IMG/VR virus record: IMGVR_UViG_3300036766_000359 | Coordinates: 128,973 to 192,972 of that record | Source: a virus | Length of the DNA stretch: 64,000 nt | Direction: 5' to 3' (one strand) | In this document: in pieces, positions 1 through 64,000 of the stretch | Numbering within the stretch: position 1 is the stretch's first letter | Layout: each line of letters begins with the position of its first letter | The notes under the pieces: generated by a model | The model's input: only the letters and a program-made list of their open reading frames with translations | Database searches by the model: none | Told to the model about the DNA's origin: nothing | Position numbers and translations under genes: made by a program

Positions 1-837
1 ATATACTTTTGAAACGGGCCCGCCGCCGCGTAGTACGAATGAATATTTTCGACGTTCGAATACCCCCCTGTAAACTATGCATGCGCTTTCGTACCCCAGA
101 GGGGTTTATCAATAGATGTACTCCCCTATCATACCCTCCCCTATATAGGGGATAGGGTATAGTATAAGGGGATTCCCCCTCCCCATCCCCTTATACCCCT
201 GGTGCCGTGGTATTTCCGGGCCGGGGTCCCGTCCGGATTTCCGGCTTCGTAAGTCCGGGACCGGCTTTCCGGGTCGTCGGACGGACGGACCGGCTCGAAG
301 GCCGTTCCGGCGAAGAAGCGCCTCCGAAGCGCCTCCGAAGCGCCGCGTTTGTTGTACTTGACGGGTCGGGCGATTTCCACCCGACCCGTCAAGTTCGTAG
401 ATTTTAAGAGTGGTCCCGTACCACCTTTTTGCCTTCGCGCCGGATTGCCCGGTTCAGGCGACGTCTCGCGATCTTCGCACACTGTGCGACTTGAGACCGA
501 CGACCATCGCGCCGATTTGCGCCTTTCATAAAGTTGGCTTCACTCAACTTGCCTGCCAATCCAGCCATCGGACCTCCATGTTGGTTGCTCTCTCACCCAC
601 GTCTACTGCAGCAAGTGCGCGATCTTCTGGAATCTCACACAGGGTTTGCACCCTGGCATATACTATCGTGATGACTATGATAGTCTACTGCAGCAAGTGC
701 GCGATCTTCTGGAATTCCACGCACGTGGTGTGCAGGATCCACCCGACCAGCAGGGTGGGCGGCAATGCGCAAATCAAATTCAACATGCTGGAACCTCCAC
801 CCCACGTACGCGAGCAGCGCGACGATCTCCGCTTTGC

Positions 838-862
838 GGAAGTCCCCGGCAAAACGCAGTAC
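838..862 (+). promoter_or_regulatory. GNARRY-N14-NGTAC promoter-like motif (first of three tandem copies: 838, 900, 986)
   Basis: GGAAGT-N14-AGTAC; same spacing recurs ~30 times upstream of ORFs. Confidence 0.7.
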
Positions 863-882
863 CACTGTGTGGAGGGGGCCAG

Positions 883-898
883 TGTTTCACGTGAAACA
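883..898. promoter_or_regulatory. parS: parS site (perfect consensus palindrome)
   Basis: TGTTTCACGTGAAACA is the canonical bacterial ParB-binding consensus; extends to an 18-bp palindrome 882-899. Confidence 0.8.
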
Positions 899-985
899 CG
901 TAGATCCGTCGTTCGCCAGAGTACCACTATGTGGAGGGGGCCAGTATCTCGCGTCAGATAACCCGCGAGGCGCTGCTGGCGAGTC

Positions 986-1010
986 GGAAATTGTCTGCCA
1001 CACGCAGTAC
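986..1010 (+). promoter_or_regulatory. promoter-like motif upstream of paralog A1
   Basis: GGAAAT-N14-AGTAC, 68 nt before ATG 1078. Confidence 0.7.
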
Positions 1011-1077
1011 CGGTGGTGTGGCGGATGGCAGGCAGGCTGGACGTCACGATTCCCCAACCAACACACAGGAGCCGCAA

Positions 1078-1533
1078 ATGACCAATCTCTACCCGTTCGT
1101 GACCAAGAATCAGATCAAGACCCGTCTCACCGAGTCGCCCGCCTTCCGCTGCGAAGCCATGGCCATCCTGCACACGCTGCAGACCGAGTTCGAGCAGGGG
1201 ACCCGCTCGACCCGCGACAAGAACCGCCAGGGCTTCATGAGCAGCCACGCCGTCAACGGGAGCCGGGTCGCGGAGAAGATCAAGTCGGGTGCCGAGCTGA
1301 CCGCCGAGGATTGGGAGCACATCGACCGCATCGCTCCCCGCTACACGCGTCAGCTGGCCCTGGTGCTCCGAGCACGCCAGCTCGTCGAGCAGCCCGAGTT
1401 GGCGGCAGTCGCCAAGCTCTTCAGCGCGGACGTCTCGGGTGCCTCCACGGCAGACGTGCCTCCGACCGACAGCCAAGCCGTGGAGCACGAGCTTTCCATC
1501 GCAGACATGGACGCAGCCGCCGAGCTCAACTGA
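1078..1533 (+). CDS. uncharacterised phage protein, paralog A1 (LQT..EQ..T..KN.QGF...RY.RQL family)
   Basis: RBS AGGAG before ATG; strong similarity to 3826 and 8640 ORFs; followed by hairpin. Confidence 0.8.
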   Translation: MTNLYPFVTKNQIKTRLTESPAFRCEAMAILHTLQTEFEQGTRSTRDKNRQGFMSSHAVNGSRVAEKIKSGAELTAEDWEHIDRIAPRYTRQLALVLRARQLVEQPELAAVAKLFSADVSGASTADVPPTDSQAVEHELSIADMDAAAELN

Positions 1534-1554
1534 GCCTCCTCTGACCGGACACCA

Positions 1555-1580
1555 GCCCCGACCCTTCACTGGGTCGGGGC
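1555..1580 (+). terminator. GC-rich hairpin after A1
   Basis: GCCCCGACCC-ttcact-GGGTCGGGGC; no U-tract. Confidence 0.6.
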
Positions 1581-1605
1581 ATTGCCGTTGAAAGCGGGTG
1601 AAGCG

Positions 1606-1848
1606 ATGGAAATCGACATCGACTTGAAGAAGGGAATCGACTGGCGTGCGTGGCTTCCATATTGGAAGAACTTCACGCAGGAAGAGCAAGACCTCCTCGA
1701 CTTTGTGTCCAAGGTGTTGTTGGAACCTGTGGGCTTCGACAAGTACGAAAAGTACGTGAACATGGTGCGCACGGCGTACAAAGAGAACATGATCACGAAG
1801 AGCGAGTACAGCGCGTTGAGCAATCTGTACAAAGTTGTCAACCCGTGA
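1606..1848 (+). CDS. hypothetical protein
   Basis: ORF in co-oriented run; codon pattern like neighbours. Confidence 0.55.
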   Translation: MEIDIDLKKGIDWRAWLPYWKNFTQEEQDLLDFVSKVLLEPVGFDKYEKYVNMVRTAYKENMITKSEYSALSNLYKVVNP

Positions 1849-1902
1849 GGGTTCTGCTGTCTCTGTTGACTGACTATCTCACGTTTTTCGCTTATCTGGT
1901 AT

Positions 1903-2076
1903 ATGCAACACGAAATACTCATAGACCGTGTTCTTGCTCTTCTGGCATACATGTCAGAACGGGAAGCTGTCGAACACCTGGTTGAGTCGGGTGTCGATTT
2001 TGGCGAGGCTTTCCTCGCAGCTCGAGCAGCCGATGTTCTCACACGGGTATACCCGATAGTTCGACCGAACCCCTGA
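1903..2076 (+). CDS. hypothetical protein (57 aa, MQHEILIDRV...)
   Basis: hand-translated, fills gap between co-oriented ORFs. Confidence 0.5.
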   Translation: MQHEILIDRVLALLAYMSEREAVEHLVESGVDFGEAFLAARAADVLTRVYPIVRPNP

Positions 2077-2090
2077 CATGGAGGTGCCGA

Positions 2091-2273
2091 ATGGTACGGA
2101 AAGATCATGAAGTGACGGTGTATCACCGTGGGCGAAAACTATCCGAAGAGTACAAGACCTACGTCACCGCTACGACCGACGAATGGTTCGATGAAGGTGA
2201 AGTTTGGTCTTTTTCTGGTCATCGGGTGACCAGGAAGGCATCGCACGACTTCTGGACCAAGGCTGGGTCGTAG
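2091..2273 (+). CDS. hypothetical protein
   Basis: GGAGG RBS before ATG. Confidence 0.55.
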   Translation: MVRKDHEVTVYHRGRKLSEEYKTYVTATTDEWFDEGEVWSFSGHRVTRKASHDFWTKAGS

Positions 2274-2318
2274 ATACCTGGTAGGCACCTGTCGATTGTA
2301 TGCTAGATATTCGAGTGT

Positions 2319-2389
2319 AGAAGGCAGGGAGTCTGTAGGTGCTCCCCTGCCTGGGTGCTCCAGCATCTTGGGCTCCTTGCCTTCTGTAC
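2319..2389. repeat. structured intergenic element, copy 1
   Basis: AGAAGGCAGGGAGT...CCCCTGCCTGGG...TTGCCTTCTGTAC; second copy at 4637-4712. Confidence 0.6.
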
Positions 2390-2445
2390 TGCGAACTAGC
2401 AGCAAATTCAGCCCACCCAGCCGTATTGTCGGCGCGAGGTTTCCA

Positions 2446-2661
2446 ATGTGGCACTCATATCAAGTGATAATGACTGATATCGTTGATATCGATCACTACA
2501 AGGGTGCGAAACCACCCCCCGGTAGGTATCGCGTCATGGGTATCACATATCAGCCACAATCCGCATATGGAGAAGTCCAAATAGCCTCCAATCTCTCGCA
2601 CGATGAGGCGAGCCGACTCGCTGCAAATTTGATAGAGATAGACAGGGTGATGCAGTCATGA
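2446..2661 (+). CDS. hypothetical protein with C-terminal tag (IDRVMQS)
   Basis: ORF, ATGA overlap with next gene. Confidence 0.6.
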   Translation: MWHSYQVIMTDIVDIDHYKGAKPPPGRYRVMGITYQPQSAYGEVQIASNLSHDEASRLAANLIEIDRVMQS

Positions 2662-2888
2662 AAGCTGATGATGGAATACACCTTCAGATCAAGAAACTCC
2701 AGAAGCCAGTTCCATGGTGCCAAACGTGGGTAGATGACAAAGGCAAAACCCATGTTCTTACTGAGATGCTTAGCCTCGATGGCGCGTTTGAATTTGCCGA
2801 ATTGGACCAGCTTCCAAGTGGTCGATCCTGGTGCGAAGCCTGCTTGGTCGCTTACGAGCGCATCCACGGGTCAAAAGCAAAACTCTGA
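2658..2888 (+). CDS. hypothetical protein with CxxC
   Basis: ATGA-coupled ORF; WCEAC. Confidence 0.5.
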   Translation: MKADDGIHLQIKKLQKPVPWCQTWVDDKGKTHVLTEMLSLDGAFEFAELDQLPSGRSWCEACLVAYERIHGSKAKL

Positions 2889-3001
2889 GGTATACTATAT
2901 ACTCAGCTCAATACTATCATAATTTTGGCTCGCCCAGTCGAAAATTCGTAAATTGTTGAAGAAATCGTGTCGCCATTTCTCGTCGTCGATGACTAAGATA
3001 T

Positions 3002-3145
3002 TCACGACCACTCCCGGAGTTGGCGAGCGTCCTTGGGACGCCGTGCACGTCGGTCGCGCATCACACCGCCTTTACGCTTGGACATGAGCATACCGAGCAT
3101 CAGTGTGTTGCGTGGGACAGCTCGCTTCTTTGTCTTCTTGGTCAT
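3002..3145 (-). CDS. 47-aa highly basic peptide, copy 1
   Basis: MTKKTKKRAVPRNTLMLGMLMSKRKGGVMRDRRARRPKDARQLREWS; promoter motif at 3153-3177; paralog at 12626-12769. Confidence 0.7.
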   Translation of the reverse strand: MTKKTKKRAVPRNTLMLGMLMSKRKGGVMRDRRARRPKDARQLREWS

Positions 3146-3660
3146 GTTGGTTGTACTTCGTTGATTCACCAATCTGCGCGACTGACCAACACATTCTGGT
3201 TCCCGCCCCTCACTCGCGTGAGGGGCGGGACCGTTCGTCAGCCGATCAGAAGGACGAGATCAGTCCGTCACCGAAGTGAAGGGGAGACGGCTCCTCGCCC
3301 TCGGACTCATCCGGCAGCATGTTGACGTACGGTGCGGTGGTTTGCACGTCGTCGTCGCACGGTCCGCATCGAACGTTGAAACGATTCAGATTCTCGAATT
3401 CGCCAAGGTCAAAGTGGTTCATCTTGTTTCCTCCATCCGCCCATACGTGGTGAGATCGATAACTTCCGGCCCGCTTGAGCTTTTTAGATAAGTTATCGCA
3501 AAGCTCCGCGATCTTCTTTTGTCGTAGATTTCTAAAAAAGTGCAGTACCGCAAAGTGGAGGGGGCCAGTGCCTTGCAAAGGCTTCGTAAATCCGTCGTTT
3601 TGCTGAGTACCACAAAGTGGAGGGGGCCAGTGCCCTTTCGCAAGGCACCATTGCCAGTTC

Positions 3661-3685
3661 GGAGATCGGTTGCGTCGACGCGTAC
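3661..3685 (+). promoter_or_regulatory. promoter-like motif (third of tandem copies 3524, 3586, 3661)
   Basis: GGAGAT-N14-CGTAC. Confidence 0.7.
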
Positions 3686-3825
3686 GGGTGGTGTGAGGCG
3701 GGACGGGACGCGAGGCAATGATGCAGCGCAAAACGGTCCGCAGATCACGGCCCTCCGGCAGTACGGAGGGTGGGAGGCGAGGCGGGCAGGCCGAGTTTCT
3801 CACAACCCAACCACAGGAGCACATC

Positions 3826-4182
3826 ATGGCAAATCTCTATCCCTTCGTCACCAAGTCTCAGATCAAGGCGCGTCTCGACGAGTCCCCCGCATACCGCTGC
3901 GAAGCGATGCTGATCCTCTACGCCTTGCAGACGGCGTACGAGCAGGACACGCGCAGCACCCGCGACAAGAATCGTCAGGGCTTCATGTCCTCGCACGCCG
4001 TCAACGGATCGCGGGTGGCCTTGAAGATCAAGTCGGGCGAGGAACTCTCCCCCGAAGACTGGGAACACGTCAGCCGCATTGCTCCGCGCTACACCCGCCA
4101 ACTGGCGGTCTACTTCAGGGCGCAGATGCTCCTGGAACAACCCGAGCTGCAGGCAGTCGCCAAGCTCTTCAGCGCGGGCTGA
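3826..4182 (+). CDS. uncharacterised phage protein, paralog A2
   Basis: AGGAG RBS; similar to A1 and A3. Confidence 0.8.
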   Translation: MANLYPFVTKSQIKARLDESPAYRCEAMLILYALQTAYEQDTRSTRDKNRQGFMSSHAVNGSRVALKIKSGEELSPEDWEHVSRIAPRYTRQLAVYFRAQMLLEQPELQAVAKLFSAG

Positions 4183-4195
4183 GCGCAGGGCACCC

Positions 4196-4221
4196 GGCCC
4201 CCGTCCGAAAGGGCGGGGGCC
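4196..4221 (+). terminator. GC-rich hairpin after A2
   Basis: GGCCCCCGTCC-GAAA-GGGCGGGGGCC. Confidence 0.6.
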
Positions 4222-4240
4222 TTCCCTTTAGGGAGGGCTC

Positions 4241-4459
4241 GTGATGTTTGTTTGCACTGAGTGCTCGAAAAACTTAAAAAACAAAGAGCGCGTGTTTAGC
4301 GGCACCAATTGGTGCCGTGCGTGCGTGCATGCAGAGTCCCAACGGTCAATACGTGAGGATTCCGTGCAGGGGGCTGCTATTTGGTTCCGAAGCCGCCCTG
4401 CCAGGTACATGCTTCAACCGGAGCAGTACGAGGTTTTTGGATACAAGAAAAAAGTGTAA
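4241..4459 (+). CDS. small Zn-finger-like protein
   Basis: CTEC...WCRAC; GGAGG RBS. Confidence 0.55.
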   Translation: MMFVCTECSKNLKNKERVFSGTNWCRACVHAESQRSIREDSVQGAAIWFRSRPARYMLQPEQYEVFGYKKKV

Positions 4460-4636
4460 TCTCACAACCACCGAGGGAAAATGTGTAAGAAATGCAAATG
4501 CTGTGGTGAGCAAATTAGTGCTGATGCACTGATTTGTAGGCACTGTAAACGTGTACCGTGACGAGGCACAATGTTTGATGAGTGCCATATATTTTATCCA
4601 AGCATGGCAGATGCTTGGACAAATCGAGTTCTACAT

Positions 4637-4712
4637 AGAAGGCAGGGAGTCCCGGTTGACTTACCCCTGCCTGGGATGCTCCTAAAGGTCCAGGGCTTCT
4701 TGCCTTCTGTAC
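4637..4712. repeat. structured intergenic element, copy 2
   Basis: same stem sequences as 2319-2389 with different loops. Confidence 0.6.
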
Positions 4713-4764
4713 AGAACTCACTGATCAATATACGACAAGTGTATGGCAGTAAATCGGTCGGTAT

Positions 4765-4956
4765 GTGGCGTATGTCCACGGCAAAAACCGGAGTTTTATG
4801 AAGAAAATGATTCGAGACGTTTGGCTCGTGCTCACATCTCGTGTGATGGTTATTCCGTACTGCAACATCGTCAGTGTGCAGGTCACGCAGTCCTATTCCG
4901 ACAGTGGGAACGAGGTTCGGTCTTACGTCGAAGTTGTCGGCACCGTTTATCATTAG
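4765..4956 (+). CDS. hypothetical protein
   Basis: ORF track. Confidence 0.4.
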   Translation: MAYVHGKNRSFMKKMIRDVWLVLTSRVMVIPYCNIVSVQVTQSYSDSGNEVRSYVEVVGTVYH

Positions 4957-5169
4957 ACTCGGCAGTCGCTGTAGCTCACATCGCCGTGACTAATTCGCCG
5001 TGACCGTTCGTGTTCGTTCCGTTGTCGTCTGTTGTCGTCACCGGCTCGTGGTCGTCCTCGGCTCGTGGTCGTCCTCGTGGCCCGCGTTTTACGTTTACGA
5101 CGATATATGCCAGGGTTCATCATGAACCCTGGCATACTTTCTTGGTGAGTCAACTCACGCTCAGAGCGG

Positions 5170-5439
5170 CTAGTCGTTAATGACCGTGATAGTGGTCCCA
5201 TCAGCCGAAGCGAATTTGACTGCACCATTCTCGGAACACGAGTAGCGGAATTCTTTCGAAATTTCCCGGTCGCGACGAACGAAAAAACCGGAAACGAAAA
5301 TCTCTGATTTCGTCGCCACGTTGCACGTCATTTGATGATGACCGAAGTCAGAGCGCTCAACAATCCCTTCCTTGCATGTCTCGTCCCAAGTGAAGAAGCT
5401 GTGGTCGTGAAAGATCATTGATTTCGGTTCTGTCTTCAT
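5170..5439 (-). CDS. hypothetical protein
   Basis: promoter motif at 5461-5485 (-) and GGAGG RBS. Confidence 0.6.
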   Translation of the reverse strand: MKTEPKSMIFHDHSFFTWDETCKEGIVERSDFGHHQMTCNVATKSEIFVSGFFVRRDREISKEFRYSCSENGAVKFASADGTTITVIND

Positions 5440-5504
5440 TGTTCTTGCCTCCACAAATTCGTACGGCTACGACTGCGCAGTCTACAGTTCCGTTGTCGGA
5501 ACTG

Positions 5505-5915
5505 TCACTTCCAGCCGTTCCTTGTGTGTTTCATTACCCTCATCCCAGAAGACCCAGCACAGTCACGTGCGTCTCTCTCTGTGTTAAAGAATAGCATGGG
5601 AGAGAACCGACTTCCGACGAAGTCTCCCATTGCCCACGTTCCCACTCGAGGGTACGCAGTTTGTCCGGGTGGCAGGCTGATGAGCCCGCCGCAATCTTCA
5701 TCTTCGTCACCCGCGACGGCGGGCATCGGGTCTGGTGCCTGCGCCTCCGGGTACGGGACGTCCTCTTCTACCTGCGGCAGCGATGGCGGAGGTGGAAGCG
5801 AGTTCAGGTTTATGAACCGGGCGGTTGAACGCGGTGGGACGTCGGACGTCGGCCTCGCGTCAGAGAACTTCAAACACGCAGGCAATACGATCACTAGAAT
5901 GAGCAACTTCATCAT
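5505..5915 (-). CDS. putative lipoprotein/membrane protein
   Basis: N-terminus MMKLLILVIVLPAC resembles a lipobox; promoter motif 5922-5946 (-). Confidence 0.45.
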   Translation of the reverse strand: MMKLLILVIVLPACLKFSDARPTSDVPPRSTARFINLNSLPPPPSLPQVEEDVPYPEAQAPDPMPAVAGDEDEDCGGLISLPPGQTAYPRVGTWAMGDFVGSRFSPMLFFNTERDARDCAGSSGMRVMKHTRNGWK

Positions 5916-6079
5916 TCGCACGTACGGAGCAAAAGTTCGCATTTCCGCTCCGTACATCCTTCAAACAAGAAGGCAAAACCACATGATGATGTAGAAGACA
6001 TGATAAAGCCGCGAGGGCGAAACCCATGCACTTCCTTGTGCATGTCCGAGAACATCGACTTCAATGATTCCAATTTCAT
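5912..6079 (-). CDS. hypothetical protein (SDMHKEVHGFRPR)
   Basis: promoter motif 6100-6124 (-), GGAGG RBS. Confidence 0.55.
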   Translation of the reverse strand: MKLESLKSMFSDMHKEVHGFRPRGFIMSSTSSCGFAFLFEGCTERKCELLLRTCE

Positions 6080-6160
6080 CTTGCTGCCTCCACCCACCCG
6101 TACGTGTTGCGGATTCAAGTTTCCGTCGCTGCTTCAGCGTTCATAAGGGAGCCAACCGAT

Positions 6161-6379
6161 TCAATACTCAAACCATGAATTGATCTTCTGGAACACGTTC
6201 TCCGCCTCGGTCTCGCGTGCCTGCTTTGCGCCGAACATCACCAAGCAGATCTGCTGCGCACGATCCATTTCGAGTCCAAAATCCCTCGGAGCCGGTTCGA
6301 CCACCAACCCCTGAATGAATGCGCCGACCTGCAATTCGAAAAGAGCTTCACAAACTTCCTCACTTGCCTTGATCTTCAT
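6161..6379 (-). CDS. hypothetical protein
   Basis: promoter motif 6398-6422 (-), GGAGG RBS. Confidence 0.6.
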   Translation of the reverse strand: MKIKASEEVCEALFELQVGAFIQGLVVEPAPRDFGLEMDRAQQICLVMFGAKQARETEAENVFQKINSWFEY

Positions 6380-6418
6380 GTGCTGCCTCCACCACTCGTA
6401 CGCGGCGGAGGCTCGGAC

Positions 6419-6625
6419 TTACCACTTCTTCATGTGTGTTTTCAGTTGGATAACACAAGACACGAGGATAAATGCCGCCAGAGGCACTGTCCAATTACCA
6501 GATACCCAGTTATCCGACGTCCACTTGACGTAAGCTTCACGACCTACATAGTCTTGTGCAAGACTCTGAACCATTGCTGCGGTGACTACACCGCAGAGAA
6601 ACTCGGATCTCAACATCTTCTTCAT
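6419..6625 (-). CDS. small protein with hydrophobic segments
   Basis: ORF track; adjacent to 6627 stop. Confidence 0.45.
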   Translation of the reverse strand: MKKMLRSEFLCGVVTAAMVQSLAQDYVGREAYVKWTSDNWVSGNWTVPLAAFILVSCVIQLKTHMKKW

Positions 6626-6626
6626 T

Positions 6627-7439
6627 TCATGACTCCATTATCTTCTGCACTTGGGCTACTTTCTGTGATTCTTCGAAGTCTTCGCGGCGCACGAACATGA
6701 GAGAGGACTTGTTTCGTTTCAAAAACTTGACTAGATCATCAAGATCATCAGGATCAATTGACATGCATTCGAGCATGGTATCCGGATTAACGTCGAGCAA
6801 GCCTGGCGTTTTAGACAAAAAATCCCGCAACTTCTCGCGAAATTTTAACGCTTCTTTGTTCGTGTTTATCCCGGAAAACTGACCCACAATCTGATCGGCG
6901 TCAAGCAACGATTTTTGCCAAGCTGCCTTCCATTCTTTGTCGAGATAGTCAAGTCGTTCTGACAACTGCTCATTGAACACACCAGAAATACCTGAGTCGT
7001 CTGGGGTTAGACTTGAACTACTAACCCCATCAAGCATGTATGAAATACCGTATGATGAGAAAGATAAATAGAGTTGTTGCGGATGTTGCGGATGTGTATG
7101 CGTCCATCGGTAGAAAAATTTTTCTCCTCTCACTTTGAAAAATTTTTCCTCCCAACTGATTTTTCCGTCCAGAACGACGTGTAGACGATTTACTGTGGTG
7201 ATCAGGTTTTGAGAATAGGGAGAGCAAACCTTCAACACACGGGGAGGGCTGATTTTCAGTTTGGAGTTGATAAGAAAGTGCCACGACTGAAGAGTCGCCT
7301 GCCTCATTTTCTTAATATACTCTTGCTGAAGAGCTGCCTGATTGAGCTTTGTTCTGCGATTGTCGGGAGTACACGACTTCTTGAAGGCATCGCTGTCCCG
7401 AAGCTTGTCGATTGCGTCTTCGACGAGTTTATAATCCAT
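6627..7439 (-). CDS. hypothetical protein with C-terminal tag (VQKIMES)
   Basis: long ORF. Confidence 0.7.
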   Translation of the reverse strand: MDYKLVEDAIDKLRDSDAFKKSCTPDNRRTKLNQAALQQEYIKKMRQATLQSWHFLINSKLKISPPRVLKVCSPYSQNLITTVNRLHVVLDGKISWEEKFFKVRGEKFFYRWTHTHPQHPQQLYLSFSSYGISYMLDGVSSSSLTPDDSGISGVFNEQLSERLDYLDKEWKAAWQKSLLDADQIVGQFSGINTNKEALKFREKLRDFLSKTPGLLDVNPDTMLECMSIDPDDLDDLVKFLKRNKSSLMFVRREDFEESQKVAQVQKIMES

Positions 7440-7441
7440 CG

Positions 7442-7780
7442 CTACCGCGCATCGTAAACCGCCGAGTACCAGCAAGTGCACTGTTCGGCGTACAGCCCAA
7501 GTTGTTCCAGGCGGGTGTTCATCCGGTCGAACGCTCCGTATTGCTCGTAATCGAGGTTGAAGTATCGCGCCTGGTCGCCACCATCGTGGACCACGATCAA
7601 CACGGCTCCCTGGCCGTAGTCCTCACCACGGTCCGACCACTCCTCGGGCGTGTAGAAAGCCTTCCCGCCACCACCCGATGGGTTGGCAAGCTCGGCTGTC
7701 ATCAAGGCCACGATCGCTTCCGCCGCTTGCTGACCCTGTGCATTCAGGTTGTTCGGAATGTTGAAGTCTTGGTTGTCCAT
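7442..7780 (-). CDS. hypothetical phage protein
   Basis: GGAG RBS; GC3-rich codons. Confidence 0.65.
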   Translation of the reverse strand: MDNQDFNIPNNLNAQGQQAAEAIVALMTAELANPSGGGGKAFYTPEEWSDRGEDYGQGAVLIVVHDGGDQARYFNLDYEQYGAFDRMNTRLEQLGLYAEQCTCWYSAVYDAR

Positions 7781-8143
7781 GTTGTTACAAGCTCCGGGAA
7801 ACTCTAGTGGGCCACAGTGCCTGGACGTTCGCTACCACTTGGTCCAATCGCGCAAGTTCGTCGGCCTCACGCTTGGCTCGGGCAGGGGTCGTGTAGTGTT
7901 GCCACGATCCCGTCGAACAGTGGCACTCCCAAACCCCGTTTGTTTGGCCCTGTGCGCACCAACGCTTGCCCTCACGGGTGGGAAGAGGTTGGACACGGTA
8001 TCCCATGATCAGGCCACCCTGGCTTCCGCCGCACTCTTGCCTTGTTCGCTCAACTCGACTGGAATGTTGAAATCGTTCATATTCATTGCCTCCGCTATCT
8101 GTACGATCGCAGAACAGGAATTTACACCTCCGCCGGAGGTGCT

Positions 8144-8422
8144 TTAAAGTTTTACCAGGTCCCGTACTCTGTTCAAGAATATCAAAGTGTCCATGTAGCT
8201 ACACTCGTTGGGCAAGTTTTCTTGAATGTGGGATCGCGCCGAGACCACCACCCCGAGTTTTTCAGAGTACGCCAAGTCGTACCCGCGTTTGGTCAACTCA
8301 GGTTCAATTTTTTCCAGGATGGTGAGGACGGTGATGATATGCCGCCGAGCATTGGTGTACCCGCGCTGTATCAGCTCAGGTTCAATTTTTTCCAGAATAT
8401 CGGTAGCATGCGCGTTCATCAA
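8144..8422 (-). CDS. hypothetical protein with internal duplication (ILEKIEPEL..RGY x2)
   Basis: tandem repeat visible in protein and DNA. Confidence 0.55.
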   Translation of the reverse strand: MMNAHATDILEKIEPELIQRGYTNARRHIITVLTILEKIEPELTKRGYDLAYSEKLGVVVSARSHIQENLPNECSYMDTLIFLNRVRDLVKL

Positions 8423-8639
8423 TTTCTCCTGACATTGGCGGTTGTCCCGCCAGAGCGCCCATCGATAATACGCGTGACACTCGCTGATCTGCGCTTTGTT
8501 GGGATACCTTCAAAAGCCATACAACTGCACGGGGGACTCAAGACGGTCCGTAGATTCTCGTGCCGACAGCGTATCTGTGGATGTGAGACGGACTGGCAGC
8601 AGGCAGGCGCAGTCCACAACCCCTCACACGGAGCACATC

Positions 8640-8999
8640 ATGGCAGCCAATCTCTACCCGTTCGTCACCAAGTCGTCCCTCAAAATTCGCCTCAACAGCG
8701 ACCCCACCTTCCGTCTCGAAGCGATGGTCATCCTGTACGCCCTCCAGACCGGTTGGGAGCAGGACACGAGTTCGACCAAAGACAAGAATCGTCAGGGATT
8801 CATGTCCTCTCACGCGGTGAACGGCTCGCGGGTGGCTCGCAAGATCTTGTGGAACGAGGAGCTTTCCCCCGAAGACGAGGCTCACGTGGCAGGCATCGCT
8901 CCCCGCTACACGCGTCAGCTCGCCGTCTACTTCAGGGCGAAGGCCATCGCAGAGCAGCCCGAGTTGGCGGAGATCGCCACTCTTTTCAGCGCAGGCTGA
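8640..8999 (+). CDS. uncharacterised phage protein, paralog A3
   Basis: GGAG RBS; promoter motif 8550-8574; similar to A1/A2. Confidence 0.8.
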   Translation: MAANLYPFVTKSSLKIRLNSDPTFRLEAMVILYALQTGWEQDTSSTKDKNRQGFMSSHAVNGSRVARKILWNEELSPEDEAHVAGIAPRYTRQLAVYFRAKAIAEQPELAEIATLFSAG

Positions 9000-9018
9000 T
9001 CTCACCTCGGACACGACG

Positions 9019-9052
9019 GAGCCCCGGACCTCTCGAAAGAGGTCCGGGGCTC
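9019..9052 (+). terminator. GC-rich hairpin after A3
   Basis: GAGCCCCGGACCTCT-cgaa-AGAGGTCCGGGGCTC, 15-bp perfect stem. Confidence 0.65.
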
Positions 9053-9060
9053 ATCTATAT

Positions 9061-9282
9061 TCAAATACCGAAAATCTTTTGAAGACGATTTGTTAATTCT
9101 TCTTCAAAAGTCCCTTTAAAAGCACGTTCGGCGCAATGGTCTTCGCAATCCATGCCGAAGTGCTTAGAAGTCACTGTGATTGGCTTTAAACAATATTCAC
9201 AAAAGACATCAACGTGAAGACCAGTCGAATCTTCTCTAATAGACACACCTTTAGGGATCTTCTTTGCGGGTTTCTTTGGCAA
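9061..9282 (-). CDS. hypothetical protein with CxxC
   Basis: FCEYC; co-oriented run. Confidence 0.5.
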   Translation of the reverse strand: MPKKPAKKIPKGVSIREDSTGLHVDVFCEYCLKPITVTSKHFGMDCEDHCAERAFKGTFEEELTNRLQKIFGI

Positions 9283-9517
9283 GAGACGCTCCTCGGGGTG
9301 TTAGTCGGCAATGAATGACCAACTTCCATTCATGACGTACTGACACCGTAAACGGGTTTACTTCAGATTTGTAGACCTTCTCGTACAAGCGTTCGGCTAG
9401 ACGTTGATTCTCAAGCTCGATCATACTCCATCGATTTACGAGACTCGAGAACGGTCGATACTCTATGGCATCCAATTCGCGCAATAATGCCAGTCCGTTT
9501 TTGCTTGGGTGGTACAT
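9251..9517 (-). CDS. hypothetical protein
   Basis: ORF track. Confidence 0.45.
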   Translation of the reverse strand: MYHPSKNGLALLRELDAIEYRPFSSLVNRWSMIELENQRLAERLYEKVYKSEVNPFTVSVRHEWKLVIHCRLTPRGASLAKETRKEDP

Positions 9518-9620
9518 GTGAGTTATGAAGGGTTGAGTCTATGCTCCGGGAGCAAAGATGACCGGATTGGCAGCCGAAATCACCTTACGGAGCACAGACT
9601 CAACCCTTCACATATACTTT

Positions 9621-9944
9621 CTAGATCACTGGCATCCACTCTTCGAATCGAAGCCTCACCGGGTTCTTCTTTCCTGCAGCTTCCCTCGCGTCGGGATCGC
9701 CGTAGATGTCCGGTTCAGCAGTCAGAACGAGACCACCCTTCATGCGGGCGCTTTTACCTTCGGGTTGCTCTGAGTCTTGCAACTCGATCGCGAACAACAC
9801 CGGTTCGTCCGACACGTAGTCCGGAATCTCAACCTTTTCGAATGTTGAGGTTGCCGTTTCTTTTGGTGGCTTACCATTCCACGTTCTGTGGGTACGCACG
9901 AGCCGAAATCCATCATCCGAGCTTGTCTCAACGTAAAAATGCAT
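9621..9944 (-). CDS. hypothetical protein
   Basis: promoter motif 9965-9989 (-), GGAGG RBS. Confidence 0.65.
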   Translation of the reverse strand: MHFYVETSSDDGFRLVRTHRTWNGKPPKETATSTFEKVEIPDYVSDEPVLFAIELQDSEQPEGKSARMKGGLVLTAEPDIYGDPDAREAAGKKNPVRLRFEEWMPVI

Positions 9945-10047
9945 CGGTTGCTCCCTCCACTATTGTACGCCGCGCAGCCGCTGATCTCCGCGTTCCCGCG
10001 TACATGCGCATACTGGCATATATGCGCGCGTCATATGGCAGTATTCG

Positions 10048-10305
10048 TCAGGTAGTTTGCTTCGTGAACTCGTCGGCACCAACATCGAGTGCCACTATCT
10101 CGTAACTCGACTCATCACCCACAATCCTTTGCTTAGACGCGTCTGGAAGCGTTCGTATCGCAAGCTCGAATTGATCAAGATGAACTTTACAGAGAGGGCA
10201 AAGTCGACCCGTCTTTTTCGGTCTTACGAATTTTACCACACTCTCATCACAGATCAGGGCGGTCGATAGACGATTCCGTTGTCCATGATGATGACACTTA
10301 GCCAT
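10048..10305 (-). CDS. hypothetical protein with CxxC
   Basis: CPLC. Confidence 0.45.
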   Translation of the reverse strand: MAKCHHHGQRNRLSTALICDESVVKFVRPKKTGRLCPLCKVHLDQFELAIRTLPDASKQRIVGDESSYEIVALDVGADEFTKQTT

Positions 10306-10585
10306 TGTTCAACCGTAGAAGAGCTTCCAAAACGCCGGGAGCGAGAATGATTTCAACATCTTCTTCAGAGTACAAATACTCTTCCTCGTTTGGCGTTGTT
10401 TTCTTTTTACAACAAATAAGTCGGGCTTCACCTTTGAGATTTCGTTGATGCTGAAGATGAACTTCAACGAAATCATCTACCGATTCACCAACTTCAATGC
10501 TTGCGGATGAAGCTTTCGGGTTTTTCGCCTTAAGTACGCTAACGATGATTTCGGTTGCGTTCTTCGTAACTCGACTCATCTTCAT
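10298..10585 (-). CDS. hypothetical protein
   Basis: ORF track. Confidence 0.55.
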   Translation of the reverse strand: MKMSRVTKNATEIIVSVLKAKNPKASSASIEVGESVDDFVEVHLQHQRNLKGEARLICCKKKTTPNEEEYLYSEEDVEIILAPGVLEALLRLNNG

Positions 10586-10780
10586 CTTCCTTACTTGTCC
10601 GGAGTTTACGAAGTCGTCAGCTTCGAGGAGAGAGCGGGGATTTCACCCGCGCACCAGCGCTATTGATGTTGATCAAGCACCCTAGTCAGCTGGTCGTGCA
10701 ACGATTCTGAGTTGTTGCAGGCCTATGGTTCGATGTTGCAACATCTTACCTTCCGACGATCCCTCCTCGAAACTGACGAC

Positions 10781-11194
10781 TTATCGTTTCTTCGCAGCCT
10801 TCGCAGCCTTCTTCGTTCGGTAGGCCATCTCCTTTTCGATAGCTGGACCAACCATCTTGCTCAAATAATACCCGAACTGCTCTTTGGCAACCGTGTTGTA
10901 GACCGTCGTATCATTGACGGACTCTCGTGCTGCGGTGTCAACCATCACTTGGATTTCATCCTTGTGTTGAGCAATCCAGGCGACGATCCCATCCCTAACG
11001 GAATCACGGTATAGGTTGCTATATCCGGAATCACCGCGAAAGTATTGAACAATGATGCGCTTCGTCTCTGCTTCGAGACCATCCCGAACACTTGCCTCAA
11101 TGATGGCTTTGATTTCACCCTGAACTTCAGGGCGCTCAAAGACTGTCTCCATGAATTTTGCTACGGCCAGCTCAACTTGTCCATTTCGAAACAT
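10781..11194 (-). CDS. hypothetical helical protein
   Basis: GGAGG RBS. Confidence 0.65.
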   Translation of the reverse strand: MFRNGQVELAVAKFMETVFERPEVQGEIKAIIEASVRDGLEAETKRIIVQYFRGDSGYSNLYRDSVRDGIVAWIAQHKDEIQVMVDTAARESVNDTTVYNTVAKEQFGYYLSKMVGPAIEKEMAYRTKKAAKAAKKR

Positions 11195-11434
11195 TTTTGT
11201 TATCCTCCGTCATGGCAATTCCACAGAGAAAATTTCAAAATCACTCGTGTCAGCTTCTGTAATTAGCCGCGTAGAAGATTGCATCTTTTCGACCGACTCT
11301 TTGGCCTGGTCTTCAGACTCTGCTTCTACGGTCACCGAGCCTGTAAAAGTTACACCGTAGTTGACGACGAACTTAGTCATTACTGTTATCCTCCGTCACT
11401 CGTACTGCGCCACGCCAGCGATTTACGCATTCGA

Positions 11435-11854
11435 CTACCTATCGTGGACTCCGCATATGACCCATTCAGCAAGAACTTCATCGAACATCCTCTTCCAATG
11501 TTCAAGATTGAGTTCTGACGCGTTCCCACGGCTCATTATTTGGATGATGTTGCTTTTGATCGCGGCTAACTTTCGAAGTCGGCGGTCTTCCTTCGCGTTT
11601 TCCGAATGGTCAACATCTTTACCCAGGACATTAACTGATTGGACAATTCCTCTCTGTCCTATCATCTGACGCGCTTGATTCCAGGCTGAGGGATCGAGAA
11701 GTTTCTTTCCGTGGTCGCAGCACAGACCAAATATGTCCTGGTACTTTCCTTCTTTTTCACGATAAGGATAAAGATTCTTATATGAGACTTCAACAAACAC
11801 CGTTGACTTTTTTCCGCAGACCTTACCTGCGCTCTTAAACACTGTGCAGTTCAT
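11435..11854 (-). CDS. hypothetical protein, tag variant (ICGVHDR)
   Basis: ORF in coupled run. Confidence 0.6.
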   Translation of the reverse strand: MNCTVFKSAGKVCGKKSTVFVEVSYKNLYPYREKEGKYQDIFGLCCDHGKKLLDPSAWNQARQMIGQRGIVQSVNVLGKDVDHSENAKEDRRLRKLAAIKSNIIQIMSRGNASELNLEHWKRMFDEVLAEWVICGVHDR

Positions 11855-11863
11855 CGTTTGAAC

Positions 11864-12280
11864 CTAGCTCGACATGATTGAGTCCGCGATTACCATCCCA
11901 CAGTTCGGGTTTACCTCGTGCTCAGTCATGGCCTCATTCCACGTGGATTCTCGGCTCATCTTCATCTGTCGAAAACACTTCTTGCAGATGGCTTCGACTT
12001 CGTCGTCCGCAAAGACGAGGGTAGACTTCAGTTCCCATTCATGGGTTTCATAACCCTCGGTCTTCGGAGAAGTCTCAGAATTCAGGTCGAGCCCTTTCTC
12101 CGCCAGCATGCCGTCAAGAATCGACATGAAGGGGTCTACGTCAACGTTCTCGGCCGCTTTCCCAATGAGGTGAGAAAGCGGGTCTGCTTCCTCTACAGGC
12201 TGCACTTCCGAACCGAGCATTTCATCTAGTTGGTTCTTCATCACGACTCCATAATTTTCAGGACCATTTGAGCTTGACAA
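11864..12280 (-). CDS. HxW..CxxC..C protein with tag (ADSIMSS)
   Basis: HEWELK...ICKKC...PNC. Confidence 0.6.
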   Translation of the reverse strand: MSSSNGPENYGVVMKNQLDEMLGSEVQPVEEADPLSHLIGKAAENVDVDPFMSILDGMLAEKGLDLNSETSPKTEGYETHEWELKSTLVFADDEVEAICKKCFRQMKMSRESTWNEAMTEHEVNPNCGMVIADSIMSS

Positions 12281-12426
12281 TCTGCCAGAATACCGATCTT
12301 GCGATAAAAGCTAGCACCGCGTGGTTTCATGGGACCATAATAATGGGTTTTACAATTCTTACATATCCACGCTGCAGTCTTCGCCTGGAAATTGAAATAA
12401 ACGTACTCCCATTCATGATTCTTCAT
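12241..12426 (-). CDS. HxW..CxxC..C small protein with tag (VLKIMES)
   Basis: NHEW...WICKNC...ADC. Confidence 0.65.
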   Translation of the reverse strand: MKNHEWEYVYFNFQAKTAAWICKNCKTHYYGPMKPRGASFYRKIGILADCQAQMVLKIMES

Positions 12427-12629
12427 GATTCCATCACTCCAGCAACCAGCATGGCGTTACAGTCTGCCGCATCTGGTGAAGTTTCAAAGAGGTTAAATGG
12501 CACAGCATTTTTGGTTTTATGGTCAAGTACGAGACGAATCCCGCAACGCTGACACTGGTATACGTAAGCGTCCCCCTCGTGGTACGGACCGCTAGGTTTT
12601 ATGTCCGGGAATGAATGCGAGTGTTTCAC
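12423..12629 (-). CDS. small CxxC protein with tag (VAGVMES)
   Basis: YQCQRCG...ADC; ATGA coupling. Confidence 0.65.
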   Translation of the reverse strand: MKHSHSFPDIKPSGPYHEGDAYVYQCQRCGIRLVLDHKTKNAVPFNLFETSPDAADCNAMLVAGVMES

Positions 12630-12769
12630 CCGAACATTTCCTGCGTGCGTCTCGCGTCCTTCTGACGCCTTGCGCGTCGGTCGCGCATCACGCCTCCTTT
12701 ACGCTTGGACATGAGCATCCCGAGCATCAGGGTATTGCGAACCTTGCACTTTTTTGATTTCTTCGCCAT
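12626..12769 (-). CDS. 47-aa highly basic peptide, copy 2
   Basis: MAKKSKKCKVRNTLMLGMLMSKRKGGVMRDRRARRQKDARRTQEMFG; promoter motif 12791-12815. Confidence 0.7.
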   Translation of the reverse strand: MAKKSKKCKVRNTLMLGMLMSKRKGGVMRDRRARRQKDARRTQEMFG

Positions 12770-12824
12770 GTTCGCTCCGTCCTTCCTGCTGTACCGAGGA
12801 GCGAGGCGAATTTACGCTTGCCCG

Positions 12825-13064
12825 TCATCGACGTTTCAGTTGTCTTGACCGACCTTCTTGGGTTAATATACTGGAAAGTCGTTTCATGGCCGATGATAAC
12901 TCTTCAAAGTCATCATGGTCCATCGAGTCAATCATTTTCCCGAACATGAGATCTAGCCTATTTTCTGAAATAAGCTTGAGGTTTCTTGCCACATACATGG
13001 ACCCTCGAATGGCTTCCGGTAAATTTATATCGTTTTGACTCTTCGCCCGTGTAAAATTTGACAT
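12825..13064 (-). CDS. hypothetical protein
   Basis: ORF track. Confidence 0.45.
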   Translation of the reverse strand: MSNFTRAKSQNDINLPEAIRGSMYVARNLKLISENRLDLMFGKMIDSMDHDDFEELSSAMKRLSSILTQEGRSRQLKRR

Positions 13065-13165
13065 ATCACCCCCATAAATTTACTTAAGTTTACAATGAAA
13101 AGCCGACACCACGCAAGCCGTAAGTTCGGCGCTGCGCTACGTACGAGTGGCGGAGGTAACGAAAC

Positions 13166-13822
13166 ATGGCACGAAAATCAGACGCAAAGACTTCTAGCTA
13201 CGACAGAATCTTCGACGCGATCACCCGGTCTCCTCGGTGGAGGTCGTACATGGAGTCAATCCGTACCGACTTCGAGAAAGTCGGCATACTTGAGTACACC
13301 TTTAACCACCACTCAGTATACGAGAATGCAACAAACACCAACTATGTTGTTGAGGCAAGCTTTCACATCGGACCTGTCTTGGATGTGAAAGTTTCCTTCG
13401 ACGAAGACTCCGCCCTGTTCGCTGATGCTGTCAGCGCAAACCAGATTGACTGGTCGATAAATAAGTTCTTTGCCGACGAAAAAAGGATGGACGGGGTCCT
13501 CGAGGGTCTCTTCGGTACCAAAGGGTACCCGACGTTCAACTGCACACTCGACAACGCCAAGAAGAAGTGGTCTGACTTCGCCAAGAAACGAATCTCTGAC
13601 GAACTTCATCCACTGAAGGATGCGTTCCATTTGCACGTCTCCGAACAGAAGGAAAGCATCATGGCTTCTGAAGGATTCATTAGGGACAAGCAACGCTACT
13701 ACGACCTTCTCGTCATAAACGACATTCGGGAAGTGGTCCAGAAGTTCTACAAGAAGGTCAGTCCTGAAGTCATCAAGGAAGCGTTGGACAACGTTATCGT
13801 CCACGACATATGTGACTCTTAG
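13166..13822 (+). CDS. hypothetical protein with tag variant (VHDICDS)
   Basis: promoter motif 13120-13144, GGAGG RBS. Confidence 0.7.
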   Translation: MARKSDAKTSSYDRIFDAITRSPRWRSYMESIRTDFEKVGILEYTFNHHSVYENATNTNYVVEASFHIGPVLDVKVSFDEDSALFADAVSANQIDWSINKFFADEKRMDGVLEGLFGTKGYPTFNCTLDNAKKKWSDFAKKRISDELHPLKDAFHLHVSEQKESIMASEGFIRDKQRYYDLLVINDIREVVQKFYKKVSPEVIKEALDNVIVHDICDS

Positions 13823-13974
13823 TCCTTTTTATAGGACCGTCAGTGTAAGGTGGTCATATTGAAACAATGGACGGAAGCACGGACTGATTCCACTCGTCGA
13901 ATCTTATCAGAAGAGGGTCCGTAACATCATTCGGTACGAGTGTCGAGCGTGCAGGAAGGCTTTCAGGACTCAAG

Positions 13975-14205
13975 ATGAAGTCAAATAATGCTTGCAAGGA
14001 CTGTGAAATCGCAGTCCAAGCCGCAATGAATGCATATGAACTGAATCCGAGTTCACGTGGACCATCTCCGTGGTGTCCTAAACACGAAGTCGAGCAGTTC
14101 GAACTAGTGGAAAAAATACGGAAGGCCTTCCAAAAATAACAGCACGCCAAAAGAAAAGAACTCACATGTTCTGATATGGTTGTCATGAAAGTCATGAAAA
14201 GTTAG
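13975..14205 (+). pseudogene. small CxxC ORF with in-frame TAA (14137-14139) before its C-terminal tag (VMKVMKS)
   Basis: hand translation; body resembles 15678-15887. Confidence 0.4.
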
Positions 14206-14223
14206 TTTTCTTTAGAGGATTTA

Positions 14224-14424
14224 ATGACGTCGCATTCTTGGCGAAAATGGCGTGACGATGGTGATGGGGTCATTATGCTAGACCACATCTGTGATAGATG
14301 TGGTATCGTAAAAGGTAATTTTATGTATTATAACATGCCCGAATCCAATCCGGTTTCTTTAATATCAGAAGACAGCGAACCCGACTGTGATTTGATGATT
14401 GTCAAAAGAATCATGGCCACCTGA
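14224..14424 (+). CDS. HxW..CxxC..C small protein with tag variant (VKRIMAT)
   Basis: SHSW...HICDRCG...PDC. Confidence 0.6.
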   Translation: MTSHSWRKWRDDGDGVIMLDHICDRCGIVKGNFMYYNMPESNPVSLISEDSEPDCDLMIVKRIMAT

Positions 14425-14469
14425 ACTGAGTGTATATTGTTTCCAAAGACAACTGGTACCGGACGGGTC

Positions 14470-14494
14470 GTAAGTCTGCGAGTTGTCGGCGTAC
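14470..14494 (+). promoter_or_regulatory. promoter-like motif upstream of AAA+ ATPase
   Basis: GTAAGT-N14-CGTAC. Confidence 0.7.
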
Positions 14495-14536
14495 GGGTGG
14501 GGAGGCAAGCGCGGTGCTTGCCACGGAGGTGACGAT

Positions 14537-15643
14537 ATGCTGACCGACGTTTTCGAGATCGAACAGGCAACCTACAAGCGGGTACTCTCGTTCAACATCC
14601 GCTCTGGCGGGAACGTGATCATCCTGGGCCAAGCTGGCACAGGCAAGACGGAGATCGCGCAAGCGGTCTGTGGAGAAGAAGGGTTTGAGTACATCTACTT
14701 GAACCTGTCCGTTCTGGAGGCACCTGACCTCGTCGGTTTGCCGATCATCGCGGCAAACAACACTGTTGACTACGCCAGCCCGAAGTTCCTTCCTCGGATG
14801 GACATCACCCCGAAGCCGATCGTCCTGATTGTCGATGAGATCGACAAAGCCAAGCCCGAGCTTCAGAACCCCTTGCTGGAGCTTTTCCAGTTCCATTCCA
14901 TCAACGGGACCAAGCTCAACATCAAGGCGATCATCGCCACGGGCAATCTGCCTGACGAGGGGGCGTTCAGCCAGCCCATCTCACACGCCCTCACCAACCG
15001 GTGCAAGGTGTACCGCCTGACGCACTCCTTCGAGGCGTGGCGCGAGTGGGCTCAAAACGACTCGCTCAACGCGCTGGTCATTGGCTTCCTGAGCAAGAAC
15101 CAGGAGTACCTCAGCCGAGCGGCGGTCGAGGGAGATCCCACGGCGTACTGTCGCTGCAGCCCGCGCTCTTGGGCAATGGCCGCCAACGACCTGGACAAGA
15201 CGTCCAGCCAAGACACGGTGGAGTTTCAGACACTCCTCGTCAGCGGTCGCGTCGGGATGGGCGCTGCGGTGAAATTCCGGGTGTGGCTCGACCACTATCG
15301 CCACGTGGAGCCCATCATCGAGAAGCTCGTCGAGAAGGGCGAGAAGCCTTCCATCAACGACATGTCGATCGATCGACAGCTCGTTTGCGCAATTGCCGCT
15401 GTGGCAGCCGTCGCCAACGAATGCAAGAGGGAGCTGAAAGGCGAGGAGCGCGTGAAGCAGGGCGAGCGCGTGACGAAGATTGCCAAGAACGTCTTCAGTT
15501 GGGTGAAGCTCCTCCCATCTGAGTTCCAGATTGGCGCGGTCAAGTCGGCACTCAACATGAAGATGATCCAGGAATTCAAGCTGACCAACGTTCAGGAAGT
15601 GATGGACACCTATCTCACGGTACGTAAGGCCATGAAGGACTGA
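14537..15643 (+). CDS. MoxR-like AAA+ ATPase (AAA_5 type)
   Basis: Walker A GQAGTGKT, Walker B LIVDEID, ATGN sensor, SPRSW motif; GGAGG RBS. Confidence 0.85.
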   Translation: MLTDVFEIEQATYKRVLSFNIRSGGNVIILGQAGTGKTEIAQAVCGEEGFEYIYLNLSVLEAPDLVGLPIIAANNTVDYASPKFLPRMDITPKPIVLIVDEIDKAKPELQNPLLELFQFHSINGTKLNIKAIIATGNLPDEGAFSQPISHALTNRCKVYRLTHSFEAWREWAQNDSLNALVIGFLSKNQEYLSRAAVEGDPTAYCRCSPRSWAMAANDLDKTSSQDTVEFQTLLVSGRVGMGAAVKFRVWLDHYRHVEPIIEKLVEKGEKPSINDMSIDRQLVCAIAAVAAVANECKRELKGEERVKQGERVTKIAKNVFSWVKLLPSEFQIGAVKSALNMKMIQEFKLTNVQEVMDTYLTVRKAMKD

Positions 15644-15677
15644 TTCTCCTTCGCTGAGAATCAGAGGGGACTGTCGG

Positions 15678-15887
15678 TTGAAATACTGGCAGTCCCCTCT
15701 CGATTATGTGGGTGATATGATAAAAATCCGTAACATAGCTTCGTGCCAAGACTGTAAGAAACTAACCGCTGCAGCAATGTCTGCATATGACAAAGCACCG
15801 GGTATAGTGCAAAAATCAATCTGTGATTATCATCAAGCTGCCATTCAAAGCGGGGTGAGTGAGCAGATTAAACTGATGAAGCGATAA
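15678..15887 (+). CDS. small CxxC protein
   Basis: SCQDC...ICDYH. Confidence 0.45.
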   Translation: MKYWQSPLDYVGDMIKIRNIASCQDCKKLTAAAMSAYDKAPGIVQKSICDYHQAAIQSGVSEQIKLMKR

Positions 15888-15941
15888 CTTAAGCTGCCGG
15901 AGTGGAGATCGGCGGGTTATCGGCGTACTGTGAGTGGACAA

Positions 15942-16448
15942 ATGAGCGTACGCACCCGAAAGATGAAGAAGGAGAAGCTGCGCAAGGTTGCGCACGGTAA
16001 GGACTACGAAAGTCTCTTGTCCGTGTTTTATCGATACAATATGTTTGACTCATGGGAACCGAATCAGTTCATGGAGTTCGTCCGTCTGTATCGCTATTTC
16101 CCGTGTGATAGCACAGGCAGCGCGTTCGTTAGTTCAGTTCAACGCGACCGCGAACAGTTTTGTCTTGATGATGTTTCTGAACGTCTCAAGGCACTGGTTC
16201 GTAGCAAGCGCTTTTTAGAAAAGTGTGGCTATTATTTGCCATTTGGCACCACCAACATCATGTACATCGTTGATTCGTGGAACGTGATGGATCTCATGAA
16301 GTTGGTGACTTTCTGTCAAAAAAGCCGTGATGCTAATTCCGTGTTAGCATTGATCCGTTCGGTACAAATTTTTGGACACAAAATTCGCTTCCAGGAAGTA
16401 AAAGCGGCCATGGGTATGATCAAGATTCAAAAGATCATGGAATCATGA
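15942..16448 (+). CDS. hypothetical protein with tag (IQKIMES)
   Basis: promoter motif 15904-15928. Confidence 0.65.
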   Translation: MSVRTRKMKKEKLRKVAHGKDYESLLSVFYRYNMFDSWEPNQFMEFVRLYRYFPCDSTGSAFVSSVQRDREQFCLDDVSERLKALVRSKRFLEKCGYYLPFGTTNIMYIVDSWNVMDLMKLVTFCQKSRDANSVLALIRSVQIFGHKIRFQEVKAAMGMIKIQKIMES

Positions 16449-16633
16449 AACCACATAATTGGGTCAAAGCTCGTACTCGTAGTCTCAAGGTTGACGGTTT
16501 CGCCGGTATCTATTACCGGCGATGTACTGAGTGTGGAATCGAAGTTTCATACGATGATGATGGTAAATGGCCGTTTGAACCTTATAATGATGACTGCGAC
16601 GAGCAGATCCTTCGGGTAATACATGAGTCATAA
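16445..16633 (+). CDS. HxW..CxxC..C small protein with tag (LRVIHES)
   Basis: PHNW...RCTECG...DDC. Confidence 0.65.
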   Translation: MKPHNWVKARTRSLKVDGFAGIYYRRCTECGIEVSYDDDGKWPFEPYNDDCDEQILRVIHES

Positions 16634-16967
16634 ATCCGCAGATATGGTGACTTATTCACCAAAGGGTCACAAGGATATTTATACACACTGCACTCATGCA
16701 GATGCTTTGAAGTATAACAGAAGATACGTTGAATCAATGAGTACTGTGACTATTCTTGGTTATTGGGATGATTTCATCTGCCCATCATACGATATTTTCA
16801 GAGAAGACGGAGTTTCACACTTGAAAAGTGATGAAGGAAACTGGGATGTTTTCTTTAGTAAAATGTACATTTGTCGTATGTCTTCCAGGGATAAAGCCAT
16901 TCAGTCGTTAGCAGCTCTTCGGCATGACCCGAGTCTGGTCGTCATTTTTCAGACTCATGAGTCGTAG
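16623..16967 (+). CDS. hypothetical protein with tag (IFQTHES)
   Basis: coupled ORF. Confidence 0.6.
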   Translation: MSHKSADMVTYSPKGHKDIYTHCTHADALKYNRRYVESMSTVTILGYWDDFICPSYDIFREDGVSHLKSDEGNWDVFFSKMYICRMSSRDKAIQSLAALRHDPSLVVIFQTHES

Positions 16968-17230
16968 CTTTCATGTTGTCACGCGTACGGGAGGCGGATA
17001 GATGAAGGAGGTCATGAAGTGAAGCTCTATGGCTCAAAGCGCAAGTCTTGTCAGACGTGCAAATATGGGTGCTGCGGATCCAAGGAAGCGAAGCTCCACC
17101 GGTTCGCGGGTGCGGGTGCCGTGCGGAAGGCAGCCCGTCACCGGGCGCGGCGGAAGGCACGGGAGGAAGCGACGCAGGAGGCGACAGAGTGAGCCGGAAT
17201 CTGGCCATCGACTGGTTCTGGCCAGTCGAA

Positions 17231-17428
17231 ATGACTAAACTTGAGTCGCGTGATGCCCGTGTGCGTGAGGCACAAGACCCAAATACGCCTGTCAGCGACC
17301 TCATACTGTTGTCTAATGATAACGAACCGGGCATCCGTTGGGCGATATCAGAAAACCCGAGTACCCCTCCAGAAATTAAGGCCTACTTAAAAGCACTTGA
17401 AATTGCATACGACGTGATGGAGAGTTAG
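17231..17428 (+). CDS. short LRV/HEAT-like repeat protein with tag (AYDVMES)
   Basis: DPNTPVSDLILLSNDNEPGIRWAISENPSTPPE repeat. Confidence 0.65.
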   Translation: MTKLESRDARVREAQDPNTPVSDLILLSNDNEPGIRWAISENPSTPPEIKAYLKALEIAYDVMES

Positions 17429-17528
17429 TGCAGGACCGCAAGTGTCGAGTTGTCGCACGTACGGGGCGGGAATGCTGGACAAGAAACCACGACTGACACG
17501 AGCGAGTGGACGTGTGGTGTGTCATCAC

Positions 17529-17864
17529 ATGGCCAAAACATTCGCGAGCGTCCTGTCGCGTTCACCCAACGTGCAAGTCGAGGTACTTGACGACGGTAGC
17601 AATCCTGAACTTCACACGTTCAACAAACCAAAGCTTCGAATCACCCATCGAGATATTACTTATTTCATGAGAGTGACTTCACGTACAGACAAGGTGTTCA
17701 TATACGTCGAAGATGCCGCTGAACCCGACAACCCAGGTTTTCCTGGAGAAATTTTTTTCAAGTATACAACCTCAGCGATTCAGCCGGGGAAAATTCGTAA
17801 AAATGCCCTTATTTTACTTAAGAAAATGGAGCACCGATTCATTTTCGAAATAATGAATGCTTAG
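17529..17864 (+). CDS. hypothetical protein, tag variant (IFEIMNA)
   Basis: promoter motif 17438-17462. Confidence 0.55.
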   Translation: MAKTFASVLSRSPNVQVEVLDDGSNPELHTFNKPKLRITHRDITYFMRVTSRTDKVFIYVEDAAEPDNPGFPGEIFFKYTTSAIQPGKIRKNALILLKKMEHRFIFEIMNA

Positions 17865-18082
17865 TGTATAATTTTGAAGTACGGAGGTATACGTGACATG
17901 AATTAGTCAATCTAATTGATTATCCCTCCTCGGGTCCATAGAGGCGTTCCGGAACAGGTGCACGTGAAACTGAAATGGCGACAACCTGTCTAGTTCGATA
18001 AGCAAATATATTATCTTGAAATTTCAGTTCTGCTCCGCAGATCCGACGGTCGCGTGCGTACCCGTGGTGGAGGCAACAAAAC

Positions 18083-19549
18083 ATGGCAACAGCAGACCGA
18101 TCGATCGCAGCAACCATCACCCGTCTCAAGGATCCAGAGAACGTGGCGAGCAGCCCTCGCCAGTACATGGAACTTTGCGACAAAATCTCGTCCTGCATGA
18201 CGAGGCTTTTCCAGTTCCCCAAGAACGGGGGCAACCCGTTCTTGTTCGCCCTCACCGGCCCGAAGCCACACTTCCTCGTCAGGAAGCTTCACGGACAGGA
18301 TATCAAGACAGCGGCCACCGACGGAAAGAATTTCTACTGGAACCCTGAGTTTCTTGAGTCGATGAGCCCTCAAGAGATCCAGACGGTCATGTCCCATGAG
18401 AGCTACCACGTTCTCTTTTTCCACTGCTCGAAGGACCGGGCGGCTGGGAAGAAGCCGCATGAATGGAATATCGCCGTGGACTACATCGTCAACGGCGTCA
18501 TTGAGCATGACCACGAAAAGAGCGGACGATCGGCTTCTTTCAAGCTGTGGGGCGGCGCGATCGGATCGCCAATCTCGTTCGACGATTACATCGCCTGGAT
18601 TGCGGGCAAGATTGATGATCTGCCGCAACACGGTTGCTTCGCAGACCCGACCATGCACGGTCGGTCTCCGGAGTCCATCTACGGCGATATCATCCAGGCC
18701 CAACTCAGCAGCCCACGTCGTTGCAAAGAGAACGCGGGTGGCTGTGGAGCACTGTCCATCGACCCGAAGACCGGGGTCTCTGTAATCGATCAGCCCTGGG
18801 ACGCGGACGCCTGCCAGAAGTGCGGCGCAAAGCCCAACCAGGGAACCGGCCCTGGGTCTCTCGACTCACATGTTCCCACCGACCTGACAAAGGATGAGGT
18901 CATGGGGGAGATGATGAAGGCTGCAGAGCAAGCCGCAGCGACTGGTCGTGGAACGGCCCCTGCTGAAATAGAGGCAGCCCTGGCTGAACTCAAGGCTCCG
19001 CAGCTCCGCCCGAGCGATATCATCCGACAGGCATTCTTTCGCAAGGCAATCGACACCGGCAACAAGAACGACTGGAAGCGCCTTCGACGCCGCCAGCTCG
19101 CAATGACCCCTCGCCAGTTCCTCCCACGCAAGCACGAACATCTGCCCAAATGGGTGGTCTGCCTTGACACGTCTGGCTCAATGTCCGACAAGGACATTGC
19201 AAACGGCCTCAAGGAGATGCAGGCCGTCCCGCAGAATTCAGAGGGATGGGTGATCCCTTGCGATGCGGTCCCATACTGGGACCGGAAGACCCTCGTGCGG
19301 AACTCATCCGACCTCAAGCGGACCAAGGTCGTTGGACGTGGCGGCACGGTCTTCGACCAATTCTTCGCGGAGCTTCCAGAGAAGATTGGGAGGGACCTTG
19401 ACATTGTGGTCATCATCAGTGATGGTGATTGCGGGACTATTCCGATGAATCTCCACCCGCGTTGCGACGTGCTCTGGATTATCACGAACAAGCGTGACTT
19501 CAAGCCCACGTTCGGACGGGTCGTTCAACTCAGTCCGTCTCGCGCCTAA
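18083..19549 (+). CDS. DUF2201-type metallopeptidase-like + VWA domain protein
   Basis: HESYH (HExxH) then N.A.D; MIDAS VVCLDTSGSMS; GRGGT; promoter motif 18037-18061. Confidence 0.85.
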   Translation: MATADRSIAATITRLKDPENVASSPRQYMELCDKISSCMTRLFQFPKNGGNPFLFALTGPKPHFLVRKLHGQDIKTAATDGKNFYWNPEFLESMSPQEIQTVMSHESYHVLFFHCSKDRAAGKKPHEWNIAVDYIVNGVIEHDHEKSGRSASFKLWGGAIGSPISFDDYIAWIAGKIDDLPQHGCFADPTMHGRSPESIYGDIIQAQLSSPRRCKENAGGCGALSIDPKTGVSVIDQPWDADACQKCGAKPNQGTGPGSLDSHVPTDLTKDEVMGEMMKAAEQAAATGRGTAPAEIEAALAELKAPQLRPSDIIRQAFFRKAIDTGNKNDWKRLRRRQLAMTPRQFLPRKHEHLPKWVVCLDTSGSMSDKDIANGLKEMQAVPQNSEGWVIPCDAVPYWDRKTLVRNSSDLKRTKVVGRGGTVFDQFFAELPEKIGRDLDIVVIISDGDCGTIPMNLHPRCDVLWIITNKRDFKPTFGRVVQLSPSRA

Positions 19550-19558
19550 ACGACAAGT

Positions 19559-19595
19559 CCACGCGGCCCGCTCCTTGGAAGGGCGGGCCGCGTGG
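19559..19595 (+). terminator. GC-rich hairpin
   Basis: CCACGCGGCCCGCTC...GGGCGGGCCGCGTGG after VWA gene. Confidence 0.6.
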
Positions 19596-19699
19596 TACCC
19601 CATATACTAGCGAAAACCCTGGCATATACCATCAGATAACTTACGTCAGGCCGCCCAGGAAACTCGGCAGTTGTCGGCGTACGAACGGTGGAGGTCACC

Positions 19700-19975
19700 A
19701 TGTCGATAATCATCATGACGATGGCTGGAATTTTGGGCGGAGTGGTGCTGTACCCTTTGGCCGTGAGTCTATCAGTAAGCTTCGTCTGCGGCCCTTGTAG
19801 AGCAGCGGCAGCGTGGCTTAACGAACATGATGGGGAGCGCTCTGCGTGTTATGTGATGCTGTTCGGACTAAAGTTGATTGCTTTCGTGGAAGGCGGTCTG
19901 GACACCCCGGCTGTTCATCTTCAAGAACGCTTTAGAAAACGTATAGAGAACCTGGAAACACATGAAAAGTTTTGA
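19700..19975 (+). CDS. small membrane protein
   Basis: hydrophobic N-terminus; promoter motif 19658-19682. Confidence 0.55.
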   Translation: MSIIIMTMAGILGGVVLYPLAVSLSVSFVCGPCRAAAAWLNEHDGERSACYVMLFGLKLIAFVEGGLDTPAVHLQERFRKRIENLETHEKF

Positions 19976-20279
19976 GGATATCGATACCACAACTGGCACT
20001 TGGTCAGTCCCAGAAAAGAGAATGGAGAAGAATCGCCAAAACTTGCTTGGATTCTTTAGTGATATCGATAACTACGGTCGCGTTCGGAAAAGTGCCGTCG
20101 AGACATTTGAACCCGATGTATTCATCAAAATAATGAGACTTTTCCTTTATCACGAGAATGAGATGAGTCACATACAAGGTTTCGTAAATCGTTTCAGGAA
20201 ATCCGCAAACGAGATAACCGATGACAACATTCGTGAAGTTCTAAAACAACTGGCCGTAAATGATGTAATGGATTCTTAG
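19962..20279 (+). CDS. hypothetical protein with tag (VNDVMDS)
   Basis: overlapping co-oriented ORF. Confidence 0.6.
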   Translation: MKSFEDIDTTTGTWSVPEKRMEKNRQNLLGFFSDIDNYGRVRKSAVETFEPDVFIKIMRLFLYHENEMSHIQGFVNRFRKSANEITDDNIREVLKQLAVNDVMDS

Positions 20280-20337
20280 GATCCATGGCACATACTGTCG
20301 TCGTGGATCGAGAACCCGGTCGCGTACTGGTGAGAAC

Positions 20338-20742
20338 ATGGCGTTACTGATTCACGTCGGCATTTCAGAAATTGAGAGTCGCATCAATAAAATTATCGAA
20401 CCGAGACTGCGGCTTTTAACTGGCCCTAACGAACTGTTGGACATAACTGTCAAAGTGCGCACGAATTTTCGCAAAAGAATTCGTAGTGTTGCAGACACTA
20501 AGATTGAACTAAAAAGTTCGTCTAACGGAGAAGAAAGTTTCAATGCTTGGTTGGCCGGTTTCGAGTATGCCAGGAAAATTCCTGATGACGTGCACTACTT
20601 CGTATTCCCTAATTCTAACTCTTTCGCAGTTATCCATTCGACCGATTGTCTTAAAAAAGTTGATCATATCATTGCAGAGTTTTCACATAAGGTGGCCGAA
20701 CTGGAAAATATCTGCGCAGTTTCAGACGTGATGTTGTCGTAA
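20338..20742 (+). CDS. hypothetical protein with tag (VSDVMLS)
   Basis: ORF track. Confidence 0.6.
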   Translation: MALLIHVGISEIESRINKIIEPRLRLLTGPNELLDITVKVRTNFRKRIRSVADTKIELKSSSNGEESFNAWLAGFEYARKIPDDVHYFVFPNSNSFAVIHSTDCLKKVDHIIAEFSHKVAELENICAVSDVMLS

Positions 20743-20841
20743 CTTATACGGCGTAGATCCGCGCAGTCTCTCGGTACTAGCAGGGAAGGAGAAACACAGC
20801 ATGGCGAAGCAAAACGATTGTACGGCACTATGGAAGTAAAT

Positions 20842-21342
20842 TCATTCTATGTGTGGGCATTGACCATATGCTCCCTTCGCTAGGTTACAGTTATGGCACA
20901 ACACTTGGAAACCAGGCGGATATTTGTTCGCTCGAAGCCATGAATAGATACCGAGACCATTAGTTCCGATCTGTCTTCTATGCTCTCTACCGCCGCCTTC
21001 AATATGGTCAATTGCAAGAAATTTCGGCTCATTAGTAGAACACCCGCCAAGACACATGCAATGGATGTTTCCTCCGCAATATGCTCGAAAAGCAGCCATG
21101 CGCATACTTTGTCGATATTCCCTAGCTTTCATGTATCTGATCTCTTTTGTGCATTCTCTCCAGTTTTTTGCTTTTCGAGCATATTCAGCTGGGTTATCTC
21201 GACGTCGTTTCTGATGATATTCACGTTGACATAATTTACAGCGACTTTTATGACCATCTGAACACCTGGTATCCAAACCGAATTCATGAATGTCCTTCGG
21301 ACCACAGATAATACATTGTTTTTCCATCACCTCACCTCTCAT
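20842..21342 (-). CDS. HNH homing endonuclease
   Basis: CIIC/CKLC Zn knuckles; LAIDHIEGGG...LCHNCN; antisense to neighbours. Confidence 0.8.
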   Translation of the reverse strand: MRGEVMEKQCIICGPKDIHEFGLDTRCSDGHKSRCKLCQREYHQKRRRDNPAEYARKAKNWRECTKEIRYMKAREYRQSMRMAAFRAYCGGNIHCMCLGGCSTNEPKFLAIDHIEGGGREHRRQIGTNGLGIYSWLRANKYPPGFQVLCHNCNLAKGAYGQCPHIE

Positions 21343-21365
21343 TGAAAAGTAATGAAAGATTCATC

Positions 21366-21722
21366 ATGGCAAAGAAAAATGAATTGACTGATATGTGGGC
21401 TATTGTTCAGGTCATGGAGGTTTCCAACGCCCTGAAGGGCAAGGTTTTCAGCATCACCGGCCACCTCGGGCTGAAACGACCCGAGATCGTTCAAATCATC
21501 GAGACGGCTGGTGGTCGATTTGAGGAACGGCCTCGATGGGGAGTGAATTTTCTCATTACGAACTCGGACTGGAATAAGGGGTCGACCGTTGACCCCAAGA
21601 AGTCGTCGAAGTACATTGATGCAGAGCGCAATCGCATCAAGATCATCTCAGAGGACCAATTCTGTCAAATGGTCATCGATGGCGGAGAAACGATGGCTGA
21701 CAACATCTCATCTGGTCGATGA
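21366..21722 (+). CDS. stand-alone BRCT-domain protein (NAD-ligase C-terminal type)
   Basis: LKGKVFSITGHL..R.EI..IIE.AGG...V.FLI...K...A....IKIISE..F. Confidence 0.75.
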   Translation: MAKKNELTDMWAIVQVMEVSNALKGKVFSITGHLGLKRPEIVQIIETAGGRFEERPRWGVNFLITNSDWNKGSTVDPKKSSKYIDAERNRIKIISEDQFCQMVIDGGETMADNISSGR

Positions 21723-21736
21723 ATTGTTGAGGGCGA

Positions 21737-22216
21737 ATGATTATCCAAAGTATATGTAATCTCACTTACGCAGAAGCTCTGGCCGATAATCCGGCTGCTG
21801 TTGCTGTGGTTCTAAAGAAGATCCGTAAGGGTCGCAGCAAGAAGAAGAACGACGCGCCCGAGACTTTCGAGTGGTCGTATGGCCTGGCTCTATTAGTAAA
21901 CGGCTTGTCGCTGATGGACCGTCTTGCTGGCAAGAAGGAGTATGACGCGGACTTCACTGATGCACAGAAGGTGGCGGATTACGTTTCTCGCTGCACCACA
22001 TGGTTGCAGGCTAACGGACACTCATGCCCTATTTCTGTCCCGGACTTCGTGGGTGAGGAAAAAGCCAGGCAACTTATTCAAGAAGGTGATGAACGGCGGC
22101 GATTCGAAGCTTTGTCTGTCGAAGATCAACAAGCGGAGATCGCTAAACTCATGAGCGCCGCGATTGCAGGCGGAGCGAGAGTCGTTTTAGTACCAGAAAG
22201 ACCACATGGCGAATAA
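21737..22216 (+). CDS. hypothetical protein
   Basis: ORF track, GAGG RBS. Confidence 0.6.
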   Translation: MIIQSICNLTYAEALADNPAAVAVVLKKIRKGRSKKKNDAPETFEWSYGLALLVNGLSLMDRLAGKKEYDADFTDAQKVADYVSRCTTWLQANGHSCPISVPDFVGEEKARQLIQEGDERRRFEALSVEDQQAEIAKLMSAAIAGGARVVLVPERPHGE

Positions 22217-22350
22217 GAAACCCGTTGTCCAGCTATGCGAGTGGTTCTTTTTATGTAAGCGCCCCGCTACGACCATTGAGTCGCATCCGGTGTTAGGTAA
22301 AGTACCGATCTGTGCGCGTTGTGCCGCGTGGCTACGGAGCAACGAATAAG
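22207..22350 (+). CDS. 47-aa Zn-finger-like peptide
   Basis: hand translation MANKKPVVQLCEWFFLC...HPVLGKVPICARC. Confidence 0.55.
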
Positions 22351-22354
22351 GCGG

Positions 22355-22578
22355 TGATAGCCCGTCCTGCCATTCCCCGGCCCCGTCCTGCCTCCCGGCT
22401 GCACGGGGCCGATTCGTGCCGGGTCGACGACCGACTGACAACCGAGAACCGCCGAGGTTATTACTGGTCACAACTTCCAGGGTCAGAGCAATCATGGTTC
22501 ACCACTTTCGGCAGTCCCCGACCCATATGGGCTCATCTCTGGGCTAAACTTGCAGTTCGTGAAGTGATGGAGTCTTGA
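22355..22578 (+). CDS. hypothetical protein with tag (VREVMES)
   Basis: 3' end clear; start uncertain. Confidence 0.4.
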
Positions 22579-22706
22579 GCAAGGGTAATAACCCACCTTC
22601 CAGGCTCCTCCGACGCGCAAATTGTCACACAATAACTGTTTTCCGAGCTCTCCCCGAGCTGTAAGTTCGGATCGAAGCCGCGTATACGGGACGGAGGATC
22701 AGATCA

Positions 22707-23477
22707 ATGATCAAGACACCGACATTTGTCGTTAACGACAACCAAGATCCCAAGAAGTCAAGGAAAGCCATACAAAACCTGAAGAGGATGATCAAGTATG
22801 GGAAAATCGCAGAAGCTGCTTTGAAAAATATTAACACTCAGGGATATCACTCAGGCAGGAGCCCCATCATCAACGAAGTCTATGGTTTGAGCATTTCGGG
22901 CTTTTCAAATGAAAGAAACAGGCCCATGTCGAAATCAGCTACTTGCGAATATGTTCGATTCCATAAACGAGTCGAGGTTTCGCGAAGTGACGTCGGTGAT
23001 CTGTCGAAACTTCGGGCTGAAGTTGACCATACGGGTGGAGGAAAACCGGTCCTATACCTGGCGGGGCCTCTGTTTTTCCAGTTATTCCCCAACAAAGATA
23101 TATTCGAGATCAAAGAAGGTCGGCGTCAGCTAGGGTTCATTAACATCAATAAAGGGTATATCTCTTTAACCCCGCACACGGATGTTGAACCACCGAATGG
23201 TTTCGATGATAAAGTAATCCGCATCTACCAAGCGATGGCATTCGCCAAGGAGTCTCTACAATCTTTTTCTGCGTACGCAGGAACCGCGTTAGCTGACGTG
23301 GAGTTAGTGAAATACGCCACCCCCTATCCAAATAAGAAAACTCGGCCGGGGATGATGTCAAAAACCATCGAGATACAGAATAAATCTGGTGAGTGGATTT
23401 ATGAGGAAGGTCACGCCGAGAGACTGTTTCTTGAAATCAACAAACTGGTGAAAATTCACCAGGTCATGACTTCATGA
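22707..23477 (+). CDS. hypothetical protein with tag (IHQVMTS)
   Basis: promoter motif 22661-22685, GGAGG RBS. Confidence 0.7.
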   Translation: MIKTPTFVVNDNQDPKKSRKAIQNLKRMIKYGKIAEAALKNINTQGYHSGRSPIINEVYGLSISGFSNERNRPMSKSATCEYVRFHKRVEVSRSDVGDLSKLRAEVDHTGGGKPVLYLAGPLFFQLFPNKDIFEIKEGRRQLGFININKGYISLTPHTDVEPPNGFDDKVIRIYQAMAFAKESLQSFSAYAGTALADVELVKYATPYPNKKTRPGMMSKTIEIQNKSGEWIYEEGHAERLFLEINKLVKIHQVMTS

Positions 23478-23623
23478 AGAAAATGATTCGGTCGAAGCGT
23501 AAAGATAAAGCAAAAGAACTGCTGGTTTCCGCCCTGATCGAAGCGCTGTCCTCTGGTGTTCCACCAGACGAAGTCCTTTCAATAGTAAAAGAGTCACTGG
23601 TTTCACAAACTATGGAGTCGTAG
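23474..23623 (+). CDS. 49-aa protein with tag (VSQTMES)
   Basis: hand translation; ATGA coupling. Confidence 0.6.
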   Translation: MKKMIRSKRKDKAKELLVSALIEALSSGVPPDEVLSIVKESLVSQTMES

Positions 23624-23658
23624 ACCCGAACGTCGTGTGCGTACTCGTGGGCGGAGGC

Positions 23659-24282
23659 ATGATGGACTGCATAATTACCATCAAAGGTTCTGGAAGAGGC
23701 ACAAGTAGAGGACATGGAGTTCCAGTCCATGATAGGACTGAACCTGTCCGAAACTTTCTAGTTGATAACACTTATTTCTATATTGCAATCACCGAACATC
23801 TAACCACATGCAAAGTTTGTTCAATTGACCAGATTTTGAAAGAGTATCTTCGAAGACGAATCGAAATTCCGAAGTTCCACGGTGCAACCGGGTCGTCCCT
23901 TATCAAAAGATCAATAACCCTTGAGAGACTTGCCATGAAAAAAGGCGAGATCCTAACACCAGGGTTGGTGAACCAGTTTGTCATTCGTGGGTGCGCTGAA
24001 GATTTCGCACGTCACAGTGAACGTCTTGACATTTGTGAGCAATATTTTGCAATTAAACTCATGTCACGACGGACCCACCAGTGGAGGGAGCAACTTGAAA
24101 GTTCCATGAAGTCCCAAAGAACCAAGATCAAGGCAGGCGAGGGAATTGCATTCATGAAAATGGAAAGTCATATGCGTTGCATTAAAGAAATCGCAGACCT
24201 CGTTTCGCAGGGTGTAAATGCAGAACTTTCTCAAGAAGAATTGGAAAAACTTTTGAGAGTGTCTAGTGTGATGAATTCATAG
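23659..24282 (+). CDS. hypothetical protein with tag (VSSVMNS)
   Basis: GGAGG RBS; H..TCKVC. Confidence 0.65.
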   Translation: MMDCIITIKGSGRGTSRGHGVPVHDRTEPVRNFLVDNTYFYIAITEHLTTCKVCSIDQILKEYLRRRIEIPKFHGATGSSLIKRSITLERLAMKKGEILTPGLVNQFVIRGCAEDFARHSERLDICEQYFAIKLMSRRTHQWREQLESSMKSQRTKIKAGEGIAFMKMESHMRCIKEIADLVSQGVNAELSQEELEKLLRVSSVMNS

Positions 24283-24332
24283 GCAGACGGAGATCGGGGC
24301 ACCGGACGCGTACAGATGGTGGAGGTTACGAT

Positions 24333-25118
24333 ATGAGCAATATGAAGAATCTTTTCAATCTGTTCGACCAGGAACCAAGTTTGGTAGAAATCACCGAGGC
24401 ACAGAACGCTGTGCTGGAGAAGGATTTCGAGCGACAGGAGCAACTGCCGCTGGTTGTTGAAGCAGCCCCCGCTGCCATCTTTGCGATGCCCCCGGTCGCC
24501 TACATCAAGGCAGGTCGCCGCCACAAGTTGGTATTCGAGGGAGTTTGCACCAATTGTGCTCACTGCTCACAACCCCTCTCGGACGCCGTGTCGATCGAAC
24601 GCGGGATCGGACCGGTTTGCTCGAAAAAGGGATACCTGGAAGATCCCAAGGTGTCGGACGAAATCCAGGCGATGATCGACTTGGCCGAGTTTCCTTCCTT
24701 GGTGACTTTCCTCGTCGAGCGGTATAAGCCGCAGGGCGTCCGTTCGATGATGAATGCCCTGGTGAAGATCTGTTCTCTCAACCGTCGTTCGCCAGTACAT
24801 CCGGCATGCTGCGATGCCATCGAGTCGCTCGGATACACCCGACTTGCAAGCACTCTTCGTGAGAGCATCGCGGTCGTGGAAATTTCCGTGCTTTCAGCTT
24901 CTGACGACCGACTGAAAGTATGGGTCAAGAAGAGCGAGTGGAATTGGCGTTGGACGACCGAAATTCGACAGATCCTTGGGGCGGGGTACTCAACGCAACA
25001 CAAGGGAACCTTAGTTCCAGCTGCCCGGAAACGGGAGTTGTGGAACCTGATCAAGAAGCATTATGCAGGCCTCTGTTGCAAGACTCCAACCGGAACTGTG
25101 AAGATTCCAGCGGTTTAA
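24333..25118 (+). CDS. DUF6011-like Zn-finger protein
   Basis: CAHCSQPLSDAVSIERGIGPVC; promoter motif 24289-24313. Confidence 0.65.
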   Translation: MSNMKNLFNLFDQEPSLVEITEAQNAVLEKDFERQEQLPLVVEAAPAAIFAMPPVAYIKAGRRHKLVFEGVCTNCAHCSQPLSDAVSIERGIGPVCSKKGYLEDPKVSDEIQAMIDLAEFPSLVTFLVERYKPQGVRSMMNALVKICSLNRRSPVHPACCDAIESLGYTRLASTLRESIAVVEISVLSASDDRLKVWVKKSEWNWRWTTEIRQILGAGYSTQHKGTLVPAARKRELWNLIKKHYAGLCCKTPTGTVKIPAV

Positions 25119-25372
25119 AACGGTGTCGGAAGTGTGGTGAATTTCGAAAAGGGTCTAAGACTCCTGAACACTGGTTTCGAATAATGAAATCTTTCCCTTC
25201 GCAGGCAGTCACCTCCAACTAACCAACGAAGGGTGTCACCAACGCCTGGGCCTCGAAAGGGGCCCAGGCGTATATTTGTGTTATATAGGTGAAAGGTCTC
25301 AGTCAAAGATAACTTACACACGTCCGCCCGGAAATTCGGCAGTTGTCGGTGTACGTGTGGTGGAGGTGACAC

Positions 25373-25681
25373 ATGACGGCACAGGAAATGGTTGCGAAGC
25401 TTTCTGGCGTGGAGAAGGGACAGCGGGTTTTCGTGAGCTACATTGCTGGGAGGAGGCCCACAGCCCGCGCTGAACGAGAGGCCGCAAAGGCCGACGACGA
25501 GGGTTATTGCAAGCGATGGTTCGAGGGGTCCTTCGAGTCCGTGTGGATCACGAAGAAGGGCCATCCGGTGATGACAGTCTTGAGCACGACCCGCTACAAC
25601 GACGAGGACCCCACGGCTGAAGCCCACTACAGGACTTTTAATCCGGCACTGGGGTCTATGCTAATTTTAGAGATTTTGTGA
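25373..25681 (+). CDS. hypothetical protein
   Basis: promoter motif 25330-25354, GGAGG RBS. Confidence 0.7.
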   Translation: MTAQEMVAKLSGVEKGQRVFVSYIAGRRPTARAEREAAKADDEGYCKRWFEGSFESVWITKKGHPVMTVLSTTRYNDEDPTAEAHYRTFNPALGSMLILEIL

Positions 25682-25693
25682 ACTTTCAACTGC

Positions 25694-26152
25694 ATGAAAA
25701 AATTGAAGGTCTGTAGAAAATGTCTACAAGAAAAATATCTAACTGAGTTCACCTTCAAAAGAAGGAAAAATGGCACCAAGACACCTAGATCTTGGTGCCG
25801 CCTATGTAGCTATGAGTATAGGAGATGCTACTATTCTAATAGTCCACTACAACAAGAGAAGCTAAAAGCTTCCAACAAACACCATAAAACTGTTCTCTCT
25901 GCATACATGGAACAAATAAAGAGTGTTCCATGTATGGACTGTAAACAGAGTTTCCCTTATTACGTAATGGATTTTGATCATAGAGATCCGTCCAAGAAAG
26001 AAGCAAACGTCGGTAGTCTTAGGAGGGATGGGGCTAGTTTAGAAGCTTTAAAAACTGAAATCGCAAAGTGTGATATCGTTTGCGCAAATTGTCATAGAGT
26101 TAGAACCCATAAAAAGAAAGATGGGCCTGATGTTTATTATGCGCTCACATAA
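25694..26152 (+). CDS. HNH homing endonuclease
   Basis: CRKC, CRLC, CMDC...DFDHRDP...CDIVCANCHRVRT. Confidence 0.8.
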   Translation: MKKLKVCRKCLQEKYLTEFTFKRRKNGTKTPRSWCRLCSYEYRRCYYSNSPLQQEKLKASNKHHKTVLSAYMEQIKSVPCMDCKQSFPYYVMDFDHRDPSKKEANVGSLRRDGASLEALKTEIAKCDIVCANCHRVRTHKKKDGPDVYYALT

Positions 26153-26262
26153 CTCAAAAGGAAGTGCCGAGCCCGTGTAAGTTCTTGTATCGCGCGTGTA
26201 TGCGGTGGAGGCGGCAAACATCGTGATGGGCTTCTCTCCCTGGAAATCTTGTAAGGAGCCAA

Positions 26263-26865
26263 ATGACATTAGTTAAAGGTCGTGCATTGGAAGAACTCTT
26301 CGCTTTGGCATATGCCAATGCCCCAAAGAAATCAGCGCTCATCGCAAACGTTGGGAGTTTACCAGGAGTCCTGTGTTCTCACGGGTCTAATGCCTTTGTT
26401 GCGGGATTTGCAAAGTGTTACCAGATGACCTCTGATGAGCAACTACATATGGTTGAGTTCATATCAGTTGCTACCGAACATTCTTTTCTTCTTCAAGACA
26501 TTCAACCTTTCCAAAGTGCTCTTGAGGACGTAAAGAACAGAACCTACGCACAGGTCCCGACGCCGAGGAAAGTGATGGTCAAAATGGTTCACCAAAGGAT
26601 GATGAGTTTGCTTAAGGCAGTTCATGGTCGTAACGAACTATGTGCGCAGTACCCGAATAGTTACAAGAATACCTCTGCAGTTCCAACGCTCTGTTCTAAA
26701 CAGAGTTTCGTTGACTGGGTGGAACACAACAGAAAACAAAACTACAACGATAAAATAGTCATCAACGCTGACATCATCAGCATCCTTACGCGTGATGATA
26801 TTCTTGACGATGTTTACCTAGAAGCATGGGATCTCGTTCAGGTTCGAGAAATAATGGAATCGTAA
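26263..26865 (+). CDS. hypothetical protein with tag (VREIMES), paralog of 34582-35238
   Basis: shared LPGV.C.H, VPTPR.V.VKMV, RDDI.DDVY.EAWDL. Confidence 0.7.
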   Translation: MTLVKGRALEELFALAYANAPKKSALIANVGSLPGVLCSHGSNAFVAGFAKCYQMTSDEQLHMVEFISVATEHSFLLQDIQPFQSALEDVKNRTYAQVPTPRKVMVKMVHQRMMSLLKAVHGRNELCAQYPNSYKNTSAVPTLCSKQSFVDWVEHNRKQNYNDKIVINADIISILTRDDILDDVYLEAWDLVQVREIMES

Positions 26866-26953
26866 ATCTCGCTCTTGGTGATAACTCCCTGGACAGCAGC
26901 TCGAACTGCGTAAATTCGCGTGTCGCGTGCGTACACGTGATGGAGGTGACGAC

Positions 26954-28135
26954 ATGCCACAATTGATCGAAGGAAGTCCAGTTTTCATTCAGGGCTCTGG
27001 TGCTAAGCCATATGAACTCAAGAACACTGGCGGGATACATAGCTGTAGCTGCCCCGCTTGGAGAAACCAGAGTGTTCACATCGACCGCCGCACATGCAAG
27101 CATCTGAAAAAGCATTGTGGGGATGCGGCTGAAATGGCGCGTGTTGGTACAAGTCCGCTGAACGCGGCGGTCCTGGGGCCTGCTCTGGTTCAAGGACCGA
27201 AGCCCGTTCCCGCCGTCACACACACGCGCATGCAAGCACATGAGGTTGGAATCGATGGTCGCGAGTTCACCGCTGACGCTGAGTACGCTGATACGGTAGT
27301 GCAGCGTGCCCTAGCTGACGGACGCAAACTCCGTCAAGACGAAAAGGCCAAGCTTTTTGGACCGCCAGTCCTCCTCGCGCACAAGTTCGAGGACTTCGAG
27401 GACCTGGACCCGACGGGGTGGTGGTGTTCCGAGAAGCTCGATGGCGTTCGGGCCTACTGGAACGGCAAAGACTTCATTTCACGCCAGGGTAACATTTTCC
27501 ACGCCCCGGAATGGTTCAAGGCCGCACTGCCGAAGGATGAAGTCCTGGACGGCGAACTCTGGATTGGACGCCAGATGTTCCAGAAGACCATCTCGGTCGT
27601 CAAGCGTCTTGATTGGGGCGACGGCGCAAAGCTCGTCAAGTATATTATTTTCGACGTGCCATCTCGCAAAGATGAAGCGTTCGAGTCTCGCCTGAATGCG
27701 GCATGCAATCACGCAGTTGCAGCCAACGTGCCGCACGTTCAGGCACACCCGCACTATTTGGTTCAGTCACGCACGAGCCTGCTCTCGGACCTCAAGAAGA
27801 TTGAGGCGGCAGGCGGCGAAGGCCTGATGATCCGCAAGCCCATGTCTCTGTACGAGATCGGGCGGTCATCGACGTTGCTGAAGGTCAAGCCGTTCAAGGA
27901 CGATGAAGGTGTCGTCGTTGCACACAAGCCTGGTAAGGGCAGACACAAAGGCGTACTCGGTGGCGTCACGATTCGGTGGAACTCAGTTGAGTTCGACCTC
28001 GGGACCGGGTTCACAGACGAGGACCGTCGAAATCCTCCTCCCATCGGAGCCACAGTCACCTTCAGGTACACCGAGCTGACTGAAGACGGGAAGCCAAAAT
28101 GCACCGCGTTTATCGCAGTCAGGGAGGGTTACTAA
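26954..28135 (+). CDS. lig: ATP-dependent DNA ligase with N-terminal SWIM Zn finger
   Basis: SEKLDGVR, LDGEL, YIIFD, EGLMIR, LLKVK motifs, OB fold; N-terminal CSCPAW...CKH; promoter motif 26910-26934. Confidence 0.9.
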   Translation: MPQLIEGSPVFIQGSGAKPYELKNTGGIHSCSCPAWRNQSVHIDRRTCKHLKKHCGDAAEMARVGTSPLNAAVLGPALVQGPKPVPAVTHTRMQAHEVGIDGREFTADAEYADTVVQRALADGRKLRQDEKAKLFGPPVLLAHKFEDFEDLDPTGWWCSEKLDGVRAYWNGKDFISRQGNIFHAPEWFKAALPKDEVLDGELWIGRQMFQKTISVVKRLDWGDGAKLVKYIIFDVPSRKDEAFESRLNAACNHAVAANVPHVQAHPHYLVQSRTSLLSDLKKIEAAGGEGLMIRKPMSLYEIGRSSTLLKVKPFKDDEGVVVAHKPGKGRHKGVLGGVTIRWNSVEFDLGTGFTDEDRRNPPPIGATVTFRYTELTEDGKPKCTAFIAVREGY

Positions 28136-28306
28136 ATGAGTAAACCAGCCAAGAAACCGATGTTCAAGTGGACCGACAAAGCGAAAAAAGATGCAATTGA
28201 AAAATTCCATCGAGAAGCTGAGAGGTTACTCAGTGGCGGGGTTTCAATCGAGGACCTAAGGAGTGCATGCGACATGGCAATAGCAGCGGATGTCACCCGC
28301 TCCTAA
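28136..28306 (+). CDS. 56-aa protein with tag (AADVTRS)
   Basis: hand translation; paralog at 28858. Confidence 0.65.
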   Translation: MSKPAKKPMFKWTDKAKKDAIEKFHREAERLLSGGVSIEDLRSACDMAIAADVTRS

Positions 28307-28344
28307 AAATATACACCATATAAACGAAAATACTGTCAGACATC

Positions 28345-28542
28345 ATGACGAAGACACGTGAAAAGAAGTGGCTGATTGTTTGCGATGACAGTGGTCATCA
28401 CCGGGCGATGTCAAAGTCATGGCTTGAACTGAACGGACTCGGACTCGGCACTTTTCATGTTGTTGATGAAGCTCATCATTATCTAGGAGCATGTAGGCTG
28501 GCTGACAAGTTGAATGAAGTATCGAACGTCATGGGGTCATAG
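28345..28542 (+). CDS. W..V.D..GHH family protein with tag (VSNVMGS)
   Basis: paralog of 28543 and 29270 ORFs. Confidence 0.65.
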   Translation: MTKTREKKWLIVCDDSGHHRAMSKSWLELNGLGLGTFHVVDEAHHYLGACRLADKLNEVSNVMGS

Positions 28543-28746
28543 ATGACAAGTCGTAATGATGATTGGTTCGTAGTTGTTGATCCTGTCGGTCATCATCGCC
28601 CATGGGGTCCCCCTGAACTCCTTGAGTGGAACGGGTGCGCCAATATACCAGTCGGGTGGAGTGTGGTTGACAGGGGGGTGTCATTGAAAGAGGCACGCAA
28701 GAGGGCTGATGAACTCAATTACGTAGAAGAAATCATGAAGTCATGA
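28543..28746 (+). CDS. W..V.D..GHH family protein with tag (VEEIMKS)
   Basis: paralog. Confidence 0.65.
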   Translation: MTSRNDDWFVVVDPVGHHRPWGPPELLEWNGCANIPVGWSVVDRGVSLKEARKRADELNYVEEIMKS

Positions 28747-28857
28747 CCAGCACCAAATAAAAACGAGGCCGGTGCTGGTAAGGTATAGTCCCAGTGTACT
28801 TTGGGTAGCATGAAATTCGAGTGGTGGGTTTTAAACACGTCTAGCTAAGAGGAACCA

Positions 28858-29031
28858 ATGAGCAAGCCAGTCAAGAAGTCAACATTCAAGTGGTCGGATA
28901 AAGCCAAGCAGGACGCGCTAGGCAAGTTTGCTCGAGAAGCCGAACGGCTCCTCAACGGTGGACTCTCGCTCGATGACATGAAGAAGGCATGCGATAGTGC
29001 TGCTTCGAATTTGTCGGCACCGAAGAGTTGA
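28858..29031 (+). CDS. 57-aa protein, untagged paralog of 28136
   Basis: MSKPVKKSTFKWSDKAK..REAERLL.GG; GAGG RBS. Confidence 0.65.
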   Translation: MSKPVKKSTFKWSDKAKQDALGKFAREAERLLNGGLSLDDMKKACDSAASNLSAPKS

Positions 29032-29269
29032 TCTGTGGATGGGTACTATGCCATACATGGCTTTGGTATGGCATAGTATTTGTTCCTCATTCGTAAATCA
29101 GGAAAACTCGAACGTATTGATTCTGCAGGGAACGGTTTACAGCGAGGCAACACCTTTGAAAACCAAAAGGTTGGTGTTGACCCGGTAGGTTTACTAGGCT
29201 CGTTTGTAGTGGGTTCGATTCCTTACCCCTGTGTCAATTTAAATGAAGACTGCAGCAGGCACGGTCGAG

Positions 29270-29455
29270 ATGTACGAAGAACGCATGCCACACAACGAGT
29301 GGCGTGTAGTCAGGGACAGCCTAGGCGATCACCATGTGATGTCCCGTCCTCCTACTCCTTATGGATGGCATATACTTTTTACCAATCTTTCACACTTGAA
29401 GGCAAGCGAAGAGTGCAAAAAACTTAACCTCATCAAAGAAGTTATGGAGTCGTGA
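29270..29455 (+). CDS. W..V.D..G.HH family protein with tag (IKEVMES)
   Basis: paralog. Confidence 0.6.
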   Translation: MYEERMPHNEWRVVRDSLGDHHVMSRPPTPYGWHILFTNLSHLKASEECKKLNLIKEVMES

Positions 29456-29703
29456 ACGAGGTCAAAGTTGGGGATCGAGTAACCCGTCAAAAATTTCTCG
29501 ACGACGGCACTTGGCAATGGCGCGGTGATGACTGCCTAGACGAAAGCCCGCTTTTGCATGGCGTGGTCACTCGCGTATTCATAGAGTCAAGGACTCGATT
29601 CAATAAAAACGCTCGAAAGCTTCTCCCGATGTGCGAAGTTTCGTGGTCTGAAACAGGAGAAACTTGGGCTTATTTCTTTCACGGAGTGACACGCGACATG
29701 TAA
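29452..29703 (+). CDS. hypothetical protein
   Basis: GTGA coupling. Confidence 0.55.
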   Translation: MNEVKVGDRVTRQKFLDDGTWQWRGDDCLDESPLLHGVVTRVFIESRTRFNKNARKLLPMCEVSWSETGETWAYFFHGVTRDM

Positions 29704-29712
29704 ACTCGATCG

Positions 29713-30063
29713 ATGCGTCCGTACTGGTGGTGGAGGCAAGAATGGACACAAAGTATCAGAAAATCACGAGATTTGCCAATGACGGTTAGGTGCATCGTGG
29801 CGGTTAGATATCTCGTATGCCGACATCCGGATTTCCCAATCTTTCATGACTCCACAGGACCTCAGTTTGAGATGCGTAGTCTATACGACGATGAAGCTTA
29901 TTCGCAAGAAATCGACCAAATGGGTAAATCAGTAACCGTTTTCAAAAGAAACGGTGTCACAGTTGACACTGCTGGCGAATTTTGCGGAGAATATGCTAAC
30001 GCGAGAGAAGCGCGTGTCGTCATTGATAGACTTAATCAAGTTTCCAGGGTCATGGACTCATGA
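29713..30063 (+). CDS. hypothetical protein with tag (VSRVMDS)
   Basis: ORF track. Confidence 0.6.
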   Translation: MRPYWWWRQEWTQSIRKSRDLPMTVRCIVAVRYLVCRHPDFPIFHDSTGPQFEMRSLYDDEAYSQEIDQMGKSVTVFKRNGVTVDTAGEFCGEYANAREARVVIDRLNQVSRVMDS

Positions 30064-30296
30064 CTTATATCTTCGTACTGGTTCAACTGGTTCAACTGGC
30101 GTTGTTGGTATTAGTTTATTGGTCGTTTAAACGAAGGATTTCTAAAATCGAGATGTCGGTTGTTCGTCAGATAATGGAAGAATCTCCAGAGTTGCCAACC
30201 CGAGTTCTTGCAACTTTCGACAAACTCCGAAGTGGTCAAATCGATCCAGACAAAGCTTTGAAAGAGGCAAGGCGACTTCACGGGCTAGACCCATGA
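30060..30296 (+). CDS. small membrane-anchored protein
   Basis: N-terminal hydrophobic helix; ATGA coupling. Confidence 0.55.
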   Translation: MTYIFVLVQLVQLALLVLVYWSFKRRISKIEMSVVRQIMEESPELPTRVLATFDKLRSGQIDPDKALKEARRLHGLDP

Positions 30297-30445
30297 TGGT
30301 TGGAAGAACACTCTCGGGTGTAAATTCGGTGCGGGTCGTAAATCTAACGACCGCAGCAGTACGCGAACCGAGACCGAAACAACCGACGGACGCCTCCCGA
30401 CATGTTGTTGGGTGCCTTCCCGAGGAGCTTTCAAGAAAGAACGCA

Positions 30446-31144
30446 ATGACCCAGACTCAAACCAAACCATCCGCACTCGACGCTCTCCGTGGACTCTCGA
30501 AGAAGGCCGCTCCGCCTTCCGCAGCAATCGCCGCCCAGGTCAACGATCCGGCCATCGCCGGGGCCAAGCGCGACAAGAACACGGTCAAGCTCGGGTTCGA
30601 CCCCAACATTGCCCAGGTAGCGGAACACACCGCTCAGTTGAAGGAAGCTCTCGAACGCGCCGAGGCGGAATTCAAGGTGGATCAGGCCACGATGCGCGAC
30701 TATGGCATCGGGAAGCGTGGTCTTTACAACGACACCTTCAAGTGCGAGGTAACGACCGTCCAGGTCCCGTACACGGTCGATGTTCCTGGTGGAAACGAGA
30801 CCAGGTACGTTCAGGTGATTTGTTCCAACAAGTACTCGGTTCAGAAGGATATCGTCCTTGGAAACAAGGAACTGATCGGACCAGCCTACGAGCGAATGTT
30901 CGAGGAACAGACAACCAAGGCTCTCAAGCCGAACGCCGAGGAGCTTATCCGCAATCTCTTGACCGAGGTTGCAGGTCTCTCGGGTGACGAGCTTGAAAAC
31001 ACGATGAACGAGCTTTTCGACAGCACAACGACCGTCAAGGCAACCGACAAGTACGAATCGGAGTTCAAGAAGCTCCCCGACGACGTGAAGGTGGTGCTGG
31101 ACCAGGCCGTCACACGCGCTCAGCCCGCGCTCAAGTTCGTGTAA
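30446..31144 (+). CDS. hypothetical protein (acidic, GC3-rich codons)
   Basis: promoter motif 30338-30362; hairpin 31166-31207 downstream. Confidence 0.7.
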   Translation: MTQTQTKPSALDALRGLSKKAAPPSAAIAAQVNDPAIAGAKRDKNTVKLGFDPNIAQVAEHTAQLKEALERAEAEFKVDQATMRDYGIGKRGLYNDTFKCEVTTVQVPYTVDVPGGNETRYVQVICSNKYSVQKDIVLGNKELIGPAYERMFEEQTTKALKPNAEELIRNLLTEVAGLSGDELENTMNELFDSTTTVKATDKYESEFKKLPDDVKVVLDQAVTRAQPALKFV

Positions 31145-31215
31145 GCCCGAGTCAGGACGCTCAATGAAGTTCACCGGCAGGTCTACCTCGATTCTGCCGG
31201 TGAACTCGTATTTGG

Positions 31216-31803
31216 TTGAAAATCAATATGATTAAATTCGGAATTCACGCGGTCACGAGTATTCAAATTCTTCGAGGAATCGGAGCCGATAAAATCAGTT
31301 TCAATTGTGACGGGGCTCCAACCACATTCCCAGATCTGAAAACCGATCCATATTTCGCCATTGAAGTTAGCAAGGGTTATGCAGAAGAATGGCTTCTGCT
31401 CATGTTTGGTGTTAAAGTTCCCAGTCCACTGGTAACACTTTTAGACATGGATAGAGCGAAAAAGCCCGCATTTAGTAATAAGCACGCATTTGGAGTAGGA
31501 CAACTAGTCAGTGCGGACACACCTGGTGGTTACAATTATCCGTGGGTGTATGAAGTCGTCGGCCCAGTAAACCCAGTATCTCGTTCATCTGATACGATAA
31601 GAGTACGAAATTTCACTAATGGGTCAAACACATATCACACATATTGTTTGAAATTCTTAACTCCTATTTCAAATGAAGAGGCAATACGTCGATTGACATT
31701 CCATCGAGATAATCGTGCTATCGGCAAAAACCCCCCTGGAACACGACCAAAAAAGCCATTTAACTTTGAAGAGCGTATGCAAGAGTTGAACGAAAAACTG
31801 TAA
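31216..31803 (+). CDS. hypothetical protein
   Basis: ORF track. Confidence 0.55.
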   Translation: MKINMIKFGIHAVTSIQILRGIGADKISFNCDGAPTTFPDLKTDPYFAIEVSKGYAEEWLLLMFGVKVPSPLVTLLDMDRAKKPAFSNKHAFGVGQLVSADTPGGYNYPWVYEVVGPVNPVSRSSDTIRVRNFTNGSNTYHTYCLKFLTPISNEEAIRRLTFHRDNRAIGKNPPGTRPKKPFNFEERMQELNEKL

Positions 31804-31865
31804 ATCAAACATTGACACCGTAAATGGCCGCGTCGTGTCAGTACGCGCTGGTGGGAGGACAAATC

Positions 31866-32450
31866 GTGGACATGGGTAAAGATATCCGTCATATGCAGCA
31901 AATGTGCGATCTTCTGGAATTCCACGCACGTGCTGGGCATGTCTCCTCTCGCTATTACGAGAGACATGCCCAGCTGAGCCTGCGACCGCACTCAACGTAT
32001 GGTAGTCAAAACCGAGGTATCGCGAGAGATCCGAACACTCCTATTGACGTCTTGGTCAAGTTATCCACTGACCAGGACCCGAATGTTCGTATCGAAGTAG
32101 CAAAATTCGCGTTCTCACGTCCCTGCGGTAACGAAGCATTCAGTGAGACTCTCGTTAAAACCCTGGTCAATATGTTGTCGATCGACCGAGACCCGTCTGT
32201 TCGTTATCATGCAGCCGCAAATCCCTGCATACCTGTCGAGACCTTGACCGAGTTATCTGCTTCCAAAGATGCATACGTTCGTCAAGGCGTGGCGATAAAC
32301 CCGAGCACGCCTGTCGATATCTTGAGCACGTTGTCCAACGATAACGACGCATACGTTCGTATTCACGTGTCCGCAAACTCCAAAACTCCTTATGAAGTCT
32401 TACTTTATCTAGAGGCACTTGAAGCTATATACGACGTGACGGATAGTTGA
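31866..32450 (+). CDS. LRV/HEAT-like repeat protein with tag (IYDVTDS)
   Basis: repeats L..D....VR..VA.NP.TP; promoter motif 31820-31844; start uncertain. Confidence 0.7.
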   Translation: MDMGKDIRHMQQMCDLLEFHARAGHVSSRYYERHAQLSLRPHSTYGSQNRGIARDPNTPIDVLVKLSTDQDPNVRIEVAKFAFSRPCGNEAFSETLVKTLVNMLSIDRDPSVRYHAAANPCIPVETLTELSASKDAYVRQGVAINPSTPVDILSTLSNDNDAYVRIHVSANSKTPYEVLLYLEALEAIYDVTDS

Positions 32451-32464
32451 AATTGGAGCAAACT

Positions 32465-32788
32465 ATGAGTTTAGACATTTGGTTTGAACAGGTTCAGCCG
32501 ACTACAGTGTTCGAGTCGAACTACACGCACAACGTCAGAGCAATGGCGCGGTTGGCAGAGGTCTACACGCCACTATGGCATCCCGAAGATGCGGGGATAA
32601 GCAAGGCGTCTGATTTGATTGAACCCATTCGTAATGGACTTCAACTCATGCGGGCGGAGCCAGAACGCTTTATTGCCCTCGATCACGAGACTGGTTGGGG
32701 CACGTACGACACGTTTGTGCCGTGGCTGGAAAAAACGCTCGATGCCTGCATAAAGTTTCCTGACGCCAGCGTGCGGGTGTCCAGGTGA
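32465..32788 (+). CDS. hypothetical phage protein
   Basis: NYTHNV..M...LWHP...GWG.Y pattern; GGAG RBS. Confidence 0.65.
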   Translation: MSLDIWFEQVQPTTVFESNYTHNVRAMARLAEVYTPLWHPEDAGISKASDLIEPIRNGLQLMRAEPERFIALDHETGWGTYDTFVPWLEKTLDACIKFPDASVRVSR

Positions 32789-33180
32789 CAACGAATATGT
32801 TATCAGGCGAAGACCTGAGTGATACCATCAAGATGCTTGAAGGAATGCTTGCGGGTAAGAAAGTCAAAAAGACTAAGCGCAAAAATCCTAAGCGCAAAAA
32901 TCCTTTGATTGACGCCATCATGCTATCGATGGAAGATAACTCTTTACCTGGCTACAGTCGAGGCCAACTATTGACTGAAACGAAGCTTCGCTCACTGCCT
33001 GTCGGCACTGTTGTCTGGATTCATTATTGCAAAGATGATAATCCAGATGACGTTCGATTCAATGGGGCATATAAGATTGAATCCATTGATTCATCAGAGT
33101 TCACCACAAGTTCGGAGTCCTGGGAGTATAATGGCAATACTAGCCGTGGGCAAGCTCACTATTATAAAGCCAAGCGTTAA
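32785..33180 (+). CDS. hypothetical protein
   Basis: GTGA coupling. Confidence 0.55.
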   Translation: MTTNMLSGEDLSDTIKMLEGMLAGKKVKKTKRKNPKRKNPLIDAIMLSMEDNSLPGYSRGQLLTETKLRSLPVGTVVWIHYCKDDNPDDVRFNGAYKIESIDSSEFTTSSESWEYNGNTSRGQAHYYKAKR

Positions 33181-33185
33181 CCTTC

Positions 33186-33259
33186 GGACCCTTAGCTCAA
33201 TAGGTTAGAGTCCCCCTCTCATAAAGGGGTTGTTGCTGGTTCGAGCCCAGCAGGGTCCA
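33186..33259 (+). tRNA. tRNA with CAT anticodon, probably tRNA-Ile2 (lysidine type) rather than Met; CCA not encoded
   Basis: GGACCCT/AGGGTCC acceptor stem, GCTC/GAGT D stem, CCCCT-CTCATAA-AGGGG, GCTGG-TTCGAGC-CCAGC; C4-G69/C5-G68 as in ileX-type tRNAs. Confidence 0.9.
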
Positions 33260-33261
33260 CT

Positions 33262-33651
33262 ATGAGATATTTAAACCGAGAAAAAATGAGGTTACTTGCG
33301 ATGGCTGAACAACGCTCAGGTCAAGAAATTGATAAAGCCGTAGAAGACGCCGAACTGTATAATCGGGTAACGGAAGCGCGACTTAAAACGTTTGCTCCGG
33401 AATTTCCACTCACCCACCCAGAGGGTATTCCGAGGTATATATACGTAGCTCTTCAAGGTTATCTGGCATATAAGCGTCCAGTCGGCCACTTCTTGACCGC
33501 TGTACTTCAAAATAACCTGCATGAAGCACTGGCGAAAGCTGATGCCGATTCTCTCGAGGCGCTGCAAGTTATCTGCCAGTTCATTTACTGGAGTGTCCCC
33601 GGCCAAGCCTGGGGTTCACCTGAACGAGTGTCGAACTGGCTGAAGTCGTGA
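33262..33651 (+). CDS. hypothetical phage protein
   Basis: G.FL.AVL.NNL..A...AD pattern. Confidence 0.6.
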   Translation: MRYLNREKMRLLAMAEQRSGQEIDKAVEDAELYNRVTEARLKTFAPEFPLTHPEGIPRYIYVALQGYLAYKRPVGHFLTAVLQNNLHEALAKADADSLEALQVICQFIYWSVPGQAWGSPERVSNWLKS

Positions 33652-33669
33652 GTCAACTACCCGCTCAAC

Positions 33670-34068
33670 TTGAGCGACTGCTCGAGTTTGAGCGACAAAT
33701 CAGACGAGCAGTTGATTGTCTTAATCATGACATTCAAGAGTCAGATTATCGAGACGAAAGGGACATGGCACGCGTGCGTTTTTCAAACGCAGTTAAAAAT
33801 GCAGTCACCAAACTCCCATAAATGGACGTATTCAGTATACCGGGACGTCCTCAGCCCGAGGAACATGCATATGCGTGTTCATTGCCCCCACTGTGAGACT
33901 ACAGTACTACACGAGTATGCATACGAGTTGTTACAGACAACTCATGAAAGACACCAGGGGCGCGAAGACATCTTCGCAGAAGTATGCCGAACACTTGAAA
34001 GTAAATTTACTTCGGATTGTGAAGAAGCCCGTTTACTTAATGTGTGTGACCAGATACACAGTTCGTGA
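33670..34068 (+). CDS. tandem paralog 1, HxW..HCxxC..C with tag (CDQIHSS)
   Basis: near-identical 3' DNA in three consecutive ORFs. Confidence 0.65.
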   Translation: MSDCSSLSDKSDEQLIVLIMTFKSQIIETKGTWHACVFQTQLKMQSPNSHKWTYSVYRDVLSPRNMHMRVHCPHCETTVLHEYAYELLQTTHERHQGREDIFAEVCRTLESKFTSDCEEARLLNVCDQIHSS

Positions 34069-34328
34069 CTTCATCCACACATGAATGGGTATACTCGGTG
34101 TATCGGGACGTTCTTTCCACGGTATCCACGCACATGCGTGTTCATTGTGACAAGTGCGGGACTGTAACACTACATGATCTTGACGAGCAAGTCTATGTCC
34201 ACACGACGGATGCACACACGAAATATTTAATCTTCAAAAAAGTATGCCGAACACTTGAAAGTAAATTTACTTCGGATTGTGAAGAAGCCCGTTTACTTAA
34301 CATCTGTGACCAAATACATAGTTCATGA
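34065..34328 (+). CDS. tandem paralog 2 with tag (CDQIHSS)
   Basis: as above. Confidence 0.7.
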   Translation: MTSSTHEWVYSVYRDVLSTVSTHMRVHCDKCGTVTLHDLDEQVYVHTTDAHTKYLIFKKVCRTLESKFTSDCEEARLLNICDQIHSS

Positions 34329-34576
34329 CTTCATCCACACATGAATGGACGTATTCAACGTATCACGAGCTTTCCAAGAAGTCAGGATTTGTCGACGTCC
34401 ACTGCGCCAAGTGTGGAACCACGATGCGACACCAGTACATTGACGAAGTTTCTGAAATCAATCCTGATTATTTCAAAAACATCTTTGAAGATGTATGTCT
34501 TTATCTTGAAAATCAATTTACGGATTGTGAAGAAGCCCGTTTACTTAACATGTGTGACCAGATACACAGTTCATGA
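34325..34576 (+). CDS. tandem paralog 3 with tag (CDQIHSS)
   Basis: as above. Confidence 0.7.
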   Translation: MTSSTHEWTYSTYHELSKKSGFVDVHCAKCGTTMRHQYIDEVSEINPDYFKNIFEDVCLYLENQFTDCEEARLLNMCDQIHSS

Positions 34577-34581
34577 TTAGC

Positions 34582-35238
34582 TCACGAATCCATCACCATA
34601 TTCACTTCGAACAGGTCCCACGCTTCCTTGTAAACATCGTCGGGAATGTCGTCACGTTGCAAAATTCCTTCCAAAGCTTTCCTACCATCTCTATGGGTCC
34701 AGAAGGTGTTTTCTAGACACCACTCCGCGCAAGCTTCTTTTGAATTCAGTACATCCATAACCACCGGGGGCGCGAGATTTGGCACTGTGCCGAGCGTTTG
34801 CTTATTACGTGCCAGAGTATGGACACTGAACCAAACGGCATTCTTATAGACTTTATCAAGCCTGAGCTTAACCATCTTTACGAGAACGCTTCGAGGGGTT
34901 GGGACTCGGACGAAGTTCCTATTCTTCATGGCAATACAGGCTTTGGTGAACTCCGTCGCGTCACTCAACAAGAAATGTCTCTCGCCAACTCTTATTTGCC
35001 TTGATGCGAATCCGCTTCCGCTTCCGCTAGAAGAACTCTGGAACGAGATGATTTGATATCCATAACAGGGAAGGTTATTTTCAACAAGTGACTTTAGATA
35101 CCCTTCACAAAAAGCCTTCGCTTGGTGAGTACACACCACTCCCGGAAGACCAGCTATCTCATCAAAAAATTTATTTTTGACGGGGGCCATTTCGTACGCT
35201 TCTCCGAAGAGCTTAGAGATGGCTTCGGAATGACTCAT
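34582..35238 (-). CDS. hypothetical protein with tag (VNMVMDS), paralog of 26263
   Basis: shared motifs. Confidence 0.7.
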   Translation of the reverse strand: MSHSEAISKLFGEAYEMAPVKNKFFDEIAGLPGVVCTHQAKAFCEGYLKSLVENNLPCYGYQIISFQSSSSGSGSGFASRQIRVGERHFLLSDATEFTKACIAMKNRNFVRVPTPRSVLVKMVKLRLDKVYKNAVWFSVHTLARNKQTLGTVPNLAPPVVMDVLNSKEACAEWCLENTFWTHRDGRKALEGILQRDDIPDDVYKEAWDLFEVNMVMDS

Positions 35239-35534
35239 ACGGCAACCCTTACGGTTTCTACTGGACCCCCACACGCAGGGCAACAGTCGTAAGACCCATT
35301 ATCAGATAAATCGGCGTTCCACCCACAGCGCGTCGGTTTGACGGCCAAAATGTGTTTACACGGCTTTTTGCCGAACCTGAACGCCGAGCACGTGCACGTC
35401 CAGTCGTATTGGGTGTCGCTGGAGTGTGACCACCCGTAGGAGACCTGATAATCGCCTTTAGACCCGCGAACACTAGCTTCGAAACTCGTGTTCGTCTGGC
35501 AAACCGTTCTGTTTTCGACTGTGAGATCTGGCAT
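35235..35534 (-). CDS. SWIM zinc-finger protein
   Basis: WTCTCSAF...PCKHI plus CPACG; promoter motif 35548-35572 (-). Confidence 0.75.
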   Translation of the reverse strand: MPDLTVENRTVCQTNTSFEASVRGSKGDYQVSYGWSHSSDTQYDWTCTCSAFRFGKKPCKHILAVKPTRCGWNADLSDNGSYDCCPACGGPVETVRVAV

Positions 35535-36062
35535 TGCTGTACCGAGCGTACGACGTCAGACCTCGAGTTTACAGCGTAACAGGTATCCGAGGGTATACAT
35601 TAAACATGATACCAGTGATAACTCAGTACGGCCGGAGGCGGCCCGTGTGCAGTTGTATTTAGTTTTCAAAAGCCATCTTCTAAAGCCATCTTCAAAGAAC
35701 AGTCCTTTTAAAGCCATCTTCAAAGAACAGTCTTCGTAAATTCGGCATCGCTTTAAATATAATCATTATCCCGTCAGAAGACCTCAGGCCAAAGACACTT
35801 TTTTCAAAAAGTGGTTTCTCAAGACCTCGGTCAAAGGAAATTCTTTGAAAAGTGGTTTCTAAAGACCTCGGTCAAAGGAAATTTTTTGAAAACTCGGGCA
35901 TCTTCACTCAACTTGCCTGCCAATCCAGCCTTTGAAAGCTTAGTTTCAAAGATGTGGGCTTTGACACACGGGCTTTGACGGACATCAATATTCGTTGACG
36001 GGTCTCCCCGGAACAAGGAACTTGAAGAGGGGGTAGGGGCCACCATCGCGAAAGTCCGATCA

Positions 36063-36134
36063 AAAATGGGGTTCGTGGCCAAAATGGGGTTCGTGGCCAA
36101 AATGGGGTTCGTGGCCAAAATGGGGTTCGTGGCC
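36063..36134. repeat. 4 x 18-bp tandem repeat AAAATGGGGTTCGTGGCC
   Basis: exact copies, no spacers; inside ~1.5-kb repeat-rich divergent intergenic region. Confidence 0.9.
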
Positions 36135-37071
36135 AAAAGTTTGGCCCTACTCATGGCCCAACTTTTGGCCTCATTCGTGACCCCACTCATGGCCAAACTT
36201 CCCTAGGTTTCAAAATTCCCTAGGTTTCAAAATTTTTGGTGTGGGTTTCAAATTTCCGTGTGACCTGGTGGCCTCACGGGTCAACGTTCCAGCTTCCCAT
36301 TCAACCATTTCACCTGGATTCACTTACAACTCAAACCTCGGCGTTCCAATCACATCTCCTTTAAGTCACGGGTACACTCCGGGTTGGACTATCATGGTCC
36401 ACCTCCCCAACCTCCAATGGTAGCCCATCAGTTGCGCAGAACTTCCATTATGCAACTTTAAGTTGCATAGTTGTTTGACATGTCAGGTTCTAGTCACCCT
36501 AGGTCACCCTTGATTCATCCGTCCGTGGGGTCATCTCGGCGTCCGGACGCCCCTTGGAGGCTCTCTAGGTTCGACAACGTTCTTCCGTTCAAAGGGAAAT
36601 TTGATGTGACGGGAAAAACCGTTTGACAACCCGTCAGGTCAGAGCAAGGTTATGTCGGTATCCAGGTTATATTCAGCCAGTCATCCGTCTACCTATCCGT
36701 CCAGTGGGAATCGTTCCGTCGTCGGTTCCGTCGTCAGCCGTCCAAGTATATGCCAGATATCAGAACGAATAGTGCCAGATATTTGGTCGAATAGTGCCAG
36801 ATATATAGTTTGCGTTCAACGTATTACATTATCCTACCTGCCGGGTCACCCATCCATCCCATCCAGTCAACCCATCCAGTTTACGGTGCGCCAACCCGTA
36901 TCGTAGTTCGCGTATTGGTTAACCGTCAATCACGAACTTTGTAAAATTTTACACCGATTAATAAAATTGATCTCCCCTCCCCTTATCAAAGTTTACAAAT
37001 TTTTCGTCAAAGTGCCCGCCAATTGCCGCTATTAGGTTTCTTGTTTTGGGTTTCTTGTTTTAGGTGGTGAT

Positions 37072-37614
37072 ATGGATCATTATCGCATAGCAATGAACAT
37101 TGTTGCTGAAAGAAATAAAGGACTTTTTAAATCATATAAAAAGAAGTACCCTCACGTTCCCGATTATATCATTCGTGAAGTTTACAGTGGAGCTGATCGA
37201 GACAAAACGCATTCATCTCTAGACGAAATTATGGATGATATCGGTTCTCGGACATGGAAGAAAAAGCAAGTAGACTTACATATTTCTAACTTATCTAAAG
37301 TCACTAAACAGAATTTCTTACGCCGTAGATTTGGACTAGAGAATCCAGACCAAGTTCCGAATGACGTGGAGCGTATGGCAAGACAAATCGAGTCCGTAGG
37401 TCTGGATAACGAACCAGTAATATTCTTTGACACACCAGGAGGGTTGGAACTGCTCGAGGGGTTCCACCGTTCAATGGCTCGGATCGTTTCCGGTGCTGGA
37501 GATGTTGAACAAGCTCTGAAAGAACTCGCTCAAGCTAAGTCCGATGGCGATATTGAAGAAATCGCCATGGGATGGAAACCAGTTTCAACGAAAGCTTGGG
37601 TTGGGATCACCTGA
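37072..37614 (+). CDS. ParB/sulfiredoxin-like domain protein
   Basis: MARQIESVGLDNEPVI...LLEGFHRSMA (GxHR motif). Confidence 0.6.
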   Translation: MDHYRIAMNIVAERNKGLFKSYKKKYPHVPDYIIREVYSGADRDKTHSSLDEIMDDIGSRTWKKKQVDLHISNLSKVTKQNFLRRRFGLENPDQVPNDVERMARQIESVGLDNEPVIFFDTPGGLELLEGFHRSMARIVSGAGDVEQALKELAQAKSDGDIEEIAMGWKPVSTKAWVGIT

Positions 37615-37713
37615 TTATGGGAGAATATTAATACCAGCTGTCGTAAATTCGGGTTTCCGGTTGATACATCTTAAACCAGACTTTAGTTTTGCGAACTGTG
37701 CGGTCATAACCAA

Positions 37714-38046
37714 ATGGGTTCAAATCGACATTTAGCCACGGATCCTAACACCCCTCCTAAAATCCTTGCAAAGTTATCTGGTGACACGGATGTGGTTACT
37801 CGTTGGAATGTGGCCTCGAATACCAACACATCTCTCGAAATTTTGATCAAGTTAGCTAGTGATACGGATGAATGGGTTCGTCAGAATGTAGCCCGGAACC
37901 AAAATACTCCTCTCGAAACTTTGACCCGGTTGTCTGATTCGGATGTATGGGTTCGTCGGAGTGTATCTCTAAACCCCAGCACTTCTCCCGAAACCCTGAG
38001 TCAACTTGACGCACTTGAAGCCGCGTATTTGGTGACGAATAGTTAG
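37714..38046 (+). CDS. LRV/HEAT-like repeat protein with tag (AYLVTNS)
   Basis: 24-aa repeats. Confidence 0.75.
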   Translation: MGSNRHLATDPNTPPKILAKLSGDTDVVTRWNVASNTNTSLEILIKLASDTDEWVRQNVARNQNTPLETLTRLSDSDVWVRRSVSLNPSTSPETLSQLDALEAAYLVTNS

Positions 38047-38048
38047 TT

Positions 38049-38579
38049 GTGAACAATCAGATGTCTAAACTAAGTTTTGCACCAAGTTATACTAATCGTG
38101 AAGATTTATCCCGAGATCCTCAAACTTCTCCAGAAATCCTAACACAGTTATCCGATGACATAAATCCGAGTATTCGCTATTTTGTGGCCGTGAATCCCAA
38201 CACACCCCCCGAAACTTTGACCAAGTTATCCATTGATTCGGATTACATTGTTCGTCGGCGTGTGGCCTCGAACCCTAATACTTCTCCCGAAACCTTAAAC
38301 CAATTTGCCGATGACACGAATGCGAATGTTCGTCGGAATGTGGCCTCGAATCCCAACACTCCTTCTGAAATTTTAACCAAGTTATCCAATGATGCGGATT
38401 ATATTGTTCGTCGGAATGTGGCCTCGAATCCCAACACACCCCCCGAAATTTTAACCAAGTTATCCAATGACTCGGATTATATTGTTCGTCGGCGTGTGGC
38501 CTCGAATCCCAACACTCCTTCTGAAACCCTAATTCAACTTGACGCACTTGAAGCCGCATTCATGGTGACTAATAGTTGA
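38049..38579 (+). CDS. LRV/HEAT-like repeat protein with tag (AFMVTNS)
   Basis: about six 24-aa repeats, near-identical 72-bp DNA units. Confidence 0.8.
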   Translation: MNNQMSKLSFAPSYTNREDLSRDPQTSPEILTQLSDDINPSIRYFVAVNPNTPPETLTKLSIDSDYIVRRRVASNPNTSPETLNQFADDTNANVRRNVASNPNTPSEILTKLSNDADYIVRRNVASNPNTPPEILTKLSNDSDYIVRRRVASNPNTPSETLIQLDALEAAFMVTNS

Positions 38580-38714
38580 AGGCCTAAATTCTGGTGTCAG
38601 TGTATACTGACCAGGTAAACTTCCTTGATTGTCCGATAAATATCAGCAGATGATTACTAAACCTTCGGGACAGTTCCTATCCACTGACTGGGGTGCTGAA
38701 AGCCTTGCCATAGC

Positions 38715-39113
38715 ATGACAGTCAAACAAGTAATCTGTGTTCGTAAAGATCTTTCAATGCGAAAAGGGAAACTGGCAGCTCAGGTTGCGCATGCTTCTCA
38801 AGGATTCATACTTGCTTACGGAACATTCGAGTCTAAGGAATCCGGAGCAGTATTATTCGAGACTCATCTTAGGCCCTTAGAGGCAGACTGGTTACGAGGC
38901 ACACTCAAGACTAAAATTGTGGTTTGGGTTAATTCTGAACAAGAGCTTCAGGATCTAATCATTGCAGCTGTCAAACAGGGTATCCGAACTATTCCAATCA
39001 TAGACGCCGGATTAACTGAGTTTCATGGTGTGTCAACACTTACGTGCGCTGCGTTCGGACCTGACTTATCTGAAATTCTTGATCCAATAACCGGAAGTTT
39101 ACCCTTGCTTTGA
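38715..39113 (+). CDS. pth2: peptidyl-tRNA hydrolase, Pth2 type
   Basis: KQVICVRKDLSMRKGKLAAQVAHAS...KIVV...DAGLTEF...TC.AFGP. Confidence 0.9.
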   Translation: MTVKQVICVRKDLSMRKGKLAAQVAHASQGFILAYGTFESKESGAVLFETHLRPLEADWLRGTLKTKIVVWVNSEQELQDLIIAAVKQGIRTIPIIDAGLTEFHGVSTLTCAAFGPDLSEILDPITGSLPLL

Positions 39114-39117
39114 GCCA

Positions 39118-39495
39118 ATGTCGCGAAAAGGTAAAGCCAAGTTAGCTAATGACACGGATCTGACTATTCGTCGGCGTATGGCCGACAGTCCAAGTACATC
39201 TTCCAAAATCCTAACCCAGTTAGCTAGTGACACGGATGAATTGGTTCGTCAGCTTGTGGCCTCGAATTCCAACACACCTTCTGAAACTTTGACCCGGTTG
39301 TCTAATGACACAGATAGAGCTGTTCGTCGGTGTGTAGCCTCGAATCCTAACACTTCTCCTGAAATCTTAACTCAACTTGCTTATGATACAAATAGAAATG
39401 TTCGTCGGCATGTATCTCAGAACCCTAACACACCCCCCGAAACCTTAGTTAAACTTGATGCACTTGAAGCCGCGTTCATGGTAACGAATAGTTAA
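39118..39495 (+). CDS. LRV/HEAT-like repeat protein with tag (AFMVTNS)
   Basis: 24-aa repeats. Confidence 0.75.
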
Positions 39496-39529
39496 TTGTA
39501 CATTAGTTTTAACCAGGTTAATACTTTCA

Positions 39530-40084
39530 ATGCAAGAAATTTACATAAGTACAGATGTGGAAGCAGATGGACCGATTCCCGGACCTAACTCAATGTTAAG
39601 CTTCGGTTCCGCCGCTTTCTTGGCAGATGGCACAATGAACGGCACCTTCTCTCGGAATCTGGAGACCCTTGAGGGGGCTCAGGCCGATCCCGATACTGCC
39701 GCTTGGTGGTTGACTCAACCAGAAGCGTGGGCTGCATGCCGGAAGGACCAGGTGGCCCCCGAGTTCGCAATGAAGAGTTATTGTGGATGGCTCAAGGGTC
39801 TACCAGGTAAACCCGTGTTCGTCGGGTATCCAGCCACATACGATTTCATGTTCATCCACTGGTACATGATTAGGTTCTGTGGTGAGAATCCAATGTCGTT
39901 CTCCGGTCTAGATATCAAGACATTCGCCATGTGCTTGCTCAAAAGTGATTTCCGGCAGTCCACTAAGCGGAATATGCCCAAGCGTTGGTTCGGTGATGCA
40001 CCACATAATCACGTTGCATTGGATGATGCGATCGGTCAAGGACAGTTATTCGTCAATATGCTTCAGGAGAGTCGTCGGAAGTAG
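39530..40084 (+). CDS. DEDDh 3'-5' exonuclease (Rv2179c/RNase AS-like)
   Basis: [18 protein letters not shown]...YDF...LDIKT...H.ALDDA. Confidence 0.8.
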
Positions 40085-40097
40085 GTGGGTGTATAAG

Positions 40098-40424
40098 ATG
40101 GCACAGATCACAGAAGAAAAGTTGAATGAGGCTAGAACGTTCATCGAACAACGCAAGTTTGATGAATTTATGGCTTGGTTAAAGGTGAACGTCCCGACCG
40201 GTTTAGACTTAGAGAAAGTAGGCCCTACGTTCAAGCGGTGCTTTGACGCTCAAGATCTAGGGAGAGCCCGAAAGCTCTTTGAGGTTGCCGTAAAAGACTA
40301 TGATCCCGAAGTTCAATTCTGGGCTCAACTCACGGTTGCGGCATTTCGATTGAGTTGGGGTTTACTCAAACTACTCGCTGTGATAGGCGGGTGTGCCTAC
40401 TTGTTCAAGGTCGCGTGTGGCTAA
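40098..40424 (+). CDS. hypothetical protein with C-terminal hydrophobic helix
   Basis: ORF track. Confidence 0.55.
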   Translation: MAQITEEKLNEARTFIEQRKFDEFMAWLKVNVPTGLDLEKVGPTFKRCFDAQDLGRARKLFEVAVKDYDPEVQFWAQLTVAAFRLSWGLLKLLAVIGGCAYLFKVACG

Positions 40425-40469
40425 ACGGTGCAACATGCTTCATGGGAGCTGTCGTCAGGGACGTGTCAT

Positions 40470-41039
40470 ATGAGTGTCGATCCGAAAACCCCTGAAGATT
40501 ACTTTGACGCGGGTGTTCGTGCTCGCTATGACATTGCCCATAATCCTCACACATCCCCATCAATTTTGGCTCAATTGTATACTGACGTTAATCCTAATAT
40601 TCGTTTAGCGGTGTCAGTGAACCCGAGTACGCCAATTGATATTTTAGTTAAAATGTCAGTAGGCGAACCCACCATGATTCGTCAGGGTGCAATTGGCGAA
40701 CCCACCATGATTCGTCAGGGTGTAGCCGCAAATCCGAGTGCACCTATCAGTCTCTTGACCGAGTTATCAATCGACAAGGACAATATCGTTCGTCAAAGTG
40801 TAGCATGGAACCCAAATACTCCTGTCGATGTCTTAATCCGATTATCGGACGATGTCGATCAATACGTTCGTCGCGGTGTGGCCAAGAATCCAAATACTCC
40901 TGTCGATGTCTTAATCCGGTTATCTGGTGACGTCAGTCGAGGGGTTCGTCAGGGTTTGGAAAAGAACCCCAATACACCTCCCCAAATCTTGCTTCAGTTA
41001 GAAGCGCTCGAAATCGCCTATCAGGTAACAGAAAGTTAA
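40470..41039 (+). CDS. LRV/HEAT-like repeat protein with tag (AYQVTES)
   Basis: 24-aa repeats; internal GEPTMIRQG duplication. Confidence 0.75.
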   Translation: MSVDPKTPEDYFDAGVRARYDIAHNPHTSPSILAQLYTDVNPNIRLAVSVNPSTPIDILVKMSVGEPTMIRQGAIGEPTMIRQGVAANPSAPISLLTELSIDKDNIVRQSVAWNPNTPVDVLIRLSDDVDQYVRRGVAKNPNTPVDVLIRLSGDVSRGVRQGLEKNPNTPPQILLQLEALEIAYQVTES

Positions 41040-41065
41040 ATCGACTGATAAATCGTTCTGATCAT

Positions 41066-41260
41066 ATGACTACCAAGAAACAACTGACCAAACGACAGCG
41101 CGAGAATGCGCTGAAGGAAATCTTCTATAAACACCGCGACGCAATAAGCGCGGCTGACGCCGCTTTTCTAGCCGCACAAAGAAAGGCGGCGTCAACTCAG
41201 GTTGCTCGCTACATTCGAGCCGATCGCGCATACGATAAAGCACAGAAGAGACTCACATGA
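41066..41260 (+). CDS. small basic coiled protein
   Basis: similar start to next ORF (MTxKKQLTKR). Confidence 0.55.
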   Translation: MTTKKQLTKRQRENALKEIFYKHRDAISAADAAFLAAQRKAASTQVARYIRADRAYDKAQKRLT

Positions 41261-41511
41261 CAATCAAGAAACAACTGACCAAACGGATGACCACCAAACG
41301 AATAACTGAGCGGCAACGCGACGCAGCACAGAAGGTTATCGACAATCAACTAATGGGCGTCATCGGTGAATCCATAAAGAAATGCGATCTGGCAATCAAT
41401 GCGGCTCGTGTTGCGCATGATGTACGCTGCGATCGAGCATTCCGAATCGCCACCAAAGCGCGTGAGTTGCTCGATGCGAAAGAGATTTATGAGACCAAAA
41501 AACGAAGATGA
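41257..41511 (+). CDS. small basic coiled protein, paralog of previous
   Basis: ATGA coupling. Confidence 0.55.
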   Translation: MTIKKQLTKRMTTKRITERQRDAAQKVIDNQLMGVIGESIKKCDLAINAARVAHDVRCDRAFRIATKARELLDAKEIYETKKRR

Positions 41512-41806
41512 ACCCTGTCACCTGCTGCGAAGCCAGGTTGGGAGGCCAGTCGGCCAACTGCTCGCATACTGTGGACTTGATTTAAGCAATTGCCCACGTG
41601 GACACTGGACCACCACCACTATCGAGTGTGTCGATTGTCCAGCATGCGTCAAGGTGATCGATGAGACCCTAAAGAGTTTGCGTTAATTGCTTCGCATCGG
41701 ATACTTGACAATATCAGTCCGTAAATGTCCGGTCTCAAAGTGTAAATTTAGGTTCTAAACTCTCAACTAACCAGTTTCTAAACTCTCAACTAACCAGGAT
41801 AACCAG

Positions 41807-42187
41807 ATGACTTCTACTCGTAAATCCGTTAATAAGTCGGCATTCGTCCGTCTTCACTCCAAGACAACTCCCTCAGAAATCGTTGCTTTGGGAAAAACCG
41901 CTGGGATCTCGTTCGACGAGAAGTACGTTCATAACGTCCGTTGGAAGGACAAGAAGGATATTAGTGAAGGGAAGGTTCCCGGCGTCCGTACTCGGAGGTC
42001 CAGCCCGACTAAGAGTGTCAACGGTCGGGCGGTCGGATTTCGTCGTCCTCGGACCGTGGTAGGAACCCCGTTTAATCTCAGTCTGGCAGAACAGTTTGTT
42101 CAACTGGCCATGGACATCGGGCTGGCTTCAGCCGAAGCTTTGATCGCCAAGGTGCGGTCGGCAGCTAACAGTTTGACCGTCGACTGA
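41807..42187 (+). CDS. putative small DNA-binding protein
   Basis: NKSAFVR...EIV..GK.AGI....YVHNVR, basic linker, C-terminal helix pair. Confidence 0.55.
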   Translation: MTSTRKSVNKSAFVRLHSKTTPSEIVALGKTAGISFDEKYVHNVRWKDKKDISEGKVPGVRTRRSSPTKSVNGRAVGFRRPRTVVGTPFNLSLAEQFVQLAMDIGLASAEALIAKVRSAANSLTVD

Positions 42188-42261
42188 TATGTGTTGATTG
42201 ACTTCGATCAGACGGAGGTGCAAGATGGGGATGAAGCCGCCATTACACGCGCAGTTTCCAG

Positions 42262-42537
42262 ATGGTAAGTACGCGGCTGGGACTGCCGCCCCACTCGAAA
42301 CCAGAAGAAAACATGCGAAATTTCAGTTTGTCCGAAATCATAGGATTGTTAAAAACGGATCCAATTGACCTATCAATTGAGACAAATCGTCGAAGACTTC
42401 GTCATTATTTGGAAAGGCTTGTACAATATGAAAAGTTTGCACAAGCATGCAATGACGCTCGCGCTCATTTACCACACGACCCAAGTTGGGTCCTGAAGGG
42501 TGTGTATGAAAGGAAGGAAGTTATCTCACGTTCCTGA
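42262..42537 (+). CDS. hypothetical protein
   Basis: ORF track. Confidence 0.4.
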   Translation: MVSTRLGLPPHSKPEENMRNFSLSEIIGLLKTDPIDLSIETNRRRLRHYLERLVQYEKFAQACNDARAHLPHDPSWVLKGVYERKEVISRS

Positions 42538-42642
42538 GATAACACCATGGTGTAATTCCATGGGACGCAAGCGTCTTTACGTGAGCGTTAATGTCGGACC
42601 GGACACGTTCATACACACCCTTCATGACCTACACAATATAAT

Positions 42643-42891
42643 ATGAATAACCTCAGGAAACCTGCACTAGAATGGACGCGAGAGAATGAATTCGTGTCAA
42701 TTGCTTCATGTGCAGGAGAAATATTACGCGTTTTTCAAGACGGCAACCAAGAAAGTGAATTCTTCGGTATGTGGTGCGCTTACCAATTTAGTTATTATGA
42801 CACTGAAGAAAAAGCTCAACTTGCGTATGAACGTAAAATGCAAAAACACGCAAAGGCAATTTTACGTGATTTAAAAGGGTCTAATGAGTAA
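42643..42891 (+). CDS. hypothetical protein
   Basis: ORF track. Confidence 0.55.
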   Translation: MNNLRKPALEWTRENEFVSIASCAGEILRVFQDGNQESEFFGMWCAYQFSYYDTEEKAQLAYERKMQKHAKAILRDLKGSNE

Positions 42892-43186
42892 TGGCACCCC
42901 GATGAAGAAAAGCACCCCGATGAAGAAAAAGTCCAGTCAAAAGTCAAACTCCGGTTCAGGCAAAAAGGTGCAGATCTATTTTGACTCCCGCGCTCTTGAG
43001 ATTATCAACCGCTTGCAGGAATCATCGGGCTCAGCAAGCATGGCAAATACGCTGCGAGATGCGCTGGCCCATTATGACTGGGCTCTCGAACAAATAGAGA
43101 ATGGGCGATGCGTTGGTTCGTTTGCGCCTGATGGGTCCAGTATCAAAGAATTGGCCATCCTTAGATTAGCTCGGAAATCAACATGA
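42884..43186 (+). CDS. ribbon-helix-helix (CopG-like) DNA-binding protein
   Basis: KVQIYF strand, helix LEIINRLQE, then SMANTLRDAL. Confidence 0.55.
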   Translation: MSNGTPMKKSTPMKKKSSQKSNSGSGKKVQIYFDSRALEIINRLQESSGSASMANTLRDALAHYDWALEQIENGRCVGSFAPDGSSIKELAILRLARKST

Positions 43187-43217
43187 CCCGATACGCTACT
43201 CTGACTAGAGTTAAAAA

Positions 43218-43553
43218 ATGACCACAGCGCTTGCATTCAAGATTCAGGCTGAGCCCGGTTGGCGTGGCGTATACTTGATCTACGGGGATTTAGCGGAAGG
43301 CCAGTCAGAGTTTCGCCACGTTAAAATCGTCGTCGATAAAATCTGGTACCGGGGGTTGTTCAAGTCAAGCCGGAAAGTCTCTCCCCTGGATGGTCTGTCA
43401 GGACTGTTTGGTGGTGGTGGGCCTGAGTTCGAGCCCTTGGATAGCGATGGGAATCGCTTCACTGATCTACGCCGGATTGTGTCTCCCGCTGATACTATCT
43501 CGAATGATGAATTGATAGCCGAAATGACGGCGACGTTGCAGAAGAAAACATAG
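43218..43553 (+). CDS. hypothetical protein
   Basis: ORF track. Confidence 0.55.
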   Translation: MTTALAFKIQAEPGWRGVYLIYGDLAEGQSEFRHVKIVVDKIWYRGLFKSSRKVSPLDGLSGLFGGGGPEFEPLDSDGNRFTDLRRIVSPADTISNDELIAEMTATLQKKT

Positions 43554-43604
43554 GATAGAAAACTATGAACACACCAACCGAACAATCTGAAAATAGTTAT
43601 CAAA

Positions 43605-43937
43605 GTGCCCTCCCATTCGATTGGTCCGAAACGCTTACGGATGATGGATTGCATGTCGAAATTACGCCATATTAGGATCACAGCAGAAGATTTTATCGAC
43701 AAGCATTCCTCAGAGTATCCAAAGCTGAGTGATTTTCGCAATGTGGTTCTCATAGGCTGCGAAATCAATCCCAACAATGACCCGCCCGGGATCTGTGTTT
43801 TTCAAGTCCCCGATCCAACACGTGGTGGTGCAGATGCAGTTGTTGTTGTTCACGAGGGTGGTGTGTGGATTCGTGGTCTAGATGACCTCATTAACAAAAG
43901 AGTGGCTGAGGCTGTGAGCGCCTTTACTAAGGGTTGA
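43605..43937 (+). CDS. hypothetical protein
   Basis: ORF track; start uncertain. Confidence 0.5.
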   Translation: MPSHSIGPKRLRMMDCMSKLRHIRITAEDFIDKHSSEYPKLSDFRNVVLIGCEINPNNDPPGICVFQVPDPTRGGADAVVVVHEGGVWIRGLDDLINKRVAEAVSAFTKG

Positions 43938-43957
43938 TTTCTACTGTAGGTTTTAGC

Positions 43958-44938
43958 ATGCTACCACTTGAAAAACTCAAAGCCGTCAAGATCATTATTA
44001 GCCATGCGAACTGTGCTGATGGCACTGCAGCAGCGATGTTCCTTCACGATGTTCTTCCGGATGCGAAAATTCAGTTTTTGCAATATGGGACTGAAGCATA
44101 TCAAAATTTGCAGGCAGAACCGTGTATGTTATTCTGCGACATTTCACCACATCCAGACACATACCATCAGTTTGTTAACGCGGGCGCTCTCATCCTAGAC
44201 CACCACAAGGGCTCCCAGGGTATCGTAGAGGCCTTCGGAGAACTCGGAGTGTTCGGGGACGAGGTGAAAGACCCTGGAGTATGTGGAGCCTTCTTGGCCT
44301 ACCGGGAAGCCTGGTTTAAGCTCAAGAGTACGGATGGTTTACCCGGTCCGTCAGGCGTGGAGGCTGGGATTGGTGGTAAGATAGCCCGTCTGGCTGGAAT
44401 CCGGGATACCTGGCAACGACAGGACTCCATGTGGGATGAAGCATGTGTTTTGGCGGAAGCCATGCGCTTTTACCCAGCCGAGTCATGGTTGATTGATGAT
44501 CCTTTCGCACCGAAGAACCAAACTTGGTGGGAAGAAAGAATGACCGTTGGTCGCGTGTTGATTAAACGTAACGATGCGGCTGTCAAAAAAGCAGTTGAAG
44601 GCGGATATCGTTTCACAACTCCTCGAGGAACTCGTTGCGTAATATTTTCAGGAATCAGGTTATCGAGTGATGCCGCCGAGTTCTTGGGTAGTGATGCTGA
44701 CCTGGTTGTCGGGTTTGATTATGTAGGAATTGAACAGGGTCAAGCCGTTCTCGTTTTTTCAACTCGTTCCCATATAGATTTCAACTGCATGGAATTTTGT
44801 AAGGCTCATGGGGGAGGTGGTCATACAAAAGCTGCTGGTTTTTCAGTTCGATTTGACCCGAAAACGCATGATCTAAGTCCATATGCGGTATTCGAGATTT
44901 TACTCGGAAAATACGAGTCAGGGACGGCGGGATGTTAA
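43958..44938 (+). CDS. DHH/DHHA1 phosphoesterase (NrnB-like)
   Basis: SH.NC.DG..AA, F.D, ILDHH, C-terminal GGGGH..AAGF. Confidence 0.85.
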   Translation: MLPLEKLKAVKIIISHANCADGTAAAMFLHDVLPDAKIQFLQYGTEAYQNLQAEPCMLFCDISPHPDTYHQFVNAGALILDHHKGSQGIVEAFGELGVFGDEVKDPGVCGAFLAYREAWFKLKSTDGLPGPSGVEAGIGGKIARLAGIRDTWQRQDSMWDEACVLAEAMRFYPAESWLIDDPFAPKNQTWWEERMTVGRVLIKRNDAAVKKAVEGGYRFTTPRGTRCVIFSGIRLSSDAAEFLGSDADLVVGFDYVGIEQGQAVLVFSTRSHIDFNCMEFCKAHGGGGHTKAAGFSVRFDPKTHDLSPYAVFEILLGKYESGTAGC

Positions 44939-44986
44939 ACTTGCACTCAGTCTATTCAGTCTCATCAACCAAAACAGTGAATCAAA

Positions 44987-45350
44987 TATGACGACGATCA
45001 AAACTCAGTACCTTCATATCCGTGGGCGTCACCCGCGAGTAGTAACACTTGTTCATACGCTAGAATCAGCAGAAGACGGTTCTAAGTATGCTCGAGTTGG
45101 TTACGCAATCTGCAACTGCGAACACGATCAGTTTGTTAAAAAGCTCGGACGGACGATTGCTTTGGGTCGTTTGCAGAACGCAAAGACCATGCTGATGGTT
45201 AATTACAAACCAGATCAGACATGGAAGCAACGCATGGAAACATTGTTGGGTGAGCTTAGTTGCCTGCGTCATGGACCGGAAGAAGACTTGTCAACGCAGC
45301 CATCCCGTTTGGCAAGAACTGTTTCTCAGTATGTTGTTTCAGTTGACTAA
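44987..45350 (+). CDS. hypothetical phage protein
   Basis: VGYAIC...DQF.KKLGR.IA.GR pattern. Confidence 0.55.
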
Positions 45351-45370
45351 AGTCATCCTGTGAGGTTTAT

Positions 45371-45946
45371 GTGGTAGTTCAATTGGCCGATTCTGACTCC
45401 GTAGTGAGTGATCGTTTTGTTACTGGAGAGGAAGCACGCATTTTGCTTCAACGTCCCGGCGTTGTTTTCACGTGTCTTGGTTATACATATAGAACTCGAG
45501 ACGATGGACTTTTGGACTGTTGGGGTCTCGACTCTACGAGTATGATGGATTGGTTGATTGCTGACCATAACATGGAAGTTCTGTTAAAACACGTGTTACA
45601 TATACTAAAAGAACCAAAGGTTTTCATTGGTCCGGCAAAAATATACGGAGACTCTGAACGAGAAGATTTGTATACACGCGCAAGGATTGTATTCGATTCA
45701 TCAATTCAAATGAAAATGATTCAGTGCGAGTGTGCTGAACTTATTGCCGCTATTAGTCGATTAGATATAGATCATGACACAGGTCAATATGTAGTTCATA
45801 ATGTGATCAATAAGGTTGCTGGTGTTCAAATAATGATTGAACAGGCACGACGACTTCTTGGTTCAAAACTTGTTGACCGTGAAGTTCACACTAAACTTTC
45901 GCAATTAGAACATTCAATTGAAAAGATTGAAAAGACCGGAGGATAA
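45371..45946 (+). CDS. hypothetical protein
   Basis: ORF track. Confidence 0.6.
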   Translation: MVVQLADSDSVVSDRFVTGEEARILLQRPGVVFTCLGYTYRTRDDGLLDCWGLDSTSMMDWLIADHNMEVLLKHVLHILKEPKVFIGPAKIYGDSEREDLYTRARIVFDSSIQMKMIQCECAELIAAISRLDIDHDTGQYVVHNVINKVAGVQIMIEQARRLLGSKLVDREVHTKLSQLEHSIEKIEKTGG

Positions 45947-45950
45947 AGTC

Positions 45951-46487
45951 ATGGGCGTCACCACTTATCTGCAAACATATTTTGCGATTGAATGTTCTCG
46001 TAGTGCGTTTTTCATCTCTACGGGAACAAATAAGACTGTTTGTCCACTATATGGCATTGAACACGAAGTTAGAAACAATGCTAAATTTTGTGATCAATGT
46101 GGATCCAAAACACTATTGGAAACCACAGAAGAACCAACTGAAGCATTCAAAAATTTTTGCGTTAAATTTAGGTATATTTCACCGGAAAAAGTTTTCATTC
46201 CCCTAATGGAAGGAGATCTTGTATGGTCTTCCTCAACTGGTTCATACAAAATTGGTTGGTATAAACTCCAAGCCGGGACGCATTGTGATACGAAAATCGA
46301 GGATTCCATAATGGGACTTGGAATTCAGTTAAGTAACATATGTTGTGAAAGCGACGTTGCTTCTCGAGTATTGGCCTATTCATCTGAAGACTTCGTGAAA
46401 CTTACAAAACTATTGCAAGAAATTGCTACAGTTTTCGGGTTTATTACACCTCCGAAACTTTATACTCAAGTGTATATTAGTTATTAA
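45951..46487 (+). CDS. hypothetical protein with Zn ribbon
   Basis: CP...H...KFCDQCG. Confidence 0.6.
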   Translation: MGVTTYLQTYFAIECSRSAFFISTGTNKTVCPLYGIEHEVRNNAKFCDQCGSKTLLETTEEPTEAFKNFCVKFRYISPEKVFIPLMEGDLVWSSSTGSYKIGWYKLQAGTHCDTKIEDSIMGLGIQLSNICCESDVASRVLAYSSEDFVKLTKLLQEIATVFGFITPPKLYTQVYISY

Positions 46488-46500
46488 TGATTGGGACCAA

Positions 46501-46821
46501 ATGGCTAAGCAGACGATCAAAGTTATGTGCCCCTCTTGTGGCGGAACAGGTGTTTACTGCGGCTTCGCAGAACCTAAGGGTGTAGGCGTAGTGTGCGTGA
46601 AATGTGACGGCACAGGCTGTGCCGATCTTAGCTACGAGCCGTTCACAAAACGTCAGCACAAGATGACCGAGTCGACAAAAGGCGATGCTGGTGCTGGCTG
46701 GGAATCGCTCGACGACGTGATTGCTAGAAATGCTCAGGCGCGCGATCTGGAGAAGAGGGGCCGACGTCTAGCCAGCGCGCGAAACGATTCTGATCTGTCC
46801 AACCGCGCAGTTCTTGGCTGA
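46501..46821 (+). CDS. protein with DnaJ-type CxxCxGxG repeats
   Basis: CPSCGGTG, CVKCDGTG. Confidence 0.6.
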   Translation: MAKQTIKVMCPSCGGTGVYCGFAEPKGVGVVCVKCDGTGCADLSYEPFTKRQHKMTESTKGDAGAGWESLDDVIARNAQARDLEKRGRRLASARNDSDLSNRAVLG

Positions 46822-46842
46822 ACCCGTTGAGGACGTAGTGCC

Positions 46843-47223
46843 ATGAAGTCAACTAAAAGCCTTGCCAACGCTGAGTCGGAAACGCCCGTTCATCCCCCGG
46901 CAATCAATATATGCGCCAACTGCGGTGATATTAAATCAGAACACGATTTTTTCACTAGTATTGAGGGTATATGTATGGGCGGTAATACAACGTTCCTGAG
47001 TTTAGCTGAACATGAGAAAACCATGACCACCTTCCGCCTTCCACACGACCATCGAGTCCCCGATGCAAGCGCACTGGCAGACGCCGCTGAAGCGCTGGGA
47101 AATGTGCGCTCAGAGGACGGCGCACCTATCGTGATGACATGGGCAGAAGTGCTTGAAGCAATCCGCGAACTTCGCGCTGATTACAATCACCTCGTAGAAG
47201 AATTAGCCGGGGAATCAATATGA
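46843..47223 (+). CDS. hypothetical protein
   Basis: ORF track. Confidence 0.5.
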   Translation: MKSTKSLANAESETPVHPPAINICANCGDIKSEHDFFTSIEGICMGGNTTFLSLAEHEKTMTTFRLPHDHRVPDASALADAAEALGNVRSEDGAPIVMTWAEVLEAIRELRADYNHLVEELAGESI

Positions 47224-47654
47224 GTGAATCTGAAACACCCGTGCATCCGCTGCCGACCGACTTCTCGCTGCACTACTCGTACATCGTGAACCAACTCACC
47301 GGCACGTTGCACAAGGCTGAGTTGGAGTTTGCCGCCGCGCTGATCATTAGGTGGCACAAGCTACACAGCAGCGAGACTTGGATCGGATTCTCCCGTGATG
47401 ACATCGCTACGCTGTTCAATCCGGCCAGCCCAGACCCAGGGGTGCTGGAGTACCAAGGCAACCCATTCTGGAAGCCCGACCCGATGGGCTTGGTCGAGAA
47501 GGGTTTCGTGGACGGCTGGGACTACGGGCCAGAGAACGCTCACATGATCGGGCGATTCACCGATAAGTTCTTTGAAGCTGTAGCAAAAGAGTGGACACGA
47601 CGCAGCCCGAGCTGGAGCACGTTAGGTCGCGCAAAGAACAAAGTGGTCACATGA
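47220..47654 (+). CDS. hypothetical protein
   Basis: ATGA coupling. Confidence 0.55.
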   Translation: MSESETPVHPLPTDFSLHYSYIVNQLTGTLHKAELEFAAALIIRWHKLHSSETWIGFSRDDIATLFNPASPDPGVLEYQGNPFWKPDPMGLVEKGFVDGWDYGPENAHMIGRFTDKFFEAVAKEWTRRSPSWSTLGRAKNKVVT

Positions 47655-47888
47655 TGCAAATGATTCGAGATCCGCTGCTTACTTGGTTGCGATCTAAACG
47701 GAACGTTTGGCATGCCGGTAGGTGTGCGAAAAACAGGCACGCTTGGCAGTGGGGCCTAGTACCCGCGTCTGGAATCAAAAGTGACGCGCTCATACGGATG
47801 GATTGGCTTCGCGGTTTTGACGGTCGGATTACTCCCGTGGCGATCTACTCGCGTTGTAAGCATTGCCAGTGTCTAGGAAAGATGCCCA

Positions 47889-48113
47889 ATGATTTGTAGG
47901 AATCACGAGTGGGTACGTTCATCTCGTCCTTCCCGTACGATACTCACCGCGAAAGCAGGACTCCTGATATGGCGTTGGACTTGCCACGAATGTGGTTCTA
48001 AGCTTGAGAAATCTGACACTCATTCCGTTTACCCGGTTGCTCAGGACTGTATCGAACACGACGTTTTGATCAACTGTTCAGAACAAATAATTCGCATAGT
48101 AACGGATTGCTGA
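47889..48113 (+). CDS. HxW..CxxC..C small protein, tag variant (IRIVTDC)
   Basis: NHEW...WTCHECG...INC. Confidence 0.6.
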   Translation: MICRNHEWVRSSRPSRTILTAKAGLLIWRWTCHECGSKLEKSDTHSVYPVAQDCIEHDVLINCSEQIIRIVTDC

Positions 48114-48143
48114 AACAATCTTCGGCGTACTTTATGATTTGGT

Positions 48144-48383
48144 ATGAATATGCCGAACCAAGAAGAGTGGAAGAAACATCTGAAAGTCTTAAAGACCAAG
48201 AGGAATCTTCATACTCGTCAGAATAGACTCATAAAACTCGTTCATCGCGGACGTGATAGGTTTCGTCAAAACAAGAAAGCTCAGTTGGAGTTACGTCGTG
48301 TGGTTTCTCTATGTTTTCGACTTGGGGAAAAACTTCATAATGAACTACAAGAAGAATTTGTCGAAGGGGTGATGGAGTCATGA
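48144..48383 (+). CDS. basic protein with tag (VEGVMES)
   Basis: ORF track. Confidence 0.6.
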   Translation: MNMPNQEEWKKHLKVLKTKRNLHTRQNRLIKLVHRGRDRFRQNKKAQLELRRVVSLCFRLGEKLHNELQEEFVEGVMES

Positions 48384-48432
48384 ACGGAAAGCGCGTGGCC
48401 GATCTATCCATAAAGCTCGTTGGAGGGTCTAT

Positions 48433-48807
48433 ATGACCGTTGAAGCAATGAACAACTTCGAGGTCGTGGTCGAGGCCAGAAGTTCACAAGCGCTGGGCAT
48501 GGCGTTGGACCTTGTCATGTTGAGTCACAGCAGGTTTGTGGCGTGGCGAATTACCACGCCGCCAGTGCTGGAGCTATACTGGTCCAAGCCTCCGCACACA
48601 CCGGTTCAAGACTTCATGGCTCCGCTTACTGCGCAAGGTGTCCTTCCTAATGTGCTTCAATGGCTTGAGTCTGTAGAACCCACCAAACCCAAACCCGATA
48701 TCGACGGGTCTGTGTCCAAGGGCTTTCGGCTTACATCCGATTGTAAAGAAGGCTGGTCCTACGTAGCGTGCCGTATTATGCCCATATGGGCTCTGCACGG
48801 GAAGTGA
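48433..48807 (+). CDS. hypothetical phage protein
   Basis: GGAGG RBS. Confidence 0.6.
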   Translation: MTVEAMNNFEVVVEARSSQALGMALDLVMLSHSRFVAWRITTPPVLELYWSKPPHTPVQDFMAPLTAQGVLPNVLQWLESVEPTKPKPDIDGSVSKGFRLTSDCKEGWSYVACRIMPIWALHGK

Positions 48808-48810
48808 CTT

Positions 48811-49041
48811 ATGGATGATGGATGGCAGTACACCGTGAATGGTACGTTCCGGCACATCGATGGTTCTGGTGTTTTGATGTTCATCAAAGGTAAGGAAGGA
48901 GACACATGGGTTTGGCCAAATGAAAATGATGGCGATGTTCAAGTGCTATATACTTGGAAAACCAAAGAAGACAAAGATTGGGATTTCAATAAACAGACAG
49001 ATAACTTAAAAGACGCAATGCATAGAGCTATGAATGGATAA
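48811..49041 (+). CDS. hypothetical protein
   Basis: ORF track. Confidence 0.5.
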   Translation: MDDGWQYTVNGTFRHIDGSGVLMFIKGKEGDTWVWPNENDGDVQVLYTWKTKEDKDWDFNKQTDNLKDAMHRAMNG

Positions 49042-49459
49042 AATGCCAAACCAGTCTAATAAAGTTTCCGCCATCCATCAGTGGGTCATACATTTAAGTT
49101 GTATAACAAATGATTGGGAGTCCGTTTGCGGAATCAAAGACCCGCAAATGCTCATGGATAAGGTTCCTAAGGAAATCCTCGATGGATATCGAGTATGCCC
49201 CCACTGTTTAAATCAGTCAATCAGTCAATCGGAGCAAACTTGATCCCTTCGGGTGGAATTTTGTTTTCCCACCCTTGACTTATTCGCATTCTTTCAAAGA
49301 AAAAAAGCACGATCGGGTCTTTTGAACCCCGCAGTGGTTCAACCACTTGGTTTATTTCATCTGCCGTTAAGCAGACAGTAGTTTGAGTGATACCTGGTAG
49401 CTTAAATGTCATCATTTCTATTCTCTACTTGTTACTAAACCGATAAAAAGACTTTACGG

Positions 49460-49681
49460 TTGGACTATTCCACTGTACATTTTTACATGAAAATTGACAT
49501 CGACACAACCGTTCGCCATAATGCGGGCAAGGTGATCTTAACGAACGCAAAGTTTCAATGTACGAGATGTAACAGGTGGAAGCCCGCTGGTTTATTTGGT
49601 CTTCGACAGATGCCAAATGGATCCGTAAGGAACCAGCCACAATGTGTTTCTTGCCGAGCCAAAAAACCTTCGAAAATTTAG
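49460..49681 (+). CDS. small Zn-finger protein
   Basis: CTRC...CVSC. Confidence 0.5.
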   Translation: MDYSTVHFYMKIDIDTTVRHNAGKVILTNAKFQCTRCNRWKPAGLFGLRQMPNGSVRNQPQCVSCRAKKPSKI

Positions 49682-49703
49682 TATCACCTAATCTTTGTGA
49701 AAT

Positions 49704-50204
49704 TTGATTGGACTGACTGCCCTTATGACTATCGAAGAAATCGAAACCGAACTTGGGACGCGTATACTACTGTTGACACACGGTGGATCGCTCAAAGTAA
49801 CGCATACCAACAGTGGGTTGGTTCAGATTTGCGTAGGCGGAATCAATCCGCTAGAGTTGACATTTGACTCACGAGAAGCACTTACACTCATCGAGTTTCT
49901 AGCTATTGCGCTGAAGCCAAGCTCAAATAATCAAATCATAACTCTGAACGAAGAAAATAATGGCGACGGAAAATGGACACCCAAATGTGGGTTGTCTCCG
50001 TACAGAGTCATCTGTGCATCTAGCCATGAGTGCGGCAAGCAATATCTAACGTTCCGTGCGTATGAAGATCAACTACATGCACAATGTGATCGTTGGGCAT
50101 GTCCGGAATGCGGCTACGAAGCAACTTGGGATAGCGCATGGTATGAAGGATATGCAGAAGAGATCAGAATCGAAGAATCCTCGAATAGAAAAAAGTTTAA
50201 ATGA
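49704..50204 (+). CDS. hypothetical protein with C-terminal Zn ribbon
   Basis: C...HEC...CPECG. Confidence 0.5.
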   Translation: MIGLTALMTIEEIETELGTRILLLTHGGSLKVTHTNSGLVQICVGGINPLELTFDSREALTLIEFLAIALKPSSNNQIITLNEENNGDGKWTPKCGLSPYRVICASSHECGKQYLTFRAYEDQLHAQCDRWACPECGYEATWDSAWYEGYAEEIRIEESSNRKKFK

Positions 50205-51538
50205 TCCCGAGATACTCACCACCCGATATTTTTGAGATATGGTCGGATTCACACCGATTGTCCTTGTGGACATCAATAGAACTTGCCGCTTGTTTGGCTA
50301 TGGAGAATCACGGGATTGTTCCATCCGGAACTTCGGCGGTCATAAGGTCCGCAGTATACTTCGACGACATATCTGGAAGAACTTTTTCACGGTTGAGTTT
50401 GCGTCGTGTCGCAGACCTCGAAAAGACGACACATCATGATTTCATTGCCTTTCTTGCTCACCTTGAGGAACTGGCAGGCGACCCGGCTCGATGGATTCAT
50501 CATGGGATGACTTCGAGTGACGTCGTTGACACCGCTCTCGCCATTCAGATCAGAGAAGTTTCTGATCTACTTCTTCAGCGAATATTTAAGTTTTCCGAAT
50601 CATTAGCTAACCGCGCTTCTGAACATTCGTCGACTCCTATCGTCGGTCGTTCTCACGGGATGCACGCTGAGCCTACTACAGTCGGATTCATCCTTGCTGG
50701 CCATCGCGCTGAAGTTTTGCGCGCTTATTACCACTTAAAAACTGCATCTGAGGGGATTGGAGTAGGGAAGTTATCTGGTGCTGTCGGCACGTATGCTCAT
50801 TTTCCTCCGGAAGTGGAAGAAGAGGTTATGCACTCTTTCGGTCTCCGACCAGAAAGTGTATCAACACAAGTCGTAGCTCGTGACAGGCACGCCGCTTGGA
50901 TGCAATCTCTCGCTCTCGTAGCCTGTTCGATTGAACGTATCGCTCTAACGATTAGACACTGGCAACGCACAGAAGTTGGAGAAGCAGAAGAGGGATTCAA
51001 ACCTGGTCAGATGGGGTCTAGTGCGATGCCGCATAAGCGGAACCCTATCGTAAGTGAAAATTTATGTGGACTTTCACGTTTGGTAAGGGGATACGTAGGT
51101 CCAATGTTGGAGAATTGCACGCTTTGGCATGAACGTGACATTTCTCATTCATCCGTCGAAAGAATCGCAATACCTGATTCATCCTGCATTCTTGGTCACA
51201 TGCTAGACCGTGCGATCGATTTGATTGATAATCTGGTCTTTTTCCCTGAAAGAATGTCTCGGAATCTTGAAATGTCAGGAGGGCTTATTTTCTCTGAGTC
51301 AATCCTTCTTGCGTTGATTGACCTTGGATGCCCGAGACAAGAGGCTTATAAAGCCGTACAACGCTGTTCAATGATGTCTTGGAATGGTGAAGGTTCATTC
51401 CGCAGTTTACTATCTTCTGACCCGTACACAGGTCCAAAAATTGGTAAAAATCTGGACGACCTGTTTGATGCAACACTTGCAACAGCCCACATGCCTCTAA
51501 TCGTTAGGCGGGCTCTCGACATTAAAATTATTAAATGA
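50201..51538 (+). CDS. purB: adenylosuccinate lyase
   Basis: MIPRY start, HDFIAF, IH.G.TSSD, GRSHG.HA.PTT, GSSAMPHKRNP signature, WHERDIS.SS.ER. Confidence 0.95.
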   Translation: MIPRYSPPDIFEIWSDSHRLSLWTSIELAACLAMENHGIVPSGTSAVIRSAVYFDDISGRTFSRLSLRRVADLEKTTHHDFIAFLAHLEELAGDPARWIHHGMTSSDVVDTALAIQIREVSDLLLQRIFKFSESLANRASEHSSTPIVGRSHGMHAEPTTVGFILAGHRAEVLRAYYHLKTASEGIGVGKLSGAVGTYAHFPPEVEEEVMHSFGLRPESVSTQVVARDRHAAWMQSLALVACSIERIALTIRHWQRTEVGEAEEGFKPGQMGSSAMPHKRNPIVSENLCGLSRLVRGYVGPMLENCTLWHERDISHSSVERIAIPDSSCILGHMLDRAIDLIDNLVFFPERMSRNLEMSGGLIFSESILLALIDLGCPRQEAYKAVQRCSMMSWNGEGSFRSLLSSDPYTGPKIGKNLDDLFDATLATAHMPLIVRRALDIKIIK

Positions 51539-52917
51539 CTATTCGACACTCATACTATGATAAAATTTGGCTCGATATCGCTGATGTCGTTGAATCAGAC
51601 AAAATCGCATTCACGAAGCGATGCATGAGTATTATCTCAGCTCTCGACCTTAGTATATCATCTCCATCGGAGAAAAACAGAGAGGTATATGAATGTGCCA
51701 TCAAACTAATTAATCTTCCGGATGTAATAGCATTAGAACGTTTCGAAGAGATTGATCATAGAAGTAAGCGTGAAGCACTAAGTCGTGAAACTCGTATTAA
51801 GTTGGCACATCGAATTGAATTGCGCCGATTTTATGCTGTGCACTTGTTTGTTCAAATGTGTGGTAGACTCAGTAGTTCTACCGATACCTTGAGTCATTTT
51901 ACTCAAGTGATTCTTGATAAATTCAATAAAGACGCTTTAGAAATGGGATATAGTAAGCAGGACGCTCGAGAAAATGCGACCACACAAACGATTTTTCATT
52001 TTAGTCTTGCGTTGTTTGCAAATAACGGACGACCAACATTTGTTCCAAGTTCTGGTTTAACAGAGTCACTCATCTACACTGAGTTTCGTGATGTTCCATC
52101 GGAGATGGTTCAACTTCCACACCCAGCGTTGTTCATTGAAGCCCCACTAAAATCGGGCCTCTTCATTCCAAATGCAGAAAGTGGGTTACATGAACTATAT
52201 GGCGCATTCGTTGTTGCACATAACGAACTAAATGAATCAGATGAGTTTAATGAAAATAAAAGACTTCAAATAGTTCTTGTCGGGCACCCGAAAGAATGGG
52301 GGAAGGAAACACATAATCAACTGACGGCCAATAATCATCTATTTAACGATGCACTATTTCATTTCAGCATCATCTTAAAGCCACACTCCACCGTTGGTGA
52401 TTGCATCAAAGGAACGGTTGATGGTCTAGATGCATGGGATGGTGTTTTAAATGATGATCGGAGGTCAGTTAACTCGATGGGCGATTGGATGGGTGAAGGT
52501 TTCGAAAATTGCGTAAGATTTGTACTTAACACCCTGTTGTATATAACGTTGCCCGACACGGAAATTGACTCGGTATTTTCAGACTCAGATATACCTGATC
52601 TGATGACGAAGTTATCTAAAGCACCGAAGGGCTCTAAGAAGCGTTCGACCATCAACGAACAACTCAAGAAGAAAAGTCACCATAAATACATGCTTCTTGG
52701 TTCTTCAGTTAAAATTGACCGTTCTTCCAGGACAGAAAGTGGCGAAGCGCACGCGAAAGGACATAACCACAAACTAAGTGTGGCGTTTATTCGACGGGGT
52801 CACTGGAGGAATCAACCGTTCGGTATGGGTCGTAAACAAACACGGATCAAATGGATTAAACCGACGATGGTAAACCCCGATGGACCCATGAAAATCACGA
52901 CTTATATGATCGAATAA
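51535..52917 (+). CDS. large hypothetical protein with C-terminal RRGHWR motif
   Basis: FIRRGHWRNQPFG...KWIKP.MV tail. Confidence 0.7.
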   Translation: MTIRHSYYDKIWLDIADVVESDKIAFTKRCMSIISALDLSISSPSEKNREVYECAIKLINLPDVIALERFEEIDHRSKREALSRETRIKLAHRIELRRFYAVHLFVQMCGRLSSSTDTLSHFTQVILDKFNKDALEMGYSKQDARENATTQTIFHFSLALFANNGRPTFVPSSGLTESLIYTEFRDVPSEMVQLPHPALFIEAPLKSGLFIPNAESGLHELYGAFVVAHNELNESDEFNENKRLQIVLVGHPKEWGKETHNQLTANNHLFNDALFHFSIILKPHSTVGDCIKGTVDGLDAWDGVLNDDRRSVNSMGDWMGEGFENCVRFVLNTLLYITLPDTEIDSVFSDSDIPDLMTKLSKAPKGSKKRSTINEQLKKKSHHKYMLLGSSVKIDRSSRTESGEAHAKGHNHKLSVAFIRRGHWRNQPFGMGRKQTRIKWIKPTMVNPDGPMKITTYMIE

Positions 52918-53541
52918 TCATTCAGTGATTTCATCAAATGATGGACGTTTCATTATTTGTGGGTCAGCTTTTAGTTCAGGAGGAGTAGAATCTGCTGCAG
53001 GTTCCTGAGGGTCATCACTTTGAAATTGTTCCATCATTGTGTTCTGATTCTCAACAAACATATCATGGATTCCCTGAGGGAAGTTCATTGGCTGAGCAGC
53101 ACCACTAACAGGTTGTCTTCGTACTGGTTTTCGTACTGGTTTTCGTACTGCACCGGCACCTTGACCCTCCGGTTCCGGCAATGGTTCTGGTTCTGGTTCA
53201 GATTTGATTTCTGGTGTTGTTGGCGTAAAACCTGAGTTTTTCATACCTTCCAGATAAGCTCGTAGAGCAACAATGTCCTCATGCATCTGAACATCGTTCT
53301 TTGATAATTCTTGAACCCTCTCAGTAGTCCAGTCAAAACTTTGCTTTACGGTCGTTGTGTCGGTAGGTTTAAACCAACTACCAATTGCAGTTGCGAGAGC
53401 TGCGACAGCAAGAATTATATTTCGATAGGCATTTAGTTTATCAACAAAATGCCTACCTCTTTTCGTTGGTGGCTCACTTTTTGTGCTTTCGTTTTCACCA
53501 ACTTCGCTTTCCGATTTAGTTTCTTCAGGTACTTCAGGCAT
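52918..53541 (-). CDS. membrane-anchored coiled-coil/Pro-rich protein
   Basis: single hydrophobic helix IILAVAALATAIGSW. Confidence 0.6.
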   Translation of the reverse strand: MPEVPEETKSESEVGENESTKSEPPTKRGRHFVDKLNAYRNIILAVAALATAIGSWFKPTDTTTVKQSFDWTTERVQELSKNDVQMHEDIVALRAYLEGMKNSGFTPTTPEIKSEPEPEPLPEPEGQGAGAVRKPVRKPVRRQPVSGAAQPMNFPQGIHDMFVENQNTMMEQFQSDDPQEPAADSTPPELKADPQIMKRPSFDEITE

Positions 53542-53670
53542 ATCTATACTCTTTCGTTGTAAATTAATTGTTTGGTGACGTATAAAGGGAAACGCCTACA
53601 ATGACATACATGAAACTAAACCAGTTACGAATAAAACAGAACATGAATGAAAAATTGAATAAAGTTAGCA

Positions 53671-53964
53671 ATGATCTCTATTGAGGACATAGCTGATACC
53701 GAGGTCCTTGACAAGGAACTATGGGATATCCCAGGACGGCAGCGCGTGCAGTTTCGCAAGGATCTTCGGGCGCGTGGGTTTGAGCTTGCGCGAGAGTGCT
53801 GGTGTCACCCAGCTCATTGGCGCGTAGAGGAATATGACTTTGGTCCTGAAAGGGGTCGATACTGCGTGATTTCCGAGGCGTACGTACCACTCACAGCGGC
53901 GGCAAAAATGTGGCGTAAAAAAGTGATCGCTGAATGGAAGGAACAAGATGGGACGAACACTTAA
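53671..53964 (+). CDS. hypothetical protein
   Basis: ORF track. Confidence 0.55.
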   Translation: MISIEDIADTEVLDKELWDIPGRQRVQFRKDLRARGFELARECWCHPAHWRVEEYDFGPERGRYCVISEAYVPLTAAAKMWRKKVIAEWKEQDGTNT

Positions 53965-54847
53965 ACGAGTACCGATGGATTTTAACTGGCCGCTTGGCCA
54001 GGTTTGGGGCGGGTATATAAATCCGTACTACGCGCAGTCAACACCGTGCCCCGAGTGTGATGGCGCTGGCGGTTCGAAGGAATACCGGCATTTCTACGAG
54101 CAGTGGTACGGCAACGCGCCGTTTGATCCTGTCGCCTACGGCGCTACTCCGTTATCCTTGAACAGCGCACATCTGCTGAGAATCGCGGAACATCAATGTG
54201 AACGCACGCCTGATTACTACGGCACCGGGGAGTACGCCGTGCGTCGCGAAGTTCGTAGGCTTTACAACCTGTGGCGTAACCAGTGGACGCATCACTTGAT
54301 CCAAGCCGACGTGGATGCGCTCTTGGAAGCGGGGCGTTTGATGGACTTCACTCACGTGCCTCGTACGGACGAGCAGCGGGAGATCGTGCGGGCCAAGATC
54401 GCAGCGGGCGGTAACTCTTGGTTGCCTGAGCCCAGCGGCTATCGGCCCACTGCTTATGAAGTCAACGAGTGGTCCTTGGACGGCATGGCACACGACGGGC
54501 TCAACGCTTATGTGTGTTGCCGAGCACGTTGTGCTCGTGAAGGCGTGCCTGATAAATGCCAGCGTTGCAAAGATGAAGGCCAGTTCTGGCCTACGCCTGA
54601 GATCGAGCGTTTGTACGAGGCTTGGTCGGAGACAGAGCCGCCCACTGGCGAAGGTTACCAGCTCTGGGAGACAACCTCGGAGGGCTCACCCAAGTCGCCT
54701 GTGTTCACATCAATAGAGGAGCTGTGCGCGTGGTGTGCGGACAATGCGACCACGTTCGCCAGCTTCAAAGCGAGTGCTGATGAATGGCGCAAGATGCTCG
54801 ACGAAGACTTCGTGCACCACACGACCGGTCACATGGTGTTTATCTAA
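53948..54847 (+). CDS. hypothetical phage protein
   Basis: MGR..KRVP.DF.WP start; GEGYQLWETTSEGSP.SPVF tail; two CxxC. Confidence 0.75.
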   Translation: MGRTLKRVPMDFNWPLGQVWGGYINPYYAQSTPCPECDGAGGSKEYRHFYEQWYGNAPFDPVAYGATPLSLNSAHLLRIAEHQCERTPDYYGTGEYAVRREVRRLYNLWRNQWTHHLIQADVDALLEAGRLMDFTHVPRTDEQREIVRAKIAAGGNSWLPEPSGYRPTAYEVNEWSLDGMAHDGLNAYVCCRARCAREGVPDKCQRCKDEGQFWPTPEIERLYEAWSETEPPTGEGYQLWETTSEGSPKSPVFTSIEELCAWCADNATTFASFKASADEWRKMLDEDFVHHTTGHMVFI

Positions 54848-55069
54848 ATGAGCCGAAAAGGCCAACCCTTCGTGCTGTGTCGGTTACGGGCCAAGGGAGG
54901 ATTGGTTCCTAAAAGCCGTCGATGGAAGGTGACGTGTCGCTACGAAATCCAAATCTCTGCGCGTAAGCTAGTCCCCGCCGTTCGAGTTCGGTGCTTTCAT
55001 AGCGGGGCGGCTGTGTGTATGCACTTCACGGAAATCGAATTCAACCGTCTGTTTGAGATGATCACCTAG
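54848..55069 (+). CDS. hypothetical protein
   Basis: abuts previous stop. Confidence 0.4.
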   Translation: MSRKGQPFVLCRLRAKGGLVPKSRRWKVTCRYEIQISARKLVPAVRVRCFHSGAAVCMHFTEIEFNRLFEMIT

Positions 55070-55135
55070 CAGAACATTTTCGTAAATTTCGTAATAAAAT
55101 TTGTACCGGTTGGTGTAGAATTTAAAATGGACGCT

Positions 55136-55278
55136 TGTAAGAGATTGCTGTCGCTGAAATTGGGTCGCCTCCACGGCCTAAAGGCGAGGTGTGAACAACA
55201 CGCTCGCCAAGTAGATGTGAAAACATCTACGTTAACCTTCGGGTTAGATTTCATCCTGGGCAACAGCAATCTCTTACA
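55136..55278 (+). ncRNA. candidate tracrRNA/scaffold RNA for the type V effector
   Basis: 16-bp terminal inverted repeat, GAAA and UUCG tetraloop hairpins, 11-nt anti-repeat ATTTCATCCTG (55248-55258) plus CTCCA (55169-55173) complementary to the repeat. Confidence 0.65.
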
Positions 55279-55301
55279 GGTGTTCAGTGTGAAGAGGTAG
55301 T

Positions 55302-56870
55302 ATGACTGAACGAAATGCTTGTCGCAATTGTGGTATTATAAAGGCAGACGGGCGGTGTCCATCATGCATCGTCACGGCTGTGCTTATGGAGATCGTGAAA
55401 CCCACATCAGAAAACTGGGACGATTTCGGAGATCAACTTCGCGGTCTTCGAAGTCTCACTCATCGAATGCTTAATGCTGCGATGATTGGCCTTGTGTCTG
55501 ATCTTCACAATCGGGAAAGTAAGAAGGATTGTGCCGGTTTCACCGATTTAAGTTTTTGGCGAGAAGTTGATCTCCATAATCGTGACACAAGTCAGGATAT
55601 TGACTCAGGTCAGAGCACTTATAAGCATATTAATGCTGAACTCAGATCCTATTCTGCTTGGTGCGCTGGTCAACGTCAACAGAAACAAGAGGCTTTGGAT
55701 TCTAGTCAACTGGCATTATTGAAAGCTCGGCCAGGTAAAAATAAGGAAAAGTTGACTGCGGACGTCACTCGTTTTGACAACGAGGTGAAAAGACTTGCTT
55801 CCCGTGAAAACTTGGCGTCTACCATGTCGATGAGCATGGTTGCCTGCCTCGGCAAAACAGCTGACGATAAATTCAGACAGTGGCTAAAAGTTCGGATCGA
55901 AGAACGTCTTCCCATGTATAAGAAGAAGTCTCCGATCATGCTTAATAATATGGACGTCAGGATTCAACTTATTGATAAGTCATCCGTTCAAATGAGTTTG
56001 AAGCTCCGTAGTAAGGGTACAACTCATGTTATTGCATTACCCGTGAGTGGGTCAGCATGGCAAGCGATGCGCTTGGTTGCGTCAGGTGCGGCCAAACATG
56101 GAGCCGGTAAAATCACTTACGACGAAGCTAAGAAGAAATGGTTTCTACGTTTGACGATCATCCGTCCACGTCCACAACGTCCACCCATGAACTCCGATGT
56201 GGTTTTAGCGGTAAATCGTGGTCGCAACAATTTCTTATATGCAATTTCTAATGACGGGCGTACTTCCCGGGTCATATGGCCTGGTAATGATATTCTTCAG
56301 TTCAAAAAGAGCATCCGGGCTCGAACACTGGACCTGAAACGGATGCGTCACCATCGTGGCAGTGGTGCTCATGGACACGGACGTGATCGATTTTTCGCGT
56401 CTGAAACCAGACTCAAAGACTACGAAATAAATTTCGTTAGAACTCTTTGCCAAAGAGCTGCGGCTGCACTGGATCAGCAAGCTCGAGAAATTGGTGCCGG
56501 GACTATAGTCATCGAAGACTTTAACACAATTGATTCAGAAGACCTTCGTTATGTTATGAGTTGGCCATGGTATCAACTCAAACAGGCAATCGCCTGGATG
56601 TGTGAGAAAACTGGTCGTACACTCGTTGAAGTGCCTAGTGAGTATATCAGTTCTGAGTGCCCGAATTGCGGGAATCGGGATGTTAGCCAAGTTAATCATC
56701 TTGGAATATTTCATTGTAAAGGGCACTGCACTGGATATAAGAATGGGTTCAGTCGCGAATCAGATTTCGTGGCTTGTTATACAATGTTGCGACGATCCAA
56801 TGTTGATATGTCAGGTTGGGATCGTTACTTCAAAATTACGGATAAAATCTCAGCAGAAGCAGCAGAATAA
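55302..56870 (+). CDS. TnpB/Cas12f-like type V effector, RuvC-I Asp replaced by Asn (putative nuclease-dead)
   Basis: VLAVNRG (N305), IVIEDF (E405), CPNCG...C...C Zn finger, RESDF.AC (D488); WED-like KKWFLRLTI; adjacent CRISPR array. Confidence 0.85.
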   Translation: MTERNACRNCGIIKADGRCPSCIVTAVLMEIVKPTSENWDDFGDQLRGLRSLTHRMLNAAMIGLVSDLHNRESKKDCAGFTDLSFWREVDLHNRDTSQDIDSGQSTYKHINAELRSYSAWCAGQRQQKQEALDSSQLALLKARPGKNKEKLTADVTRFDNEVKRLASRENLASTMSMSMVACLGKTADDKFRQWLKVRIEERLPMYKKKSPIMLNNMDVRIQLIDKSSVQMSLKLRSKGTTHVIALPVSGSAWQAMRLVASGAAKHGAGKITYDEAKKKWFLRLTIIRPRPQRPPMNSDVVLAVNRGRNNFLYAISNDGRTSRVIWPGNDILQFKKSIRARTLDLKRMRHHRGSGAHGHGRDRFFASETRLKDYEINFVRTLCQRAAAALDQQAREIGAGTIVIEDFNTIDSEDLRYVMSWPWYQLKQAIAWMCEKTGRTLVEVPSEYISSECPNCGNRDVSQVNHLGIFHCKGHCTGYKNGFSRESDFVACYTMLRRSNVDMSGWDRYFKITDKISAEAAE

Positions 56871-56877
56871 AGGTAAT

Positions 56878-57471
56878 ATGAAAACAAACACTGAAATTAG
56901 TCAAAAAGATACTCAACTACTCAACAAGATCGTCATTGATCTTCAGCGAGTCAAAAACCTTAATGACAAGGCGGATATCGAGTTTTTTCTGAAACTACGT
57001 GATATATCGATTAAGCATAAGGAGTTAATTGAACGCGGGCATGGATCTGTGTTCAGTTTTTTCAGCTCAAAGGGCCTGAGTCCCGCCCCTCAGTTCAAGA
57101 GCTTCTTGAGGGGTCTCTCCTTCATTGATGATCCGACAGCCAAGAAAGTAGGTCTATCGGTAGTCATGGCATTGGCTAAGACTCAGCATAAAAAACAAGT
57201 TCATGAAGTCGTGCGCTTGGCACTCGAGCATTTCAGTGCTCACTCAGTTCAACCGAACGATCGCCAAGCAAAAGCGATCATGATGACGGCTGGAGCCCGA
57301 GAAATCATTGCGCGGGGACCAACGATCGCGTCTCAACTTCAGCGACGCATCAGTCAGCTTGAAGCTGAAAATGAACAACTTCGCGCGGATCTCAGATCTG
57401 AGCGTCGTCTTAAGGTTCAGTTTGAGCGTCGTCTTGCTCAGTATGAAAAGTCCGGCAAACGCGCTGCATGA
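56878..57471 (+). CDS. unknown 197-aa protein between effector and array; C-terminal coiled coil
   Basis: starts 7 nt after effector stop with AAGG RBS. Confidence 0.7.
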   Translation: MKTNTEISQKDTQLLNKIVIDLQRVKNLNDKADIEFFLKLRDISIKHKELIERGHGSVFSFFSSKGLSPAPQFKSFLRGLSFIDDPTAKKVGLSVVMALAKTQHKKQVHEVVRLALEHFSAHSVQPNDRQAKAIMMTAGAREIIARGPTIASQLQRRISQLEAENEQLRADLRSERRLKVQFERRLAQYEKSGKRAA

Positions 57472-57661
57472 TGCGAGAGACTCTACGGCACTTCATATGC
57501 CGTAATCGCTCGCACGTTTGAAGTTCTTTGACATTTTAATAATCAGGCTATGAAACCTCATAAACCGGTGGAGACGGTTTATGAGGTTCAGAATTTCAGT
57601 TGAACTGAAACCGTGAAACAGCGTGATTGTAAGTTTGAAATCGAAGTGTACTGATGGCACT

Positions 57662-58781
57662 GTCGAAATCGAGATCAGAACAGGATGAAATTGGAGCAAA
57701 ACGATTGGCCACATTTAATTGGACTAACGACCAAGTCGAAATCGAGATCAGAACAGGATGAAATTGGAGCAGGGCATGGTTTTTCATACCTATACTTTTT
57801 AAGTCGAAATCGAGATCAGAACAGGATGAAATTGGAGCGACGGACGACAGGGGTAGTGAGGCCCAACGGGATATCAGTCGAAATCGAGATCAGAACAGGA
57901 TGAAATTGGAGCCGCTGCCAACCATCTATCAAATCTCACGACTTCTAGGAGCGTCGAAATCGAGATCAGAACAGGATGAAATTGGAGCAGCCACTTGTTC
58001 CGAGCAACCAAATAATGGGTCCCGACGTCGAAATCGAGATCAGAACAGGATGAAATTGGAGCGCTTTGCGGAGCAGACCGTCGCGGTGGGCGCGGTGATG
58101 TCGAAATCGAGATCAGAACAGGATGAAATTGGAGCCTCGTCGGGGTGGTCAACCACTCCACGCGCGATCGCATCGGGATCAGAACAGGATGAAATTGGAG
58201 CAGGCAGTCGCTCATGAGTTCGTCGATTGTGCGCCCAGTCGAAATCGAGATCTCACCACAGCGATAGCCAGGTCGAAATCGAGATCAGAACAGGATGAAA
58301 TTGGAGCTCGTAGACAGCCTGGAGCCCGTGTCGAAATCGAGATCAGAACAGGATGAAATTGGAGCAGGCGTCTGCCAAGGAACGTCGGAATCGAGATTAA
58401 AACAGGATGAAATTGGAGCAACCGCGTGTCCAATGGCTGTGACCGCAGGTCGGAGGGTCGAAATCGAGATCATAACAGGATGAAATTGGAGCCTGCGCGA
58501 GCAAACGCCAGTCCTTGGTGACGACAAAGGTTGAAGTCAAGATAATAACATAATGAAATTGGAGCGCCTTGTTGATGGTTAGGTCGATTGGATCGGCCTG
58601 CGTCGAAATCGAGATCAGAACAGGATGAAATTGGAGCATACAGTGGCGCGTCATCGCCCCAATGCTGCTCGTCGTCGAAATCAAGATCAGAACAGGATGA
58701 AATTGGAGCTAGTGCTGAGAGAATCGTTGGCGGATCAGATGAGCTGTTGAAATCGAGATCAGAACAGGATGAAATTGGAGC
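57662..58781 (+). CRISPR. CRISPR array, 17 repeats (one truncated), 16 spacers of 18-40 nt
   Basis: 36-nt repeat GTCGAAATCGAGATCAGAACAGGATGAAATTGGAGC; degenerate copies accumulate on the right, so leader is on the left. Confidence 0.97.
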
Positions 58782-59034
58782 GTCGTCATGATGTCGCCTA
58801 GTATGAAGGTAAAAATATGAAACTGTTATAACGGTTCTGATGTTGGTTTGCGGGATGTGGCTATACGACGTCTGCGCCCACACTTTGTTTGGTATACGCA
58901 CCGAAATTAGAGTTCAGGCGCAATCAAGCGGAACCGACTACCGACAGACCGTTGCTTTGGAGCGTATTGCTGCCGCGCTCGAACGAATTGAACACAAAAT
59001 TCATTAGTAGTGTCGAAGAAAATGAGGTATACTG

Positions 59035-59328
59035 ATGGTTTCTCATGAGGCTCTTTGTGAGTTCATTACGATATTAGGGAAAGCCCCTGACAGTCAGTTG
59101 GACTTATCACTGAGTAAGTCTTGTCGCGAGTTCTCGGTACCGTCCGATGACCCCGTAGTGTTCCTAAGGAACCTGCGAGATATGGTGGTTCACATCGGTG
59201 GCGGTTCGTTGGTAATAATGCAGTCACTCAACGCATTGTTATCTGACTATCCAGAGCTGCCCGCTGATACTGATCGTAGAATTGCCATGCTGGAAAAGAA
59301 CGAAACTACTGCCCATAAACCTCATTAA
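59035..59328 (+). CDS. hypothetical protein
   Basis: GAGG RBS. Confidence 0.55.
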   Translation: MVSHEALCEFITILGKAPDSQLDLSLSKSCREFSVPSDDPVVFLRNLRDMVVHIGGGSLVIMQSLNALLSDYPELPADTDRRIAMLEKNETTAHKPH

Positions 59329-59342
59329 ATTAGTCTGGTTTA

Positions 59343-59921
59343 ATGACAAAAGGCATAAAAGAAAAATTCAATGTGGAAATATTTCCTGATTTCCACCAAA
59401 AGAAAATAATTGACTCCGTTATGTTTGAGGCATCAAATTTATACGAATCCGTAGAGAAGGAACTTGCTCGTCAGCAGAATTCAACATTGGGGTTTTCTTC
59501 ACAAGAAGAAATCATCGATGTTATTTTCAATAAAGAATTGTTTGACTTCAATCAATTAGACGATATCGGAGTAGTATCCATAGCGAAAGCAGCCTACATG
59601 AATTTCCTTGAGAAGTATTCTGCTTCTGGGGGTGGTTATGTAGAATGGGTTCACCGAAGAAGAAGAAAAACTCAAGAAATAGAGATATCTCTGCACGATA
59701 TTTCATTCTCACAAACCAGTGGAGTGGTTACAGCCCCTTACGTTGGCCTTGTTAGGTATAAGAATAATGGCAAAGTTTTGACCAGTCTTTTCAATCCTGA
59801 AGGAAAAACACGAGTTTTTTTAACCAGGAAAAGTTCCATGTATTGTTTTCTGATTGATCGTACTGATGAAGAACGTTCGTTAATGTACCCGTCTTCTGGT
59901 AAGAAACGTTCAATTCTTTAG
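59343..59921 (+). CDS. possible truncated TnpB-like protein (N-terminal half only, no RuvC)
   Basis: F.VEIFPD.HQ...I......LY start and APYVGLVRY...KTRVFLTRK..MY resemble IS605 OrfB N-terminal/WED segments. Confidence 0.35.
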   Translation: MTKGIKEKFNVEIFPDFHQKKIIDSVMFEASNLYESVEKELARQQNSTLGFSSQEEIIDVIFNKELFDFNQLDDIGVVSIAKAAYMNFLEKYSASGGGYVEWVHRRRRKTQEIEISLHDISFSQTSGVVTAPYVGLVRYKNNGKVLTSLFNPEGKTRVFLTRKSSMYCFLIDRTDEERSLMYPSSGKKRSIL

Positions 59922-59932
59922 AGAACGAATGC

Positions 59933-60460
59933 ATGGTAAAGAACTTTAATCCTGAACGAGTATCACGTGTTATTTTTGCCGAAATGTCGATGCATTTGAC
60001 GAAAGTTCAAAATAACATTATGACAAAGTCAGAAATAGACGCGTCTCGTGAAGTTATCGTTTCTTTCTTGAGACGCCTGCAAGATGGAGGAGATATTCCA
60101 GAAGACGTGAATGTTAATTACGTTCATTCGTATGTTCATGAGAATGACCGAAGCACAATTGACATTAAGTTACCAGTCAGACTTCGTCTTTACATTCAGG
60201 ATGGGGCTGAGAGTGTTCTTACCGCACGATTCCAACATGACTGTTCTCAGTGTTCTTTTTTAGGTCATGGTCTCGATTGTGACTTATACCACTGTTGTAA
60301 AAACAAAAATCTGCCAACAGTGATAGCTCGACATTCTTCGTTACCAAATGACTATGAATCCGGCATTTCTGTAGCTCGACTCCTGCCCGTAACCGAACCT
60401 CTCGGTTTGGCGTTTGCGTTAGCCTTAGAATGGAAAACTAAACTTGCAGGTTTGGACTAA
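59933..60460 (+). CDS. hypothetical protein
   Basis: FQHDCSQCSFLG...DLYHC...TVIARHS...DYESG. Confidence 0.6.
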   Translation: MVKNFNPERVSRVIFAEMSMHLTKVQNNIMTKSEIDASREVIVSFLRRLQDGGDIPEDVNVNYVHSYVHENDRSTIDIKLPVRLRLYIQDGAESVLTARFQHDCSQCSFLGHGLDCDLYHCCKNKNLPTVIARHSSLPNDYESGISVARLLPVTEPLGLAFALALEWKTKLAGLD

Positions 60461-60658
60461 TATGGACATGCCGAACGTAAAAGAACTTATGACCTATGCC
60501 AGTGTAGGTGCTATTGAAATTATTACGTTTGGTCAAGAAGGTGATAGTTTTGCTCGTTGTCATGACATTATAAATACTGAAGACGGAGAATTTCGTATAA
60601 TCAGAAAAGTATCTCTAATTTCACAATTGTCTTTCATTACCACTAATATTGACGTAAA

Positions 60659-60880
60659 ATGATGAATATAAAAGGATCTTGGAAATCTGTTAGTCACAAC
60701 GCAAACCATTTCGTTCTTGATGGCGAAGCAACGAGTTTTTGTGGACTTGTTACGCTTAACGTTATCGCAGATCAGAAATGGGAACCTCCCGGTGATGAAT
60801 TCCACACGTGTGGAAAATGCGTGACGATGGGAGCTGTACCGAAAACGGAATGCCAGTGTTTAGCGTGTAAGCAAACTTGA
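60659..60880 (+). CDS. small Cys/His-rich protein
   Basis: H...FCG...CGKC. Confidence 0.5.
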   Translation: MMNIKGSWKSVSHNANHFVLDGEATSFCGLVTLNVIADQKWEPPGDEFHTCGKCVTMGAVPKTECQCLACKQT

Positions 60881-61290
60881 CATATTCATACATAATTTCC
60901 AAAACCAGTGCCGGTCTTATTGCTGTCGTCCAAGATGGTACCTGTGGACGAATACTTAACCCTAGATTTGATCTCGTCCGTCATTCTTTTAACGGAGGAT
61001 TCGGATTCGGATTTGAATTCGGGTATTCTAGTCCAGAGCTTTTGCAATTATCATTAGCTATATTGTGTCATCATTTCGAAGATGATGAGAACGCGCATTT
61101 ATTTGATTCATTCATTGATTCACCTAAAGGGATGAGAGTCAATGAATCTTTACCGATTTTTCTTCATAAGGAATATGAGTCTAAGGTTATTTTAAACATT
61201 CCCATTAATGTGAACAAATGGGAAACAACATCTGACCTGATTAATTATTTTGCGATTAATCTGTTGATGCCAAAACAAATAAGTGCTTAA
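60877..61290 (+). CDS. DUF6166-like protein
   Basis: PRFDLVRHS...FEFGY...QLSLAIL. Confidence 0.5.
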   Translation: MTYSYIISKTSAGLIAVVQDGTCGRILNPRFDLVRHSFNGGFGFGFEFGYSSPELLQLSLAILCHHFEDDENAHLFDSFIDSPKGMRVNESLPIFLHKEYESKVILNIPINVNKWETTSDLINYFAINLLMPKQISA

Positions 61291-61298
61291 CTTCAACG

Positions 61299-61865
61299 TT
61301 ATGCGACACCGAGTGCTATAGCAACCATGTCTGCGATACCGTCAAGTCCGTTATCTGACGGATCACCGACGAATCCTGATGGCTGAATGTGCCATTTTGA
61401 GAAATATTCTTTCAAGACGTCATCCGTTCCATCGATAAGTGGTATCCCCATGGCCTGAGCTTTCATTTGAAATACAAGATGAGTTGAGTCAAGGTCGTCT
61501 ATCAGTACGAAGTTGTTTTCTCCCCTTCCAACTTTTCCAATCAGACTTTCGCGAGGAAAAATCTCATCAACATCAAATCCGAAAGCTTCGGATATCGTGT
61601 TAGCATATTCAGACACTGAATGAGTAAGAAGATAAATTGGACCGAAATTAAAACCCCGTAACGATTTTAACAATTCAATCGCTCCGGGTCTAAGCATCAC
61701 TCCATATTTCCCGATTTGCAACTTTTCACCGGGATAATTGGTGAAAGCCATCACGGATGCTCGGTCGTCTAACATAACAGTATGAATGAGTGTCTCGTCT
61801 AAATCAACATAGACACACGTTCCTATGCTCATTGCTACTCTCGCCGCTATCTTGATGAAATTCAT
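61299..61865 (-). CDS. HAD-family phosphatase, FCP1/NIF-like
   Basis: [11 protein letters not shown] (DxDxT), LRPGA..LL, YLLTHS...YA, LIDD. Confidence 0.75.
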
Positions 61866-63451
61866 ACCGGTGGAACGGATGAATATTGAACAGTTTGATC
61901 AGACGTGTTGTTCATATTGATCGTGTAGTATCTGAAGTTAATTCCGTTCGTAGTAAACTTAATCACTAACTTTCCGGAGAGCGTCAAATACATCGCCATC
62001 TGACCAGCACCCGGATTCGTTGGAGGTCCGAAAGACGGATTCATGGCGATCGTGGACAACGACCTGAAGTTGGACGCTGATAGATAACCGAACTCGTCAA
62101 AGAAGAACCCGAAACCGTTGGACATCGTCCAGCGCATCGTCTTTCCTGACTGGTCATCTATCTCGAGCCCGGTCACACCGTCGCCATTGTACTGCATTTT
62201 TAGACCGGCTAGCGGTGACTCACCACCAACCTGTCCATCTCGAGTCCAGTGCACTCCTCCGTTATGGATTCGAAGTGACATTCCTGAATAAACATTCGGG
62301 TGTCCAATGCCAATTTGTCCGAATATTCCGTCCGAAGGGGTGTTTCCAGAATAACACCAAATGTAGCGTGGCCCAGCAGTCGGGATACCAACCGCGTAAT
62401 CGAACACTGCGGCTTGTCCAGTTATCGGACCCGTCATTCCGGTTGGGGCATATAAGATAGCAGCCGGGTTAGCAGGCCCGATTTGTCCAGTTGGTCCTAC
62501 GGGTCCAGTTGGTCCTGCTGCCCCGGTGGCTCCTCGTACACCAGTCGGTCCTTGTATGCCGGTGGCTCCCGGTGGTCCTCCTGCGGGTCCTGTCGGACCA
62601 ATCGGCCCCTGAAGTCCTCCTGCGGGCCCTGTCGGCCCCCGGGGCCCTGTCGGCCCTTGGGGCCCTGTCGGCCCTACTTGCCCGGTGAACCCGACCCCTG
62701 TGGCTCCTTTTGGTCCTGTTGGACCCGTCGAGCCTTTTGGTCCTGTTGGACCCGTAGGACCTAAAGGACCCGTAGGACCTAACGGCCCTCCTAATGGTCC
62801 TGTAGCCCCCGTGGCTCCTATCGGACCCGTGGGGCCCGTTGGTCCTTGAGGTCCCGTGGCTCCTGTGGCTCCTTGAGGTCCCGGTGGCCCTCCTAACGGT
62901 CCTGTGGCTCCCGTTACGCCCTGGGGTCCTTGAATGCCCTGTGCTCCCGTTACTCCGGGAAAACCAATCGGGCCGTTAGGTCCTGTCGGTCCAAGCCCTC
63001 CCGTTGGTCCTTGCTGTCCGACGGGACCGGTTGAGCCTTGCGGACCGATTAACCCGACGGTTCCTGCTGGTCCAACCGTTCCTGCTGGTCCAACCGTTCC
63101 TGTTGGTCCAATGGGTCCTGGAATGAGAATAGTTCCTGAAGCTCCTCCCGTAAGAAGGACTGCGGAGTTCACATGAGCAAGATCGACCGGTAATCCTTTT
63201 AGAAGAAGTGTTATGTAAAACGTGAAGCTTTGTCTTAGGCCCTCAGCACGTGCATCAATTAATGCAAGTGACCCTATTTCGTATAACTCCGGGTTCAGTC
63301 CTACGGCTTCAGCGAGTTGGTTGTATATGGTTGGTTGTGCGAAAACTAGTGTAGGGCTACTGATGCCCTCATCAGTTATCATTTCCGCAACAACCCGATA
63401 GACGTCCGGGATGTCTTGTACGACTTTTTGAACAACGACTGATGTGGACAT
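61862..63451 (-). CDS. collagen-like (Gly-X-Y) protein, probable virion fibre
   Basis: more than 200 aa of GPTG/GATG/GPQG triplets between globular ends. Confidence 0.85.
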
Positions 63452-63526
63452 ATCGCCAAGACTGGCGATAGAAAGCTGAGACTAAAGTACCATGTTCGCC
63501 TAACCTATGCCGTACCGACAAGGCTC

Positions 63527-64000
63527 TTACTTGGTGGTTCGCACGGCCCCGCGCTCTAGCAGCAAGTTGAACACCTTGCTGTTCACAGCCTCTTGAACAT
63601 CGGTGTTGTAGGTCGGTATGGGAACCCCGTAGAGGTGCAAATACTTCATCCGCTTGACGATGTAGTCCTGTGGGAACGCCATGAAAGCTTCCGCGATCAT
63701 GGGCACCGAGATACCCAACCCGCGATGCGACTCGGCGATGAAAGCCCGGAACGGGGCATCTTGAGCGACTTCAAGATCACCATCAAAGACCACCACCAGC
63801 GGTCCACCAAGAAGCGTCTTGGCTTTGGCAATCTGGAACCGCCCTTCCATGAACGGACGCTTCTCCTCGATGTGGTAGGCGGGCAGCATGTTCTCGGGCA
63901 CACCGCCACCGCGCTTAGAGGTTCCCATAAGGCCCTCTGCGGTGGCGTAGTACGGGTGCTCAACCACACCCGCCAAGACCCAACGATAGGGTTCCGTCAT
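63527..64000 (-). CDS. partial ORF (5' end outside window), possible GNAT-like motif
   Basis: FIAESHRGLGIS resembles the acetyl-CoA binding loop. Confidence 0.4.
   Translation of the reverse strand: MTEPYRWVLAGVVEHPYYATAEGLMGTSKRGGGVPENMLPAYHIEEKRPFMEGRFQIAKAKTLLGGPLVVVFDGDLEVAQDAPFRAFIAESHRGLGISVPMIAEAFMAFPQDYIVKRMKYLHLYGVPIPTYNTDVQEAVNSKVFNLLLERGAVRTTK

Follow-up and report, generated by a model that had tools for sequence, protein, structure and literature searches.

A shared C-terminal peptide marks many small proteins of a huge phage lineage and may act as a recognition tag

Why do dozens of small phage proteins, differing in sequence and in fold, end in the same few residues? The question is raised by a stretch of 64,000 nucleotides (hereafter the window; positions 128,973 to 192,972 of the 193-kb IMG/VR virus record IMGVR_UViG_3300036766_000359), in which 33 open reading frames (ORFs) between 2.3 and 48.4 kb carry the C-terminal tag hydrophobic-x-x-(V/I)-(M/H/T)-x-S-stop. 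A sequence-only reading of this DNA had listed such C-termini, and all 33 of the 33 were found in their places; its tally of at least 35 tagged proteins was generous, the list being real and holding 33. The loose pattern additionally matches four short ORFs in the window that are probably not genes. We found no described precedent for the tag in the literature, in line with the earlier remark that it was not recognised as a described signal.

The tag is far more frequent than chance would give. According to a crude gene call, from which the gene totals for the 193-kb record come, 29 of its 245 genes are tagged against an expected 0.23, and 2000 shuffles of the C-termini yielded 0.23 tagged genes on average and never more than 3. 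Within proteins of the record the motif occurs at 0.0008 per position. The tagged genes are concentrated in the window (130-177 kb of the record), while the remainder of the record holds 4 more. In this uncultivated huge phage and its close relatives the tag is found on approximately one fifth of the genes, nearly all of them small and without an assigned function. The ligase, AAA+, DUF2201, PurB and TnpB-like proteins are all untagged, as had been noted for the recognisable enzymes.

The tagged ORFs of the window fall into 23 BLAST clusters, and profiles merge them further into 5-7 zinc-ribbon members, 4 members of family A3, 6 LRV paralogues, 3 tandem paralogues and one pair. The H-C-C-C zinc-ribbon family includes ORFs at 12241..12426 (minus strand, 61 aa), 12423..12629 (minus, 68 aa), 14224..14424 (plus, 66 aa, terminal Thr) and 16445..16633 (plus, 62 aa, His at -3), and a CxxC ... 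C protein at 11864..12280 (minus, 138 aa) is related to it. Family A3, of small sheet-plus-helix proteins, comprises 2296..2661 (121 aa; assigned by an iterative HMM), 28345..28542 (65 aa), 28543..28746 (67 aa) and 29243..29455 (70 aa), all on the plus strand. LRV repeats, also all on the plus strand, are present at 17048..17428 (126 aa), 31824..32450 (208 aa, LRV/HEAT), 37714..38046 (110 aa, Thr at -3, Ser encoded by AGT), 38049..38579 (176 aa), 39118..39495 (125 aa) and 40428..41039 (203 aa). The tandem paralogues lie at 33670..34068 (132 aa), 34065..34328 (87 aa) and 34325..34576 (83 aa) on the plus strand, and the pair consists of 26263..26865 (plus, 200 aa) and 34582..35283 (minus, 233 aa).

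The other tagged ORFs are, on the minus strand, 6627..7481 (284 aa, without a Pfam family) and, on the plus strand, 13166..13822 (218 aa, a variant with Cys at -3), 15930..16448 (172 aa), 16623..16967 (114 aa), 19962..20279 (105 aa), 20338..20742 (134 aa), 22312..22578 (88 aa, less surely a gene and missed by the crude gene call), 22707..23477 (256 aa), 23474..23623 (49 aa), 23635..24282 (215 aa), 28136..28306 (56 aa, Thr at -3, with an untagged paralogue at 28858-29031), 29713..30063 (116 aa) and, last in the window, 48144..48383 (79 aa). The earlier description of the tagged proteins as unrelated thus holds for the many folds and clusters among them and has to be qualified for the paralogue groups of the window and for the zinc-ribbon family, which makes up 44 of 242 pooled tagged ORFs (~18%).

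These 242 ORFs, pooled for the codon and cluster statistics, demonstrate that the tag is under selection at the protein level, as previously proposed: third codon positions within it are uninformative (0.01-0.17 bits, against 0.7-1.8 bits at positions 1 and 2), the serine is encoded by both TCN (175) and AGY (46), and all three stop codons are used (TGA 158, TAA 43, TAG 41). The same data contradict a signal acting at the nucleic-acid level where genes end, whether for coupling stop to start, for ribosome binding at the following gene or for shuffling cassettes by recombination. TGA is indeed the commonest stop, and 76 of the 242 tags end in TCATGA, whose ATGA overlaps the start of the following gene, but two thirds lack this overlap, Val and Ile interchange at positions -7 and -4, any GGAG within the tag would be a mere 2 nt from the next ATG, and the tags are too dissimilar as DNA to be exchanged by homologous recombination. 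We therefore regard such a signal as extremely improbable, and stop/start overlap does not wholly explain the motif. Placement is strict as well: in a complete 436-kb relative, 66 copies of the motif end exactly with the protein (distance 0), not one is found 1-30 residues from the terminus, and 17 occur far inside proteins.

Scanning this relative revealed 137-140 tagged ORF ends (~23% of its genes), where about 5 would be expected. Only 6 of the tagged window genes have any match there, and the tag is thus conserved far above the protein bodies, which diverge beyond recognition between relatives. In another assembly, a 40%-identical homologue of 26263..26865 and its neighbours keep the tag. 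A sister lineage uses a different dialect (type 2), T/A-x-x-[VIL]-[VIL]-x-S/G, with 33 copies and none of type 1. The type 1/type 2 counts are 31/1, 137/4, 52/3 and 0/33 in genomes G000, G001, G005 and G007, respectively, compared with 1/1 and 0/1 in tag-less complete relatives. One homologous family follows the dialect of its own lineage, the sister-lineage homologue of 23635..24282 bearing the other form. The two dialects are mutually exclusive between lineages, and the tag, absent from more distant relatives, is restricted to one clade. A concerted change of dialect between phage lineages would be expected of a signal that a single common partner reads.

The tag is portable and present on different folds: without their last 13 residues the 242 tagged ORFs still form 206 BLAST clusters, and besides compact mini-domains it is borne by LRV solenoids and by proteins of 200-300 aa. 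For the mini-domains, AlphaFold2 (AF2) models of 16445..16633 (zinc ribbon, pLDDT 83.5, helix 51-61 being the tag) and 28543..28746 (A3, pLDDT 78, helix 48-66 with the tag at its end) both show three strands and a single helix that ends in the tag. In the zinc-ribbon family, which is large (596 clusters in the protein library), this helix begins at the last zinc ligand, the invariant third Cys. As the tag helix is integral to the mini-domain in these two families, part of the conservation could be structural, and the motif might even have no reader at all, being a C-terminal capping helix kept for folding in fast-diversifying small domains built on an old three-strand-plus-helix scaffold. We consider that reading rather unlikely, since a folding helix needs neither an invariant last serine nor an exact end, and since the larger proteins and solenoids carry the tag too. 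Furthermore, small LRV proteins are tagged while LRV-containing proteins from the structural module of the same genome are not, and independent folding constraints would not yield one dialect across all families of a lineage (33 versus 0; 137 versus 4).

We favour the interpretation that the motif serves as a portable recognition tag at the C-terminus, an address or docking label for a single shared partner, and the existence of such a single reader seems probable to us. The sorting or docking signal proposed by the sequence-only reading is supported in part, by terminal placement, the many folds and the concerted dialects; the destinations it named (capsid, compartment, adaptor or protease) stay conjectural, and its description of the cargo as an effector repertoire was a guess, given that a scan of 134 tagged proteins from the complete relative assigned none to a Pfam family. 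With no tagged protein of known function, the cargo gives no hint of the destination.

One possible destination within this docking-tag interpretation is proteolysis. C-terminal degrons read by AAA+ proteases, such as ssrA, are well established, and through the tag, accessory proteins made early could be passed to an AAA+ protease of the host, or to an AAA+/zincin pair of the phage, for timed removal. The tagged genes do look early and accessory (small, arrayed, 86 of 134 within the initial 100 kb of a genome that has terminal repeats) and share a promoter-like motif, and genes for an ATPase and a zincin peptidase lie in their midst. The polar Glu-Ser end of the tag, however, sets it apart from bacterial C-degrons, whose known examples have non-polar tails, and five tag-bearing genomes encode no PDZ or tail-specific protease; we judge a degron unlikely. 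Loading into the capsid for ejection into the next host, in the manner of the T4 capsid targeting sequence or encapsulin cargo peptides, appears less likely still. Huge capsids have space for many internal proteins, shells of the HK97 fold have known address peptides of the terminal kind, and a few tagged ORFs do lie in the structural region. Against this, nearly all tagged genes reside outside the structural module, amid ligase, exonuclease, BRCT and HNH genes whose promoter-like motif they share; a cargo of some 137 different species would be without precedent, and neither a processing site nor a scaffold-like copy of the tag was seen.

The leading candidate for the reader, though a speculative one, is the phage's own AAA+ ATPase (14483..15643, plus strand; Pfam AAA/AAA_5/AAA_2; true start probably at residue 19), which has weak similarity to the D2 domain of ClpA/ClpC, together with a DUF2201 protein (18083..19549, plus strand; PF13203 and PF09967), in which a zincin-like metallopeptidase (HExxH) is fused to a vWA domain (DxSxS MIDAS). 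Both motifs are invariant in 5 orthologues. The two genes lie within tagged arrays in all tag-bearing records and have the promoter-like motif of the tagged genes upstream, and 5 complete tag-less relatives contain no orthologue of either. In the 436-kb relative, 47 genes show that pattern of presence and absence, the tag-less relatives being so remote; the tag-bearing genomes all belong to one lineage, and BRCT, DUF6011 and ligase genes are likewise conserved in the neighbourhood. N4-like phages carry a homologous ATPase/DUF2201 pair (gp24/gp25-like), and the early proteins of one of them, Pseudomonas phage PA26, have no common C-terminus; this occurrence of the pair without the tag weakens the case for it as the reader.

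Among known systems, the peptide-processing modules attached to vWA-MoxR conflict systems, which combine a zincin peptidase with small proteins of FxSxx-COOH, RxD or acidic type, come close. Their vWA domains are proposed to bind substrate peptides on behalf of the MoxR ATPases, and the zincin peptidases process small, fast-diverging proteins in which a C-terminal peptide of the FxSxx-COOH type alone is conserved; as here, such proteins are encoded beside an AAA+ ATPase, a vWA protein and a metallopeptidase of the zincin-like kind (Kaur, Burroughs, Iyer, Aravind 2020, PMC7159879). The motif differs, however, and here tens to more than 100 tagged genes per genome replace one precursor, the setting is a phage rather than a defence island of bacteria, a single protein unites zincin and vWA, components of the radical-SAM, VMAP or STAND kinds were not seen, and cleavage is putative. 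Encapsulin cargo-loading and microcompartment encapsulation peptides similarly dock unrelated proteins to one shell protein through a short C-terminal peptide or amphipathic helix, but they show no sequence likeness to the tag, whose genes do not adjoin a capsid gene and whose candidate cargoes are far more numerous and far smaller. The capsid targeting sequence of T4 internal proteins is also a terminal address peptide common to unrelated phage proteins; it is N-terminal, removed by the head protease and found on late proteins, whereas the present tag is C-terminal, lies in an early-looking accessory region and has no cleavage motif. In ssrA-type degrons the last residues and free carboxylate are recognised by an AAA+ machine or its adaptor, as could be the case for the tag, though their ends are non-polar, unlike the acidic-Ser end here, and they form no genome-wide encoded family. 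By analogy only, poxvirus ankyrin-repeat proteins with PRANC/F-box-like elements are a large, variable family of viral binders, including repeat solenoids, with a shared C-terminal element that docks them to one common machine; that element is a domain of ~40 residues which recruits a host ubiquitin ligase in eukaryotes, compared with a peptide of 7-13 residues in a bacterial virus.

In the docking-tag interpretation, the tag would span some two turns of helix, positions -8, -7, -4 and -3 making up a hydrophobic stripe with acidic residues around it, and the near-invariant terminal serine would supply a free carboxylate. The MIDAS site of the vWA domain or the zincin site may capture this acidic C-terminus, after which the ATPase would act on the tagged protein by remodelling it, releasing it or assisting in its clipping. 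One partner would thus read the free C-termini of small accessory proteins that are numerous and evolve fast.

A regular expression for the ending hydrophobic-x-x-(V/I)-(M/H/T)-x-S-stop (the type 1 tag) matches 37 stop-to-stop ORFs in the window. These include all 33 cases, at 2.3-48.4 kb, for which the sequence-only reading had reported a shared C-terminus, and the remaining four short ORFs probably match by chance. Genes of the whole record were called crudely by codon usage, and 29 of the resulting 245 carry the motif at their end, compared with a mean of 0.23 and a maximum of 3 over 2000 trials with shuffled C-termini, and inside the proteins of the record the pattern occurs at 0.0008 per position. 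Within the record the tagged genes are mainly found at 130-177 kb, corresponding to the window, and four others are located elsewhere. Recognisable enzymes had been described as lacking the ending, and the ligase, the AAA+ ATPase, the DUF2201 protein, PurB and the TnpB-like proteins are indeed all untagged.

The record, with a size of 192,972 bases (window at bases 128973-192972) and a completeness judged to be about 45%, represents a tailed phage encoding a large terminase, a portal-like protein, tail fibres, a RecD-like helicase, a ribonucleotide reductase and a PurZ-like enzyme. The phages related to it by terminase similarity are huge and uncultivated (240-530 kb), and in the same comparison no cultured phage exceeds 28% identity to the record. 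Megablast of 12 kb of the window gave no match among GenBank phages, a search of IMG/VR with one tagged protein returned no related loci, and an exact-pattern scan of all IMG/VR gave multiple matches in this lineage only. One relative, G001, is complete (436 kb, terminal repeats, terminase 60% identical) and has 78 exact matches when searched with a degenerate 15-base pattern encoding [V/I]-M-[E/D]-S-stop, versus 0 in the reversed control. With the loose motif, 137-140 of its ORFs are tagged (about 23% of roughly 600 genes), and 86 of 134 tagged ORFs reside in the first 100 kb. Only six of the tagged window genes have any match in G001 (tblastn), the tag being kept in both phages. The tag is also kept in an unrelated assembly, by a homologue of 40% identity and by two genes neighbouring this homologue. 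Part of a further relative, G004, has 20 tags, mostly with His at position -3, and three further records of 360-430 kb have 4-18 tags within 21 kb.

A second form of the ending characterises a sister lineage (terminase 56% identical, DUF2201 43%) that consists of the genome G007 and two fragments; type 1 tags are absent there, and ORFs end in [T/A/S/V]-x-x-[V/I/L]-[V/I/L]-x-[S/G] (type 2) instead. The consensus is V-x-x-V-M-E-S for type 1 and T-x-x-V-V-E-S for type 2. Counts of type 1 and type 2 tags are, respectively, 31 and 1 in the present record, 137 and 4 in G001, 52 and 3 in the relative G005, and 0 and 33 in G007, as well as 1 and 1 in G025 and 0 and 1 in G014, two relatives used as tag-less controls. 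When the C-termini of G025 were inspected without bias, no ending was enriched. Among 27 further terminase relatives, mostly of 37-45% identity with a few short fragments closer, 26 have 0-2 type 1 matches, corresponding to background, and the 27th is G007 with its other dialect. In the homologous family of the window ORF 23635-24282, the dialect of each member matches its own lineage. The ending has thus changed together in all families of a lineage, which matches the prediction of co-evolution with one reader. A type 2-like tail is also found on a 753-aa RecD-like helicase of G007 (ORF ending at 73083, minus strand), the orthologues of which in the other lineage are untagged; this may be coincidence or a rare case of an enzyme with a tag.

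For codon analysis, tagged ORFs of this phage were pooled with those of its relatives, giving 242 non-identical sequences. Across the last eight codons, third positions carry 0.01-0.17 bits and first and second positions up to 1.8 bits, the terminal Ser is encoded by TCN in 175 and by AGY in 46 ORFs, and the following stop is TGA in 158, TAA in 43 and TAG in 41. The protein-level selection that had been proposed from the use of both Ser codon families and all three stops is thereby borne out in the larger set. The rival explanation, that the ending is wholly a by-product of a DNA-level overlap between stop and start, is contradicted, as TCATGA overlaps the following start in only 76 of the 242 tags. 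Since third positions are free, Ser codons are mixed and the overlap is a minority, a stop-start or ribosome-site explanation fails for most copies, and the codon data essentially exclude a nucleic-acid signal. The peptide is also strictly terminal, the motif being at the last residue 66 times in the called genes of G001, never 1-30 residues from the end, and deep inside proteins 17 times, which is roughly chance level. The empty stretch before the terminus suggests a peptide that is read with its free carboxylate, because a purely folding helix would tolerate ragged ends.

The proteins carrying the tag are largely without family assignments. Among the tagged window proteins scanned, only six LRV-repeat paralogues have a Pfam family, a scan of 20 tagged window proteins gave LRV repeats and sub-threshold matches only, and none of the 134 tagged G001 proteins scanned has a Pfam family. 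An ESM Atlas feature search with a 256-aa tagged protein as query gave no usable match. The earlier description of the proteins as unrelated holds insofar as there are many families, with 33 window proteins falling into 23 BLAST clusters, but profiles reveal more kinship than had been assumed. In particular, a zinc-ribbon family of 60-90 residues is characterised by an invariant His, a Cys-x-x-Cys pair and, at position -12, a further Cys (H-x-W ... C-x-x-C ... C plus helix), with H4, C27, C30 and C51 invariant in 40 sequences; the combination of four zinc ligands and a three-strand ribbon is found in a subset of the tagged proteins only. A profile of this family without the tag columns still collects 44 of the 242 tagged ORFs. 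In a library of 1.84 billion representative proteins the family has 596 clusters, and of the small proteins in the best 150 of these clusters, 96 of 128 have the tag at the very end. Two library proteins, P0005 and P0012, are tandem fusions of two zinc-ribbon units, where the tag of the first unit is internal and runs into the next H-x-W, so that the tag helix can, rarely, occur without a free end. Alternative zinc-ribbon endings, e.g. [V/L]-Q-[D/E/N]-[E/A] or V-T-D-C, are found at window 47889-48113 and at G001 and G004 loci (e.g. L115:17134-17346), and might represent tags in decay or one more minor dialect. Further, the tagged window ORF 28136-28306 has a paralogue, 28858-29031, in which the terminal Ser is kept and the hydrophobic pattern of the tag is lost.

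A purely structural role of the ending was weighed using predicted structures. The AlphaFold (AF2) model of the zinc ribbon (pLDDT 83.5) has three strands followed by one helix, the final two turns of which are the tag, and the model of a second small family with a sheet-plus-helix architecture (pLDDT 78) likewise has three strands followed by a helix ending in the tag. Because the tag forms the last two turns of the sole helix in both models, it may be partly structural in these mini-domains. However, the 242 tagged ORFs still form 206 BLAST clusters after removal of the last 13 residues, the tag also ends LRV solenoids and proteins of 200-300 residues, and LRV-containing proteins of the structural module in the same genome are without it, which argues that the tag is not a property of one fold. 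Foldseek comparison of the zinc-ribbon model with the PDB gave generic zinc ribbons only (E >= 0.28). For the sheet-plus-helix protein at window 28543-28746, the best structural matches of the model were MbtH-like (VIA-align, Z 5.2, 56 of 67 residues); MbtH kinship is not claimed, a Z of about 5 being too weak.

Terminal tags common to many proteins and read by one partner are a known principle, and no description of this particular tag was found in the literature searched. Unlike the T4-type capsid targeting sequence, which is N-terminal and removed by the head protease, the tag is C-terminal at distance 0. It also differs from PDZ-binding and tail-specific protease motifs, in which the last residue is hydrophobic, as about 90% of the tags end in Ser; PDZ_2 has no match in five tag-bearing genomes, while all 14 control genomes match, and a PDZ protein of the host may still be involved. 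An ssrA-like C-degron, read by ClpX or ClpA, has a non-polar tail such as L-A-A, whereas the tail deduced here is an acidic residue plus Ser. The closest analogue found would be the peptide-processing modules of vWA-MoxR systems. Published comparative work has proposed that vWA domains capture a substrate peptide for the MoxR ATPase, and has described zincin peptidases acting on small proteins that diverge fast but have conserved peptides at the C-terminus (PMC7159879). As in the FxSxx-COOH modules of those systems, small and fast-diverging proteins here share a conserved peptide at the extreme C-terminus. Their FxSxx, RxD and acidic-run motifs are, however, absent, and no radical-SAM/SPASM or VMAP/STAND partners were found among the window proteins scanned. 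A HExxH peptidase domain and a DxSxS vWA domain are present here in one protein, beside an AAA+ ATPase that matches Pfam AAA, AAA_5 and AAA_2 about equally, so that assigning it to the MoxR type would be tentative.

These two proteins are the candidate reader. Every tag-bearing genome has the AAA+ gene (window 14483-15643) and the DUF2201 gene (window 18083-19549), both untagged and inside the tagged arrays, and both are absent from five complete tag-less relatives. In the DUF2201 protein, a zincin-like peptidase domain with an invariant HExxH is fused to a vWA domain with an invariant DxSxS. A promoter-like motif, G[TGC]ARRY-N15-GTAY, has 52 copies in window 1-36000 versus 6 expected from shuffles (e.g. 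at 13120, 18037, 22661, 24289 and 25330) and often ends 19-22 nt upstream of the start codon, including those of AAA+, DUF2201, DUF6011 and several tagged genes; as a predicted element, it marks one transcription class comprising tagged genes and the candidate reader. A conserved segment resembling the tag, [V/I]-x-x-[V/F/L]-M-x-[T/E]-Y, is found within the AAA+ protein, about 12 residues before its end (window 15560-15600); because this segment does not change with the dialect in the sister lineage, the idea of a pseudo-substrate was dropped. Conservation in the neighbourhood of the pair extends to BRCT, DUF6011 and ligase genes. The BRCT protein (window 21342-21722, Pfam E 1.7e-10) is a stand-alone single domain adjoining AAA+/DUF2201 in both tag lineages; phosphopeptide reading by it was dropped, as there is no residue three places after the terminal Ser and a Thr at -7 occurs in one dialect only. 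NCBIfam gave nothing useful on the conserved untagged neighbours, and nothing relevant was found in the literature on DUF2201.

DUF2201 homologues are present in 456 phage records (about 25% identity over 85% of the protein), and a homologous N4 gp24/gp25-like pair of adjacent AAA+ and DUF2201 genes is found in hundreds of N4-like phages. In Pseudomonas phage PA26 the DUF2201 homologue adjoins an N4 gp24-like ATPase, and the early proteins share no common C-terminal ending. The PA26 homologue (13801-16630) is N4 gp25-like and is labelled 'HNH endonuclease' in RefSeq records, a label that looks wrong. Phyletic profiling failed to single out the reader, because the tag-less relatives are too distant and 47 G001 genes share the pattern of presence in tag-bearing and absence in tag-less genomes. 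With all tag-bearing genomes belonging to one lineage, these 47 genes, the equally conserved BRCT, DUF6011 and ligase genes and the untagged PA26 proteins, the pair stays a weak candidate.

Judged from sequence, the tag is real, portable and strictly terminal, is selected at the protein level and co-evolves, and its scale, up to a quarter of a viral proteome, is unusual. It is probably read by one common partner, and that this partner is the AAA+/vWA-zincin pair seems doubtful, though conceivable. Among destinations, we rank regulated turnover or remodelling ahead of capsid loading, followed by a purely structural role. The sequence-only reading of a sorting or docking signal for an effector repertoire is thus partly supported: it stands as regards a signal, while its destination and the term effector go further than the evidence. 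A broader proposal, which we consider improbable, is a proteome-wide addressing system of huge phages, where the products of a fifth to a quarter of the genes would be small, hypervariable and binder-like (among them zinc ribbons and LRV solenoids) and would all dock by one C-terminal peptide to the phage's own AAA+/vWA-zincin machine. The tagged proteins might be interchangeable adaptors bringing host targets for remodelling or proteolysis, comparable, in a bacterial virus, to the viral families of F-box adaptors, or the machine might clear them on schedule; tag and reader would co-evolve into lineage-specific dialects. The dialects predict that their exchange should abolish recognition, and such a tag, being short, portable and lineage-specific, could together with a dedicated reader be used as a tool for orthogonal targeting or degradation. 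If the AAA+/vWA-zincin pair is the reader, this would be the first function for the N4 gp24/gp25-like pair, widespread in cultured phages. Most genes of huge phages are without known function, and one peptide marking 20-25% of them as one class represents a handle on them; once found, the reader would give a common fate for hundreds of proteins at once.

Follow-up and report, generated by a model that had tools for sequence, protein, structure and literature searches.

We found that a phage-borne type V CRISPR locus encodes a Cas12f1-like effector in which the catalytic aspartate of RuvC-I is replaced by asparagine, that this aspartate is lost across a whole clade of such effectors, and that the effector gene is accompanied by a small, predicted helical partner. 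The window, by which we mean the complete stretch of 64 000 nt analyzed here (positions 128 973 to 192 972 of IMG/VR record IMGVR_UViG_3300036766_000359), is part of a 193-kb record whose phage origin is evident from its major capsid, portal and terminase genes. The features of the locus are listed in Table 1. The system is a derivative of type V-F, and its clade may coincide with one of V-U24/43/44. The explanation we favor, and regard as reasonably probable, is a tracrRNA-dependent effector that binds DNA without cutting it and is used by phages mainly against phages and mobile elements.

Table 1. Features of the phage-borne type V-F-like locus in window coordinates
Feature	Position	Strand	Remarks
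Phage bipartite promoter-like motif GNARRY-N15-GTAY	55082-55106	+	15 nt upstream of tracrRNA
tracrRNA	~55121-55293	+	Inverted repeat, fold, covariation
Effector ORF, Cas12f1-like, 522 aa	55302-56870	+	Sequence and fold searches
N305 codon AAT, in place of RuvC-I catalytic Asp	56214-56216	+	
Partner gene, 197 aa, pI 10.2	56878-57471	+	Start 7 nt past effector stop
CRISPR leader, 190 nt	57472-57661	+	
CRISPR array	57662-58781	+	Adjoins effector/partner cassette

The effector has the TnpB-like WED/REC/RuvC/TNB fold with a REC insertion, and its length lies inside the 400–550 aa class of V-F1. AsCas12f1 was the best PDB match in sequence (E 1e-30) as well as fold (E 1.7e-25) searches, PADLOC matched the protein to Cas12u3 (4.6e-41), and a GTDB scan returned only distant Thermococcus TnpB. 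The C4 zinc finger and RuvC-III are intact, and residues 7–23 form an extra N-terminal Zn-ribbon (low confidence). A 494-aa start was dropped: an SD precedes the upstream ATG, and P0002 shares the Zn-ribbon. The initial annotation had read the RuvC triad as N305 (VLAVNRG) with E405 (IVIEDF) and D488 (RESDF) retained, and this reading is confirmed by the alignment, by further assemblies and by the clade tally given below. In the HMMER alignment, N305 (VVLAVNRG) stands opposite the catalytic Asp in AsCas12f1 (GIDLG) and opposite Ala in the dead mutant 8dzj. The AAT codon is kept in three independent assemblies (L024–L026, 99–100% identical) and no close homolog carries Asp, which removes the earlier doubt about a sequencing error.

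Among about 150 family representatives the RuvC-I residue was His in 100, Arg in 26, Asn in 24, Lys in two and Leu in one, while the four sequences with Asp were all outgroup Cas12f. The non-Asp proteins form one clade (74 sequences; FastTree support 0.994), and inside it the residue has switched repeatedly, also to Arg and Lys; as these two cannot bind metal, their occurrence counts for a dead site. RuvC-II Glu is kept in 130 of the 156 proteins covered (83%) and drifts to G, A or Q in some, RuvC-III is D or E in 155 of 156, and R306 and G307 are invariant among close members. This large phage clade comprises well over 100 clusters at 50% identity. As judged from these sequences, N305 is not a one-off D-to-N change but part of a clade-wide loss of Asp with His as the commonest residue. 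Exchange of the first Asp for Asn is a standard inactivating change in RNase H-fold nucleases. Loss of DNA cleavage by the effector is most likely, considering its motifs and the analogy to Cas12m2, where a RuvC-I His leaves one Mg, cleavage is absent and binding is tighter (PMC10442227).

Upstream of the effector lies the tracrRNA, which had initially been listed as a candidate. Its closing stem of 34 bp (55121–55154 with 55260–55293) encloses internal hairpins, the fold has an MFE of −87.9 (z = −10.1), and none of 200 shuffled sequences was as stable. Compensatory changes were observed in 17 of 45 consensus pairs (four loci). The long anti-repeat (55248–55258) is an exact 11-nt counterpart of repeat positions 20–30, and across 11 loci with divergent repeats the anti-repeat follows repeat positions 20–31; the short anti-repeat (55169–55173) measures 5 nt, and its motif lies upstream in 9 of 11 loci. 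On the strength of this fold and covariation we conclude that the tracrRNA is genuine. An Rfam search gave no match, and a 57-aa ORF across the tracrRNA was dropped because covariation favors an RNA. The phage motif GNARRY-N15-GTAY occurs 55 times in the window versus 5.2 ± 2.6 times in shuffled sequences, and the copy ahead of the tracrRNA is the probable promoter of the cassette; a sigma-70 promoter scan stayed at chance level.

The array consists of 16 repeats of 36 nt, full or degenerate, and one 5' half-repeat at 58238, which together account for the 17 units counted originally; some spacers are truncated. Four sister strains differ in their leader-end spacers and have the trailer spacers in common: the array is live, with polar turnover at its leader end. 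As noted for the window, a search of the whole record (CheckV completeness 45%) found no cas1, cas2 or cas4, and five relatives, of which two have a completeness of >90%, yielded no Cas1. Counted from the first repeat, the leader has a TTGAAA core at −27 and a degenerate form of a phased family motif at about −52. This motif sits between −53 and −55 in 10 of 11 loci, and its strict pattern is matched in phase in 6 of 11, compared to a background of 0.5%. Phased leader motifs are read by host integrases together with IHF (bioRxiv 2023.05.26.542337). Because no cas1/2/4 gene was found and the leader motif is phased, we infer that host Cas1–Cas2 acts as the integrase and writes new spacers into the array. 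The array of the window goes on acquiring spacers with only a degenerate copy of the motif, which counts against our favored explanation.

The new partner protein suspected in the initial annotation proved to be a constant companion of the effector. With an HMM of the N-domain only, 16 independent loci from the N, H and R subclades could be tested, and in each of them it adjoins the effector, whereas none of the Asp-bearing loci has it there. It is often translationally coupled to the effector and usually located directly beside the leader. The predicted structure (pLDDT 88.7) shows an all-helical N-terminal domain and a C-terminal coiled coil of ~47 residues. The N-domain weakly resembles DUF3102/ParB-type HTH proteins (Foldseek E > 0.04; atlas feature score 0.90–0.91), and three DUF3102 proteins are found in the top 14 Foldseek viral matches with weak E-values of 0.18–0.45. 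Pfam including PF11300 (DUF3102) gave no match for 10 partner members, and a wide PDB fold search returned generic coiled coils only. The partner contains no catalytic motif, a weak search revealed no longer or fused forms, and no gene for a sigma factor, a transposase or a nuclease turns up repeatedly in the neighborhood of the loci. A 289-aa ORF starting at 56602 was dropped, as it is the partner frame extended into the effector. We consider the partner a new Cas-associated family and, according to the structural model, probably a coiled-coil-dimerized DNA-binding protein.

Next, we looked for targets of the guides. The window spacers gave no self-target in their own 193-kb record and no match to INPHARED phages or to plasmids, five related records showed no self-target, and exact IMG/VR scans with spacers 3, 4, 8/14 and one sister-strain spacer gave no match. 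Spacer 8 shares 16 internal nt with G001, but we dropped this match as chance, since its flanks do not agree. Among ~130 family spacers tested, one had a target: spacer 7 of the homologous locus L003 agrees at 20 of 21 nt with a site present in 14 viral contigs of related phages. This site is inside the coding region, not in a promoter, of a Zn-finger-like gene located shortly before that of the small terminase. The 5' flank of this protospacer, for this one homolog spacer, is CTG in 13 contigs and TTG in one, and L003's own copy of the target has three synonymous differences, two of them in the seed. By analogy, the effector may silence rival phages; such targeting is represented by one spacer of one homolog. 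That the window spacers yielded no target, that the L003 target sits in a coding region and that the fold of the partner is only weakly assigned count against our favored explanation. The earlier proposal of a phage-encoded, multi-guide, non-cutting binder that silences or rewires host or competitor genes thus stands as regards a phage-borne, array-guided and most likely non-cutting system, but not as regards host genes: no target was found for the window spacers and the single family target is a related phage.

In the mechanism we favor, the phage promoter would drive tracrRNA, effector, partner, leader and array as a single cassette, and host Cas1–Cas2 would extend the array at its leader end. 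A stretch of ~17 nt at the 3' side of each repeat would pair twice with the tracrRNA as in Cas12f1, in line with the covariation, and the RNP, probably a dimer like AsCas12f1, would open an R-loop of ~20 nt beside a 5' T-containing PAM, (C/T)TG in the single case seen. Asn or His would probably share one metal with the RuvC-III Asp, and the two would grip the displaced strand, a role that His317 and Asp579 have in Cas12m2. A two-metal site cannot form because the RuvC-I Asp is missing, and therefore the target would be blocked for transcription or replication and not cleaved. The partner would most likely stabilize or extend this block, or else autoregulate the cassette. Tentatively, the locus may represent an undescribed two-protein type V subtype, widespread among phages of the environment, that joins a non-cutting Cas12f with its obligate helical partner in a guide-programmed machine of unprecedented output; conceivable examples, put forward just as cautiously, are that the partner drives spreading or condensation along the DNA of rival phages, or that it redirects host Cas1–Cas2 to update the array.

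It is rather unlikely that the N/H-E-D site is rearranged instead of dead, so that the enzyme would nick DNA, cleave ssDNA or RNA, or process its own RNA, perhaps only once the partner completes or activates the site. The metal-bridging RuvC-I residue varies between H, N, R, K and L, RuvC-II is decayed in some members as well, Cas12m2 with its His does not cut, and Asp-to-Asn is a standard inactivating exchange. The near-invariant RuvC-III Asp, the mostly kept Glu, the fixed R306 and G307 and the intact zinc finger are nevertheless in favor of such a site; Altae-Tran et al. argued that conserved single-motif RuvC changes may keep activity (PMC10691335), and the E and D retained in most members also fit this possibility. 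It is unlikely as well that the system binds without cutting but is directed chiefly at host genes or the phage's own programme, like TldR or the phage 'dCas14'. In favor of this, repression was proposed for huge-phage 'dCas14', with a single remark on a spacer targeting the host glycyl-tRNA synthetase (PMC7162821), and the guides of a dCas12f cluster point to efflux promoters (PMC13472631); moreover, most spacers have a GC content of 50–70% compared to ~45–50% for the phage, the trailer spacers are common to all strains, and spacer 2 on its reverse strand resembles a translation start. However, no self-target was found in the 193-kb record or in five related ones, the sole target found in the searches of phage, plasmid and IMG/VR sequences is a phage, and the fast turnover at the leader end resembles immunity more than fixed regulation.

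It appears quite improbable that the effector is only a targeting module and the partner the output, recruiting a host or phage machine (a nuclease, RNA polymerase, or a partition or condensation factor might be considered) or serving as a leader-binding factor that lets host Cas1–Cas2 write into the arrays. The obligate, often coupled linkage, an HTH-like domain and coiled coil suited to an adaptor, the usual place beside the leader, and dCas12f–sigmaE and Cas12k as dead effectors that recruit partners would agree with it, but the partner is without a catalytic motif, no gene for a sigma factor, transposase or nuclease is recurrent, and the leaders have their own phased motifs for host integrases. 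A sequencing error or decaying relic, to which degenerate repeats and truncated spacers might point, is hardly credible: it is refuted by AAT in all assemblies, intact ORFs, fresh spacers and a non-Asp RuvC-I conserved clade-wide.

Compared to known systems, Cas12f1 V-F1 (former V-U3; AsCas12f1; 8j12, 7wju, 8dzj) is the best sequence and fold match and is alike in size class, zinc finger, adjoining array and bipartite tracrRNA:repeat pairing; judging by the CTG or TTG flank of one homolog spacer, a 5' T-containing PAM may be shared too. It has D-E-D where we find N-E-D with clade-wide Asp loss, and differs from the present system with its obligate ~200-aa partner, phage-borne location, long covarying stem around the tracrRNA and extra Zn-ribbon. 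Cas12m (V-M; Cas12m2, 8hhl; PMC10442227) likewise combines a non-canonical RuvC-I (Asn here, His in 100 clade members) with the RuvC-III Asp, and binding without cutting in mobile-element conflict is a predicted likeness; yet it is another lineage (Foldseek TM ~0.26; ranks 25–29 at E ~1e-10 versus 1e-25 for AsCas12f) with a single crRNA, no tracrRNA and no such partner. The dCas12f–sigmaE systems of Bacteroidota and the array-linked dCas12f cluster (Hoffmann et al., PMC13472631) are naturally dead Cas12f exapted with partner genes, but dCas12f–sigmaE has a C-terminally truncated RuvC with rpoE and hth, whereas here RuvC is full length, a sigma gene is absent and the arrays are live. The huge-phage 'dCas14' (Al-Shayeb et al. 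2020, PMC7162821) is a V-F effector missing one catalytic residue and adaptation genes; unlike here, no N/H-R-G motif was seen by eye in the Cas14i/J/K fasta sequences and no partner is described. TldR and Cas12k, as RuvC-inactivated RNA-guided DNA binders, are predicted to be alike, but TldR uses a single omega-RNA without an array, in contrast to our array and separate tracrRNA, and Cas12k needs TnsB, TnsC and TniQ, none of which was found among window neighbors or related loci. Precedent for dead Cas12f/Cas14 in phages exists, but it is given only brief mention. A large phage clade that keeps updating its guides while apparently giving up cutting allows one to test if phage-versus-phage immunity can rest on binding alone and by what means Cas1-less arrays go on acquiring, and the predicted naturally dead effectors of 450–520 aa with a ~17-nt repeat handle could provide a compact CRISPRi or recruitment scaffold. 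L003 is among the loci in which the tracrRNA is joined directly to a half-repeat, a likeness to the dCas12f loci (PMC13472631).

The placement of the effector, a 522-aa Cas12f1-like protein, was confirmed by sequence and by fold (AlphaFold model, pLDDT 81), for both of which AsCas12f1 is the nearest relative (nearest solved relative by sequence, E 1e-30), and by PADLOC, which assigns the protein to Cas12u3/Cas12f. At RuvC-I we directly observed Asn (N305), while E405 and D488 at RuvC-II and RuvC-III are intact. The initial annotation had described this Asn as being of an apparently nuclease-dead type, and the substitution proved to be real, as the AAT codon is retained in three other assemblies. 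All nine closest homologues carry N-R-G at RuvC-I. A profile search for the effector family returned 400 representatives at E<=1e-30, and residues at the RuvC sites were counted in the best 150 of them plus the first matches. Loss of Asp at RuvC-I extends throughout the clade, and the residue in its place varies: His in 100 sequences, Arg in 26, Asn in 24, Lys in 2 and Leu in 1, with Asp in 4. In the same best-150 set RuvC-II is Glu in 130 sequences (the others having D, G, A or Q) and RuvC-III is Asp or Glu in 155 of 156. In the tree the Asp-bearing Cas12f proteins form the sister group and a 74-member clade without Asp has a support of 0.994, with several switches of the RuvC-I residue inside it; a small N-F/M-G group branches apart with weak support. 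Taken together, the residue counts and the tree indicate, at the level of sequence, that selection took out the metal-bridging carboxylate and retained the remaining pocket. The effector also starts with a CxxC-CxxC Zn-ribbon (weak Spt4/RpoE''-like match), which was found in few clade members only.

In Cas12m2 a single Mg, held by His317 and Asp579, grips the non-target strand, and with the second Mg absent cleavage is lost (PMC10442227). By this precedent the effector would likewise use one metal to grip the non-target strand and would have lost cleavage, with silencing as its probable output. The main alternative is that the altered RuvC site of the family is still active, and Altae-Tran et al. 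caution that conserved changes of a single motif can keep activity. A non-cleaving effector would resemble Cas12m in its mode of action, although it misses one defining Cas12m feature. One defining feature is also missing compared to its ancestor Cas12f1, and the system misses a defining feature of dCas12f-sigmaE, of TldR and of Cas12k. The locus belongs to type V-F as a new variant and is real, not an artefact.

The initial annotation had considered a possible new partner, and the ORF that follows the effector is indeed kept beside it across the N, H and R subclades (named by their RuvC-I residue), also when the HMM is used without the coiled coil. A homologue adjoins the effector in the window and in the related loci L001-L003, L008, L009, L021-L023, L030, L031 (partial, weak), L035, L036, L072, L075 and Virus Rctr197k; L006/7 and L074, which stop <300 nt past the effector, were placed outside this count. 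None of the Asp-bearing loci has the partner, and a search from its most divergent match led again to an H-type Cas12f, with stop and start overlapping. The partner is obligate. Its predicted structure (pLDDT 88.7) is helical throughout and has a coiled coil at the C-terminus; Pfam, PHROG and PADLOC gave no family assignment, and Foldseek and language-model searches gave weak pointers to DUF3102 and ParB/Noc-type HTH proteins. Our best guess from these predictions is a DNA-binding dimer, and we infer that it has a role in the system. In L072 a short ORF 5' of the effector looks CopG/RHH repressor-like by eye.

A phage 'dCas14', an array-linked cluster of truncated dCas12f and altered-site Cas12f/V-U branches (Altae-Tran et al.) have already been noted in the literature. 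For the H/N-R-G clade with such a partner we found no paper in the part of the literature that was covered. GenBank Virus Rctr197k (L070) encodes an H-E-D effector (gp117) with the partner upstream (gp118) and a CRISPR, annotated merely as 'transposase-like protein' next to CRISPR.

Features of the window and of related loci
Feature	Sequence	Coordinates	Strand	Remarks
Promoter-like motif copies	window	70-55106
purB (adenylosuccinate lyase)	window	50201-51538	+	auxiliary gene
AcrVA2-like ORF	window	51535-52917	+	460 aa
tracrRNA region	window	55121-55293
Effector ORF	window	55302-56870		522 aa; Cas12f1-like TNB domain, guided-TnpB match
Zn-ribbon	window	55302-55370		N-terminal
N305 codon AAT	window	56214-56216		aligned with catalytic Asp
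Partner ORF	window	56878-57471	+	197 aa; 7 nt after effector stop
Spacer 2	window	57771-57802
Collagen-like protein	window	61862-63451	-	529 aa; G-X-T repeats
Degenerate handle arrays	L001	5768-6077, 8127-9017		irregular 5-100 nt spacers
Degenerate handle array	L003	5547-5970		irregular 5-100 nt spacers
Spacers 6 and 7	L003	5796-5878
Degenerate handles	L030	1600-1720		between genes
Short ORF	L072	1-225
Rctr197k system	KX853510.1	119281-121844

The RNA parts of the locus are genuine. The candidate tracrRNA of the initial annotation was borne out by folding far above shuffled sequences (z -10.1), by conservation across homologous loci, by base pairs that vary in a compensatory way (17 of 45, from a comparison of just four sequences) and by covarying anti-repeats. 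Across 11 loci whose repeats differ strongly, the repeat complement, either the longest or the sole one of the locus, falls at repeat positions 20-31 wherever it sits (ahead of the effector, in the intergenic space or past the partner), and in 9 of the 11 a second 5-nt complement to the repeat 3' end lies further upstream. Such two-part pairing is the bipartite arrangement of Cas12f1. In the L001 and L003 arrays each repeat is reduced to its 3'-terminal ~16 nt, which confirms this handle as the working part. In L003 the first handle abuts the tracrRNA directly, resembling a natural single guide, and in L030 the effector and partner are accompanied by short degenerate handles alone, a regular array being absent within 4.5 kb. 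A bipartite promoter-like motif of the phage's own, with fixed spacing, is repeated 55 times where 5 would be expected (~10-fold over chance), and its last copy stops 15 nt ahead of the tracrRNA.

The window array, with 16 repeats and one half-repeat, is live. Between the window and its sister strains L024, L025 and L026 the effectors are nearly the same, with 2-3 substitutions. Their arrays diverge at the leading one to three spacers, while the trailer is common to the three strains with long arrays, which points to polar acquisition. No Cas1, Cas2 or Cas4 was found in the full 193-kb record, and a search of five relatives, of which two are >90% complete, gave no Cas1 either. In 10 of 11 loci a CCGCTCGCAA-like leader motif, which is degenerate in the window, lies 53-55 nt ahead of the first repeat, and most leaders have a TTGAAA/CGAAAT core near -27. 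Host integrases read phased leader motifs ~50 bp upstream with IHF (bioRxiv 2023.05.26.542337), and by analogy spacers may be added in trans by host Cas1-Cas2.

The target search covered 132 family spacers and gave no protospacer for any spacer of the window array, including spacer 2, the reverse strand of which resembles a gene start (SD + ATG). One phage target was observed for a homologue: L003 spacer 7 agrees at 20 of 21 nt, counted exactly from its first base, with phage L008 and with 13 other IMG/VR contigs, and looser similarity resumes beyond a 5-nt gap. The target, with a 5' flank of CTG or TTG, is a Cys-rich gene that directly precedes the small terminase. L003 itself carries a copy with three synonymous changes, of which two fall in the seed. 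The pattern of this single case, from a homologue, is that of inter-phage competition, which has been described for viral arrays (PMC11656645). Spacers 6 and 7 of L003 are alike, possibly through duplication or because both target one gene, in two different phages. In smaller phages (L002, L003, L008, L009 and the contigs of effector homologues P0007/P0009) the cassette is often immediately upstream of terminase genes.

The 193-kb record is a fragment of a huge phage (CheckV completeness 45%) with capsid, portal and terminase genes, its capsid protein being 74% identical to that of the 485-kb uncultured phage LR745208.1. It carries purB and a collagen-like protein. The AcrVA2-like ORF gave no Pfam match in our own search; its sister-contig counterpart has a precomputed PF26125 'AcrVA2-like' match, and the type V locus of the phage itself lies 2.4 kb from this anti-Cas12a-like gene.

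Follow-up and report, generated by a model that had tools for sequence, protein, structure and literature searches.

A candidate tracrRNA with a bipartite anti-repeat in the leader of a Cas12f-like effector gene of a huge phage

A putative tracrRNA gene in a compact phage CRISPR locus

The 64-kb stretch of viral DNA analyzed here (hereafter, the window) very probably carries, at 55130-55285 on the plus strand, the tracrRNA gene of a Cas12f-like CRISPR system borne by the phage. From sequence comparisons, we put the probability of this reading at about 85%. A tracrRNA with a bipartite anti-repeat had already been proposed at this site in a first-pass annotation made from the letters of the window, and the proposal held up well: the same fold was found at a homologous locus (L006), the loop of the first hairpin matches the end of the local repeat in every element compared, and the long anti-repeat tracks each repeat. 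With its variant features, the element is supported as a new Cas12f-type tracrRNA, which would serve a clade of phage effectors that lack the RuvC-I aspartate.

The window is the final 64 kb of a 193-kb IMG/VR virus record with a completeness estimate of 45%, and its source is therefore a huge phage. A compact CRISPR locus lies close to its right end, with all parts on the plus strand. An intergenic region of 232 nt (55070-55301) holds the candidate tracrRNA element (55130-55285; 143-156 nt, with four hairpins and a closing stem) and is followed by the gene of the Cas12f-like effector (55302..56870; 522 aa), which contains a Pfam Cas12f1-like TNB domain, by an accessory ORF (56878..57471; 197 aa) that is kept beside the effector in related loci, by an array leader of 190 nt (57472-57661) and by the CRISPR array (57662..58781), consisting of sixteen 36-nt repeats and one truncated copy. 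The element is single-copy in the record, and so is the array. The repeat of this array, as judged from its sequence, has no hairpin of its own, as is expected of a tracrRNA-dependent system.

Near-identical variants of the phage (L001, L002) differ from the window in the effector-proximal spacers (window 57698-57876) and have the distal ones in common. This places the leader at 57472-57661 and indicates that the array is read rightward, on the plus strand; the same differences point to recent spacer acquisition. No Cas1/Cas2-like protein was seen among the flanking ORFs scanned against Pfam.

Predicted fold of the element

The closing stem (P0, 'head-to-toe') had been described as a perfect pairing of TGTAAGAGATTGCTGT (55136-55151) with ACAGCAATCTCTTACA (55263-55278), and this exact reverse complementarity was recovered at the same coordinates. 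When G.U pairs are included, the stem reaches 22 bp, with its 5' strand at 55130..55151 (perfect over 16 bp from 55136) and its 3' strand at 55263..55284. Next after the stem come the effector SD, GAAGAGG, and then the effector ATG at 55302.

Enclosed by this stem, the three inner hairpins listed earlier are all present: H2 (55183..55208; GGCGAGG...CGCUCGCC), which is the most conserved part of the RNA family, H3 (55211..55230; GUAGAUGU-GAAA-ACAUCUAC in the RNA, GTAGATGT-GAAA-ACATCTAC in the DNA), identified from the fold, and H4 (55232..55247; UUAACC-UUCG-GGUUAG in the RNA, TTAACC-TTCG-GGTTAG in the DNA), identified from the fold and from a model-fitted alignment. A fourth hairpin, H1 (55160..55181), had been missed, together with the fact that CTCCA sits in a hairpin loop: the 6-nt loop of H1, CCUCCA (55168-55173), carries the short anti-repeat CUCCA (55169-55173). 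The remaining parts are a repeat-like segment, UGAAAUUGG (DNA TGAAATTGG; 55155..55163), equal to repeat nt 25-33, and the long anti-repeat, AUUUCAUCCUG, at 55248..55258.

The predicted fold of the plus-strand RNA has an energy of -82 kcal/mol, as compared with -39.9 +/- 3.9 kcal/mol in 200 shuffles (z -10.9). The H1 loop is predicted to be fully unpaired (P(unpaired) 1.00), and the long anti-repeat has a mean P(unpaired) of 0.78. A search of the element against Rfam matched no family at E <= 1; Rfam is not known to contain a Cas12f tracrRNA family.

Pairing with the CRISPR repeat

Both complementarities to the repeat that had been claimed for this region were confirmed. The long anti-repeat (DNA ATTTCATCCTG, 55248-55258) is an exact complement of repeat nt 20-30, and CTCCA (55169-55173) is complementary to TGGAG, repeat nt 31-35, at the 3' end of the repeat. 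The end of the repeat, ...CAGGAUGAAAU-UGGAG-C, is thus the partner of both anti-repeats, and the two target sites are contiguous on it, ending one base before the spacer. A short 5-bp anti-repeat is therefore present in the form of the CUCCA loop complementary to UGGAG, the pseudoknot itself being a prediction, and a long one is present as well, though its duplex (11 bp, -13.8 kcal/mol) is shorter than in characterized Cas12f1 systems.

An exact 11-nt complement of the repeat within the element was obtained with 7 of 20000 shuffled repeats (P about 3.5e-4). Generic RNAduplex energies did not separate the real repeat from shuffled repeats (z -0.6), and other 11-12-nt complements to the repeat occur in the 64-kb window at 6069-6080 (+) and 32448-32459 (-). 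The significance of the pairing consequently rests on the length of the exact match, its position and the cross-locus covariation, and not on duplex energy. RNAcofold, which cannot place an intermolecular helix inside a closed multiloop, predicted no interaction between repeat and element; the complex is beyond the reach of pairing programs, given that the long stem encloses the anti-repeat in such a multiloop. No second anti-repeat of at least 9 nt was found between the effector and the array or in the leader (57472-57661).

Occurrence of the RNA in related loci

The effector homologues form a small family, of which P0003-P0013 are the 11 closest proteins. Loci for comparison were taken from scans of DNA collections (single metagenome and genome scans). 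These scans yielded three near-identical copies of the locus (L001-L003) and a few distant loci. A covariance-model search across homologous loci, proposed as a check in the first-pass annotation, was carried out with a model built solely from the fold of the window, and it gave a full-length match at L006:4832-4990 (38.1 bits, E 6.8e-8), the sole strong match beyond the near-identical copies. The matching stretch lies on the plus strand, directly before a 39%-identical effector.

In the model-fitted alignment to L006, 48 of the 54 pairs are kept, 26 of them via two-sided changes, at a sequence identity of 43%; in P0, 20 of the 22 pairs remain standard, and 15 are changed on both sides. The order of the fold is the same as in the window (long closing stem, four hairpins, anti-repeat), with a closing stem that is longer than that of the window and bulged. 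L006 has a repeat that differs from that of the window, and its anti-repeat, GCTCTGCATTCC, is exactly complementary to nt 20-31 of this local repeat (2 of 20000 shuffles); its first hairpin loop, ACUCCG, corresponds to a repeat tail of CGGAG. Virus Rctr197k (GenBank KX853510), with a 29%-identical effector, has a structured RNA between effector and array that contains the hairpin GGGCCC-CCCGCU-GGGCCC, with a repeat ending in GCGGG, and a second hairpin, GCGAGG...CGCUCGC, as elsewhere.

The H1-H2 motif was also run as a DNA pattern on IMG/VR, and the matches were then screened for adjoining effector homologues. Matches of the first scan were mostly due to chance; the single-sequence model recognized only L036, which is the L006 contig, among the motif-scan matches, and L067 (G001) was recognized only via its adjoining effector. 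Four phage records were added in this way, G001 (392 kb), G002 (298 kb, with two copies of the RNA), G003 and G004, so that the motif stands next to effector homologues in five further phage records, counting Virus Rctr197k.

The resulting comparative set is small, with seven independent loci (eight elements), and the pattern that led to several of them had been drawn from the first three. Within this set, 8/8 elements have H2 (GCGAG...CUCGC), at 3-4 nt beyond H1; MAFFT had misplaced it in a small initial alignment. Likewise, each of the eight elements has, in its H1 loop, a 5-mer complementary to the final 5-6 nt of the repeat at its own locus, by means of six different loop:tail pairs (CUCCA:UGGAG, CUCCG:CGGAG, CCCGC:GCGGG, the last of these twice, CCCGA:UCGGG, UUGGA:UCCAA and CCUGC:GCAGG), and the loop-closing pair of H1 covaries too (GC, UG, CG, UA, AU). 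When the loops were set against the repeats of other loci, 3 of 42 cross pairs were complementary.

The long anti-repeat was likewise found to be kept in homologous loci, in agreement with the original proposal: it is exact over 10-12 nt in the window (11), L006 (12), G003 (11) and G002 (10-11). The pairing is split into two shorter runs of 6 and 7 nt in L020, it is longer and bulged in G001 (as read by eye), and the longest run in G004 is 7 nt. The head-to-toe stem, 22 bp in the window and long and bulged in L006, has a 5-bp version in G003 and is absent from L020. As for its location, the window, L006 and G003 have the RNA 5' of the effector, and L020, G001 and G002b have it in the gap between effector and array; the G003 copy stops just before the effector SD at an intrinsic terminator of its own (a hairpin and a U-run). 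The RNA changes position and yet matches the local repeat, and it therefore behaves as a movable trans-acting RNA gene and not as a UTR feature.

At the related locus L005/L004, which also encodes a related effector, neither the covariance model nor inspection gave a clear copy of the RNA; a 10/11 anti-repeat-like run, found by eye, lies just before the start codon. The locus has a short, irregular array (L005:2915-3187 and L004:2866-3138) with 36-nt repeats that are themselves hairpins (CCTGCAGCCGG...CCGGGTGCAGG), and it may represent a tracrRNA-independent or a decaying variant. L007, which also encodes a related effector, showed no clear copy of the RNA, no array and no room for the RNA. 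In L008, a 28%-identical relative on a contig too short for RNA comparison, the array lies upstream (L008:1-480), with a last repeat that abuts the start codon of the effector. The second tracrRNA copy of G002 (L186:7560-7797 on the minus strand, which corresponds to oriented positions 4205-4442 of G002) is located about 0.6-0.8 kb upstream of the open frame of the effector. A lone degenerate repeat and a fixed spacer-like sequence come after it, and the whole may form a unit with one guide and a regulatory target.

Transcription and alternative explanations

A copy of a phage-specific promoter motif, GTAAAT-N15-GTAC, which the first-pass annotation had not listed, is present at 55082..55106 on the plus strand, 24 nt before the closing stem. 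The general form of this motif, GBARRY-N15-GTAY, occurs 52 times in the window (3.05 +/- 1.76 expected). The first 35.7 kb contain 50 of these 52 copies, and the only two beyond are those at 53559-53583 and 55082-55106. No terminator-like site was found between the closing stem and the effector ORF, and a sigma-70 promoter scan upstream of the element gave nothing; the candidate TTGTAC-16-TAAAAT, which scores only 8/12, was dropped in favor of the phage motif. With a promoter motif upstream and no terminator, the simplest reading is that a single transcript is made, with the tracrRNA as leader of the effector mRNA, and the motif at 55082-55106 probably drives RNA and effector together.

This arrangement would also suit an element that is merely a cis-acting structure of the 5' leader, serving as an RNase III site or in stability or translational control, with only incidental complementarity to the repeat. 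Its place between promoter motif and effector SD in a terminator-free interval, a 22-bp stem long enough to be an RNase III substrate and the unexceptional duplex energy with the repeat are all compatible with such a role. However, in L020, G001 and G002b the homologous RNA is placed beyond the effector and beside the array, the RNA of G003 has its own terminator, and both loop and anti-repeat covary with each repeat, which would be needless in a pure UTR element. We consider an exclusively cis-acting leader improbable, whereas a cis role in addition to that of a tracrRNA is possible.

It is still less probable that the inverted repeat acts as DNA, either as a protein-binding palindrome or as a cruciform, or that the RNA derives from the minus strand. 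The perfect 16-bp inverted repeat is symmetric, and a good fold is predicted for the minus strand as well (-68 kcal/mol, z -8.0), but the plus strand is more stable by 14 kcal/mol because of the G.U pairs in the stem and in H1/H4, whose minus-strand counterparts are C.A. Among the near-identical variants, the element is polymorphic at a single position; this change, A55225G (L002), lies in H3 and turns a U-A pair into U.G, so that pairing is kept, and the change tolerated, on the plus-strand RNA only. Moreover, the plus-sense repeat is complementary only to the plus-strand RNA, the promoter motif is directed rightward, and L006 keeps the pairing of the stem and not its sequence, which fits an RNA and not a protein-binding site. 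Scarcely credible, finally, is the notion that the region encodes a 57-aa protein and that its structure is secondary. An ATG-initiated ORF of this length (55127-55300) does span the element, with its stop 1 nt short of the effector ATG, but its own ATG has no convincing SD, and the homologous stretch of L006 shares the reading frame of the effector instead of forming an ORF of its own, its read-through being rich in glycine, serine and arginine, as GC-rich non-coding DNA would be. In addition, conservation between window and L006 follows base pairs, as the two-sided changes and the low identity noted above indicate, and not codons. If translation began at an in-frame GTG of L006 (4812), which has a good SD, the RNA region there would be coding. 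RNA genes that overlap coding sequence are normal among TnpB systems, and this possible overlap is therefore not contrary to the RNA reading.

Proposed mode of action of the tracrRNA

For a tracrRNA encoded at 55130-55285, we envisage the following course. Transcription from the motif at 55082-55106 would probably yield the RNA as the 5' leader of the effector mRNA, and the RNA would fold into the 22-bp head-to-toe stem around the four hairpins. It would probably be freed from the mRNA by an enzyme, such as RNase III, that cuts within or close to the long stem. AUUUCAUCCUG would then pair with nt 20-30 of the crRNA repeat, forming the long repeat:anti-repeat stem, and the open H1 loop CUCCA would form a 5-bp pseudoknot with repeat nt 31-35, which end one base short of the spacer. 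This scaffold would be bound by the effector, which most likely acts as a dimer, as other Cas12f proteins do, and the spacer would serve as the guide. Expression of the RNA, its release from the mRNA, its binding by the effector and formation of the pseudoknot are all inferred from the features described above.

The first-pass annotation had further suggested that the repeat-like segment might pair with the anti-repeat when crRNA is absent, in a self-sequestering fold. This suggestion was borne out in part: an alternative helix is close in energy to the minimum-energy fold, and comparable pairing is predicted in L006 and G003, but the helix is weak, and the anti-repeat of the window is predicted to be about 78% unpaired. 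With a helix forced between UGAAAU (55155-55160) and AUUUCA (55248-55253), the fold had -80.7 kcal/mol as compared with -82.0 kcal/mol at the minimum (1.3 kcal/mol higher), and the helix alone, of 6 bp, contributed -2.3 kcal/mol. At L006, the segment AGAGC, which copies repeat nt 27-31, pairs at the inner end of the closing stem with the 5' part of the anti-repeat (mean P(unpaired) 0.49), and a 5-bp helix between the 5' end and the anti-repeat was predicted for G003. In these models, partial cover of the anti-repeat by the 5' end of the RNA itself is recurrent but weak, and a functional role for it appears somewhat doubtful. Tentatively, the closing stem could also have two jobs: its cleavage would free the tracrRNA and set the 5' end of the mRNA, and the repeat-like segment would partly cover the anti-repeat until the crRNA invades, with the result that scaffold supply, translation and crRNA loading would be coupled in a non-cutting phage system.

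The effector and its accessory protein

The best solved relative of the effector is AsCas12f (E 1e-30). In the window effector, the RuvC-I Asp is replaced by Asn305 (codon 56214-56216), and this position is also Asn in P0008 and L008 and is His in L006, L007, L020, G001, G002 and P0011. The RuvC-II Glu and the RuvC-III Asp are retained in the effectors with Asn or His at RuvC-I. In the G003 and G004 effectors, the RuvC-I position is Leu/Arg, the RuvC-II Glu is changed to Gln, and no RuvC-III segment aligns. These changes in the clade suggest RNA-guided binding without cleavage.

The 197-aa ORF has homologues in the same position at L006:6616-7176 (BLASTP E 3e-16) and L007:1661-2284 (E 1e-9), and it appears to be a conserved accessory gene of the system. 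In database searches with this ORF, no Pfam family matched, and the sole NCBIfam match was weak (E 0.048).

Comparison with known systems

Cas12f1 guides contain a long R/AR stem and a short R/AR pseudoknot of 5-7 bp, essential for AsCas12f1 (PMC11246509), and a guide-PK-stem core is conserved from TnpB to Cas12 (PMC10097598). The tracrRNAs of SpCas12f1 and AsCas12f1, of 153 and 169 nt, lie between cas12f1 and the array (PMC8548392). In general form, the phage RNA is like the Cas12f1 tracrRNAs (AsCas12f1, SpCas12f1, Un1Cas12f1), which are 150-170-nt multi-stem RNAs beside a miniature Cas12f gene and an array (PMC8548392). [quoted passage not shown] The differences concern location, stem lengths and effector. 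Whereas Cas12f1 tracrRNAs lie between cas12f and the array, the phage RNA lies upstream, in the effector leader behind a phage promoter, and its relatives show that a tracrRNA gene can relocate from the effector-array gap into the effector leader. The 22-bp closing stem is wholly inside the tracrRNA, the long duplex has only 11 bp, and the phage effector clade has Asn or His in place of the RuvC-I Asp. The H1-H2 part may resemble the Un1Cas12f1 tracrRNA.

The single guide RNAs of nuclease-dead dCas12f-sigmaE systems serve Cas12f-derived proteins that carry inactivating RuvC changes and bind DNA uncut (PMC13472631), a mode of action that is suggested for the phage clade as well; those systems have no tracrRNA-like species and mostly no arrays (PMC13472631), whereas the phage clade keeps a putative tracrRNA and an array with spacer turnover. 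In the omega/reRNA of TnpB (ISDra2), as in the proposed phage complex, nucleotides 5' of the guide pair with the 5'-proximal scaffold (PMC10097598). The ISDra2 omegaRNA differs in being a single molecule with a fixed guide and in its overlap with the 3' end of tnpB, whereas the phage scaffold is split from the array-encoded crRNAs. A further parallel is the tracr-L of Streptococcus pyogenes (type II), reportedly described by Workman et al. in 2021 as a natural single guide whose fold-back yields a working guide that represses the cas promoter. Its 5' part folds back on its own anti-repeat, as is predicted in part for the phage RNA, and both are encoded next to the effector promoter; in contrast, the fold-back of the phage RNA is weak (see above), and no guide-like target was found.

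The RNA would define the missing guide component for a CRISPR clade carried by huge phages. Together with the repeat register (nt 20-30 and nt 31-35) and the six covariation pairs, it would permit the design of a single-guide RNA and the reconstitution of the system, which would tell whether the system silences or cuts DNA.

Several minor features of the window were also recorded. The array leader contains a hairpin (57563-57589) with a 9-bp stem and the loop GUGGAGA, which holds UGGAG, the pentamer that the tracrRNA loop CUCCA would bind; about 0.2 occurrences are expected in the leader, and this one could be due to chance. A 299-aa gene at 53948-54847 is missing from the variants L001 and L002. 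Finally, a long run of 9-bp periodic GGN-CCN repeats at 62420-63120, within a minus-strand ORF (61862-63451), is consistent with a collagen-like Gly-X-Y protein.
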